This document shows, piece after piece, positions 1 to 64,000 of a stretch of 64,000 bases of DNA (position 1 is the first letter of the stretch; each line of letters opens with the position of its first letter). Location: NCBI GenBank assembly GCA_976551045.1, contig CDPCPM010000007.1, forward strand, positions 22,072,001-22,136,000, given 5' to 3'. The position numbers and the translations under genes are program-made. Source of the DNA: Glaucostegus cemiculus. Taxonomy: Eukaryota. The notes below the pieces were generated by a model. That model was not told where the DNA came from, searched no databases, and saw only the letters and a program-made list of their open reading frames with translations.

Positions 1-37
1 AATTAAAACAAAAATGGACATGATTCCAAGTTGCCTA

Positions 38-670
38 TAGAATCATAGAACGAAAGATTCATAGAATGGTCAAAGCATATGAGAAGCCATTCAGCCCATT
101 GCATCCATACCCGGTCTCTACCAAAGTAACTCACCAGCTCCACAACTCTGACCCCTTCTCCATAGCTTTGCTTAGTTTTCTTTAGCATATATTAAACCAA
201 TTATCCCTTCAAGGCCACGATGGAACCTGCCCCACATCATCTGCAGATAGTGCATTCCAGATTCCAACTAGATTCCACCTCTACGTTGTGTAAAACCATT
301 TTTCCTCATGTCACAATCACTTCCCTTCCCCTTTACTTAGTACCTGTGACTTCTATTCCTTGACCCTTCCATCAGTGGCAACAGACTTCCTCTTTCCACT
401 CTGTCCAGATACCTCATTGTTTTATATCCTACAAACAAATCTCCCTTCAGCTTCCCTTTCTCCAAAGAAGACAGTCCTAGCCTCTCCCATCTGTCCTGGC
501 ACTACAGTCCCTCATCTCAGGAGCCTCCAGAAGGCCTTCACATCCTCCCTATAATGATGTGACCAGAACCCAACACATTACTATAGTTGGGGCCCGGGCA
601 GAAGAATGTAAGAAAGGTTCTGCATGACTTCCTGCTTTTACACTTTATGCCTGTATTGATATATCCCAGT
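38..670 (-). mobile_element. Degraded CR1/HER1 LINE 3' end
   Basis: (atagaatc)-type tail repeats at 38-67, then gccattcagccc and ...gaccagaac... typical of an antisense CR1 3'UTR and ORF2 end. Confidence 0.7.
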
Positions 671-699
671 GGTGATAAATAGTTGTTTTCATTTTCAGA

Positions 700-2570
700 T
701 TGAAGTGGTGTTCTCCTAGTGTTTGGCATTAGGACCACTATGTTTATTGATACACATTAATAACCTGGGCTTGACTATACATAATTTGAAAGACTGCGGA
801 TGAACTGAAACTCAGAAATTTAGTAAACAAAGAGGAGGATAGCACTAGTCTTCAGCAAACCATTAATAGACAGGTGAAATGGGCAAACTCCTTACACAGC
901 AAATGTAACTCAGAGAAGTATGATATGACAGGGGAAATGAGGAGAAATAATGGCCTAGAGATTATTTGATACCTGGATAGGCAATTTGGGTAATGGTGCG
1001 GGGTGGGTTAATGAATATTTTTCTGAAAAATGCCTGTTGCAAAATTCTATAGCACATTGTATCAGGTTGCAAAGTTAGGAGGTAGTGAGAGAGCAGTCAA
1101 GTGAAAGGGGGAATGTGAGGTCAGTTTGCCATTGGGACAAAGCATCAGGGTTTCAGGAAATGGGTTGGGTTATGGGGGATAGTCATGATTGGCTGCTGAA
1201 AGTTGAGGGATGGGGTTGGCAAGTTTTGGGCCTGTGATCAAGGAATAGCCAAGCAATTTACCTGTGATTGGCTATTGGATGCAATGTCAGGCTCACAGCC
1301 AGATTGGATGAGATTGGCTTGGGGATGTTGAGGACTAAGTTGGGGAACAGCTGCTGAGGTCAGACTCAAGGTTATGACAGCGGAGAAAGGGCTTGGAATT
1401 AAAAGAGGGGGGCAAGTGTTGGGCTAGAGCTTGAGATGATATGAGGTAAGTGTAGGGATAATATTTGGATATGGGAGGCAGCATAGTAAAGGGGGGAGAA
1501 GAGAAGGGTGAGCTATTGATCAGGAATGGATCACTTGCGGGGCCTGGAGCAGAACAACCTCAAGAGGGATAGAGGCCAAAATTTGTTGCCGGGCTAGTCA
1601 AGTTCCCCTTAACTTTCACCAAAGCAGACCTGACACATGCTGCGGCCTATTTCTCCACCAGTGGACTATACCTTCACCAGCCACACATGCAAATTGCAGA
1701 TACTGTATTCAAGTATGTATTGTACACCCTGGGCATTGTACACGTCTGCACGTCTCTGTTCATTAGTGAAATGGACACATAGAGAACCCAGAAGCAAAAG
1801 CATGGTTTGCACACTGAGTAGTAAATCCCTCTTCTCCTTAATATCTGCTTCTCATGGAATCTGTGTTGCAGTAGACACATGAAAATTACACCACACCAAA
1901 GCAAAACACCTCCAGGATAATATGAACCCAATATGAAGATATTAAAGAGGGAGAGCTAGATCGTGCACAAAAATGCAAATTGAGAAGACTATTAAATATC
2001 ATATAGGATCATTAGCTTCATTAATTAAGGAGCACAAATACTACAAATATATGCTGATTTTTTGATTAGTCTAAGTGTGATTTCTTGGCATCACAATTTA
2101 AAAAGATTGTCAAGGTCTTGGAGCAGTGCAGAAGAGTTTTCCTAAAATGGTACTAGGGAAGAGGAACTTAAGTCTTGTAAAGACACGAAAGAATCCAATA
2201 CTATTTTTCCAATGGCAGAGAATGCTAAGCGGAAATTTAATGAACCTGTTAAAAATCATGAAGTAATTTAATAGAATATATGAGAAAAAACTGGTACTGG
2301 ATAAATCGTATAATAACCAGTGGACAGATTGAAGATCAAGCCAACAGTAACATGAAGAGTGTTTTTATAAGGAGTGTTATTATCTGGGATGTACTAACTG
2401 AAGTAGATTCAATAATAACATAAGGAAATTGGATAAGATCCTGAAAAGAAAAACAAAATGTATAATGTTCTGGCAAAAATGTGGAGGATTGGGATTAATT
2501 GGATAGCTCTCCCAAGGAGTTGACAGAAAGGTGAATGGTTTCCTTCTCTGCTTTATTGATCCTTGATTAC
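700..2570 (+). mobile_element. Old CR1 LINE RT/3' region split in two (700-950 and ~1940-2570) by an intervening G-rich insertion
   Basis: gtggtgttctcctag...ggaccacta...attaataacctgg resembles the GVPQGSVLGP region; resumes at gagaagactattaaa...gtgcagaagagttt (VQRRF) and ends with a ...gaatggtttccttctctgct tail. Confidence 0.6.
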
Positions 2571-4399
2571 ATCACTTCTGAGCCCCCTAAAAAAGAATAC
2601 GATCTAATGGCCCTTTGGGAATTAGTACTATTAGGCAGCATCCATTGTTCTCATGAGGCAATTTGTGCTATTCTACATCAAAGAAAATCCATTGGAGGTC
2701 ACAAACTTGTTACTAAAATATCACACCTAAATGGAAAATAAATGCACTTGGATATTGCTGGCTAAAGTTAATATTTTCTTTAATTGCAATAAATACACAT
2801 ATTCCTATGTTGTATCTTATGTGTTTTTTTACAAATTATATTTTGCAGCTCATCCATGTTCCCAAACTGCACCCATAGTAACAAAATAATTGTCAAGGCA
2901 ATGTGGAATTTTCTGACTGATAATGTTTATTTCAGTTTATTTTGAATGTTTAGCTATTCAGTTTGAACTAGCCTTAGGTGGCAAAGTTTAGAGACTGCAC
3001 ATGACTTTATGGGTAGCAATTGCCCATACAATGTTCACATTTCTTTGACATTTGCCGGAACATTATTTCATGAAAAGCAATAAGCCGTTAAAATAAAATG
3101 AAAAGGTTAGCACTTTTGTTACAATTGTAAATGAAAGAATTTCATGGGCTTACATTATGGGGCTAATAATGCGGTCAGAGTGCCGTTATTTCAATGCTGT
3201 GCCCACATTTCAGTGCAAATAGTGAGGTCAGTTCAGCTTTCTTTTCTGCTGTCTCATTACAGTTGGATTTAGCTGTAGGTTAAACAAGTTTTTCAGTGAT
3301 AAAAGAGATTGGCTGCTTTTAAAGCTGCTGTGTTAGAGGTATTATGAACAGTGCTGAGTTTTTCAATCAATGAGAGTACTTTACATTTCAGGAGTGACAG
3401 ATGCTCTATATGGGGGAGGGAAACACCCAAAGTCAAAAAGCAGTGGAAGAGTAGCATCAGTGTAAGTGACAGCACGTGAACGGCAATAAGTGGGGAAAGA
3501 AATTGAATGGTTAGGTGAGGATGCCAGGCTGGCATGGAAACATGCAGTGAAATGTTAGCAGACTGCACTTGCCAGGAATTTCTGGCAGTTCTGCACCAAA
3601 CTGCCAGCACTTATCCCTCCCACACACCACCTCCAACTTCCTAAGTCTCAGAAGGTTCAGGACTCCTGTGGGAATGTGGTGGGACTGGAACATTGGCTGA
3701 GCTCTACTGCCAATGTTCCAGACGTAATCCAAAATTGAGCCCAATTCGAAGTGCAGTAGCAGAATGCAAACTTTCTGAAGCTCCTAAGCAGTTATTCCAA
3801 CTCCCCTTGCCAAACCAGAACACTTCATTTTATTCAACTTTACCTCCCCAACCCTTTGGCCCGCCCAGCTTCCAATAGGATAGGTCTGTCAGGAATGCTG
3901 TCAGATCTCAGTGAAATTACAGATTAGGTTTTTAGGCATTCATCAGTCCAGAAAAACACATTTAAAGAAGAACCTAACTTTGGCCAATCAACTGCTCAAA
4001 AGACTTATGGCCCAAAACTTCATTCCCACCTAAATAGGTGTGCTAATCCTTTGCAGTGTATTTAATCCACACCTACTCATGCAGTAGAGCTGATGTTCAG
4101 TATTCATTGGCAGCATTAGTGAAAGACATGTATGGTTCTGAAGATGCAAAATTCTTGTTTCCTTGTTACAGGAGAAATGACACTGCCCAAGTTATAAAAT
4201 CTACATGAGAGCATGGAGCCAGTGCAGAAGCAATTAGTGCACATTGTTGGCACATTCAGAGAACACTTCCCTTCCTTGGAATCCGCCAATATTCTCCTTC
4301 TCTGTGATCTGCTTCCTAACTGTCTCTTCCTGTCCCTCCTCCTTGTCACCTCTGCAAACACTTCTGCCTTACCCACCTACCTCCTCTCCCTGCTTCTTT

Positions 4400-4690
4400 T
4401 CCTTGACACTTACTCTCCCTGCTCCTCTACATACATCTCTGTCAAACCCGTCTCCTCTCTCTGCTTCTCCTCCTCCTCCTCCTTTGCCTGTTTCTTCTCT
4501 TCCACCCCCTCCTCCTGCTCCTGTTCCTCTTCCTGCTGGAGAGCTTCAGGCAAAGGCTGGCCCCTCCTGACACTGAGATTATGAAGCATGACAGCAAAGA
4601 ATCCAGCCAGTTGGTGTATTGCACAGTGACCCTGGAGTGGTGGAGATACTGGCATGCTCCAGCAGTTTCCTGTAGTTCAATGGCTGTTAT
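4400..4690 (-). mobile_element. PIF/Harbinger transposase C-terminal fossil
   Basis: Minus-strand frames give YLHHSRVTVQY and VMLHNLSVRRGQPLPEALQQEEEQEQEE, resembling Harbinger/HARBI1-type 'FRCLD.SGG.LQY...CCMLHN.A..RG..L' plus acidic tail; frameshifted. Confidence 0.7.
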
Positions 4691-7600
4691 TATGAAGAGA
4701 CTAGTTGGAGCACTGCAAGAATAAAAAAGCCAAGGAAGGGGGGTTTAACTCTTGTTTTTTTCCTGTCAGCTCTTCCAAGTGGCTAAAATTTGTCAGTTTT
4801 TCTTGCACTATCTCAGAATAAAAAAGTCTTGCAAGATCACTGCTTTTCAAGTTTCTTTTCATGTTCAGCTGAGTTTGGAAGCTCAGGGAGTGGAAGCCCT
4901 TGAAATCATGTAGGCATCAGGATCTTCTGAGCAGCTTAAAGAATGGGGTCAATTCTGCCATCAATATTTGTGAAGTCCACAATCCTCTCATATCTATGTG
5001 CCAGTTCAATCTGACTGCCACCACTTATCTAGAAAACCTTTAGCCTTCAGATACTCTTCTTCTCAGAGAGATGGAAGTAAAGATACAGCTTGTCTCCAGT
5101 TGTGGCATGGAGCTAACAGCTATGAACCCTCCTTTCCCATGTCCTTCATGTCCGCTTTGTTTCCAATGCTGATCCTGTAGCTCCAGCTAGTAAACATATC
5201 TTACTATGACAATGCATCTTACTCAAAATCTCAGACATATTTTGCAGTCACCTTCCTAACTACAGTACAGCACACTACAGAAATAACTGTAAAATGGATG
5301 TTGTCCTTTAAATAGCACAGCTGTGCATAGTGTTTTAAAACATTGTTCCTGTGAATGCTCATTATGTTTCCAAAGCTGTAGATTGTGACCTAGTTTCAGC
5401 TCCAAATGAGCATTGTATAATGAATGATATTATTTTGTATATGTCTTACATACCTGATGTCTTGCATGTACTGGCCCACAGCACGTGGAGATGTTGCATT
5501 CTGTGGAACACGCAGAATGAGAACTTACTTCCCTCTGATTAGCACCTCAAAGTGCTGACATTTATTTGCATTCAGGTCAAAAATACAATACTATGCAAAT
5601 GAATTTCTAGGCCGACAGGCAAATGGTCAGGTATGGTAAGAGATGATCTTTACTTTAACTGCCTCTTTTATATAGGCCTCTATTTTATTTATTATACCCT
5701 TGTGCTTTGTGACATTTTCGGTGTCAAGTACTAGTTGTTATTAGTTTCCAGTTCAGTGCTCTAATGTCATTTGGCAGGGAAAGCCTACTTATTGCATTAG
5801 GATACAGATATAATTTGATGCTTTTGGAAAAGAGTTTTAGGGGTTTTAGCTCAATATTTAAGAGGTACTGGATTCAACTTTGCAATTTTTATGAGGGAGG
5901 GGATTTAACTAGATTTTAATATTTAATAGTGTTCTTATTTGCAATAGACAATATTTATTATGATTGACATAGCATTTAATATTTAACAAACTGATATAAA
6001 AGCTCAGCAAAATGTACTGTCTTAGAGAGAAAACAATAAAAAGATGCACATATTAATGTAAAGCAGATTTTGTAATTTATGCTTTCTGTCACTTAAGTAT
6101 ATCATTTGTTGATGTGGCAATGATAATAAAGGCATTTAATCAAACACCCTTACATTTAAGACTTCTGCACTATCAGTGAAAGTTTAAGCAAGACATAACT
6201 ATTTTATGATGGGTGATCTGGTCAGAAATGCTTATTCTGTCTTCAGACTTTTAATATGCTAGAGAAATCTGCTTGGATAATCTTATGGATATTCATTCAA
6301 ATTGAAAAACATTACTGTTAATGGTCTTTCCTCCAATTACCCTCAATAGATTAAAACACCCTCAATAGATATGCTTTTAGTTTTGAGTTACACAGCATCT
6401 GAAGATGTATGGCATTTATTATTTCAAGTAAGAGTATGCCAGTCATATTTGAAAGTAGTTTCTAGGTTAAATGTGTATGTTGATATTGATGGGGGAAAAA
6501 GCTAAAGAATTCTTCTTACAAATGACAAAAACATTGATAAAGAAGACAGTATTTCACAAAACCAAAATATTTTGTTGGTGTGTTAAAAGCATGCATTTTA
6601 CAGAGGGTATGTCAATTTTGTGTAAGACTCCAGAAAAAGCTATTCTATTCTACACAATGTCCAACAACCATTTAATTTATGACTACTAATGCCAACCCTG
6701 ATTATTAATCCCACCCCTTGTTCATTGATTCTAAACCCCACTAGTCTCTGAAAGCTGACTGCTGATTCTTCCCCCGATCCTGACCCCCTTCTAAGCTTCT
6801 CTTCCCTAAGAAGTATCCCAGAGTGTCCCAACTGCAGGCTGTATAAGGCAAATGTACAAAGGGAAAGCCTTGAGTATGCAAGGTCCTGTGCTCATGAATT
6901 TTGCAGTAGCAGGCTCTAAAACAAAACATTCATAGGTCAAACTTAAACCAATTCCTTAACACACTTCTACAACTGCAGACCAATTTCTAAACATCGGTCT
7001 TTGTCTCAGCTTGTAGACCACTGAAAACACTTCATTCTATTGGTTATTGATTTTTTATCATTCCTTAAAAGGTGTGGTTCTCTGAATTATAGCAGAGAAA
7101 CATTGTCCCCTCATTCCAGTTAAATTGTGAATGTAAAACCAATTGCATCTAATTAAGAGAATGGATTTCAGAATGTTTAATGATGGAATTTTTTTTTGAT
7201 TTCTGGTTAATTTGCACCGTAAAGCTTTGTACTGTTTGTTTTATCTGTATGAGATTCCACCTTGTCATCACAGATAAGCTGATTTACCCCAAGTTGTCTC
7301 CCTTGATCAAGGCCCCAGTTTGTCCTGTCTACTTCACTGTGTGTGAAATGATGGTCTGCACCACATTATAGAATTGATCCAACCACGTGATATAATCATA
7401 AAATCAATCAATCAAAATTTTTAGAAAATGGGACATTAAATTAGTTTGGTGCCAATAAGAAGCATGTAGCCTTTGGAATTCTATCAGTCCTTTAGAAATG
7501 TTATTCAATGATTTTCCATCTGTTGCTGGCTTTGCAACAAATTGATTGACACTGTAAATGGTGCTGTGGTAATCCAGCACAGACAGGCACAAGCAGTTCC

Positions 7601-7970
7601 CATTCATACCACCAAGCATTTCTGGCAGCTCTATCTGCTCCTGATCATCCTGCGCCAACACTCACTGCAATCCACATCCCTACAAATATTCCAATTGTAC
7701 CAGTTAATTGAACTTCATGATTAGTGGTAAATAAAAGCCTTCTTGAGATCAATTACCTGTTCTGTAAGCCGATATGTATTCATATACTATAGCACATGAC
7801 CAATTCAAAGGCCTTAGAGCAAGTTATGGACAAGTATTCTTGAGGAATTAAATGTGGTATCTCCTTCTGTATTTGCTAGGCTTAAGTTTCTTATAATATG
7901 CAGGAAAATTTACCAGTGGGATCATGTACCCTATATACCCTGAATTGAAATGTTTTGATTTGTCTCTCAG

Positions 7971-8144
7971 GCAACAAGCTAGCAATTAACTTTGAACAAC
8001 AGTTATTCCAAACAGCTTTGAATATTTTGACATATCATCTCTGGCCAAGATCAAGAACAACTGGTATTATCTTAAAACAAGCATATCTGAATCGAGTGGC
8101 AGAGGGAGTGAAACTATTGCAGGTCCTAGCTACTTCATCTTCAG
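7971..8144 (+). CDS. Internal coding exon A of a putative multi-TIR-domain gene (end of a TIR-like domain plus linker)
   Basis: Acceptor tgttttgatttgtctctcag|G; 174 nt open frame, phase 1 to phase 1, (G)NKLAINFEQQLFQTALNILTYHLWPRSRTTGIILKQAYLNRVAEGVKLLQVLATSSS; ends at consensus GC donor CAG|GCAAGT; phase matches the exon at 45531. 'GNKLAINF...F...L' resembles the betaE/alphaE end of TIR_2 domains (recognised by eye). Confidence 0.7.
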
Positions 8145-8634
8145 GCAAGTCAACATAGTCCATCATTCACAGTATTATTTTAGAAGTGACTTTGGTTATC
8201 TGTTCAGTATAGCCTAAAAAAACCTAAGTATGATTTAAAAAATGCATACGTGTGGAATTGAGACATGTGTTTTGCATTTCAGATTTTACTACTGCAGAAA
8301 ATTTAACTCATAGCATCTGCCATTTGATTGGTTTCTTAATGTTCTTATTCATTAGAGTCCAATATGCTTTGGCTTTATGTAAGCACATCATAATGATACA
8401 GAGAAGACACAGAGGTGTAATATCCATATTTGAAGATCTATTGTGAAAAATGCTGATACAGACTTTGAGGCCAAGAAGACACTTCATCATAGAATAGAAA
8501 TGAATCTGAATGAGTTTAAGAAAAAAAACACACACAGCTGATTCATCTTACCTCATTGAACCAAATCTATTAAATAATGAAGCTAAATAGTGAAGCCAAT
8601 GTCTGTTAACCAGGACTAATTTGCTTATTTAGAG

Positions 8635-9090
8635 ACTCATAGAGTTATACAGTATGGAAACAGGCCCTTTGGCCCATAATGTCCATGCTGACCAGGATGC
8701 TCATCTATTGCTAATCTCATTTGTCTGTATTTGCCCGTACTTGCCTCAACCTTTCCTGTCTATGAACCACTCCAAATGTCTGTTAAACATTGTAATTGTA
8801 CCCGTCTCAACCACCTCCTCTGGCAGCTCATTCCAAACACCCATCACCCCCTGTGAGAAAAATTTTCTCCTCAAATCCCATTTAACTCATTCCCCTCCTA
8901 CCTTTACTGTTTAAACTCCACAATTCTGGGGAAAAGAATGTGACTATCAACACTAAATATGCTCCTCATAATTTGATAAACCACTACATGGACACCCCTT
9001 GGTCTCCTTTGCTCAGGGAAAACAGACGCAGACCATCCAATCTCTCCTTATAACTCAAGCCCGCTAGTGAATCTTTGCTGCACTCTCATC
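8635..9090 (-). mobile_element. CR1/HER1 LINE 3' fragment
   Basis: catagagttatacagtatggaaacaggccctttggccc tail and ccacctcctctggcagctcattcca, the canonical antisense CR1 3' end. Confidence 0.85.
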
Positions 9091-10395
9091 CTTCCGATAT
9101 TTCTCTATAACCTTTTTTTTCTATTCCTTTCTTCCATCCTCCCCCCTCCCTCTGCATCCTGCATAAGAGGAAGCTGATGCAAGATCTAAAATAGAGAAGT
9201 GCAGGTTATGATGCAAGGAGAAACTTGGAAACAACTGATGAAAAATGGCAGGCTGTATTTTCCTGGAAATATCTTAGGCAATGCAGTTTAATTTGACATT
9301 GCAGCCCATTTGCTTCTTTTCATGGCAGTGGCTTCAAATCTTAACTAAACAATGTTAACTTTCAGTGATTCCAAGCCCAAGTGTATCAAATATGCCTCAG
9401 TGAGATTCAAATAATATGTAGTTGGTTGTACAGTACGATCAAAACATTACTCTGAGATGATGACCTCAGTTTTCATATGAGAAATGAGTGGTGGTTCTTC
9501 TGCTACAACCAAATCTTTTCCTATATGACCTCCACCTAGTACAGCACCATTAAATTAATATTACTCCCCCATTTCATATACATTTCCTTTGTAATGTCTT
9601 GCACCTACTTGTATTTAATAATGTATTTTATATTTTTGCCCAGATGTAAATATTGTACGCTCATGAAGTATATTATTTGCAACAATATAAAATAAGTAGG
9701 TGCAAATGGTGTTCCAGACTTTCAGAGATCAATACTGAACACCAACTGCTTTATAAAAATAATTGTGTCAACCATTCTATAATGCGACTACTTTTGCTCA
9801 TCTTGATGCTATTGAAAAGAAGTGGAAAATGAACCCACGTTGATGGCCTATGGTGTCCCACCAGCAGGAAGAAGTGTTGATGTTCAATGAGATGTATGAA
9901 TATATTCAAAAGAACAAAGTATGCAATGCAGAAGTAAAATTACCACCCTGAAGCTGAATCATATTTATTAAAACACTTCGCTATTAATGACATTGACAGT
10001 CAGCTTTCATTGCCTTCTGGAGATTGTGTGATATGTCCAGTCACTTAATTTTTTTTTTATTTCCCTGTTGTTCATTGATAATACAGTCTTTTTTGATTTT
10101 ATTTCCAGTGCCAAGTGATATTTAGCTCTAGGCTTGTATTAGATTGTTTGAAATGACTTTGCAAATTAATGGTGAGCAAGACTACCACTATTATACAAGT
10201 TTAATTTGTAGATCATTTAGGTCATATGTATCCTTTCAACCTTATGAATTTATTATGGATAGAATTCTTACTTGACAAAAATATTTCCACAAGCATGGTG
10301 ACTAAAAGATTACAACTTTTTGAAGTGCCCAAATACTGAAAAGTAATGTTGACCATTCCTTCCAGTGGCAATCCTTGAATTCATTATACTCGTAA

Positions 10396-10478
10396 TAAGA
10401 TAAGATATCTTTATTAGTCACATGTACATAGAAGCACACAGTGAAATGCATCTTTTGCATAGAGTGTTCTGGGGGCAG
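10396..10478 (-). mobile_element. 5'-truncated SINE tail (same family as 56970-57250)
   Basis: taagatatctttattagtcacatgtacatagaagcacacagtgaaatgcatcttttg...gggggcag closely matches 56971-57046. Confidence 0.8.
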
Positions 10479-10832
10479 TATTATCATGTAACCGAATAAT
10501 TTTGTTTTGAAGATCTTGGTAGAATTTTTTAAGGGCTCACTGCTATTCTCAACATGATTTTTATCAGTAAATAATGTTCGTCTTCTTAGTTACTTATAGC
10601 AGAAGATGGAAAAGATTAGTTACGTGATGCAGAGATACCTGTTTACCATTTTGTCATCAACTGTATCTGCAAGCACTGTCACAATTTGTTGGAGTTTGTC
10701 AATAGATCTGGGCACAAATCTGGAGATTTTTTTCAAATAAGTTTTCAACTAATTTAAACAAATGGGAGTTATTGGAAAATAACCAAGTAGTGGGGCTGAC
10801 TGATCAGCAGAAAAGTATCTGAGAAATTGGAC

Positions 10833-10935
10833 ATAAAAAGAAAAGATGCTGGAAATAGTCAACAGGTCAGTCAGCATCTGTGGAGAGAAAAACACAGTCA
10901 ACATTTCAGGTCAATGATCTTTTGCTAGAACTGAT
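10833..10935 (-). mobile_element. Penelope-like element terminal fragment
   Basis: gaaaagatgctggaaata..caacaggtcag.cagcatctgtggagag is the reverse complement of the terminus of the Penelope element at 60750-60850. Confidence 0.7.
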
Positions 10936-11614
10936 GCAAGCTTATACCATCTACAACTTGTAATTCAGGAAGGAGTACATCTATGCAGCACACAGATACC
11001 CTGCTCCTACATCACCCACCACTCTCTTATTGTCCTGCCAATCTTCTGCAGCTACGCATTGAGAATCTGAATGTATAAATACATTTACATGTTTGTCTCT
11101 TGAGAAAATTCATTATAACTGATTCACTTTTTTCCAATGTTTCATTCCAGACCATTCATTAGCTAATATACACACACTGATCCAGTTATTTGCTAAATTA
11201 AAATGTAGTTCCCTAGGCCTCAGGCCAAAAGCTTCCTGCTTATTTTGAAGTTACTGTATAGTCAGACTTGCTATGTAATAACCAGTATTTGTTAGCTTCC
11301 GAATTTAATTCCCTTCTTTGCTCTCTACTTACTTGCTTCTTCACTATTAGGTCTCCTCCTAGCATACTGTGTACTCAATATTCCTTGGGCAACAATATAT
11401 CAGACTCCTTCCAGTACCTACCTCACAGATTAGAATGGTATGTGTCTTGATACAGTATTATGCCTCTGGCTGCCTCTTTTCTTTCCTTTGCTAAGCCTGT
11501 GGGATGGTGTAGAATGTAATAGACTAATTACTTGGTGTAGATATAGGCCATCATGGGATCATTGGGACAGAAGGCTTTGGTGATTGTTCTATGATTTTGA
11601 GGTATTAAATATAA

Positions 11615-11790
11615 GATCTTAGAGGAGGAGCTATAAAGCAGGTGAGAGAGAAGTCCTATGCCTGCAGTGATCCAGGAAACCTTTCGGAAACACAGGCAGA
11701 GATCTATGGGACATATCACCCTGGAAGTTTAGGCTGACTCAAATGCTGAGTGCAGCCCTGCATTTGATTCAGTGATTTCACTCAGGGTCA
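11615..11790 (+). mobile_element. Harbinger Myb/SANT-like ORF fossil
   Basis: Frameshifted LEE..REVLCLQ*SRKPFGNTGRDLW.HITLEV resembles the Myb/SANT-like 'EEV..RREVL.P...R.P....R.W..IA.EV' pattern. Confidence 0.4.
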
Positions 11791-13079
11791 GGGAATGGAA
11801 TACATTGGCTCAGTTCACAAAATCTCAATCACTCAACAACCATGAATCTCTATCAATCACTTCCCTTTACTCCAAGCCTCACACTCACACTTCACAGTCT
11901 GCACACACTTCACATGTTCACCATGATAGTCACACTTCCTGAACATATTAGACAACTTTCACTGACACAACCTTCCTGCAGGACAAAATACTCCATGACA
12001 GGATGCAGCAGCAACTGATCAGAACTCCATTTGTGTTGACCTTTACTGGAAGTCCTTGGTTGATGAAGTGGAACTGAAAATGTTGAAGGTGTTGGTATCC
12101 TCAAACCTAATCATCCTTCCATTAGTGGATAATTTTTTGAAAGATGAGGGAACTAAGCATCATGAGGAACTGGCACAGAAGAGGTGATAAGTCATCAGGC
12201 AGTTCAGCCAGAACCATATTAAATGGTGGGACAGATAGCTTACTCCTTCTGTTTGCTTATGTTTTCTTCAGACTTAACATTTTCAGGTAATATGTAGCTC
12301 TCTCATTCTACTCACCTTCCAATTCACATTGTGTCTTCTCTCTTCTGGATACCCAACTACTACAATCTGGCCAGTGGGCAGAGGAAGAAGACAGTAATGA
12401 TAAAGACGTACATTTGCTCGATTTCATACTTGTTCAGTCTTCACCTAGAACAGATATGGGAAGTGCATGTGGTGAGTCACTGGATCCAACTAGTTTGCTG
12501 CCAGGTTAGGGAGTAAAGATAATTTTTGATCAATGCTAATCCAAGGAATGTGTAGCCAATCTTCTTCCATTGTGTAAATGTTAGAAAACACCATTAGCAT
12601 ACTTTCAGACCCAACAATAATGCTGTGTCTGATGACACGTATTGCAGTACTAGTTGCAGTCATATCACATATCAGGTCCATATGCTATGAATGATCAGCT
12701 TATTGACATGGTGCTTTTGGATTATAGTGTATGAGGGGGCTTGCAGGGTTTTGCATCACTTCTGCAATTCGTCCTCCAAGAGATTACAAAGAGGACTAAG
12801 AAGTACAAATGGGTCTTTGGAGCACTTAACTTGCTGCCGTCTCTCAGGAACATAGCATTCATCTCCCTCCTCTCATGTCCCCTCCTCCTTATCTCCCTTT
12901 TACCAATATTCTTGTGCAGTCAGCCCAGATTGAGGGAAACAATGCAATCTCAAGTTGCTTAAAGTCATTTTTCAAAATCCTCAGAAGTCTCTTTTACTGG
13001 CATTCATACCATTTTTAATCAATGTAGATAGCACAAAATGCTTGCAGTTATTAAAGAGTCCCTGTCCCCAAAAACAAGA

Positions 13080-14107
13080 CATCCACGAGTTCCCTCATCA
13101 AATTCCAATATGCTGATGACAACTGTGTTGCAGCTCTCTCAGAAAACCACCTACAACAGATTCTGACTGCCTTCATCCGTGCGTAAACGGAACTTGGACT
13201 TGTCATCAATTCCAAGAAGACTCAGATCATCTACCAATCATCACCAACTGAGACAAATCGGATAGAACCATCAAACCAACTTGGCGAAACAGCCCTGGAA
13301 AATGTGGATCACTTTGCATATCTTGGAAGTTACCTCTCCTCCAATGTCGGCCTTATGACGAGATCCAACATTGTCTTAAATGTCCTGGAACAGCTTTTGG
13401 ATGTCTCCGAACAAGAGCCTTTCATGAGCGGGACATCCGAACAGATACTAAAATGTTAGTGTACAAAGCAGTGGTGATGCCAACATTCATGTATGCATCA
13501 GAAACTTGAACAACATACCGATGACATCTGAAGGCACTTGAAAAGTTCCATCAACGCTGTCTTCAAAATATCTTAAATATCAGCTGGGAAGATAGAAGAA
13601 ACAATGTCAGCGTACTAAATGAAGCAAAAACAACAAGCATTGAAGCCTATGTTATCAAGAATCAACTAGGATGGTGCGGTCATGTTGTTTGAATGAAAGA
13701 CGAACGTCTACTGAAACAAATCTACTCCCAGCTTAAAGTAGGCAAACGTAAAAGAGGCAGACAACAGAAGAGATTCAAAGACGTTTTAAAAGCCAACATG
13801 AAGAAATGTAACATCAACATCAACAATTGGGAAACCAATGCCAAGGACAGGAAAATCTGGCAAGCCATCATCCGAGAAGGAACAGCAACTTTCGAAGCCA
13901 ACAGATGTGCAGAATTAGAGGAAGGGAGAAGAAAATGGAAAGAGAGGCAGCAACAACCAAAGCCTGATTTGCCATCTGGAACTACCTGTCCTGAATGCGG
14001 AAGAACTTTCAGAGCCAAGGTTGGACTCATAAGGCACTTGAGAGCCCATAAACAATCAACGGAATGAAGACCATCATCCTCGACCTTGAAGGATAGCCAC
14101 TACAACT
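13080..14107 (+). mobile_element. RTE (BovB-like) LINE, 5'-truncated, disabled
   Basis: QYADD RT motif at ~13107; YLGS; SET*TTYR.HLKALEKFHQRCL; C-terminal CCHH finger CPECGRTFRAKVGLIRHLRAH (ORF 13693-14067); short 3'UTR ending ggatagccactacaact. Confidence 0.92.
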
Positions 14108-15027
14108 TCCATGGGGCCCGTTGCTCCTGTGGAACACCACACTGGTGGGTACGGTATAGCTTATGGAAGGGTGTTGACTTTGAATGGAAGGAGCTTTAGT
14201 TAGTCTGGTTGTATATTATTATAATAGGTTCAGAAGACTAAATGGTCTGTTCCCTCATATCAGAAAAATACATGTAACATCAACCCATATTCCACTGTTA
14301 GGTGAAATGATGGGGTGAAAAAGTAGATTCATAGAATTATCACTAATATATTAATTTACTGCTGGTGGTAATTTAAGGTCTGTATTATGTCAACCGAAAT
14401 TATTCAAATTTATTCAGAGCTATTTGGAATCAAAACATGGAGTTAATACACAAACAAAGAGCAGCACCTGTAGTCTGAGAGATAACAGGATCATTTTAAA
14501 ATTACAGAGCACTGTTGGGGTTCAAGAAATTATCAATTGTACCCTCATGACTACTAGTACATAGTACAATAGTGATACGGTGTCAGTTAATTACAAATGC
14601 CTTTTTTCACTCTGGGTATTGTTTTCTTTTGAGTGCAGCAGCTTAACTAGATCATTAATCCATTTAAAATTAATACCAGATTCCAACACAAATTTATGGA
14701 TTTGTGAGAACTTGCATACAAATTGGAGCTTAGCTTATGTTTAGTGCATTTCTTTTTAATCATTCTCACAGCTCAAAACAGAAAATATATTTTAAAAAGT
14801 TCCTACTTTAATTGGATGATCTATTAGCCCCAGGGCTCTGTTCTTTTCATTTGTGATTTTCATTCCTTGTCCCTTTTCTGCTGCCAATTACGCCACTGCC
14901 ATCTCAGCCGGAATATCTGTACTCTTCCTTCAAATGTAAAACTGGTGCTCTATTAGCCATGGGAGCATATCGAGACAAGTAAACATCCATCTGCAAGCAG
15001 CCCCACCATCATTTACAGCAAGAAAAC

Positions 15028-15350
15028 AACATAAGACTACAAGGAAAAAGGAGCAGGAGTAGGCCACCTGGCATCTCAAGCCGGTCGCACCATCCAATCT
15101 TATCACGGCTGATCTAATTCATGCCTCCATTCCTCTGTGCCAGATCACCATAGCCCTCAATCTCTCTAACTTTCAAATATGTAGCTAACTCCACTTTAAA
15201 AATTTCTTATGAGTTAGTCCCTACAACTTTTTGGGGGCAGAAAATCCAAAGGCTTACTACCCTCTGTGAGAAGAAATTTTGACATACCCCAGTTTCAAAA
15301 GACCAGCTCCATATCTTGAAACTATGTTTCCTCAATCAAGACTTTGCCAC
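15028..15350 (-). mobile_element. CR1 LINE 3' fragment
   Basis: aacataaga...ggagcaggagtaggcca tail; accctctgtgagaagaaattt. Confidence 0.75.
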
Positions 15351-17094
15351 TGGATTCTACTGGCAAAACAATTTGATCATTATTTCAGTGCTCTTTTTAA
15401 AAAATGTTAGATCTCTAAGATGGTTCATACAGCTTGTGCATATTTATGAGATACCATATTGTTAAGGGTATTAGTCAACTGCGGGAGAACACCTGCAACC
15501 TTGTGCTTCACGGAGGTACCCTACCCACTAACCTGGCTCCAGGCCACTTATATCCTGCGTTTCATCACATGCAAATCCCTTCCCTATGCTACCTTTACAA
15601 AAAGACATAACCCACTGGTGTGAAATTGGGTGATGATACTTTTCACTATCACTGTTCTTGTGGCTCCTTCACCGTGTGCACTGATTGGATGTCTGAAATA
15701 AAAAGCTATTATTGTAACGTGCAGAGAAGTATCAGAGTAATAGGTGTGTGCTTACTTTATTCAGTGCAGGTTATGAGAAAGGTAGGATGTGAGAAGGACC
15801 AGGAAAAACAGTGGCACAACTTTGGGTTATCTCTGTCTTGCTGATGGCCACAGCTGCAACAGCAACAGTCCATTACCATCCCTTCCAGGTGGATTAGTTT
15901 GTAGGGGTACTGTTGCCTCTGCCTATATTTCACCCTACTCTTCAAGAGGAGGTCACTAGCTTCTGTAAACTGTGCTTGATTTAATGTTCTTGTTTTGATT
16001 GAGGCACTGACAGTATCTGCAGGATGTGTGCTTGGGGAGCTGGCTTGAAGCTGTGCTGTTTCAGGGTGTGGTCAGGTACGAGTCCTAATTATTAACAGCT
16101 CTTTGCAGATGGTTGATGGAGAAGGTAATGGATTATCTTGTACCTGAGGCTAGCTGTGCAGTCAAGATTCACTGACAGAACTTGACTGACCATAAGAGCT
16201 CATAGAATTATGTCCTGTTCTTCAGAACTTGACTCTTGGCATTGACCTCAAGGTGATCTGCTTCCACTACCTTCTGGACATTCAGCTGGAGTGTGTCTCA
16301 GTTTTGTGCTGGTACAGGATATCTTTCCCATTTATCCTATATTCCACCAAAGCCGACAGTACAGTGGTGAAAAAACCTTGTAGCACACTCTCTCCTTATC
16401 TGTATTGTCCTTCAATAATACTCAGGTCTGAGTCACTTCCCATATAACTGCCTGCATTCCAGCTGCAACTGCCCCAGCATTAAAAGGCACAAGCTACTTT
16501 TAAGCAATACCAACTAAATCTAGCTGGAAACACAAAACAGTTACTGCTGGTTGGACACTGAAACCTTTGACATGGCTGGCAAATTAGGTTGCTTTGCATT
16601 CAGTGGGTGTCAATTAATAGCAAACTGCACTTCCTGTTCTCTTTTAGGGGGCATTTGGAAATAGCCTCTTCCCTGTGGCTTCCAGTTTTCAGACTGCAGA
16701 ACTCCTGAAAATGTACTTACAAACCCAGCATCATGTTTCAGAAATGTATTAATAATTAAGATGGAATGTTGCACTTGGTCTCTTGGAGTAAGTGCATTGT
16801 ACGCACTATTACTACTATTGTTGACTTCTTGGAACCATATTTTGAAGTTGAGTACAGTGAGCAATTCCTTAGCACAAGTGGCTGAAAATAAATTTCTACT
16901 CCTCAGCATGTAGTTGTGTCGCTTCAATTATGGGCTCTAATTACAATAGGTTTACTCTCAGAGCTGTAGGATATTTAGTGGGAGTCTGGTTCATGATGTT
17001 ATGATTAAATAACTCTAAAATTGCCTGTGTACTTGGCCTAGAAATGAATTGCTGCACCACCGTGTCATTTATTGAGCCCAGATTTATGGCAAGG

Positions 17095-18560
17095 AGTGAA
17101 AACAGAAAATGCTGGAAAACTTACCAGTTCAGGCACAGGCATATTGAAGCCAATTCCATTCATTTCAAATATAAACAGGAATGCTGGAAGCACTCAGCAG
17201 CATCAGTGGAAAGAGAAACTGTTAACGTTTATCAGAACTGGGAAAGAGAGAAACTAAGTTAGTTTAGTTGGCAGAGAATGTGGGGGATAGGGATGAGAGA
17301 AACAAAGAAAATATCTCCGATAGGATGAGATATTATGGAAGTTAAGGGACCATTAACTTCCGATTTAGCTGCTTTTGTCTGTGTGTTGGGTTGCTAATAG
17401 TAACCTAGTGGGACATGTCCAGAAGGCCAAACTATTTATAAAAAAAGAAAAAAACCTAAGCCAAAATGCTGGCAGGTAGAAATGGTCAGTTATTGTTTAC
17501 CTGCAATGCACTCCCCTGTAGCTGTCACACTTTACTCTGTATTCTGTTATTGTTTTTACCCTGTACTACCTCAATGCATTGTGTAATGAATTGACCTGTA
17601 CAAACGATTCTGCAAGACAGGTTTTTTACTGTATCTCGGTACGGGTGACAATAATAAACCAATACCAATTCCAATAAGAAGAAAGAGTGACTTATCTAAA
17701 ATAGGAGAATCCAATCCTGAGTCCCTCAGGCTGCAGGGTAACCTAAGAGAAGATGAGGTGTTGTTCTTCAAGCTTGCATTTAGCCTATTTGTTATATTGT
17801 AAGAGGCCACATTCCAAAAAATCAGTGGGTGTGGGATGGTCGATTAAAGTAGCAAGCAACTGGAAACTTCGGGTCACTCCTGTGGACTGAAGGCCAATGC
17901 TCCACAAAGCGATCACCCATTCTGCATTTGTTTTCTCCAATGCAGAGAAGGGTATGTTACAAACACCGAATGCAGTACACAAGACTGGAAGACGTGCAGG
18001 TGAATATTGCCTCATTTGGAAGAACTAGATGATGGGCAGGAAGAGGTGAAAGGGCAGGAAGAGGTGAAAGGACAGGTATTGCGACTCCTGCCGTTGCTTG
18101 GAAAAGTGCCATAAAACATGGAATTGTGGGTGGGAACGAAAGAGCAGACCAGAGAGTCACAAAAGGAGCAATCCTTTCAAAACGCTGAAAGGTGAGGAGA
18201 TGGGAATGTCTTTGGTAGTGAAGCCTTGTGGACAGTACAAAGGAGTGGTGGGATAGGAGGTAAGGACCAGAGGAACTCTGTTCTTGTTCTGTCCAAGGAG
18301 CGAAGGGCTGAGAACAGAGGTATGAGAAATAGATTAGATGCAGTCAAGGACTCTTTCAAGTACAGCAGAGGGGAAACCACAGTTCAGGAAGAAATAAGAC
18401 ATTGCAGGGGCACCTGTGCAAAATGTCTCATCACCCGAACATGTGTAATGGAGACTGAAGAACTTAGAAAAATGGAATGAAGGCTAAATGGAATAGAGGC
18501 TTAATATGGATATCAAGAGAACCGATAGATCTGAGGTTAATACAGGAAAATTGCACAGAA
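17095..18560 (-). mobile_element. Penelope-like element 3' half (GIY-YIG endonuclease plus terminus), interrupted by a Rex1 tail
   Basis: Minus strand LCIGENKCRMGDRFVEH (~17900-17950) is the GIY-YIG 'YIGET.R.L..RF.EH' motif; terminus aacagaaaatgctggaa at 17100-17240. Confidence 0.75.
17495..17675 (+). mobile_element. Rex1/Babar LINE 3'UTR fragment nested in the Penelope element
   Basis: ...ttttttactgtatctcggtacgggtgacaataataaaccaataccaattccaat, a Rex-type tail with short terminal repeats. Confidence 0.65.
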
Positions 18561-18699
18561 ATGAAAGATTTAGCTGTAAACTCATTGGATGGCAGAGGAG
18601 GCATGGGGGTAGGGGATCAAATAGCTATTCCCGTTTCTATGTTTTTGAAAGCAGATTATCTGGTCAGATTAGCAATGCTATCTGTATGAGATGGCTGTG

Positions 18700-18825
18700 T
18701 GCAAATTGGCTTCTCAGGTTACAACATTACTGTAGTGACTATACTTTAAATTTATTTCATTACCTATAAATTATTTGAAGATGCCCTGAGTTTTTAAAAG
18801 GCTATTAATGTGCAAGTTTTTTTCT
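18700..18825 (+). mobile_element. Ancient DeuSINE/L2-type tail
   Basis: cattactgtagtgactatacttt...aaaggctattaatgtgcaagtttt; antisense copies at ~24740-24790 and ~61310-61400. Confidence 0.5.
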
Positions 18826-19549
18826 TCCTAATCAGCAACTTTATTAAATTAGTGCATAGGGAAATTGTATGAATAATTAAACATATTTTTGAATGTCGTT
18901 CTGTTGTTCAACTGCTTACTGATGCAGATCTAAGTAACCTTTTCATCTATCCAGCATGAATTAGCAATAATATCTGATTTACAGTATGAGTGTCTGATGC
19001 TGACAGGTGGCAACAATGGAATAAATATTTGATTCTCCAGGATTAGCATTCCCAAATTCACACTAGTGTCCTAACAAAAATTGTTTTGAAGTATATACTA
19101 TACTTCAAAAGTTTCAAAACAGATTTCTTGTTCAAAGAGTTAAAAAAGCATCACAGAATAATAGCATATTTTTTGCCAGTTAAAGTTAAACAGGTGAATT
19201 TTCTGAAGGATAGGTTATGAAGAAATCATACACTCTTCCCCTTTAAGGTGGCACCAGATTAACTTCCTTGCAGCAAAAGGAAATGATAGTTTCTTACTAA
19301 ACATGGTGAATAAGTATGAAGTAAAATAGCATTTTAATCCTATTTTGAGTGACCATGTTCAAAAAATATGGTCTGAATTGGCACTTCATGTAATATTTTT
19401 AACCTTTACTGAGCTGAAAGTGAGACAAACTACAGTATCATTAGCCATGGTGAAGATTGTTCCTCTCAGAAACTTATATCTTTTTAACTTTAGTCAGACC
19501 ACACTTGGAGAATTGTGTGCACTTCTGGTTATACCATTATAGGAAGATT

Positions 19550-19662
19550 GTTGAGATATGGATGATACACAGGACAGGGACATTTAGTATAAATTCACAT
19601 CAAGACTGGCACAACATCGTGGACTGAATGGCCTGTCTAGCACTGTACTGTTGTATGTTCTG
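19550..19662 (+). mobile_element. CR1 3' tail fragment
   Basis: ggcacaacatcgtggactgaatggcctgt...ctgtactgttgtatgttct. Confidence 0.65.
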
Positions 19663-20244
19663 TTACAGCATGGTAAAGATGCTTTTACAAGCTAAATCTT
19701 AATTATTTTGATATCTTTTATAGTGGTCAATTTACGCCTATTGTCATCTTTTTAAGTACAGAAATGAAAAAAATATTTTCTAGATCAGTGAAAAGAACCT
19801 ATAGCATGAGTGGCAAATTTCTGTTCTACAGTGTATTCAGACAACTTCAGCAGTCAAATATAGAAAGTTATGAAGAACTGGGCATAAATCATCAGCAGCA
19901 TTAAAATTCACTAAGACTTTCTTTCAGCATCCTACTTTCTCTTCTCCATCCCAATTCATTTCTATTATTTTTCTAATGAAAATGCTGACATACCAGGATA
20001 AAACTCAACCTTGCATGGGCTGAAGAAACTTCTTTTCATGTGAACCCAAAAATAGACTGACAATGGATTATTAATTATGAAAACTTGGTAAGCAGTTAAT
20101 TCCTGGCATCTTTCACATAAGAATTTTTCCATCTGTGCTCAATGCCTAATAACAATGAGCAGAAGAATAATGATTATTCTTTGTCCTTGCTTGGACACAG
20201 TGAAGCCACACTTGCTCTCCAGCTGCTGATTGACTGCTTCAGTA

Positions 20245-20850
20245 TGAAGATAGTGATCTCTGCCCTCCTGTACAGTTCTGAGACATGGACAACTACACCA
20301 GACACTTCAAAACACTGGAGTGGTCTCTATGCAATCCTTCAATGGCACTGGGAGGATTAGTGAACCAACATCAATATTGTCTCCCAGGCCACCATCCCTG
20401 ACATTAAATCCCCAATTTCACTCAGTCAGTTTTGGTGAGCTGGCCATGTTATACATATACCCACCACCAGGACCCTGAAGCAGGCACTCCAAGCTCTGTC
20501 ACTGTGAGAGGTTACAAGGTAGACAGTGGAAATACTCTAAGCATGTTCTCAAAACCTCTTTGAAAAAGTGTAACATCCTTTCTACCTCATAGGAACCCAG
20601 ACCTATGACCACTCAGTAGGGAAAAGGAGCATTCAGGATTGAGGACCCTGAGTCCCTTCATCAGGAGAACCTCGAAGTCCAAGATACACAAACTCCCAAG
20701 CTACCCACCCACCCACCTGCATAGTCAAGCACTTCCTGCCCAACCTGATCAGAGTCTGTGGATCCCATTTGGGCCTCAACAGTCACCTCAGAACCATAGA
20801 ACCAACAAGCTCTCCTAGATTCTGAGAGACTGTTGGAGAAGAAGTCTGCT
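20245..20850 (+). mobile_element. Old RTE LINE 3' remnant
   Basis: VISALLYSSETWTT; ILQWHWED; degenerate zinc-finger end (gggcctcaacagtcacctcagaaccata = GL.SHLR). Confidence 0.75.
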
Positions 20851-21799
20851 TCAGCACAACCAAGGATTAAAGCTCATTCGTCTCTGCTCTTTATGTTTCA
20901 GCAAGCGGTTCGCCTAGCAGTCTGTGGAATCTGGTGGAACAGAAAGTGGAGTGATGATTCTTTGCCTGTCATTCATATATACCCAAGACAAACTTTATCC
21001 CCATATGCTAAACATATTTGCTCTAAGTAACATATAAACGATAAGAATAATAATCTTACTGTGTGTGTTTAGTGACTGGCAATTGTCTCTCAAGTTTAGT
21101 GTTTTTTATGCATTTTTTTCTCTACTCCTAAAAGCCCAGTCTTGAGTTGGGCAAAGTTCACAGATGTAATGGTGAAGAAGGACTGACTGTTCAGGCATTC
21201 AGTGTGCCTCTGATGCCCTTAACTGTTTTCATCCAACTTGTGCACAAATACACTTTTCAGCAATGACCAGTGAAGAGTATTCAGAAGCAAAAATACTTAA
21301 GCCCAGACTGCAGAGGACATCTTTATTGTAACTATCATCCTGCAATAAATTGTCTTAATGCTGGATTTAGGGGTTAAACCTGAAGCCTTCCTCTCTGTGA
21401 AGATTATTGCTGTGCCAGTATTAATTTACCTATAAGTGCATGTGTTTAATGCAATTCAGCTGGAGGTCTGCATGAATAAAACTATTTTTTTTTAAATTGC
21501 TGACTCTATCTACTGCTATCTAAGTACAGATCCTGTTTTCTCTTATAGAAGCGTATTCTCTTGGTTGAAAATGTTGCTTCCAAGAATTTGAAGAAGATTC
21601 TGACTTTAAAAAAAAATCAGTATTCAAGTGAAATTCTTGGAAGAAATGTTATTTGTTTTACTGTTTTAAATATTTATTGTATTCATATACAGGCAAATGC
21701 TACCTAGTAACAGGTTTTATGTTACTCCATATACACTATTACAATGGGAACCTACAAGAAGCTGTAATGTTTCCACTGACATTGACTTGGCTCTAATAA

Positions 21800-22185
21800 G
21801 CAACGTAAGTTAAAGCCAATTTACCACCTGTGTATTGTGTCCAGGCTGCTTATCATCTACTGAATGTATGCAGATACTTCCCATGCCTGTACCAGCCACA
21901 TCTCCCAAATCCTCAACTTCAATCATCAAGAAAGATAAAGCCACCAGGCATTTTGAAACACCACCACCTGAAGGTTCCCTGCTAAGTCACGTTCTATCCT
22001 AATTTCAAATAATGATACTCTTTTTTTGTCATTGCTTGATTTAACTTACGGAATTCTTTATCCCACAACACTAATTATACCATCACCCAAACAAAACCTA
22101 GCAACGATTCAAGAAATGGCTCACCATCACCTTGATGGACAATAATTGCTTGTCTTTCCAGTGATACTCACATCCCAAAACAGAA
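21800..22185 (+). mobile_element. Old CR1/L2-clade LINE 3' end
   Basis: ccaccacctgaaggttccct.ctaagtcac and ggctcaccatcacctt...ccagtgatactcacatccca tail. Confidence 0.55.
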
Positions 22186-22782
22186 TTAAGATGGCTTCAT
22201 TTAGCTCCCTTTTATGTTGTGCAATTCTCAGTAAATGCATATCGATTCCTATGAACAATTTTTCATGTGAGAAAGGCTGTTATTTTGCCAATGAAACCAC
22301 AACTGTGCTGTGGGATTTTTGAAATACATTATTAAATAACCATTATCTGAAGAAGGATCAATTTTATAGAAATAATTTCTGTGCCACATTATCAGACATA
22401 ATTGCGGCATTTTCCTAAATTATGTGACTTTCACATTTTAAATGCAACTTTCAAGTATGCGTGTTTGAGTGCCTTGTGACTAACATTTCCTTCTGTGCAA
22501 TAAGTTGTGTAATCTGGCTCTTACTGCCTAGGTGCCAAGAAATCACCAGTACCTTCAGTGCCCAATGACTTCAGATGGAAGGTGCCATGGAGACAAAAAG
22601 TAAGGACAAGAACCCAAATAGGCCAGATTGTGATCCAATGCCAAATATTTTGGCTTGCTTTTTAAGGATGGAATGTTCACCTCATCAAAAGCAAAGCAAA
22701 TATCATCCTGGAGCAAAGGTTACAAAGGGGCAGGGTAAGGTTGATGAAGATAGACGTAAAATGCCAAGCAGAGTTATGTGTA

Positions 22783-23420
22783 GAGCAGCTTCAAGTTCCT
22801 GAGTGTCAACAGTTCAGAGGATCTATCCTGGGCCCAGCGCATTAATACAATCATGAAGAAAGCATGCCAGCAGCTCTACTTCATTAAGAGCTTGAAGAGA
22901 TTTGGTATGTCACCAAAGACATTTAAAAATTTCCATAGATATGCAGTGGAGAGCATTCTGACTGATTGTGTCACAGCCTGGTATGGATGCTCCAATGCAC
23001 AGGATCACAAGAGGCTGCAGGGGGTTGTAGACTCAGCCTGCTCCATCATGGCACAACCCTCCCCACCATCAAGAACATCTTCAAGAGGCAGTGCCAATAG
23101 AAGGAAACATCCATCACTAAGGACCCTCACCATCTGGGACATGCCCCCTTCTCATTACTACCATTGAGGAGGAGGTACAGGAGCCTGAAGACCCATATTC
23201 AATGATTCAGAAACAGCTTCTTCCTCTCTGCCATCAGATTTCTGAATGGTCCATGAATCCATGAACACTACCTTGTTACTCCATTTTTTGAACTATTTAT
23301 TTATCTTTGTAGTTTATAGTAATTTTATGTCTTTGTACTATTCCGCTGCTGCAAAACAACAAATTTCATGTCATACGTCAGTGACAATAAATCTGATTCT
23401 GGTTCTGATTCTGATCCTGA
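22783..23420 (+). mobile_element. Rex1/Babar LINE 3' portion
   Basis: SSFKFL; KKACQQLYFIKSLKRFGMSPKTFKNFHRYAVESILTDCVTAWYG (ORF 22853-23167); tail gtgacaataaa followed by (tctgat)n-like repeats. Confidence 0.9.
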
Positions 23421-24611
23421 TAGAGAGAGTTGAGGGCAAATCCAGAATGGCATTGTGAGAGGAATGTCAGTGGAAGTATTTCAATGGACTGAATTGTCCT
23501 TAATTGCAGAGAGTCGATCAATAAGGAATTGCCAGCAACATCCTCCTCGTGGGTCATCTCATCTCTCAATAATCGCTGCCTGCATGAAGAGCAGACCAAA
23601 CTTCACCTACATTAGTGGAGCCCATTGAAATGCAAATGGAGAGAGTCAGTGAGACCAAGTGGTTGCTTGTGGCCAACTCCTTCATGCAGGACAATGGTAG
23701 AATCCAGACCTCCAAGATGGTGGATCTGACAGAGTCGCTATAGGTTTTGTGCAGACATGGGAAGAGCATAGTGTACAGGTGTGAGTAGTGGAACAAACAG
23801 TCTGACACACTATGACATTCTCAGACGGAGGACCCTCAGTAAAAATTTCATTTGGTCAAGGGAAGGCTAAGGTCACTGTGGAATGTTGAGATCTTTGGTC
23901 CTGTCATGATTTCCTCCATAGCTATGCTTCTATTGGATGGGCTGGGTGCAGTTTTCAGTTGTTAGTATTCTGCTTTGCATCTTAAAGGCAGATATTGGCA
24001 ATTGTTGCTGGAGGCATTGTAAAATGTTATGGTGGGGTTGTAAATTAGTAATGTAGCCCATGCCTTTCCAGTGTAATTTGGTTGGTAATTTCTAGATACA
24101 AAACAATATAGTTTGTGCCACACCCCCACTTGAGCCCCTTAAACAGTGACCTCTATGCTTTGTAAATTTTAATTTTCATGGCACCAGAAGGTTGCAGTCC
24201 TGTTTGTTCTAAACTCATCAGACTCCAGCCTGTTTTCTGCCTGTGCAATGCTCCACCCTAACTCAACCTGTCTTTACCTACCTGCCAGCTCACAATATTA
24301 GCTGGCTCATGGTTTATCTAAAAAGAAATTGGCTAGATATGTTCTACAGGTCCCAGTTTGGTTCATTTTGATTCTTGCACAGGGAAGTGTAACCTCTTCA
24401 AATGCCTCTATGTAATTTGCTGACAACCTTTCAAACTGTGAGGGTTATGCTGTTATTTTAATGAATTAGCATTTTTTAAAGTTTTCCTACAGTTATCTTC
24501 TCTTTCTGTACTTTGTCATTAGGCTGAGAGTCTCTCTCAGATTGTCTTCTGGATGTTGGAATCCCACAGAACAAGAAAAATTCTTAGTTTGTCTAATGAG
24601 CAAAAGATGTG

Positions 24612-25053
24612 GATTTATGTATTTCCTTAACATGGACTCTATACAGAGAATGGCATAAAAAAGTAGGTTTCAACCCTGGAGAGAAATCATTGACAATACT
24701 CATGGGATTTCTTCTCAGATTTTCTCAGAGCTCCTCAGCCTATCTCAAGGCACTTTAAAAAACAACAAAGTACTTTTGAAGTGTAGTCATTATCAGAATA
24801 TCAAGCAATATACTCAGAAATGAATGATGCAGAATGAAAAATGTATGTTTGGCAGAATCCCTTGAAGAATTGAATAGAAAGAGTTAAGATTAAATTGACA
24901 TTTAAAGTCTGCTGAAGAATTAATGTTCATGTATATTCTGTTGTTAGCATGAACTGCATAAGGGAAAAAGCACAAAAAATGAAGTTCAAACTTGGATAGA
25001 ATTCATTAAGATTTCTTGTGGATTTCTTCTCCGATTTCCTCAAAGTTCCTCAG
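24612..25053. repeat. Ancient diverged direct duplication (~24612-24738 vs ~24925-25053)
   Basis: ggattttcttctcagattttctcagagctcctcag vs ggatttcttctccgatttcctcaaagttcctcag, with weaker similarity extending about 90 bp upstream in both copies. Confidence 0.6.
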
Positions 25054-25654
25054 GAAATTCTGTGAGATTAGGAATTTTTTCGATATCTTTCCAATGATTT
25101 AGTTATCTTGGCAGAATAGCTATGGAAATACTGGAGAAACAATAATGTATCATTGCGCCAAATCTGCAGAGAATGAATTGCTTGGAGTGAGACTTGGTAC
25201 TTTCCATCTCTGATCACACTAGATTATACAGGATTGGAGAATATTATCAGTGTAGTCTGTGTATATAAAACTCAGATCAGTCCTTTTCTACATATTCTGA
25301 GACATATTTTCCTCCTTTGCTATATTGTAGGTAAATTGGACATCTGGAGGAAATGGTGGTGTGGTCTTTGTCCCCAAAAGAAACTGGTATCAGTGGCAAG
25401 TCTTTAACCTTTTGCTGTCCTGCTCATTTGTATTACAATCTGGCTGGCTTCCACAACTCCTCCAGTGAGGCCTACATTATATCCATTCACATGGAGTGGT
25501 GTAGTTCCCTACCAGTAAACCATATCCCTCCTCCACGTTCTTGCTTTAAATGTTAGAAATGATACATGGAGTGAAATGCATGAGGGAATTTTATACATTG
25601 TTAAATACAATTAAGAAATTATTTTTTAGATATCAGAATTAAAATAGAAAGTCA

Positions 25655-26200
25655 GCCATAGAATAATAGAATGATTCTAGCACAGATCAAAACCATTCAG
25701 TCCTCCAATTTATGTTGATCTTTGCACATGAATAAAAGAAAATAGGTGTAGTATTGCAGTTGATATACCCAGGCCTTAACCGCTCCTCTGTGCAAGATCA
25801 CCAGAACCCCCAATCCCCTGATCTTCCAAAAATTTATCCACCTCCACTTTAAATACTTCTAATGAGCCAGTTTCAACAATTCTCTGTGGCAAAGAATTCC
25901 AGGGATCACTTCTCTCTGTGAGAAGAAATTTCTATGTACCTCAGTTTCAAATGAACTGCCGCTTATCTTGAAACCATGTCCTCTCATTCGAGATTCACTA
26001 ATGAAAACATCTCAATAGCCACTCTGTAAAATCCTCTGAGGATCTTGTGTGTTATAAGATCAGCCTCCTTCTTATAAACTTCAAAGAATACAGAGCCAAT
26101 CTGTTTAGCTTCTCTTGATAGGACAATCCTCTCATCACAAGAATGAGCCTGGTGACTCTGCTTTGCGCTGCATCCAATGCTATTGTATCCTTACTTAGGC
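25655..26200 (-). mobile_element. CR1 LINE 3' fragment(s)
   Basis: Minus strand ALDAAQSRVTRLILVMRGLSYQEKLNRLALYSLKF is the CR1 ORF2 C-terminal motif. Confidence 0.8.
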
Positions 26201-28494
26201 AAGGCCAATGAAGCAATGAAGATGATGGTAAACTGAGTGGATATAGACTGCTGGCTGATATGGATAGATACGTAGAAGATGTAATTTGATGCAATATGAT
26301 GTAATATTTGATATGTGAAATGTTATATTTTGGTAGGCAGGGGATATGAGGAAGGGGGTAAAGTTCGAGAAGGTATGCTGAAACTGACTTTTTGCATATG
26401 TGAATTAGTCTTTGAAAGTGGCAAGTCAGGTTGAAAATAGAAGCTCATAAAGCTATAAAGACTATGGGAAAAGTTGGCATGTTCTTGTGTACAGTCTTTA
26501 GAAACAGTCAAAATATACAGTCATGATCCATGAAATGGTTTGTGGCAATGACAGATAAAATCACATGCTTTGGATTATGAGACTTCCATCTCTGTGAGGA
26601 AGGTAGAAAGCTGACTTAAATGTTATTGTTTAAGCACAATTGCTGATTGAGTAGACCATTCAATTACCTTCAACATTATAAGGAGGGGCCTGGGTTTATA
26701 GAGGATCCCCATGTCTCCACCAGTCACCTCCATGTACATATCACATGTTGTTACCTGTGAAAGGAAGTGTGAAATGGTTGGGCTGGACCTCACTGCCCTA
26801 GTCTCATTGTCTTACAACCTAGGGTATCTCTTACTATTTTGCCAGCTGCAAAAGCTGTACATACTTTTTACTTTTTCTTGAAATGTCTGTGACATTCAGA
26901 GATAATGAGAAACTGTTAAAAATGACCATAACTTATAAAAATAGTAGATTTTTATTCTTCAACTCAGAATGGAAATTAACTAGCATACCAAAAAAATAAA
27001 TATTTCAAAGCATTAACATACAACAAAATTATTTTTGAAAAGTAACTTATTTTCTCCTTTTCCACCTTATTCTTAGCCACACAATCCCAAATGAAATCAA
27101 CAGGTCTTGGACCAGGTCTAAACTGACAAAGGATTCTAGAACTGATTCCTCTGCAAAATGCTCAGGAACCTCAGCTAGACTGAACTCTTTGGGATCCATG
27201 GGGAAAGAGATCAGCTTCGCTAACTCAATGATCTTCTTGATCAATCTGGAGCAGGTTGTTGGTGCATAATTTGTCACTGCACCAAAATAAGCTAAACAAA
27301 GATGTGGACCTGCAATTTCTCAGAGGCCAAGGCAAGTTGGGTTACAGCATTTTGACAAAGTGCAGAGACAAGGAAAACATACATCATCTGAGATTGCTTT
27401 GCTTAGGAGACAGTGAAGCTGATAGTTGGGTGAAAGGTGTAGCTTAAAGCTATTTAGTTTATTGAGATCTTTGAAAGAAAATCTCAAACCCTAGTTGCTT
27501 TTGTTTTATTCTTAATCTAACTGACCCCTGAATTACTTATATCTTGTTGAAAGACAACATATAACCATATAAAATAGTCAATATAGCCTACGTTCTGCTT
27601 TTTTGCAAAATCAACATTTACAGAACAGTTACTTTCCATATGTTGCAATGTTATTTTTGCACTGCATATTACAACATTCATTTCTTCATTACTTCAGTGG
27701 GATATGATATAACTTTTTATGATGACATTTTTATGTTATAAGCATGCTCTTGGCTTGAATGCATTGCTTGGCCTAATTCTGATGAACCTAAACAGCAGCT
27801 ACTATTTTCTTTAAAGCTCCCAAGATGAAAATTTGGTCGCAGAGCAACCAATCCAGCACTGCTTTCAAAATATTTGAAATATGTCCATGGGTATGAGTCT
27901 CATGCTCTAATTGAAAACATTGCAGGTAATTTTAACCTAATACTTCAAATCAAATGGGGCATAAAATACAGAAAGGGCAATCAATCAGAGGTACCAGAAA
28001 TTTTGTTTCATCATGAGACCAGGAGCATTAACACAAATGTACCAAAATACAGGTGATATGAACTACAACAACATGAAATTCTGTAGTGATTCTCCAGATA
28101 TCCTGCCAGTGGTACCCCAGAAAAGCTGAAAATTGCCATTTAAGCAGTTCCTTCATCAGTTCTCACTATAGGTTATTAAATTCAAAGGTGGCAACAGTGG
28201 GAATTCTTGTAGAAATTTAAGACCAGCATGTGGAGGCTTCTCAATACTCGGTGGTTTTTGAGTAGAATGGGGCAGCCAATGCCTGTGTCCAGTATATCCC
28301 AGCCAAAGCAACTCCAGCAGGACTGTATGAATGCATCTTGGATGGCAAAAACTTGCGTTACAAATTTATACTTCGCAGGTTGACTAAGCTTGGAAACATC
28401 TGATAAAAATCTGACATCCATAGTGTTGAGCATGATGCGTGGTATTTTTTGCTTTTAATTTGTATTTATTTTATGATGGTGAAATTAGGGAGGG

Positions 28495-30023
28495 ATGAGT
28501 TGATATTCTAGGGCATGTTGATGTTAGGAAGGAGGAGGTGTTGTGTGTATTGAGAAACATTAAGGTGGATACGTCCCCAGGCCAGGGCCTGATAGAATCT
28601 ATCCCAGGATACTGAGGGAGGAGATTTCTGGGGCCTTGACTGAGTAGTTGCATCCTCTTTAGCCACAAGTGAGGTCCCGTAAGACTGGAGAATATCAAAC
28701 GTTGTCCTGTTAATCAAGAAAGGCAACAGGGACAAACTAGAAAATTATAGGCCAGTGAGCCTTACATCAACGGTGGGGAAATTATTGGAGAAGATTATTA
28801 GAGGCAGGATTTACCTTAATTTTGAAAAGTATGGACTTATTAGGGAAAGATGGCATGGCTTTGTGAAGGGGAAGTCCTGTCTCACAAATTTGGTGAGCTT
28901 TTTGAGGAGGTAACAAAAATGATTGATGAGGGTAGGGCAGTGGACGTTGTCTACATGGACTTTAGTAAAGCTTTTGACAAGGTCCCTCATGGTAGGCTGA
29001 TCCAAAAGATTAAGGTAATTAAGGTACATAGGCTTCATGGAGACTTGGTAGACCAGATTAAAAATTGGCTTGGCCATAGAAGACAGGGGGTAGTGGTGGA
29101 GGGGTGTTATTTTGACTTGGAAGTCTGTGACCAGTGGTGTTCCACAGGGATCAGTGCTGGGACCTCTATTGTTTGTGATATTGTACATATACACATGATC
29201 TGAATGAAAATGTAGGTAGGCTGATAAGCAGTTTATCAGTTAACATGAAAATTACAGGATTTGTGGATAGCGAGGAAGGATTGCCAGATAATACAGCAGG
29301 TTATAGATTGGTTGAAAGTTGGGCAGAGAAATGGCAGATAGAGTTTAATCCAGACGAGTGTGAGGTACTGTACTTTGGGAGGTCAAATGCAGGAAAGTAT
29401 ACAGTAAATGGCAAAACCCTTAAATGCATTGATGTACCATGGGGTCTTGGGGTACAAGTCCATAGCTCCCTGAAAGTGGCAACAAAGGTGGATAAGTTAG
29501 TAAAGAAAGCATATGGCATGCTTGCCTTCATCAGTCAGAGTGTTGAGTATAAATGTTGAGAAGTCATGTAGCAGCTGTACAAAACTTTAGTTAGGCCACA
29601 TCTGGATTACTGTGTGCAGTTCTGGTTGCCACGCTATAGGAAGGATGTTGGATAGAAGTATATAAAATTATGAGAGGCAAGGATAAGGTAGGTACTCATA
29701 GTCATCTTTTTCCACATGGTGGATAGGTCAAATAAGAGAAGGTATAGGTTTCAGGTGAGAAGGATAAAATTTAAAGAGAATTTGCAAGGCAAGTTTTTTT
29801 ACTCAGGGAGAGGTAGGTGCCTCAAACATATTGCCACTGGAGCTGGTAGAACCAGATACATTGGCAACGTTTAAGAGGCATTTAGCTGGGGACATGAACA
29901 GGCAGGGAGTCGAGGGATATGGACCATGCACAGGAAGATGGGTTTAGTTTAGATTGGTATCATGGTTCATGTAGACATAGTGGACTGAAGGGCCCATTCC
30001 AATGCTGTATTGTTCTATGTTCT
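28495..30023 (+). mobile_element. CR1/HER1 LINE, 5'-truncated, disabled RT
   Basis: NYRPVSLTS; IDEGRAVDVVYMDFSKAFDKVPHGRL; WAEKWQIEFNPDECEVLYFG; tail gtggactgaagggcc...gttctatgttct; frameshifts and an internal deletion near 29650. Confidence 0.95.
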
Positions 30024-30986
30024 TCTCCTGTTTTGGCATTTTACCCCTGAATATAGATTGGAAGTTTGTTCCATTTCTACTGCAAATACTTTGAAAACGG
30101 GTGCCTAGAAACCAGGTTCCACCCACTTTTGTTGTGATTCAGATGTTCTGAGTGTTCATGCCCATTCCAAAATCTTCCATGAAATTGGATCAAAATCCAT
30201 TAACGGCATTGCTGTAGGTCTCAGATCACAGTTAGGTCACACTGGATAAGGAAAACAAATATCCTTCCACAAAGAACATTTAGTAAACCTCTTTAGGTCT
30301 TCACAACAATCTAGCATATTTCATGGCCAGCATCATTGCATGATCTATTTATTTCAAATTTACTTAATACTGTAAAAAGAATGAGTAGAGAATGTTATTA
30401 CTAGACCACTTTTATAACAAAGATTTTGGGAAATTAATCATGCTGTTATAGCTTGAACATGGCACAAAATGTGGCTATAGAGAGATAATGTTGCCTGTTG
30501 CAGAATGTAAATGTTCCTATTGGGTACTGTTATCTTAGATTTATAGGCTTGTTAAAGGATAGCTTATAACATTATCACTTCCACAAAAGTGTCCATTCTA
30601 TTACCACTCCACATCATTAACTTCAGTGGACAGATAGAACAATCTTTTTAAGGTTATCAAACAACAGATTCTGGACTTCTTAATATTTTAGGGCCAAGAG
30701 CATCTTCTAAGATTTCATTTTTTAACATTTCAATTAATTCTGGATTAAAGCCTCAATAATGCCAATTTGTAATGAGCAAACTAACCAAATAGATATGCAT
30801 TACTTGAAGTTATTATTTGCACCATTTATTTTATTTATTTATTTCCCCTTAAAGATCCACCACCCATTATGGAGAGGATGAAAGCCAATCAGATGTTTCA
30901 GAGGTTCACACATTTCATCTGAAACACAGTCTGCTGATTCTCCTTCATCCAGCATCTTCAGAATATATATCCTTTTCTTGTAATTA

Positions 30987-31740
30987 TAGAATCATAGAAA
31001 CCAGAGGACAAAGACCAGCCCTTTCACCCCACCTTTTCCTTGCTGACCATAAAACCCATCCGCGCTCATTCCATTTGGCTCATATCCTTTTACACCTTTC
31101 CTATCTGAGTACCTGCCCCAATACCATTAAACATTGTTCCTATTTCTTCCAGCACTGCCTCCTCTGGCAGCCCATTCCAGATATTCACCATCACTTGTGA
31201 ATGATGGTGAACTGGATCTCCTTTAAAATTCCCCCCTCGTACATTAAACCTGTGCCCTCTAGTTCTAGACTCTCTTGCTCTGGAGAAAGAAAGATTATGA
31301 CTATCTATTCTATCTATATCCCTCATAATTTTATAAACCTCTATAAGGACACCCCTCAGCCTCCCACGTTCTAGTGAGAATAAGTCCAGCCTTTCCAATT
31401 TCTCCTCATAACTGCAGCCTTCCATTCCAGGCATATTGAGGTGAATCTCTTCTGCATGCTTTCTATTGCTACCATATCCTTCTGTTAGTGTGGTGACCAG
31501 AACACACTTAAATACAGTCTAACCAATGTTTTGTAAACTGCAACATGACCTTCTAACTCTTATACTCAAAGCCTTGGGCTGTGAAGGTAAGCATACCAAA
31601 TGCCCTTTTCACTATTCTGTCAGCCTGTGTTGCCACTTTTAGGAAGCTATGGACTTGCACCTCAAGGTCTCTCTGTTAATCAACACTTCTAAGGTCCTTT
31701 TCATTTACTCTTTATGCCCTACTAGAATGTGACTTCCAGT
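30987..31740 (-). mobile_element. CR1/HER1 LINE 3' portion
   Basis: ORF 31090-31434: MPGMEGCSYEEKLERLDLFSLERGRLRGVLIEVYKIM...SRTRGH; atagaatcataga tail. Confidence 0.92.
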
Positions 31741-32021
31741 TTTCTGGATTAATCTGGAAACAAAGCCAAGATATGTTCTAGTTGGTTAACACCAACTAAG
31801 TTTCAGCAGAGTGTGCAACAACATGAGTTAACAGCTTATTTTTTATTCCAGAAGAAATGTTCTAAATAGCTTAACTCCAGCATTTCATTTAATTCGTCCA
31901 ATCAACTTGCCACCAGAAATAACAATGGGGGACATCAGTGAAGGGAAGTATTTCTTTCTAAGTCCAGAGGACCCCTCTTTTATCTCCACCAGGAAAGTGA
32001 AAGAAAAGGTGAAACACTTGA

Positions 32022-32217
32022 AGTAAAAGCAGAAAATGCTGGAAACAGCAGATCAGGCAGCATCTGTGGAAAGGGAAACATTTAGTGTTTCAGGACTGGT
32101 ACCCTTTATCAGACCCTTCACCCAGTTCTAACAACCTTGAAGATTAATGCTGTTTCTCTTTCCACAGAGGCTGCCTGACCTGCTGAGTGCTTCCGGCATT
32201 TTCTGTTTTCATTTCAG
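32022..32217. repeat. Palindromic (fold-back) element made of two inverted Penelope termini
   Basis: aaaagcagaaaatgctggaa..cagcagatcaggcagcatctgtggaaag ... ctttccacagaggctgcctgacctgctg..ttccggcattttctgtttt; arms are reverse complements. Confidence 0.85.
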
Positions 32218-32394
32218 ATCTTCAGTGACTTTATTTTTTTATATATTTTCAAGGTGAAAAGATAACCTTTTATAACCTCTTCCAGTAAAAAACTCATTGC
32301 TGGGTCTATCAGCTCAGACGGCTGAATTACAATTACTTTGTCCTTTGGCACTGGCGAGGTGTTCTCACCACTTACTCTGTCAGGAAGCATGATA

Positions 32395-32735
32395 GCATTG
32401 CAGTATGCTATTGGTCTAAAGGCCCAGACTGATGCTAGTGAAACATCAGTTCAACTCTTACAGATGACAGCTGGGGAATTTAAATTCAAGCAAGTAAATA
32501 AAAAAAAGCGATTTGGAATATAAAGTTAGTACCAGTAGTGTTGATCATATAGCTGCTAGTTTTTGTCATTAGAAGCCCATCTGGTTCACTAATCCACAAA
32601 AGGAAGGAAGTCTGTTGTCTTTATCCAACCTAGCCCAGTTCTGACCCCTGGTCCATCAATTTGGTTGACTCTAAATGGCCCTCTAAATGTGCTAGCAAGC
32701 TCTTCTGTTTGGGGGCAATTAGCAATGGACAATCT
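32395..32735 (+). mobile_element. Ancient tRNA-derived SINE
   Basis: gacagctggggaatttaaattcaa; cccatctggttcactaat; ggaaggaagtctg; ggttgactct; gggcaattag tail. Confidence 0.6.
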
Positions 32736-33189
32736 TTGAATTTGCTGCACATAGTTTATCAGTGATTACATTTTCTTAAAAAAATGTTGAACTGATTAAA
32801 GTACCGACTGGTTGTTTCTCAGAAGGCTTCAGTGTAGGTGATTTAATAAGAATGGCTTTAGCTGTCTCATTTGGTAGATAGGATCAAAACTGTACTCTTA
32901 TTTTTTTCCTAAGGATATATTGCAGTGTTCAATATTTCATAGTAATCAGTTTGCATTTTAGAAGCAGCTACTAGTTATGTTCAATATTGTACAGTGAATG
33001 GAGAAGTAACTCAGAATGGAGTTCCACTTTTTATTCAACTTTTTTCTTGGATAAAGCAAAAGAAGGAAAAACTATATTTAAAATAAATTTCACTTCTGGA
33101 TAGCAACATACCATTAGATCTCCTTTTTAATGCAAAACTAATAAATACTTCTTATCTTTATCTTTTTCTTCTTGTGTTCATTCATCAGC

Positions 33190-33800
33190 AATTGGTTTCT
33201 CCACTGATGAGTACCAAAAAAGATTATGAGATGCCGCATCAAGGTCCAAACCATGTATGTCCTTCCCTGAGCAGTGAGTTGTCTAAAATGTGTGGCATGG
33301 ACCCACCATGATTGCAAGTCTTGGGTATTGTAGTAGAGACCCATTTCATTATGTTGGCTATTGACTTGGGTACAGAGGCTGCTTAGGGCTTTCTAGGTGG
33401 TCCACTTTTGTGCCCTTGTTCAGTTTCTGTAATGCCCAAGTAAACCCCATTGCCAAAGCCTTTGACTCATTCCTGCCACAGTTCCTCATGAGTAATCACA
33501 GCAGATCTGTTGACTACATACTTTGTGCTGAAGGTTCTCCTAAGCAGGTTCAGATGTTTTTCTGCTATGATTGTGACCCTGCAGTGGGTGTATGGAATCC
33601 ACTGCTTATTTTCTCCTATTTCTTTGGCTGTCCAAGCTCTCTGGATGGCAGGTGGTGCTGTTCAAGCAAGGATATGCAAGCACTTGATGCTCTTTGATTT
33701 AAGGCAGCCATGCCTTAATTCTGCAGTGTCATTCAGCATCAGGTCTTTTTTGTTGTGTGGCAGTCCATATTTGGCACCGAAGTAACATAGAGTGAATGTA
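33190..33800 (-). mobile_element. Highly degraded RTE LINE remnant
   Basis: Minus strand LLRCQIWT (resembles LLYGCETWT) and LEQHHL (resembles LE.FH). Confidence 0.45.
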
Positions 33801-36800
33801 GATGTTATAAACATGATTCAAACCATTTGCCTATAGCTTTTTGATACTGGCTTTTGCATATTTAGATTATAGGTCATGATACCCTAATAGAACTTTAAAT
33901 TGGTGCATTCATATTATTAATTCAAGTTAGGTAGACAGGAAAATTATTTGTATGATATGCAACCACATGCATATTCAGAGTATCAGCCAACTAGTATTTC
34001 TGATTTTTTTAACCTTTACACAAGATTTTCCAACTCAAAATAAATAGGCATCATCAAATTGGAAATTAAAATGGCACATTTCCCACAACAAAGCTTCAAT
34101 ATTTTCTTTGCTTCCATCTGAAAATCACATTGTCACTTCCTTATCAATCACTTAGTTGAGAAGGTTAACGACTGAGTCCGTTTTGAGGATCCTGGTGCGA
34201 GACTAACCATGACTGCTCATAATAGCATCCCATCAGCTGGTGCTGCTTCTTCACTTCCAAGAAGTAGTTACGTACATTATTCAGCAGAGGACCCAATATC
34301 CTGAGTGGGTAAACCTACTTAAATCCTACCTACAGTTTTAGTTTAAAAAAATGACTATAAGAAGAGGTGGGCATTTTTGTAGACCAAATCTGTGAAAGAT
34401 TTCAGAATAGTTGAAGGTGTTCATGAAAATGGCTGCATTCACATTAAGACACACGTGAGGAAATGAGTGTTCATCCAATGGCACCCTATGTCATGGGAAG
34501 CCTAAAATTTATGCCTAGCTCTGTGCTTGCTTCATGTGTTTGTTTCTGGGATCAGGAAACGAGATGAAATAATTGTCTCTCTGATCATGGAAAGCCTCAT
34601 TGACTTGCTTATGCAGCAATTTACAGCAAGCTGAGAGATGTTGCTTATGTCTCTGGCAGCAGCTTGAAGGGAAGATACATAAAAGTTAAGAGCCACTGTG
34701 ACCCTGACAGTCACATAAAATGCCATTCTAGCCTTGGTTTTATACCATCAAAAGTGTATATTAGCTCCCAATCATACTGATCCCTGTACAAAATGTAAAC
34801 TTCAAGGAAGAATGGGAGACCTCCAAAATACTTACAAATGTGACAACAGCCATATGAAATAATCCAGTAACTAACCAGTGAGTAATTTATTATTTCCTTA
34901 AGTAAAGCTAATGGGGATACTTCATGTCTTTTAGTGTCACATTTAGCTGTGTACAGTTAAGACACAGCATAAGCTGGAACATAGTCTGCACACTGATTAT
35001 ATGCCAGCAGCTGTTAAATGCACACAAGCAAACGCCTTCTTCAAGCTGGCATCCCAAGTACTTCCCATTTGAAATGTGCATGCAAATCATGGAGCCTTTT
35101 TTTGAACATTAGGAGGTTATATAATGACTAATAACAAACTGCACATAATCCTATTTCTCCATTTTTTATTTTTAAGGTGTAAATAACAATATAGTAAGCA
35201 TGGGAGAAGTTCAAGCATACTATATTTTGGCAGCATCTACAAGCAGATGTGTTTATATGATAGTTAAAACACATCATTAATGGTAAAAGACCTCTTTCAG
35301 GCAGAGTACAACTAATGCATTTATCAGTTTTAATCTGCTCTTTTAGCACTGTGTAAACACTGGGAGAATTCTGCCCTGATTAAAAAGTGCAGTGAAAAGT
35401 TGCAATGGTTATGTATGGATAACTGTTGCAGATATCATGCAGTGTAGGTGATGAGATTAATCTCTAACTTCTCAGATCCATGAACTCTATGGCTTTCTAT
35501 GGCCCACTAATGTAGTAAAGAGTTAGCACAATGACTGGTTCTGAATAATTTGCTAAAAGTTGTGGTGTTGCTCTATTCTGTTTCATCAATAGTTCTGACA
35601 AGAGCAGCCAAAGCTGTTACTAATGTTTTTCAAGAGCCCTTACAACATTGACAAGATAGTTGCCCACACTCTATCAGCAATTTGATAAAGTTATTTCAAA
35701 TATCTTTCTTCTAAAGCAGAATTTGATTTAGAAGTATTGTGCTGTTATTGGAGATAAAGCAGGTAAACAGATAAATAATGGGGTATCACATTATATATTT
35801 GATTATTCTGTCACAGGTGAATTATTGCACATGAATTTGTTGTGAAAATTAGCACCTTCACTTCAGATACTAAACAATAAAACAATATCTAATTACTAAT
35901 ATCATTACAATTCTTCTAGGTTTACATTTGATTGAAATTAACCAGCTCCCGGTGATTGAAAATCAGACAGGGAGTAACTGTACAGTTTACCTGCCTGAAT
36001 CAACCATAAAGGCAGCCTTTTATATTGGTGCTTGGAAGTCCAATAAGCAAACCTGACCCCTATCCCAGTCACATGACTCCAGTTGTGACTTACAACTTTG
36101 ATAAGCATGGAGGAGGCAGGATGGCTTCATTTTCTCCAAACGTTCAGTGGTCCTTCAGAAAGAATGCTGAAGACCATTCCCTATAGCTTTTTTGTTCAGT
36201 TTCTTTTGAAGCCAAATTGACTAAGGAAGATCCTCCAGCCTCCACATTATTTTTTTTCTTTTTCACTGCTGCTGCCCCCTTCTCTTCTGTGCTTTTCTTA
36301 ATTTTGTCTTATCATTTAGCTGGACCCATAGAATAATGGGCTGATTTTCTTCCTGATCAAAATGGAGAGCTGAATTGGTGCATCTACCTGATATCTGCAG
36401 CTGTTGAAGAGTGAAATCTGAACCAGAGAGTGGATTAAACCATCTCGAAAACCATTGTGCACTCAATGAAATTGGTAACCAAACCAAAAGTCTATACATC
36501 ATTTTGTTGATCATTAAGGATTAAAATAAATGGGCTTAAACGGCTTTTAAATGCTCCGACACTTATTCAGGGTGAAGGTGAAAACTGGTGGGAAGACTAA
36601 AGTCCGGAGAGAACAAACCATTCATGAAGGTTTCTGCAGCATACCAGTGAGGCAGAGACCCGTCAAAGTATAGGGATGGGTCAGAAGTTCAACTCTGGAC
36701 CAAATAGTACACTGAAGCTGCAGACTGTCAGCTGCTACTTGAAACATTAGCGTGGGAGAAATGATGGGATTAGTGGTAAGAGTTTGAGACAGGCTCCTGA

Positions 36801-37279
36801 GTTAGTCGCCTTGATCTCTTGGTACTTAACTGGAAACAATTCTAAACTAAGCTGCCTCTGGGAAACCCAAAGAGATCATGTGGAATGTTATAATTTTTTC
36901 TGCTTAATTTTAATATCTGTTCAATTTAACCATTCACATGGATTTGCATCCAGCAATTTAGATTAAAATTTTCCTCATTAAGGTGTGTCATCAAGGGACA
37001 ACATAAAGATGAGGAAGGAAGACCCCAGGATAATTCTTTCTGGAATGAATTTACATACAGCACTGGAACTGCTCTGGCTGGAGGCTAATTACAACAATAA
37101 TGATTTTGTCTTTTCTAATCTCTATTGAATATCTGCTGTGTTTAATCTAAATTTCTCCAGCCTTTATACCTCAGAAACCAGAGATTATTAAGCAAGGGTT
37201 TCTAGGAAAGTAAGTAACTGATGCTTGCAGAATATGCCTGTGTCACAGCAGAACTATATGCAATACCTGAATCTTAATT

Positions 37280-37527
37280 ATTTTTTAAAATTTTATTTAC
37301 AGCGTGGTAACAGGCCCTTTCGGCCCAACGAGTCCGCGCCACCCATTTTAAACCCCCAAATTAACCTACCCATACGTCTTTTAGAATGTGGAAGGAAACT
37401 GGAGCTCCCGGAGGAAACCCACGCAGACACGGGAGAACGTACAAACTCCTTACAGTCAGCGACGGGAATCGAACCCCGATCGCTGGCGCTGTAACAACAT
37501 CGCGCTAACCGCTACGCTATCATGCCG
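37280..37527 (-). mobile_element. Young HE1-like tRNA-derived SINE with CR1/HER1-type tail
   Basis: Intact A box TAGCGTAGCGG (37519-37509) and B box GGTTCGATTCC (37475-37465); body gtgggtttcctccggg; tail ggccgaaagggcctgttacc; CpG-rich. Confidence 0.92.
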
Positions 37528-37727
37528 ATATCTTCACTAATTGAACCCTTTTAATCTTAATGGCATACCAGTTAAGTACAGGATTTTGGAGAATCTGCAG
37601 AAAACCAAAATTAAAATTTCTCTGCATGATAATGTTATTGAAAAAGGTTATAAATAAAGATGTTGCCATTAAATGCCTTTTGTTCATGCAATGAAACAAC
37701 ATAAATAAACTTATTCATATTTCCTTA

Positions 37728-38035
37728 CAACATAGAAGGAAGCCATTGAGCCTACTGAATCTATGCCAAATCACAGAGCAAACACATTCCCCATGTAACC
37801 TATTCTCCCCACATTTCTATCAATCTCTATCAGATTCTACCACTCATTGACATACTGGGGCCAATTAATCTTCCAACCAGTGGACATGGACAGAAACTGG
37901 TGCACCTGGGGGAAATGCATTTGTTACAGGCAGAACATATAAGGTCAACATAGTCAGCACCAGAGACCAAAATAGAACCAGATTAACTGAATCTATGAGG
38001 CAGCAGTTCTACTGGCTACACCGTTGTGCCACACT
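37728..38035 (-). mobile_element. Older HE1-related SINE
   Basis: catagaaggaagccattgagcc tail; gaaactggtgcacctggggga body; gctacaccgttgtgcc head. Confidence 0.65.
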
Positions 38036-38129
38036 TTGGGATCATGTGGAATGCTAATTTTTTTCTAGCACTTAGTGATGTTTAGCAGAATGCTGAAGTT
38101 CATCCTGCCTAGTGAAACAAAAGACAAAA

Positions 38130-38300
38130 CACTGCTGATGCCTGAAATCTCAAACACAAAGGAAATATTGCTGGGAATATCCAGCATGACAGGAAACATC
38201 TGTGGAGAGAGGTAGAATATTCTGAGGATGCATTAGACTGGGATTGTGTGTCTAATCTTGTCTCCATCAGATGCAAATGATTCTGTCTTCTGTTTCCAGC
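38130..38300. repeat. Degraded fold-back Penelope-terminus element
   Basis: tgctgggaatatccagcatgacaggaaacatctgtggagag ... tctccatcagatgc...gtttccagc. Confidence 0.5.
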
Positions 38301-39049
38301 TTTTGAGTTCTGACTGGTCCTTGATTTTTCTAAATTATGTTAATGAATTTCCTGTTCGGATTAATAGATTTTTCTTTGAATGCTGGCTAGAGTTCCTTCG
38401 TATTCTTTACATAAAATGACTGTAAAGTCTAGTCAGGTGATACCAAACCTTTTTAGGTGTAATCCATACTTTCCATATTATAATATCACATTTTTTATGT
38501 AAGGGGTTGAGAAAGCATCCAATCATCCAACACTATACAAAAGTGATATGCTGTCTGTAGTAGTCATTTCCTTCTGCCCACTGTGATTACAAGAAGAGGG
38601 CAGATTCTTGTCATGGAAGTAAATTTGGCAACTCTTACAAATTGGGTGGGTTAACTAAAAACAGCCTTGAAATTAGTCTTTTTTTCCCAGAAGTCATTTT
38701 GCAACCAAAATGTTTTTACACAATATTTCTACTGAGCCACATGAACATTAAACTCTAAAGGGCTTGTGCTGTCCCTTTTTGCCTTAGCCCACAGGACCCT
38801 CCCACCAGTGCTAGGCCCAGTGGAGGCCAGGTTATCCCAGCATCAAACCACTCCATCTAATGACAGGTACTACCATATCCTCCTCGTGGGAGTCAGTGGG
38901 TTGTCAGGAGCAGCAGACTGCAGTCTGTATGGTTCTCATAACAAAAGAGGTAGCTTCAGACCAGTGGAGTATTGGTAGGAGGAACCCACTAAAGACACCT
39001 GAGAGCAGCTTCCTGCTGATGAGAGATCCAATCCCTCGTGATGGATGGT

Positions 39050-39115
39050 TGATAGTTGGCACAGGTTTGATGGGCCAAAGGGCCTGTTTCTATGCTGTAC
39101 CTCTTTGACTCCATA
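39050..39115 (+). mobile_element. CR1 3' tail fragment
   Basis: ggcacaggtttgatgggccaaagggcctgtttctatgctgtacctctttgactc; short antisense tails also at ~48272-48335 and ~55700-55750. Confidence 0.7.
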
Positions 39116-39532
39116 AGGGAACTGGAGTGATACAGTAACATGTGGAATCCTTCAGTCTCATTCTTTAAACCTTGTCATTACATGGAGCTCCATCCACCCC
39201 ACCATCTTGACCCTGTTTCAGGGCAGGGAGAGAATGAGAAATAAGGCCCACTTTAATTCTTGTTGTGGCCTTTAAAGGATTTTAAGTTCAGACGAAGAGT
39301 TACCACATACTTTCAAAGCTCCCTTTTTAATCTCTTTTTATAAAGCTATTAACCTTTCTTCATAGATATTATGGTACATTAAATGAAGCACCTAGGTTTA
39401 TTAACATAATAACCCAACATGCATTTTATTTATTTAATACAGTTAGTTAACTTTTAGCCTTATTTGCCAGTATCTAGCTATTTTTCTTAAAAGTAAAGGT
39501 TTTAACAGGAATTTTCAGTCGGATGCTGGAAA

Positions 39533-39716
39533 CTGGAAATAAAAGCAGAAAATGCTGTAAACTCTAAGCAGGTTGGACAGCATATGTGGAAAGAGGAACA
39601 GTTAATATTTAAGGTCTAGGATCCTTTGCCAGAACTCAGGACTTGAAACTTAACTCTGTTTCTCTTTCCACAGATACTGTCCAACCTGCTGAGTGTTTCC
39701 AACATTTATGGTTTAT
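39533..39716. repeat. Fold-back Penelope-terminus element
   Basis: gcaggttggacagcatatgtggaaagaggaacagttaa ... ttaactctgtttctctttccacagatactgtccaacctgc inverted arms. Confidence 0.85.
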
Positions 39717-40449
39717 CATTGTGTTTGTAAATTCATTGCTGGACAATCATGATGAAGCATTGAGAAATGCAGTAATATCACTTTGGAGGATGCATGCTAC
39801 ATGGTGATTGCTTAGTGGAATGTCTGTCAGAACATCTTAAGTTAAATGACACTAAGGAACATTGATTAAGGGAATCATATACTGTAGATATCTCTTTGGA
39901 TATCCCTTGCCTCACAATGTTCTGTTTCATTGTTATCTCATATTTCCACCACCCTAGGAGTGAATTATTTGTTTAAGACATTTCTGGTTTGGATATGCAA
40001 ATATAGTGATCAACATTGAATATTTGTTGTGCAATTATCATAGTGTTTCAATATTTCACATACAATCTGTAGCAGCAGGCTACATTTCTACAATATTACT
40101 TTGATTAAACAGGGAAGCTGAGAGTACATTTGACTCAGCAAAGCTTTTGAGGTGACTACAAGCAGTTCTGTTCTAAGTGAAGTCATATGACATGTTAATG
40201 CATCTTGTTAAAGAGCCTTCAGATCATTGAATATATGCTACTAGAATTCTCCTGTGTACTGAAGCTTTTACATCTTTATGAATAAGCTCTATGATGTTAT
40301 GTTACATTATAGGCAAACTAAACCTTGACCAGAGAAGTGGATAGAGATAAACTATTCAGGAAGCCTCCATAACAATATTCAGATTATTCAATGTCGTGCT
40401 GAAGAAACAAGTATTGGGACAAGACTAGAAGATCATTCCTGGTATCCTT

Positions 40450-40900
40450 CATATGTCACCCACTGTCATTCTGCCTTCGTCAGACATGTTCTGGCGAAAT
40501 ATGATCCAAAGCATGAAGATGGATCTTGCTGAATCAAGCCCACCATTCGGAATCAATGCCTATGCTCTTCCTGCACTTACTTTAGTCCACATGTGTGTGT
40601 TGAATCTTGCTGGTTTCTGCGGAGGCATCTGATAAGGCACAGCAAGGCATCAACAGGACTTCACAAAGGCAGTGGCTGCTCTCTATCCACTAACATCCAC
40701 CCACTCCAAAATGAAGATTGCTCTGTCTTCCAAGTTCCCTCCCACTCCAAGCTGGAGTTTGCTTCTTCTCTCCTGGGTGTCCACCTACCTCAAGACGGAG
40801 GCTGCGCTGCCTCATGCTCTAAGCTGGGATCTTGCTCCATTCCAGACAATGCATCAAGATTAAGAATTGGCACCACATCTTACACTTCCTGCTGCAGCCT
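40450..40900 (-). mobile_element. Degraded RTE-like 3' remnant
   Basis: Minus strand RWTPRRE (resembles WTP.G.R.RGRP) and a KC...GL degenerate finger. Confidence 0.35.
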
Positions 40901-41619
40901 TTGTGGATGATGTGTGATCTCATTGCTTGTGTTACACTGAGAATCCTAATATTGATGCTAGTTGAAAGATATTCCAAAATTTAACAGTGATATACATAAA
41001 GGCTGGTAATACATTTCTGAGTTTGTTTTTCATTATTCACTTTATCATTTGGACAAAAATAATAAATAATGGAAATTCATAATTTTTGTCCAAATGATAA
41101 AGTGAACAATGAAAAACAAATGTCATTAAATAAGTTATCAGTGAATGTAGTAAAAGTGAAAATTCAGAACACAAATCATCTATATTTTTCCCTACTGCAA
41201 TAATCATAGCAAACATATCATGGACAGTGTTAAGAAAGATGGGCACACCCTTTGAACATCCCCTGATTCATTTTCTATTTTACTGCATTTGTTCATATAG
41301 TAAAGTCAGGATACCAAGACCGTGCACACTGCTGCACTAACATTGAATACAACATTGTATTTGGAGTTGCGCCAGTTAGTATGCAAAGGGCCACTCCAAG
41401 ATGGCGATTCATATGATTTGTGTGTGTTAGTCACTTCATAATGAATCAGGATGCTGATTTGTTCCTCTGTATACTAGGACTGATTGAATGATGCTGATAT
41501 AGTAATTATAAACATCACACCTCCTCCAGCTTCAACCTAGGTGATAGCCTATGGGGGTTAATTATGGTCCTGGTGCTGAATGAACAACAAACGTGGTTGC
41601 AAAATGCTAAAGAGCAGGT

Positions 41620-41861
41620 TGTAGCGGCCCGCGTTTGCAGGACTCGAACTGCCATTGGCAGCCCTGGGCGAACGTGCAGGAGCGCATCGTAGACATCGCG
41701 GGGCGGGCCTTCCGGTGGGAGACTTGCGTCACATCCATCAGAGAGGCCACTTAGTATTTTTGCGCATTTTGCATATTTTTGTTTCAGTTAGTAAAGTGTG
41801 CCCCAGCTCAGCCGCCACGTCTCTGCGTCTTTCTTCTGACCACACATCGCGGTCGACCACA
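41620..41861 (+). mobile_element. Solo LTR (242 bp), probably Gypsy/Ty3
   Basis: TG...CA ends; imperfect terminal inverted repeat TGTAGCGGCCCGCG vs TGTGGTCGACCGCG (10/14); 4-bp TSD AGGT at 41616-41619 and 41862-41865; AGTAAA polyA-like signal ~41790; CpG-rich. Confidence 0.85.
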
Positions 41862-41929
41862 AGGTTACAGTTAAACACAGTGGACACAGTGAAGATTTAC
41901 TGAAGTTACCTTCTGGCTTCTCACAAAAT

Positions 41930-42090
41930 ATGAAATTCCCCCTCCTCTTCCCACACTTTCAAGAGATTTCTGCTACCAGAAAGATGTGGCCAGAGGTGGC
42001 CCTGAAGGTTAGCAGCAGGAACACAGCTTTATGTGCATGGAACCAATGCAGGAATCATTTCAATGATCTCATCATTATCAGGAATGGCAA
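41930..42090 (+). mobile_element. Harbinger Myb/SANT-like DNA-binding ORF fossil
   Basis: ATRKMWPEVALKVSSRNTALCAWNQCRNHFNDL matches Myb/SANT-like 'AW.EVA..V.......R.W.QCRK.FNDL'. Confidence 0.75.
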
Positions 42091-45000
42091 ATTCAGTTGC
42101 ATATTCTCCCACACCCTTCCCATGTGCTACTAAGTTGTTACAGGAGCCATTAGCTCTGTTTTTCTCTCAACAGGTCTACTGGATATTTCAAGCATTTTAT
42201 ATATTTACTAATCTACGTTTAATGAGGAATGCTATTGTGAGCAGAAATATTTTACAGATATGTATTAATGGCTTTATTATATAACACTGCACATCATAAT
42301 TTCAACTCATGTGGAGATATTACTAAAACAATAGAAAAACTAAAAAGAATTTGAAAGGATTTTCGGCACAAGGAAAACACTAAATGTTGCAAAAGCAGGT
42401 ATTTTTTTAGCATTTAAAAAAGATCCAAGAAAAATTTGATCTGAAAGATGCAATAATATTACACCAAAACAATGTCTTGTAACAAATTACTTCTAATTTA
42501 CTCAAATGATAAAATAAGTTTTGTAAAACAATATCAGTTTGGAACATAATTTACAATAAGTGAAATTCAAGCAAGTTTCTTGGTGTAAGAATTTTCTAAA
42601 AGTGTATTCCTTTGATTAATAAATCACATGTTTGAGTTTGTTTAAATTTAATAGAAACAATTAATTTGTTGTGCATATGAGAAGGTAAAGTCACTGCCAT
42701 TTTAGCTTTTAATAGTTACTAAGTGGGAACAGAGAGGCAGAGGTCATTTTATTGGGCTTGCTACACCCATCCATCACTTTTGCTTCAAACCTTGCCTCCA
42801 TTTTTTTCCTGGGGACCTTCAGCAAAGCAGCTTCAGTGCCCAACTGAACTAAACAGAAGCTCCATTAAATTATACAAAAGCAAAGTTCTTGGGTTCCAAT
42901 TATAATTATGAAGCACAAATCAGTGGATTTTGTGCTGCATTCACTCCATTTATTTTTATTTTGTGATGAGCAGAACTCCATAAGTGGGCCACTTGAGACG
43001 ATTCACTAAACATACCAAGACACTTCCATTGTATTTGTAATGGGACAAGGGAGAGTAAAATGGCTAAAAAGCAGGGGTAACAATGTCAAATTTGGATCTC
43101 ACTGGACACCTCCTTCCCCTTACCTCACATGGTACGTGATAGACTGACCTCAAAAAGGCTTCATACTTAATTTAAAGGCCCTCATTTACCAGCATGGCCT
43201 CAGTTTACTTCACTATAGAAAGGTTCAAACGCTAAAAAAAATTGGATGTTTCAGATGGTTGTGTTAAACAGACTGAGAAAATGAACTAAATGTTCTTGCA
43301 CTGCAAGAATAGAACCAGGTAGATGTTAAGAGCTACTTCACTCAGAGGGAACCTTATATTTGCAGAGTAAATTGCCAGCCAACTCATTGGTTCATTGATT
43401 TTGGCCTGGGCATTTTTGTTTCCATGTCTTGTCTTTCTCAAGAGATGGCACAGGAAGTTGGTGGATGGTGTAGGAGATAATGAAAAGGCACGCTGTACAT
43501 CATTCAGCATGACAGGATGAGGCAGTCTCAATGGATCTGCTGATCTTTTGTCATTCATTTCAGGATAGAAAAGTAATAAATATAAAAACAAGAAGGTCCC
43601 TTTGCCCCCTCAGTGCAAAAGAGTTGCTTTGAAAATAAATATATATATTATCCTGTTTGCCTGTTGTCCACATGGCCTGTAGATCTGTAGCTTATTAGTG
43701 ATCTTTTTATGGCACAGGATTTAGAAATCACAAATCCCACCTGAGTTCTCTAATCCCTCACATTACATTCACACAGTGCATTCAGGCAAAGATGGTTGGA
43801 CGAGCCAAGAGTTCACTCCAAATACTGGGCATTCACAGGTAAAATGTATCCTACAAGGACCAATTGTATGTCAAAAAATAGTAACCTCTTTGATGTATAC
43901 TTTGATTGATGTATTCTATGGGGCTGAAGGCACTCATAATTTAATACAATTATAGTGTGTCACACCTGAAACCCTGGATCATCAATCACATAACCTTGTT
44001 GCTGCCATACTATGACAAACTAGGACTATAAAAGAGGCTCTGATATGTACTTTTTTTCTTGAACTCAGTGATTGAATGGAGGAAATGTCCTTTGGGGGAT
44101 GTGCTGTCAGCCAAGACAATGACTGAGCTGTGTTTATTCAATTTCTTTTGTAGATCATGAAACACTTCCACAGGAATGTTTCATACATGGCAATTTCCAT
44201 AATATCTGGTAAAGATATAAAGATAGATGTAATATCCCTGTTTGGAACTAGAATTACAGTCAGGACACCAATTTAAACTGGTATTCTGAACATTTCATCT
44301 CATTAATATTAACAAAGTGACTTGAGTCTTATCAATTTAAAATACCTTATTGCACTTATAATTATTTTATCAATAACAGCACAATGTAATGTTGACTACT
44401 AGCAACATTGAATGGCAGCTAAAATCATATACTTTGATCTAGAATTCAATTTGACCCATTTTTAGTCTTCTAATAGATGCTACATTTAACCCTATCATCA
44501 GGGAGACATGCAAAAAAATCACTAAATTGGTAAAATTTGCCTTTGAAACAAAATCATAAGGGTGGCTTGAGACTTTTATTACTTTATTGACATGATGCCT
44601 GCACATTTGCTGATGGCAACTGTCTATAGAGCTTGCAACTGCTGCGTCACTCTGTCTCTGAATGCTGGGAAGTGAGTCAGAGATTTAAAAGTACACTCAC
44701 CATGGCTGCCAGTGTATAGGGAAAGCAGGCGGAGGTGGGGGATTGCTGCTTTGTAGTTGGACTGGAATCGTCTGTGTGAATGCCTGAGCCAATGGGCCCT
44801 CAGGCACAGATCATACCAAGCACAGTGATTGCAACATCTTGAATTGAGATAAGTAAAACAGAGATCATAACATAGAATCATATTGGAAGCAAGACATCCT
44901 TGATTCTTAGGAACAGAAGGAGAAGAAGCGATAGCTGATTTAAAAGATGGCAGTGGGATGAGAATTGAGTATTATCAAATATCACAGCAATCATTAGTGA

Positions 45001-45530
45001 CTTGTCCACTTCTATGTTATGATTCAAGGATGATAAAAACATGAGAAGCACAAACCGGCAGTGTCTGAATAACCTCATACTCGTTAAGATGAAGAAGCAA
45101 TTAACAGTTTGAAGAGGAAGACTATTGATAAGATCAGAGAAAGAAATGTCAGGGAGATAGTAGTTGTGGATTCATATGGAGAATCTACATCTCTTTCTGT
45201 TCATTAGCCACTACTGAGACATATCATGAATCTTTCAAGATACTCCCATGGAAAGCAGCATGCATGTCTCTCCCAAATGGATGCTTTTAGTCTCCAATCC
45301 TATTTTCTTTCTCAGATGTGCAGGAACAAGATGGTACAGATAACAAAGCAGCAAAGCCTTTCAATGACATTGCTTTGTGTTAATCTTGGGGCAGGAGTTT
45401 GGGAAATCATGGTATTATTTTCTTGTTTCTGCTCATTGGGTGAAGGATTGTTTTCTTAGAATCACAATCCTGTATGGATTTGAATGCACATTATCCTGTT
45501 AATGATTCTGTGATTTTTTTCTCCCTATAG

Positions 45531-45610
45531 CCTCAGTTTTCTGGCCTTTTGACAGTGATGAAGTGAACCCCAAAGTATTCATCAGCTACCAGTGGGATGT
45601 GCAGTCAAAG
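45531..45610 (+). CDS. Internal coding exon B: start of TIR_2-type domain (Box 1)
   Basis: Strong acceptor tgatttttttctccctatag|; 80 nt, phase 1 to phase 0, (A)SVFWPFDSDEVNPKVFISYQWDVQSK; donor AAG|GTCAGT; VFISY is the TIR betaA motif. Confidence 0.9.
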
Positions 45611-46359
45611 GTCAGTAATAGATAATTATCTGTACATCATCTCTTAGATTTATCAAAATCTCACATTTTCCACAAGATGATCAATAATGAGGCAAGGCCA
45701 TGAATTTTTTTTTCTGTAATGTCATATAATCTGTTAAATTAATATTGAAAAATCATTGTTTTAATTGTTGGATAACAAATCTCTGAAATAGCCTTAACTG
45801 TGCCATTTCATTATAAAATAATCTGATCTAATGCATAAATCTAAAATGTATATGTTAAATATCTCAACATGGACATTGATTAATTATCCTACTGCTCACT
45901 GACTCCACTGCAGCTAAAAACTGTTATTATTCTTTACATCCACCCACCCCACTGCCTCCCTGCTGTCTGGGATAGATACATGTTTCTTCAGCCAACTGTC
46001 TAGTGGAGACCACTGGTTAGCTGGTTGTTACTCACTGACCTCACAGAAATATAATGGGTCAGAAGTCCAATCATACATGAAAGCAAGCATTAGTACAGTG
46101 CTACACAGTGGATCGATTACTATTTTCCCCAGTGCCATTCACACACAATTTTCACACACTCGTGTCACAGAAGGATTTGTTAGCCGAAGTGGTACCATTT
46201 GTGATGTTTGTGCTTTAGTGGATAATATCATTGAGCAATTTTAAGAATCCTGCATACCAGCTGAGAATACTCTGCATTAATAAACATCAGCCTAGAAATT
46301 CAGCTCAGGATGGTAGTGCTGTTCATGCTCTTTGGTAGTGTCAGCCTGTTTTGCTCTCC

Positions 46360-46431
46360 TCTCTGAAAATCATTCCATTAATATCAGATTGATGTCTCTG
46401 AAAATCATTCCATTAATATCAGATTGATGTC
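46360..46431. repeat. Perfect 35-bp tandem duplication
   Basis: ctctgaaaatcattccattaatatcagattgatgt occurs twice (46361-46395, 46396-46430). Confidence 0.95.
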
Positions 46432-49400
46432 ACTCCACTGATACTGGACTGTCCTCTAAAACTGAGGCAGCTCAACAATGTTTTCAGGGAAATAAACCTA
46501 ACACCCTTATGCAGCCTGGCCTATGTGCAAACCCAGCCCCAAAGCAAGGTGGTCGGCTCTTCAAGATATTAATTTCAAATTAATTTCAAATTGCCAACAA
46601 AGTCACCCTGGGCAGCAAGGCACACATTCTGTGAAAGAATGAACAGAAAGGGCTCCATTCCCAGTAGTTCCTGTTCCTGATATCGAAGCTCAGCCATGCC
46701 AAATTAAATATTAGAGAAAGGGATGCCTTGCCCTCCTGATAGAGGATCCACACCTGAATCTGACCACTAAAGTAATGCCAACCCTGCCAAGGATCTCCTC
46801 TTTCAACTGTGACTACCAGCCACCAACATTTCAAGGTCAACACTGGACATCTGAGTGTCGCTAAGTAGGAATGGTATCATAATATTAGTCTTTCATCTTG
46901 TTGCTCCCCTCTCCCTCTCAACTGCTGCCCTGGAGAGTCTACAGACTCCCAAAGTATATCACTACTCCACTTACTACAACATTAGACTGATTCAGATAGG
47001 TAAGATTAGTGCTTCTTTCAGCTCCATCTTACCTCACTAATATGCCAACTCAGTGATCCCTTCCAAACAATGAGTTATCTGGTTCATAAGTGCCCAGGTG
47101 GACTTCAAGGACCTGAGTGCCCCTTTCTTTTATGGTTCCATAAAACTCGTGAAGTCCCTTTGTAACCAAGAGTATTAAGCTCAATCCTCTATTCCTTTTT
47201 TCCTTAATTCAGCTAAATACCTAGGAAACCTAGGAATATAATTGGAATTAGCTTGAATAATACCAAGAATTGTAACAGACAATGACTATCACATGTACAT
47301 CAAGATGATTGAGGTTACATTAGCTGAAAGCCAATGAAGTCTCTAATCTCAGGAGAAAATTATGGCTCTTTCAAGGCTGTGCCTTTTCAAGATAATTGCA
47401 CCTGGAGTGGCATGAAATGTTCCCAACTAGCTAAGTACAAAACAGTTAAACATTCCAGTCCTACAACATGTAAAGCAAGAATTCGTAGTGATTTGAAATG
47501 AAAGCTTCCAGGACAAATGACATAGTATAAAATAATCTTTCCTTTTTGGGTGACTAAAGAGTTCTAGAGCAGTGGATCAGTTTTTAGATTCAGGGAGATG
47601 AAGGTGAGCTGACCTTGATTTTAGTCCCCAGTGTGTATTTGTAGGTCACCTGGAGACAGAAGAATGATTGAGGAAAGTGTTTTGAGAAAGCATTAAGTAC
47701 ATTAGTTTAGTGCCCTGTGTACAAAGTGTTAGTTGTATGGACTCAGGCCTCACTATCATGCCAATTAGTTCCTCTGCTGATTATTATGAAGCATTTTTCA
47801 AGTCAGATCTATTCAGACTGCTGGATAGGTCAATGTAAATATGCTAATATATTTCAGTTTCATTGTCAGTTGAAGTTCCACATCATATCTTGAGATGGTT
47901 CCATGGATGAACATAGACGATTAGTGAAGATTTTCTTCATATGTTTATTGCAAAAGAAGTCAAAGTAGGCAACATACTTGTGTCCAAACGAGTGAAGTGC
48001 CCTTCATACCTCTGCATGTTTTATGAGTATAAAGATCTCATTGTACCATCCTCAGACCAATAGCCTGGTGGAGAAGTTCAATAGGAACGTAGTCAAATGG
48101 TTGAAGATAGTATTGAAAGAATACTTATTGCTTTACTTATGGCTAAGGAAGAGCTGCAGATCTCTTTAGTGTTTTTCTTGCTTGAGTTGTTCTGTAGTGA
48201 CGGCTTATGGAATTGTGACCTTACAAAAGGAATAGGAGGAGAAATTCACTCCCTCCAAAATTATTGTTATGAATCATAGAACCATAGAATAACACAGCAC
48301 AAAACAGGCCCTTCGGCCATCCATGTTGTGCCGCCCATATACATCCAGTAAAGGACTGAGATGGTTTGCATAGAAGGAGCTCATTTGGCGAAGATGCAAA
48401 ATAAACAAGGACAGTTTAGAAAAGAGGCTGCATTCAGGGAGTTCCAACCATAGGACTGCATTATTGCCCTATTTCCAAATAGTAAGCAAGCTATATGTAC
48501 ATTGACACTGTCCTTACAAAGTCACTGAGGTGTGGCCAGTGAACACATAAGATCAAGTAACATCAGAATCTGAAATCTGAGTAAAAACACCATGCAAACT
48601 ATTTCAAAGATTTTAGGAGAAATGGAACTTCTCAAGAGAATGAACTGAGAATTAGCTGTAGCAAGACATAGTATACCAGAAGCACAATCTACTTACATGT
48701 GGCCAGAGGAGATATAATCTGCCACATGGGGTGACAATACAGAATCTTAGAGGCCAAGCAGGAGGCGGTCAGGCAGAAGCTGAAGGTGATGGGAAATCTA
48801 GGTTTGATCAAAAAGTCATGTAGGACTGGGCCGACTGCTTTAGTTATGGGTTCCAACAGGGCCTGCCAGTTCTGTAATAACTTCCAGAAATTGAATGGGC
48901 ACCTAAATTCAACACTGCTCCATTCCACAGAGAAGGAACTAATTTGGAGATCAGAGAAAGTCAGCTATCTCACTACCATGGTGGAATCAATTACTTTTGA
49001 CATCTTCCTTCCACAGAGTCTAGAAATGCTGTAGAAATCTGTTTGCAGTTGTATTTGCCAAATCCACAATGTGACAGTTTATGTGCATTGAACTTGCAAA
49101 CTTAGTTCCATTATTTCACTGGGGAGCCATTTGCTCCACAAATCAATATCTTCCAATAAAGAAGAAATGCCAGTGGATTTTGTCACTCAAGCCCTGTATA
49201 TTGAGATGGAATCATTGGAAAGCCAATGTCCTCTGTAATACAGAAGTCAACTGGGCAGGAAGCATGGCAGAGTAATTAAGAGTTTATTTATATAACCCTG
49301 ATTCCAAAGGAAAGTTTAGTTCCCTTTAAGAACTTCACTTCTTAAAGATAACTGCAGGAAGAAATTGATATGGAGAATATTTCCTTCACCAACAGAAACA

Positions 49401-50180
49401 AGGAGGTTCACAAGAAGTTTGTAGTTAAGGAGAGGAAAGTTGTGATTTTGATTGTTTTTTACTTTGTGCAATAAAACGGTGCTTTGAATTTGGATTTTTT
49501 GAGAACTAATTCCTGAAGAAAAAAGAGACTCTGTTACTAAGACCCAATAAAATTTGCAACAATCTGATTTGTTCAAAGTTTTATTAACCGAAAGACACAC
49601 AGAGAAAAGTTTTGATTAATAACTATTTTTATTATAGGATTGGCAATCGACCAAAGCTCACTTCAGCTGCTAGAATTGTTCTTTATCCAGTATGGTACTT
49701 TTGTCCTGCAATAAGTACCTGTTATACCGTTCAACGATTTTTCAATTAAGCAAGTTATTGTGTGGCTTTAAGTGACTGTTGTAGGATTCAGGAGACAAGA
49801 CAAAAAAGTGTTTCTCTTGCTAGAAGGAAAGATTTACAACTTTCAGAATAAAAAAGTGATGCCATTGTCTAATCATGAAATGGTTGGGTGCGACCATATG
49901 TCAATGTTAAATCAAATACAGGCATGCTCAGAGCTTGGGACGATGATGGTTTGGTGGCATAAATCAATGTTAAATGGAATGTTTCCATGTTTTTGTTCCT
50001 GGTTCCTTTTACTTGCAGTTTAATGAATGCATTGTGGCATATTACTGCCTAACAATAACATTTATTTCCACATATGCATTTCTTAAGCTTATTTTCAGCT
50101 CAAGCTTTAATTTTACCCAGTAATAAATGTTGGATAGTAATAAATGTTAGGTACCCTTGTATAATCAAGCCTGATGTAAA

Positions 50181-51180
50181 AAGTCAAGTCGAGTTTATTG
50201 TCATGTGCACAAATACGATGGGGTATAGATACAATGAAAAACCTGCTTGCAGTAGTATCACAGGCACGTAGGTTCAGACAAAACAAACCATAAATTATGC
50301 AGGTACATAAAAATACAGTACAAATTATGAAGGGAATAAAACAAAACATTAGTGCAAAAAAACACACAATAAGAGACAAGTCCATGGTAGTGCAAAAGGT
50401 AGTCCATTGCGTTCTGTTGCTGAAGTAGGATTAGGGTTGTGCAGGTCACTTCAGGAATCTGATGGTGACAGGAAAGTAGCTGTTTCTGAACCTGATGGTG
50501 TGGCAATTCAGGCTTCTGTCCTCCTGCCTGATGGTAGCAGCAAGAAGAGGGCATGGCCCGGATGGTGGGGATCCTTGATGATAGATGCCACCTTCTTGAG
50601 GCAGTAGCTTCTGTAGATGCTGTCCATGGTGGGGAAGCTGTGCCTGTGATGGACTGGGTCATGTCCACTCCTCGCTGCAGCTTTGTGCATTTCTGTGCAT
50701 TGGAATTGCTGTACCAGGCAATGTTGCCACCAGTCCAGATGCTTCTCCACAGTGCATCTGTAGAAGTTTGTTGGAGTATTTGACGACATGTCAAATTACC
50801 TTAAGCTTCCAAGAAGGTAGAGGCACTGGCACGCCTTCGTGATTGTATGTATGTGCTGGGCCCAGCACTGATTATCCGAGACATTAACTCCCAGAAATTT
50901 GAAGCTGCTTATTCTCTCCACCACTGACCCACCAATGAGAACTGGCACGTCATCTCCCACCTTCCCCTTTCTAAAGCCAACAATTAGCTCCATAGTTTTG
51001 TTGACATCGAACATGAGGTTGTTATTGCAGCACCACTCAACCAGATGTTCTATCTCACTCCTGTACACTGACTCAGCATCACCCGTGATTTGGTTGACAA
51101 CAGTGGTGTCGTCTGTGAATTTGTAGACGGTATTGGAGCTGTGCTTAGCCACACACAGTTGTGGGTGTAAAGAGAGTGGA
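50181..51180 (-). mobile_element. Rex1/Babar LINE 3' portion
   Basis: ORF 50796-51152: KFTDDTTVV...YRSEIEHLVEWC..NNL..NKTMELIV.FRK...SFKFLG; HHPGHALFLLLPSGRR; tail catgacaataaactcgacttgact. Confidence 0.93.
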
Positions 51181-54100
51181 AGGTATCTGTGCCAGAGTTA
51201 GTGAAGTATAGAATCAAAGGAACAATAGTTATTTTATGCATCAGTATTTTTGAATGGGAGGTTTTGGTGTACGGATGAGCTGTGATAGACCCCATACACC
51301 AATTTTTTTCATATAAGATTTGGAGGAGACAATTTATACAGAAGCAGAATGAATGTTGATGCAGCTGTTGTTAAGTCAGGAAGTCGAGTTTGAGTATGCC
51401 CTTCAAATAACTCCAGTAATTCAAAAGTTGTGAGGTAACATTGTTTGTACTTTGATTAAAGCCACTTGACTTCCCCAGTGATTCATTACTGCTGTAAGGA
51501 GCTGGGGTTTGACATTGTGATTGATGTGTGCATGTGATGTGTGCTGCTGTCAGGAGGTTTCTAAGTCCACATTAGAGGTAACTGAAGTTAGAAATGTTGG
51601 CAGTTAGAAATTTCCTAAGAAGCTATAATAACCAGGAGGGCCTTTGGCGATGTTTACAATCACACTAATAAGTAAGGCATATCACCTGACAACTGCTTAT
51701 GCCCTTTAATGAGGTGATACTTCACATGGTTGAATAAAGGATTAGAGGAGCTGAAGCTGACTTCAGATGCACAATAGTGATGGGAAAGAAATTACAGTGC
51801 TTTTCAATGTTGTCATGTGTCACATTGACAGGTTATCATTAAAGAAATTATAAATAATGCATTTTTCTTCAAGAGGTGCAAATACAATTTGTTTAATCAT
51901 CACCTTTTGAGAATGGTCAGGCACAGCCTTGTACTTAAGTAACACAAGCAGGGACTTTTCATGTCTCGTCTTTAAATTATGGACATTAAGTCAGAACTTC
52001 AGTGGCACCCTGAGCTACTCTTGTGTAAATGTCAGTCAATAGTTATTTAATGGCTTTTTGCTGCAGATTCTCCTTCATTATATGTTCAGCTTTTTTGTCA
52101 ATGTCAAACCACCAATTCTAATAGCAGTAATTTGTGGAAATGTTAAGTGCATTATTTTCCCATAGTTTCCCAACCGTTTAGTTCACTAATAAGACCACTT
52201 AAATGAGATGGACATTGGTATTGATTGACTGTGTCCCCTCAGACAAGTTTGGCTGATCATTTTACGGGCAACGACTGGACATCTGATACAACAAATTTGT
52301 ATTGTGATCATATTTGGACACAAGTACTGTACCTGCCAATTTGAAGAAAACAAACAAAAAGCAGTCTTCACCCACTTCTAAAACAACTGTAAAACCCTTC
52401 ATATTTACAAATTGGGATATAATTTCTGTTTTGACACCTCAATTGAAAAACAACCTTCTTCATCATTTGCTACTTGTGATAGTGCCTTGATCATCTGCAA
52501 GCTTTAAGGTAATGTAGACTCTGAAAGAGCAGACATGTTCCTACCAATCTCACTTCTAAAGAAAAGTTGCCATTGCTCCTAATCACTTACTTCCCTGAAA
52601 AGAGAGCAGAATAAGAGAAACCTGGTAGAACTTGTTGAATTTCAAGTCTAAAGCTAGCAAAGGCATGAATGAGAATTCAACCACAGGTAAAGTAAAGCAT
52701 ACATTATCTACAGTATGATCAAGGTCATGATATCTGTGTAATCATCCACAATAATCTCATGTACGGTGAGGCCCTCTTAAGTGAAGAAGTATTTTGAGAC
52801 AGAGAAAGTGGTGAATAAGATCATATTGATTCACATCACATTACAGTGACCAGCTTTCTTTTAGGTCACTGAGAAGTCCTTGGAAGTGTGCATTGTCTCC
52901 TGTGGGTAATATGACAAGTGTTCTCTGAAATTTTCATTTGCCAAATGTCATTTGTAGGGTGCATTTTGTTGAGCAATTAGAATGTTCCATCACAGTTGTA
53001 CTTTAGTAAAATCCAGCCATTCATTTTCATGCTCCCCACTTAAGGCAGTAAGTTGGATCAGCCTTCTTGATCCAGAACCCACCTGATGGTACTTGTTTAC
53101 TTCCATTATCTTTGTACCACAAAGGTTCAATGTCCTATCCACATTGCAAGTGGTTAAGCTCAATTGAAACAAATTTACAACTACAGGAAAACTTCATTAC
53201 TATGATGTATTTGGGATCTGGTGGTGCTGGACCAGCAGATTTTTGGATATTATTTCTAATAAAACCCCAAAACAATTTTAATTCACATTTTATTAACTAT
53301 TACACAGTAGAGTAATAAATCTTCCAGTGAACATGTTCAGTTTAAAGGGAGCATGGGAAAAAGAACAAGGTGAGTTTCAAGGGAGTGCAGGAAACAGGGC
53401 CTCTGTCAGTATAAGTGAGTGTGGGAGCTGGGGCTCCGGTTTGTTTAGAGGGAATGCGGCAACCAGGGCCAATGCATAGCAGAGGTAGCATGGGAACTGG
53501 GGCCTCAGAATGTTGGAATCAAAACATAGTGACCTAGCTGCCAAACCATCAGGGTTTGCTAATAGACTATGGATTCTCTGTATATGCAAAACAAGCCACT
53601 GCGTTGATATTCACTGTCTTTGCATTTTTGGGTTAGAAATCCCCCTGAGATTGTTGTTTATTTTTTTTATTTTTATAATGCAAATGTTAACAGAGAATAG
53701 ATTTTTGTTCATTATGGAGATATATCTACTTCAGTCTTAATAATTATTACAATGTTGAGTCTGGATTTTGATCAATTTTAATATTATTGAAAATATATCC
53801 AAATCACTTTATACATTTTTATTCAAATGACGCAAAAGATATTCTCTTGCAACTAATCGTACAATACATCATTATAGTGCAAAATTAATCTTCAATCTGT
53901 AGAGATAGTTTTACAATTCAGTCTTCAATGCCATAGTTCAATGGAAAACAATAGAAATTAAATATAATTATAATTATTAATTCATGCAAATTATAATTAC
54001 ATAATTTTATAAAAATATAAAATTATAAATCTCATAATACTTAATCTACCTGCTTCATGTAATACAAGAACATAATTTCAAGGGCAAATATATCATATAA

Positions 54101-54389
54101 CAACAACAGTATCAGATTAATATAAATCAACACATAATATGTGCCAATTTGTATAAATAAATTATAGGAATACATCCATTGATGTGCATTTGAACAAAAG
54201 GAAATCTTACTATAAATTCAGAACTCCCCTCTTTTATATTATAAATGTCACATTGTTAATGATAAAGTATTCATTTGTTACAAGATTGAATTGCTTTTGT
54301 AAATCTTAATGCTTTATATTGATGCTCATTTGCTCCTAGATTAAAAATGAGTGTGTGAATTAATAATACTTAAATCACAATTTTAACAG

Positions 54390-54542
54390 GTGCAGAAGAT
54401 GAGGGACTATTTGGAGGCTCATGGTTTGCCATGCTGGGCAGACTTGACAGTTCAAGGACAAAAATGGACAAGTCCTCATTCATCTTTTGTTTTTGATACA
54501 GCTGCAGAAATATTGCAGAGCCAAATACAAAGAACTATGAAG
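54390..54542 (+). CDS. Internal coding exon C: TIR alphaA-betaB-BB loop-alphaB
   Basis: Acceptor caattttaacag|; 153 nt, phase 0 to phase 0, VQKMRDYLEAHGLPCWADLTVQGQKWTSPHSSFVFDTAAEILQSQIQRTMK; donor AAG|GTAAGA; 'LE..G..CW.D' is the TIR_2 betaB motif and continues in frame from exon B. Confidence 0.9.
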
Positions 54543-55219
54543 GTAAGACAATGAGAAAATGAACAGCAAATGTGCCTCTTGGCCTACTTTTCTTTGAACT
54601 CAAATTTACCAGCATCTCCTACATTTTCTAAAATTATTTTAGTACTTGGAATATTTGTCAAGCTAAAAATAAAACAACAACAGATTACCAAAGCTTGTTA
54701 CTTTTTAGCTAAATTAATTCCAATTTTATTTTAGGAATGCCTGTAGCAATTTCACAGAAGAGGGAATTTTATTTAGTCTATGGATCGAGTTATGTTAAGC
54801 TGTTGCATCATACTAGCTGTGAAGTCACAAGGACACAAAAATATAAACTTCAACAACGGGTTAAACTGGTTATGGGATATCATGGCAACTTACATTAAAA
54901 GGTAAGTTCTAATGTTGACTTTATCCCAAGGTGCTTTGTCAGAGTAAATAAGACAAAACCTGACACTAAACCACGGATGACTAAGTTTTTGGGTCAATAG
55001 GATGTTTCTCAAAATCCCTTTAAACTCCTCCCACCCAGTTACCTCCCCCTATGCATTCTTCTCCTCCCAACATTTCCCAGCCTGCATATCTTCTCACCTC
55101 AACGCTGCCTCACTCGCCATCCCTCCAATCTTCGGTGTATCTGACACTGCTCCCTATTTATCTTCTGCCTTCTGCTAATCTTTTCTCCCAGACCAGTCAC
55201 CCATTTCCACATTTCCTTA

Positions 55220-55440
55220 TGACATAGAAGGAGAACATTTAACCCACTGAGTCTATGTTGCCTCACAGAGCAATCCTATTCCCCCAGTAATTTCCCTGTA
55301 ACCAATTCTCTGCACATTCCCAACAATTCTACCACTCACTTAAACTTGGGGCAAGTTAGAGCAGCCAATTAACCTACAAACCTGCACAATTTTGGGATGT
55401 GGGAGGAAAGTGGAGTGCTGTTAAACTGGAGCACCCTAAC
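55220..55440 (-). mobile_element. Older HE1-related SINE fragment
   Basis: gacatagaaggag..cattt tail; gccaattaacctac; tttgggatgtgggaggaaa; aaactggagcacc. Confidence 0.65.
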
Positions 55441-56969
55441 CCTCTTCTCTCATATGCTATGCTGAGAGATAGTGGATGTTTGTTCATAGACAGTACATAT
55501 GTGACTGCCTGGGATGCCAATTCTAGTTCACATAATGCTTTTGACATTCTGCACATTAGAACATCACCTCTTCATAATCATGATCCCATCTGGTACAGAC
55601 TTTCTTCAATTTGCCACTCCCATGTTATTCCAATGGCAAAGAATTATCAGTCCATTAAGACTGATAATTGTGCAGCCTAGTTTGCTTACTCTTCCCCTTC
55701 ATAGAATCATAGCACTGTACAGCAGAGAAACAGGCCCTTTGGCCTACCGTTTGCATGCTAACCTTTCCTCCTCTTAAAGGAAAGACGTGAAGGGGAATCA
55801 CTGGCAAAACGACTGTCCCAACACAAAATTATCGGAAAATAGGAGCAGCTAACATGCCATCAAATAGAAATAGAAAATGAGTGAACCAGATTGAGGAAAC
55901 GTGTCTAGTAATGGAGTTCATCCTTATTTGGGGCACTTAATGGGCATTTGTACTTAGTGCAAGCAATCCATTCAGAGGATTTCCGAAAGAATCACAACAT
56001 TGGGGAAATTTACCTTTGAAAAATTCTTAGGGTGATATTTACCAACATTTCTGAAGTAAGACATGATCAGTGCAATAGTCTTTGCCCCTAGAAACCAGGA
56101 AAAGAAAGTATTGGGTTTAAAGAACTCTTTCCACAACAGCCAGGATGCAGCAGCATAAAAGATTGCCCTGACAATGAGGAAAATGCAGGTGACTGGCAAC
56201 ACATGCCTTCATTATGTGTGGCCACACATACCCCATCCCAATCATTATCACAAATCAAGCCCTGTGTTGTGAATGGCCCCAAGCTACTGTGAGATATGGG
56301 CTCATCACTCTACAGAAATAACGGCATGGAACCCTGCTGTGCACAGCTGCAATAAGTACAGAGAGGCCCAGCAACAACGTGTGAAATATGCAGAGCATTA
56401 AACCTTAAGCAGGCAGTTGCAGAGAACTACAAATTGATGTCCCCACGGGGGCTGTTTAATCCACATGTCCTATTCTGACTTCCCTCAGGGTTAGCTACTT
56501 GTTTTATGTGGAGTTAAAAACAAAAATTGCAAATTGTGCTTTATTGCTCCAGTTTCCATTGGTAATGCATGGGATAATGTCATTACATGTGTGCATAACA
56601 ATAGAGTGTCAGCCATGCTAAAGTGAAATGCACCTGCAAGTGCTCAGTCTAATTTTACAATTGGTACCAGTTCAGCAGAAAAAAAATAATAAAAATCACA
56701 GTAAAGAATTAGTAAAAACAAATGATATGTTTGATATCCACATAAAATCAGATGCAAATTTGTCCAATTTCAAGGCTATGCTTTAGGTGTCCTCTAAATG
56801 ATACAATAATTATTGTTTTAAGTAGACTTCCATTAGTGGCATGCCATAGGCAAGTTTTTTTTCATTTGAGCAGGCCAAAGGAAGAAACTGTTTGAATCTT
56901 CCAGCTCAATTATGTTTGAAGCTATTTACTTTTATTAGTAAATTAATGGAGTCCTTTAAAGTTTAATCT

Positions 56970-57250
56970 TTAAGATCTTTATTAGTCACACGTACATTGA
57001 AACACACAGTGAAATACATCTTTTGCGAAGAGATTTTGGGGGGCAGCCCACAAGTGTCGCCACGCTTCCAGCACCAACATAGCATGCCCATAACTTCCTA
57101 ACCTGTACATTTTTGGAATGTGGGAGGAAACTGGAGCACCCGGAGGAAACCCACACAGACATGGGGAGAACGTACAAACTCCTTACAGACAGTGGATGGA
57201 TTTTAACCCGGGTCGCTGGCGCTGTAAAGCATTATGCTAACCACTGTGCT
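56970..57250 (-). mobile_element. HE1-like SINE with Rex1-like tail
   Basis: Same head and body as 37280-37527 but a different 3' half ending tttcactgtgtgtttcaatgtacgtgtgactaataaagatctta. Confidence 0.9.
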
Positions 57251-57431
57251 TTTAGAGATTACCAAGATAATTTACCATTATTTTAACAGAACACTGCAAG
57301 GATTTACACAGATCCTAATGTCGGCAAAATAGGGAACTTTCAATTAATTTTCACAACCACAAGTTTCAAACGGACCTGTTCTTTACTGGATTATGGGAGC
57401 TAATTTACACAGCAGTCATTGGAGAATACTT

Positions 57432-57695
57432 ATTTAATTAATTTATTTATTTATTTATTATTTACAGCGTGGTAACAGGCGCTTTCGGCCCAATGAGTCC
57501 ACGCCGCCCATTTAACCCCCCAAATCAACCTACCCGTAGGTCTTTTACAATGTGGGAGGAAACCGGAGCACCCAGAGGAAACCCATGCAGACATGGGAGA
57601 ACGTACAAACTCCTTACAGTCAGCAACGGGAATCAAATCCCGATCGCTGGTGCTGTAACAGCATTGTGCTAACCACTACACTATCGTGCCGCCCC
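57432..57695 (-). mobile_element. HE1-like SINE with CR1-type tail and (TAAA)n end
   Basis: Near copy of 37280-37527; head ggcggcacgatagtgtagtggttagc; (ttta)n at 57432-57462. Confidence 0.92.
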
Positions 57696-57988
57696 TATTG
57701 AAGGTGTCAGAAAAAATACTCTTTCATCCCAGTTCCTTATTTAGTGTCTCAGAGAATGTTGATGGGTATCTGGAAGAATCATATCACATAACCAGCAGCT
57801 CTCCATCTTGTAGTAATGTTATTCTAGTATTGAATTTGCCAGAAATTGTCCCTCTGTGAAGAATATTACCTTGACACCATAAGCTTTTATTTTATTTAAC
57901 AAATGCTCTTGTTCTTGGTCTAATTATCAACAATTTTCCTTAGAGAGAGAAACTGAGACAGAAATCTCCTGGAGTGTATTATTCTGTA

Positions 57989-58330
57989 GAGTAAAGCTTC
58001 AATAATCCACAATCCAATTGTTCAGAAAAGTCCACAGGCAGGATTGCCCGGGCAGATACATGTTTCAGCATTAGGATCACCATGGCCTTAGTTCCCAAAA
58101 TCCCATGAATCTCACCGAGGCCCCATTTTAACTCTTCCTTGAAACTCACCAGCTTCTGTTTTCCACATTTCCCTTTAACCTCACTGGGTTTGCTGGAAAA
58201 TTATTGATTCATCTGTGTAAATATTTGAAGTGTGTTGGAATATCAATTGGAATAACATCCAACTGTCCAGAAAATCTGCCAGTCTGCATCACCAAAATCC
58301 TTGACATGCCAGATTATTGGAGTTTTCCTG
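57989..58330. mobile_element. Old pogo/Tigger-type MITE
   Basis: Left TA|gagtaaagcttcaataatcc; right end reverse-complemented TA|caggaaaactccaataatct; TA dinucleotides at 57987-57988 and 58331-58332. Confidence 0.6.
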
Positions 58331-58767
58331 TACATGCCTTCAATCGAATGTCTAACTTTAACTCAGCAATCTGATCTGGATCAACTAATCCAGATTTTAT
58401 CAACATTTATACCCATTGTCACATCAAGCCTTGTTCAAGCTACCCAGTGTAGTAAGAAGGGTAACAAGAATATAAGTTAACAATCATTCATGAACTTTAG
58501 GTCCACATTATGTATTGAATTAGTTCAAAAAATTACTCAATGAGGTTGATTAAAATATTAGGACTCATCTCTGTCACAATTATTCAGCAATTAACTGCTA
58601 TCAGGTTATAACATTATAGTTGAGATCGATGTAAATTCATCAGATTAATTTTTAGTTAGATTAAACCCTGTTAAAAAAAGACAAAATTAGAAGTATGTAA
58701 GGTCTATAATATGTTTCTAGTTATCAATATTTTCAGTACTTGTATAAATATGTCCTTACGCCCTGAA

Positions 58768-58838
58768 AGAATCAGAATCAGATTTATTATCACTGACTTA
58801 CATTATATGTTGTGAAATTTGTTGTTTTGTAGCAACAA
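58768..58838 (-). mobile_element. Rex1 3' tail fragment
   Basis: aatcagaatcagatttattatcactga...gaaatttgttgttttg, the reverse complement of the tail at 23350-23415. Confidence 0.75.
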
Positions 58839-58839
58839 T

Positions 58840-60850
58840 CATCAGCTACCTTTGGATCATGGCTTCCCATCAAATATCAGGCCATGGTTACCCAAGCAGT
58901 AATGGACCTCATTTCCTTGTTCCTTCCACAGTTTCCAGCCTTCTAGTGTCCCAGACTAGAAGACTTCTACCCAAAATCTACAAGCAGGGTTGCTCTGGCA
59001 GACCCATTGCTTGAATCTGTTCTTTCCCCACCAAATTTATTACTTCCTACCTTCACTCAACCCCTTCTCTTCTGGTCCAATCCATTCCCACTTATATCTG
59101 TGACACCTCTGATGCTCTCTGTCACTTTGACTGCTTCCAATTCCCTGGTCCTAACTGGATTATCTTTACCACAGATATACAATCCCTTTACATCTCCATC
59201 ACACATCAGGATGGTTTGATGGCTCTCTGCTTCTTCCTGGAACAGAGGTCCAACCAGTTCTCCTCCACCGACACACTCATTCACCTGGCTGAACTTGTTC
59301 TCACTTTGAACAACTTCTCCTTCAACTCCACTCACTTTCTCCACATCGAATGTGTAACTTTGGGCATTCATGTGGGCCCAAGCGATGCTCGTCTTTCCAT
59401 GGAATATGTGGAACAGTCTTTGCTTCAGACATGCCTGGGCCCACTCCCTCAATGTGATTTTCAGTATGTCAATCACTATATTGGGCTGCCTCCTGCACTC
59501 ATGCCTACAATTTCAGTATTTTGCTGCCAATTTCCACCCTTTCTCCCCTTCACATGGTCAATTTCTAACTCCTCCCTTTTTCTGAATCTTTCTATCTCTG
59601 TCTCAGGAAAAGGCTAGCTACTAACATCTATTACACGCCTACTAGCTCCCACAGCTATTTCAACTACTCTTCATCACATACTGCCTCCTGTGAGGACTCG
59701 ATTCCTTTCTCCCAGTTTCTCTGTCTCTGTTGTATTTGCACTGATGATGAGACTTCCTATACAAGTGCCTTTGAGATGCCTCCCCCCTTCACCCCAGCAT
59801 TGTTAACAAAGCCCTTGACTGCATCTAATCCATTTCCCGTACTTCTGCTCTCACCCATTTTCCTCCCAGACAGAACAAGGATAAAGTGCCCAGTCCTTAC
59901 CTTCCACCCCACCAGCTTTCGCAGTCAACAGATTATTTTCTGCAATTTCCACCAGCTTTAAAGAGATTCCACTACCAAACATATCTTCCCCTCTCCTCCT
60001 CGTTGAACATTTTGCAGGGACCATTTTCTTTTTGACTCTCTAGTTAACTCTTCTGTGCCCACCAACAATCCTCCTTCTTACCGCAGGTAATTCAACACTT
60101 GACTGTTCACCTGTTTCCTTCCAACCATCCAGAAACTCAAAGAGTCTTTCAAGGTGAAGCAGTGATTCACTCACACCTTTTTCCAATCCAGTGTACTTCA
60201 TTGGATGTTCACAATGTACATTGGAAAAAACAAATACAGATTAGGGTGACCACTTTCAGTCCAAAGAGATGGCCCTGTGTCTCCCATTGCCACTCTGACC
60301 TATCAGCCTGTGGCTTCCTGCACTATTTCAATGAGACATAATGCAAGCTTAAAGTACAGCACTTCAATTTCCATCAGGGCACATTGCGGTCTTCTGAACT
60401 CAATGTTAAATTCTGAACTCAATGTTAAATTCTACAGCTTCAGGTAACCTGATTTCTCTGCATTGGTTGTCTGTTTGAGATGTTGGCTCAACTTATTTTT
60501 ACTTTTTCCCTCCTTTTCTTTTTTATTCCTCGGGGAGTGGAGGACATATTCAGCCAGAAGAGTTAGGCATATTTTCCTACTCTGCATTTTGCAGCTCCCA
60601 CATTGCTTTGTCAAAGCTCTCACTCTTTAACTGTCCAGATAATCTCTTTTACAACTTATCCCCATAGTTATCCTGGTCTTACCCTATCAGAGTCATTCCC
60701 TTCCCCTACTCTCCTTGCAGTTTAACAAGCTTTGTTTGTCTCCTTCCCAGTCCTGACAAAGGATTTTTGACCTGAAATATTAGCTCTGTTTTTCTTCAAA
60801 TGGATGTGGCCTGACCTTTTGAGGATTTCCAGCATTTTCTGCCTTTATTT
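58840..60850 (+). mobile_element. Penelope-like retroelement, 5'-truncated, disabled (RT plus GIY-YIG plus terminus)
   Basis: DIQSLYISITHQDG; LIHLAELVLTLNNFSFNSTHFL...LGIHVGPS..YVEQSL (PLE RT); YIG at ~60217; terminus gatgtggcctgacc...tttccagcattttctg. Confidence 0.9.
60392..60433. repeat. 19-bp tandem duplication inside the Penelope element
   Basis: ttctgaactcaatgttaaa occurs twice. Confidence 0.9.
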
Positions 60851-62254
60851 AATAAAAGTTTACTTTGCCATTGACTGTGCACATAACATTAGCTTCCAAA
60901 GATGTACCCTATCAACAGAGGTACCCTCTGTTCCTGGGTGAATTCACCTTCACATTGTTGGCTGCATCTAAACTAGCTGGAATAAGTCTCACCTTCTCTG
61001 GTGGGCATTTTACTGAGGTATGCATATTGCAAGTCTGAGTGGCTTAAAGTCTGCATCATCTTAATGAGCTTAGTCATTGGAAGAGCCTCCAGATTGATTC
61101 TTTAATGTTCCATCTAGATCTGAAATTAAAGATAATTATGCGAATAGGTATAGTGCATAATTCTCTCAATATCTATTTGGAAGTAATGCATGAAAGATGA
61201 GCATTCTAATTATGATTTAATTAAAGTCCTATGCTGATTCAGCGCTATAATTTCTGAACACAAGAGGCAATTCCGCACTTCTGGAACTGAGGAAACATAC
61301 AGCAATTTTTAAATTGTACAACACCTTTCACAACATCAATGGCCAAGAAAACTTTACTGCTAGTGAAGTAATTTTGACAAGCACTCACTGTAGCAATGTA
61401 ATACACACCATTTGCATTCATTAGGGGGCAAAACAGGAGAGCAAAGTCATTGCAAGTGAACAAGGTAAGGTTGTGAGGAAACTGATGCTGGGATTGTCGA
61501 ACACACAGCAGACTTAGAGATTATGATGAAGGTTTAATGATGCTGTAATTCTAAGTACTCCTGGTGGAGCTCAGCAAAAAGTAGAATAGAAGCCAACTTT
61601 TGATCACCTCTCCTGTGTCAGTACAGTTACAAAATACATGAGTCCAATATCAAAATTATTCAGTCTGGTGTGAACTTATACAAGCTGAATGTTATGGTGG
61701 TGACTGTGGGAAATGGAAAATGTGTTGAGGAGGAAATGAAACTACTTCAATTGGGATAGATGTACATTGCTGGGACAAATTTATTTAATTCTTGACATTT
61801 GCTGTACTTTTCACTGAACAGTTTGATAATAAAGGTTTCAAAATGTGGTGGAATCTTCCATCTGCACCACTGAAATTCATAAGAATCCCCTATTCAGTAA
61901 AACATAAGGCAGAAATTCTGAGAATTTTCAAGAGTAAAGTATACTTTTAAAATTAAGGGAAACAACTTCTGTGCTCCACATTGCTTCATGGTGAAACCTC
62001 CAAAACTACTATGAATTTATGCCTCTTCATATGGCTCTGAATTTAAAATTACATGGTATTTATTATATAATCAGTATTTTAAGAAATAGTTAGAAGTTAT
62101 GGTGGAAATATTTATCTGTTTCTCATTATCTTACTATATTATTAATGATTCTAAAATCTAAATACATCACCATTGCACTTTTAGAGAAAAAGAAATCAGC
62201 ATTGACTATCTTGTTTCCTAAATAAAAACATCAGGTTAGACGAAGGGATGCACA

Positions 62255-62535
62255 CATGTGCAGCTGGTAGAACTGCTGGCTCATAACATCAGTGACCCAA
62301 TCTGAATCCTGACCTCTAGTGCCTGACTGGGTGGAGTTTGCATGTGCTGATTGTTAAGTCAATTTGTCCCTATAAATTGCCCTTAATGCATAGGTGATTG
62401 GTACGGTCTGGGCAAATTGATGGGAATGCAGTGAGAACAACATGGGATTAGTGTAGAATCAGTGTAAATGGGTGACTGATGGTTGACATGGACTAGATGG
62501 GCTGAAGGTCCTGTTTCCATGCTGTGTGACTCCAC
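62255..62535 (+). mobile_element. HE1/V-SINE, older copy
   Basis: gtgcagctggtagaactgct head; gtggagtttgcatg; taaattgccc; tail atgggctgaaggtcctgtttccatgctgtgtgactc. Confidence 0.8.
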
Positions 62536-64000
62536 GAACTTGCTGGAGTTCATTCAGAGTTGCCCTGCATGCATTCACCTGGACTGGATGTGAAGGGTTA
62601 TCATGCATGTCCTCCACCCCCTTGAGTTGGCTGCAGTCAATGTGATTGCACCCCAAAATGCTAATGGGAGATCCTGACATTGGGAATGGAGCTTTGCCCT
62701 TTAAAAGCAGTCATGGATCTTAACTTTTTAAATCTCTTGCTCAGAGATAATTTAGCAGCAAACTATTGAATTTTAAATGAATAATTAAGGATAAAGAATA
62801 TTACTTAAAAGCATAAAAAGCACTAAAATAATTTTAAAATACCAAAGAAAAAAATTTAAAATAAAAACTTATCTTCACTCTGCTCCCTAATCTACAATTC
62901 CCACTAAAATCAGGTTCTCAGGTTTTGTATCAGCTCAGACTCTTGAGGATCAGAGAAGCAATTCACCAGCCTACTGGAATCATTGATGGTGATTCTAGGT
63001 GGTGGGTCCACCCAGCCAGTCATCGCTCAATTTTAGCACACACAGCTGACAAGGTGTCCAGCACTAATGTGCAATTACATTTAAGGATCTCAACAGGATG
63101 TAATCACACCCCTACTGGACTCTGTGGCCTCCGTGTCAGTCCGGCAATGGAGCACGGTGACGAGTTCACTAACCCCATGTCACTCCCATCGTATTCTGGC
63201 AGTTAGTCCCAGACACAAGTCTGGGACATAGTTCAATTTGAAAGATTGAACGCCAATAGTCATTTTTTGGAACTGTTACCCAAAAGATTTGGCTCATTTT
63301 ATTGTAAATGTAGGGACCAGGAGTTTTGAGTCTGGGCACATTCAGTGAGCAGGTGCAAACTGGGCTCATTTTCAGATGTTTTAAATAATTTCTCTCAGGT
63401 TTCTGCTCCAAATCATTCTTCTATCTCCAAAAAAAAATCCTTGATAAATTTATAAAGAGATAACCAAGTGCAGCTAGATTAATAGAGTTGAAAATGGTTA
63501 TAACAGAGCTGCAAAAGCACTTTTTTAAATGGCTTTAACATGGACCTGGCACTGAAACAATGAATCAAATGGCCACCTACTGCGTCTACTGACTCTAGCA
63601 GCTGCCGGTAGCTTTAAGGAATTCGGAGCAAGAGTTTATATAAAGAACTGCCAGTTGGAGCCTCTTTCATAATATTTATCCAAGGTTATTTTGTAATCCT
63701 CGTTTATACTTTAGTATGAATTTTCCATATCCAATTTTAAAGTATGATAAATGAGAAATAATTCAAATCAGAATTGTTGATATTACAAAGAAATACAAAT
63801 AATTTGTAAAAAAACTGTACAATTTTGCCTCAGTTCATAAAGATCCACACCATTTACTTTCCAATACTTTTATTATCTGTTAAGGTAGAACAGATCTTTA
63901 ATATACAGCCGTGGAGGACATCAAGCTAATTGGAAGTTGCAGCTTGTATTTAATGTGAAATTGAGCTTAAAAATTCCAATTATCTAGTGGGAAAATGCTT

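Follow-up and report, generated by a model that had tools for sequence, protein, structure and literature searches.

A predicted TIR-SAM-TIR-TIR gene, likely of the invertebrate ecTIR-DC 5 family, in a cartilaginous fish, and the likely recent loss of one copy

The enzyme SARM1 consists of an N-terminal ARM domain, tandem SAM domains and a single C-terminal TIR domain. A different arrangement is found in the ecTIR-DC families, which were reportedly defined by Gerdol et al. in 2017 in a paper said to include bivalve members. For the ecTIR-DC 5 class the layout TIR-SAM-TIR-TIR has been drawn for the 804-aa Trichoplax protein TrispH2_000557 (PMC6321704, supplementary Fig. S1); the same source states that the class appears absent in vertebrates, and puts forward the hypothesis that ecTIR-DC proteins are adaptors or regulators. 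The class label used here follows supplementary file 1 of that source, with its columns as read from the PDF layout.

The DNA analysed is a window of 64,000 nucleotides from Glaucostegus cemiculus (contig CDPCPM010000007.1, positions 22,072,001 to 22,136,000 of the forward strand; a contig position minus 22,072,000 gives the window coordinate). The whole window (1-64000, + strand) lies inside one predicted gene, of which it contains introns 4-7 and exons 5-7. As predicted, the gene occupies 132 kb and has eight exons, all in order on the + strand and in compatible phases, which splice without frameshift into 2073 nt (690 codons) with the layout TIR1-SAM-TIR2-TIR3. The exon map was compared with 14 collinear proteins (P0003-P0016), 12 of them from named invertebrates. 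Exon 1 (contig 22008966-22009941) encodes an N-terminal tail, TIR1 with Glu183 and most of the SAM domain, carries in-frame TAG codons at positions 41 and 212, and is matched by 14 of the 14 relatives. Exon 2 (contig 22034282-22034358), which completes the SAM domain, is the weakest, matched by six of 14 with a best E of 0.94. Exon 3 (contig 22053441-22053566; 14 of 14) begins TIR2 and exon 4 (contig 22070198-22070426) encodes its core, including Gln438; exon 8 (contig 22141177-22141434), 5 kb past the window, supplies the end of TIR3 with Asp627 and the TAA terminator, and exons 4 to 8 are each matched by 13 of the 14 relatives. From TIR1 to the C-terminus the predicted product aligns with these proteins almost without gaps, at 35-50% mean identity per exon, and all seven predicted introns retain AG and GT/GC ends, so that no splice site has been lost. 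All six reported matches of relative P0015 fall at this locus, exon 1 is single-copy at the DNA level, and the gene, with its long introns, is situated between peroxidasin-like and gamma-syntrophin-like genes. That this is a TIR1-SAM-TIR2-TIR3 gene can, from its sequence, be predicted with high confidence.

The three exons within the window were the subject of a preliminary description, whose coordinates, phases (1/1, 1/0 and 0/0) and open frame of 135 codons are all confirmed; the other two frames of the spliced exons contain 11 and 6 stops. Exon 5 (exon A, window 7971-8144) encodes the end of TIR2 and a linker, as alignment and the model of P0015 both indicate and as had been surmised. Exon 6 (exon B, window 45531-45610) encodes the first strand and helix of TIR3 and retains eight of eight conserved columns, while exon 7 (exon C, window 54390-54542) contributes the second strand, a long loop and the second helix. 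The splice sites are less good than had been supposed, although their phases are compatible: the donor of exon A is CAG/GCAAGT, with GC in place of GT, so that the 37.4-kb intron 5 (window 8145-45530) is predicted from its sequence to be of GC-AG type, and the acceptor of exon C is weak (score -0.9 with a rough splice matrix). When exons were called de novo with rough splice matrices, A, B and the peroxidasin exons were recovered and the remaining exons missed. Nor do the three exons reveal their nature unaided: a Pfam scan of A, B and C alone matched none of the three, a protein search with exon C yielded no vertebrate protein containing it among three candidates, and an ESM Atlas query with exon C returned just short unnamed clusters, with recognition below the bar. 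The TIR assignment, correctly made earlier, is drawn from the full-length relatives, from exon 8 (Pfam TIR_2 E 0.0023, below cut-off) and from exon 1 (E 4.8e-7, above it). The best pairwise E values for A, B and C are 4e-16, 5e-9 and 2e-9, as single comparisons against hand-picked best relatives. Local repeats overlap none of the three exons, tandem repeats in the window are trivial, and an Rfam scan of the window gave no match. Thirteen of the 14 relatives match each of A, B and C, and do so in order, so that by their sequences these are not chance similarities.

The proposal of a multi-TIR gene of TIR_2 type, from a family of invertebrates, is borne out. Proteins with this layout from bivalves and other invertebrates match at E 1e-69 or better. 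The 14 collinear relatives, uncharacterised proteins of hemichordates, echinoderms, annelids, molluscs and a nemertean (XP_021372208.1 and XP_033645107.1 among them), share with it a TIR1 Glu and a TIR3 Asp. The domain order is that of ecTIR-DC 5, in which the gene is likely to belong, the assignment being by architecture and the comparison with named members by layout only. Full-length relatives measure about 600-820 aa, so that 690 aa here is in keeping with the 804 aa of TrispH2_000557, and four relatives scanned contain no further Pfam domain; the differences are the vertebrate host, the two stops in exon 1, and a TIR2 that is selectively eroded and has Gln for Glu. The earlier picture of a tandem-TIR protein was right as to multiple TIRs, but it missed the SAM domain, the third TIR, the family and the stops.

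Two sharks have an orthologous exon 1, GCB83396.1 of Scyliorhinus torazame and GCC25884.1 of Chiloscyllium punctatum, which are respectively 81% and 74% identical over TIR1 and align as far as the same exon end. Unlike the copy described here they are open from the first Met and intact; both are 317-aa models ending a few residues past exon 1, and the shark comparison covers that exon only. In the tree the chondrichthyans, three rows in all, group together (support 100/100) on a long stem. The tree, built without outgroup or chordate rows, is consistent with vertical descent, and the gene is likely a vertically inherited cartilaginous-fish member of the ecTIR-DC 5 family. The loss in mammals that was first suggested is tentative at best, word-limited protein searches having found no bony-vertebrate match. 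A search of 12 of 24 whale-shark supplementary files gave no hit. No report of the family in vertebrates was met in the literature searched, though Gerdol 2017 or Tables S2/S4 of 10.64898/2026.04.20.719644 may list shark members.

Both shark fragments are labelled 'NAD(+) hydrolase SARM1' in UniRef, and the top Foldseek matches of the whole P0015 model are SARM1, so it might be argued that the locus is SARM1 itself; a different known TIR gene of vertebrates, the remains of a transposon and a horizontal acquisition are further readings to be weighed. It shares with SARM1 and C. elegans TIR-1 the TIR fold, the alphaC acidic position and a SARM1-like SAM domain, and its TIRs are likely brought together by the SAM in the same way. 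It differs in having no ARM domain, one SAM instead of two, and three TIRs, with the Glu-bearing TIR placed before the SAM; and a true SARM1 is present elsewhere in the genome, a TIR exon on contig C489 matching human SARM1 at E 7e-24. The exons are single-copy and non-repetitive, and the long introns, the vertebrate genes on either side and the orthologous exon in two sharks speak against a transposon or a transfer. These alternatives, already largely refuted, deserve hardly any credence, and the view that this is not a canonical vertebrate TIR gene is upheld.

Enzymatic TIR NADases bear a Glu in helix alphaC, and here the corresponding residues are Glu183 in TIR1, Gln438 in TIR2 and Asp627 in TIR3. 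The three share one helix register in the P0015 model. TIR1 could not be aligned by profile with TIR2 or TIR3, so the placing of the TIR1 Glu rests on Pfam TIR_2 and that register; TIR1 alone gave no match to PDB sequences at E 10. Glu is present at this position of TIR1 in 16 of 17 rows (13 of 14 relatives, both sharks and this genome), so that TIR1, which here lies 63 kb upstream of the window, is, on sequence, the candidate enzymatic unit. TIR2 has Gln where 13 of 13 relatives have Glu. The catalytic position of TIR3, rightly supposed to lie beyond the exons of the window, is in exon 8; it is Asp here and in 13 of 13 relatives, and aligns, in a weak stretch, with the Glu of TIR-1. TIR3, the domain noticed first, is thus probably not the enzymatic unit. 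The predicted structure of P0015 has three TIR-type units, the last of which superposes on the SARM1 TIR with Z 17.2 and rmsd 2.4 over 128 aligned residues, tied with SPARTA and Hydra TIRs; at a pTM of 0.35 for the full model, domain packing cannot be read from it. The best PDB matches of the SAM domain are 15 SARM1/TIR-1 sequences (E 8e-11 to 4e-8), the next family following at 0.005.

It is tempting to suggest from these features how intact copies might work. The product would be a soluble cytosolic protein in which the SARM1-like SAM would drive self-assembly. Once TIR1 domains were gathered in this way, the retained Glu could cleave NAD+, with ADPR or cADPR serving as the signal, or with NAD+ being drained. 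TIR3 and the degenerate TIR2 would then serve as a non-catalytic scaffold, sensor or brake, replacing the ARM domain of SARM1, and intact copies might act as enzymes that cleave NAD in immunity or cell death. Possession of a catalytic Glu is no assurance of activity: of 61 animal TIRs with the Glu, 12 proved active and 49 gave no detected activity (10.64898/2026.04.20.719644), and for the TIR1 of intact orthologues NADase activity is a conjecture with somewhat less than an even chance. Those 49, the adaptor role already hypothesised for ecTIR-DC proteins, the Asp of TIR3 throughout and the Glu lost here from TIR2 would all suit a family of non-enzymatic adaptors or scaffolds in TLR-type signalling, with Glu residues as structural remnants. 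Such a role is possible, if rather the less favoured; the near-invariance of Glu in TIR1 and in TIR2 of the relatives argues against it, as does the SARM1-like SAM, since 10.1101/2025.03.15.643477 describes SARM1 SAM fusions that switch on TIR enzymes.

The copy in this assembly has no intact reading frame. The TAG at codon 212 interrupts TIR1 and, judged by the P0015 model, deletes its last strand and helices; a TIR1-only product ending there was rejected for that reason. Exons 2-8 are fully open. A disabling lesion in a single-copy gene is what marks a unitary pseudogene or null allele, and the copy described here is, by its sequence, probably non-functional; 'kept in chondrichthyans', as first proposed, is supported by exon 1 of the two sharks and made doubtful here by the two stops. 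The loss of frame concerns the function of this copy and not its ancestry. Assembly error is disfavoured, because an internal stop is absent from 15 of the 16 above-cut-off TIR_2 matches in the assembly, and 13 of these belong to frames of 721-1072 aa. With neither a frameshift nor a lost splice site, this is likely a null allele of recent origin or a young pseudogene. Decay appears young because radical changes show no excess over the sharks (12/29 vs 10/29, p 0.79), TIR1 keeps 46 of 59 conserved columns (48 and 44 in the sharks), and a rough model gives, for 2% neutral drift, a probability of 0.03 that no other lesion would have arisen; at the protein level there is no signal of relaxation relative to the sharks.

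Might the gene nevertheless be intact and functional in this animal, TAG 212 being a base-call error or polymorphic allele and TAG 41 being bypassed by a start at Met49 in a dispensable tail? The conserved core holds only one lesion, the seven introns keep their ends, relatives P0011 and P0015 start right at TIR1, and constraint is domain-specific, TIR2 retaining 41 of 67 conserved columns against 93 of 115 for TIR1 and TIR3 together (p 0.005). In a three-frame comparison the tail beyond about codon 30 matched the shark tails in no frame, so that stop 41 may be an old one and be tolerated; a search of the tail for a compensated frameshift found none. Yet elsewhere in the assembly long TIR frames run without interruption, there is no second haplotype copy, and both stops lie in the same exon; a functional gene is accordingly rather unlikely. 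Still less probable is a short non-enzymatic SAM-TIR2-TIR3 adaptor restarting at Met237, 25 codons past the second stop. This Met is lineage-specific, standing where 13 invertebrate rows and both sharks have Lys, the exons downstream are open and TIR3 keeps 47 of 56 conserved columns, which would suit such a product; but TIR1 before the stop should then have decayed, yet it has fewer lineage-specific changes (9/108 vs 20/113 after it, p 0.047), and a new Met among those 20 can be chance. Upstream premature stops should, moreover, trigger nonsense-mediated decay. The favoured explanation, in which exon order, phases, stops, domain layout and alphaC residues are the observed part, is an eight-exon ecTIR-DC 5 gene of cartilaginous fishes represented here by a recent null allele or young pseudogene, and taken as a whole it is slightly better than evenly balanced.

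The family and its layout were already known, enzymatic animal TIRs are now widely reported, and the present copy looks broken. What is added is the extension into cartilaginous fishes, with a predicted full exon map, of a TIR family that vertebrates were said apparently to lack, and for which only two exon 1 fragments, both mislabelled SARM1, were found on record. Vertebrates may have a second SAM-linked TIR NADase, for which the shark TIR1 is a specific candidate. A bolder and unlikely, though not negligible, proposal is that cartilaginous fishes keep an overlooked SARM1-like TIR-SAM-TIR-TIR enzyme, in which vertebrate evolution has left one catalytic TIR (TIR1) under two non-catalytic ones, and which was lost in bony vertebrates and is here being lost again. 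If true, jawed vertebrates would have a second switch that assembles through a SAM and cleaves NAD+, and bony vertebrates would have lost it from the interval between the peroxidasin-like and gamma-syntrophin genes. That locus is a place at which losses across vertebrates can be dated. An ESM Atlas query with shark P0001 returned as its top match a 603-aa mollusc SAM/TIR_2 cluster (0.87), which is a lead only.

The three exons A, B and C belong to a real gene, a new vertebrate representative of a family known from invertebrates. They lie where the preliminary description had placed them, and its stop-free splice is confirmed, with 135 codons open in the proposed frame and 11 and 6 stops in the remaining frames. 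Exon A ends at the GC donor CAG/GCAAGT, whose flanks are otherwise ideal; use of the GT four bases downstream would break the reading frame, so that a GC-AG intron is required. None of the three exons overlaps a repeat in the 464 kb examined. Pfam analysis of the three exons alone gave no match, nor did a protein search with exon C, and the TIR label is therefore unconfirmable from the window only.

The window occupies C7:22072001-22136000 of the 2.85-Gb assembly, a TIR_2 search of which returned 20 matches, 16 of them above the cut-off. One, with a TAG inside it, is located 63 kb upstream of the window on the same strand, in a large exon (exon 1) encoding a TIR domain and most of a SAM domain. 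With this TIR as query, two proteins matched among 95 candidates, both 317-residue shark models, from Scyliorhinus torazame (81%) and Chiloscyllium punctatum (74%). Their UniRef label is SARM1, which must be wrong, since a SARM1 exon was found on a different contig (C489). A profile based on the sharks recovered 14 longer proteins with E 1e-69 or better (8000 candidates scored), 12 of them from named hemichordates, echinoderms, annelids, molluscs and a nemertean. When these 14 relatives were mapped on the 464 kb, eight exons were matched in order, all on the plus strand of contig C7: exon 1 (22008966-22009941), exon 2 (22034282-22034358), exon 3 (22053441-22053566), exon 4 (22070198-22070426), exon 5 (A, 22079971-22080144), exon 6 (B, 22117531-22117610), exon 7 (C, 22126390-22126542) and exon 8 (22141177-22141434). 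The gene model, with splice sites placed by eye, spans about 132.5 kb and comprises 2073 nt (690 codons); its exon phases all agree, and it contains no frameshift. AATAAA signals follow about 260 and 460 bases 3' of the stop codon, and the gene is single-copy in the assembly. Three further weak clusters were discarded: one at E 2.5, one at E 0.042 in low-complexity sequence, and an intronic stretch matched by 2 of the 14 relatives.

Pfam analysis of four relatives identified three TIR_2 stretches in three of them and two in the fourth, together with one SAM. TIR1, SAM, TIR2 and TIR3 are all visible in the AlphaFold model of one relative, P0015 (pLDDT 68, pTM 0.35). TIR3 of this model matches the SARM1 TIR with Z 17.2, level with SPARTA and Hydra TIRs, and TIR2 matches TIRs with Z of about 15, while TIR1 is absent from the ranges listed; the nearest solved relatives of the SAM are those of SARM1 and TIR-1. 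The alphaC position, which houses the catalytic Glu, is residue six of the helix in all three TIRs of the model. In TIR1 it is Glu183, as in 13 of 14 relatives and both sharks; in TIR2 it is Gln438, against Glu in all 13 relatives; and in TIR3 it is Asp627, matching Asp in 13/13. The exon bearing this last residue, which the preliminary description could not find in the window, is exon 8, 5 kb beyond the window's end. The TIR originally noticed, TIR3, is thus probably non-catalytic, and the candidate enzyme domain, TIR1, sits outside the window. TIR2 keeps 41 of 67 conserved columns, compared with 93 of 115 for TIR1 and TIR3 together (p 0.005), an erosion in keeping with prolonged selection on a protein in which TIR2 was no longer catalytic. 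The Lymnaea relative P0011 has the opposite pattern, with Gly at alphaC of TIR1 and Glu retained in TIR2; a single catalytic TIR may be sufficient.

In intact copies, the SAM would assemble the protein, TIR1 would cleave NAD+ via Glu183, and TIR2 and TIR3 would serve as scaffold or brake. This scheme is supported, by analogy, by SARM1 SAM fusions, described as triggering Glu-dependent TIR activation (10.1101/2025.03.15.643477), and by non-TLR animal TIRs with an alphaC Glu, which are stated to be able to produce cADPR (10.64898/2026.04.20.719644). Against this, just 12 of 61 such Glu-bearing TIRs are given as active in the same source, the gene has a single SAM, and the Glu of TIR1 is placed by Pfam and by helix register. 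An NAD+-cleaving TIR1 is put forward as a tentative proposal, and a purely adaptor role is only slightly less probable.

Exon 1 of this assembly contains two TAG codons. The first, at codon 41, falls in a tail without conserved sequence, with Met49 just downstream; the second, at codon 212, where the sharks carry Glu or Gln, truncates TIR1 before its last strand and helices, as mapped on the P0015 model. The best reading of the sequence is that this copy is a young null allele or pseudogene, and it is likely dead. Set against the sharks, it shows little decay: of 59 conserved columns in TIR1 it retains 46, where the two sharks retain 48 and 44, and radical changes make up 12 of 29 lineage-specific changes versus 10 of 29 in sharks, which is no excess. 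Under a rough neutral model with assumed rates, the probability of zero further lesions at 2% divergence is 3%. Elsewhere in the assembly, long TIR frames run without interruption, which disfavours base errors at the stops, though one is possible. Translation could possibly restart at Met237, downstream of the second stop, but the decay of TIR1 that this predicts upstream of that stop is not seen: lineage-specific changes number 9 of 108 there, against 20 of 113 after it. The N-terminal tail (L038:6966-7260) aligns with the shark sequences over some 30 codons and beyond that in no frame; about 45 bases 5' of the ATG there is a strong donor-like GTGAGT, and an alternative 5' exon is possible.

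The invertebrate class ecTIR-DC 5 is depicted as TIR-SAM-TIR-TIR, and ecTIR-DC proteins are stated to appear absent in vertebrates (PMC6321704); a further paper, in the part available, merely cites the classification (PMC5549309), and a transcribed TIR-SAM gene is described in amphioxus (PMC2575513). The available parts of PMC9440496, PMC8455134 (12 of 24 supplements) and 10.64898/2026.09.21.753143 contain nothing on the TIR-SAM-TIR-TIR family. In our literature search a vertebrate member was unreported, though Gerdol 2017 may mention fish members and the Hurieva tables may include the two shark fragments. Word-limited searches with the exon 1 TIR (95 candidates) or the shark profile (8000 scored) yielded no bony-vertebrate protein, and we hypothesise loss of the gene outside cartilaginous fishes. 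In an unrooted tree whose chordate rows are chondrichthyan only, the three chondrichthyan rows form one group (100/100), which has a long stem and falls within neither the ambulacrarians nor the spiralians; this genome falls weakly outside the two sharks (81/51), whose rows fill just 38% of columns. This topology fits vertical descent of the chondrichthyan gene.

Upstream on the same strand (C7, ~21.92-21.99 Mb, +) lies a gene that we take, from its peptides, to be a peroxidasin. A long peroxidase exon occurs at three loci, on contigs C7, C37 and C46; on C46 another peroxidasin-type gene lies near a peroxidase gene in opposite orientation, which suggests that the C7 gene is the PXDNL-type paralogue. 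It is probably PXDNL-type, on gene names and a human arrangement that we assume. Downstream, syntrophin-like exons on the minus strand (C7, ~22.23-22.31 Mb; L011-L019) are convergent with the TIR gene; one of four matched Syntrophin_4th in Pfam (E 4e-4, below the cut-off), and the gene is presumably gamma-syntrophin. Human PXDNL and SNTG1 are, we presume, adjacent, with no TIR-SAM-TIR-TIR gene between them.

Elsewhere in the genome, a strong TIR_2 match (E 7.6e-12) at C15:21388959-21389267 (L031:1501-1809, +) lies in a 157-residue frame with a Glu near the alphaC position. Its nearest solved structures, TLR2 and plant TIRs, are not close (best E 6e-4), and the frame may represent either a diverged TICAM or a second unusual TIR gene of vertebrates. 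Within the window, about 14% of which is locally repeated, five intronic open frames (26052-26444, 28811-29239, 31090-31518, 50258-51197 and 59015-59961) look like decayed retroelement fragments; three were scanned, with one weak RVT_1 match (E 0.027). Intron 6 contains a perfect 35-bp tandem duplication (window 46360-46431).
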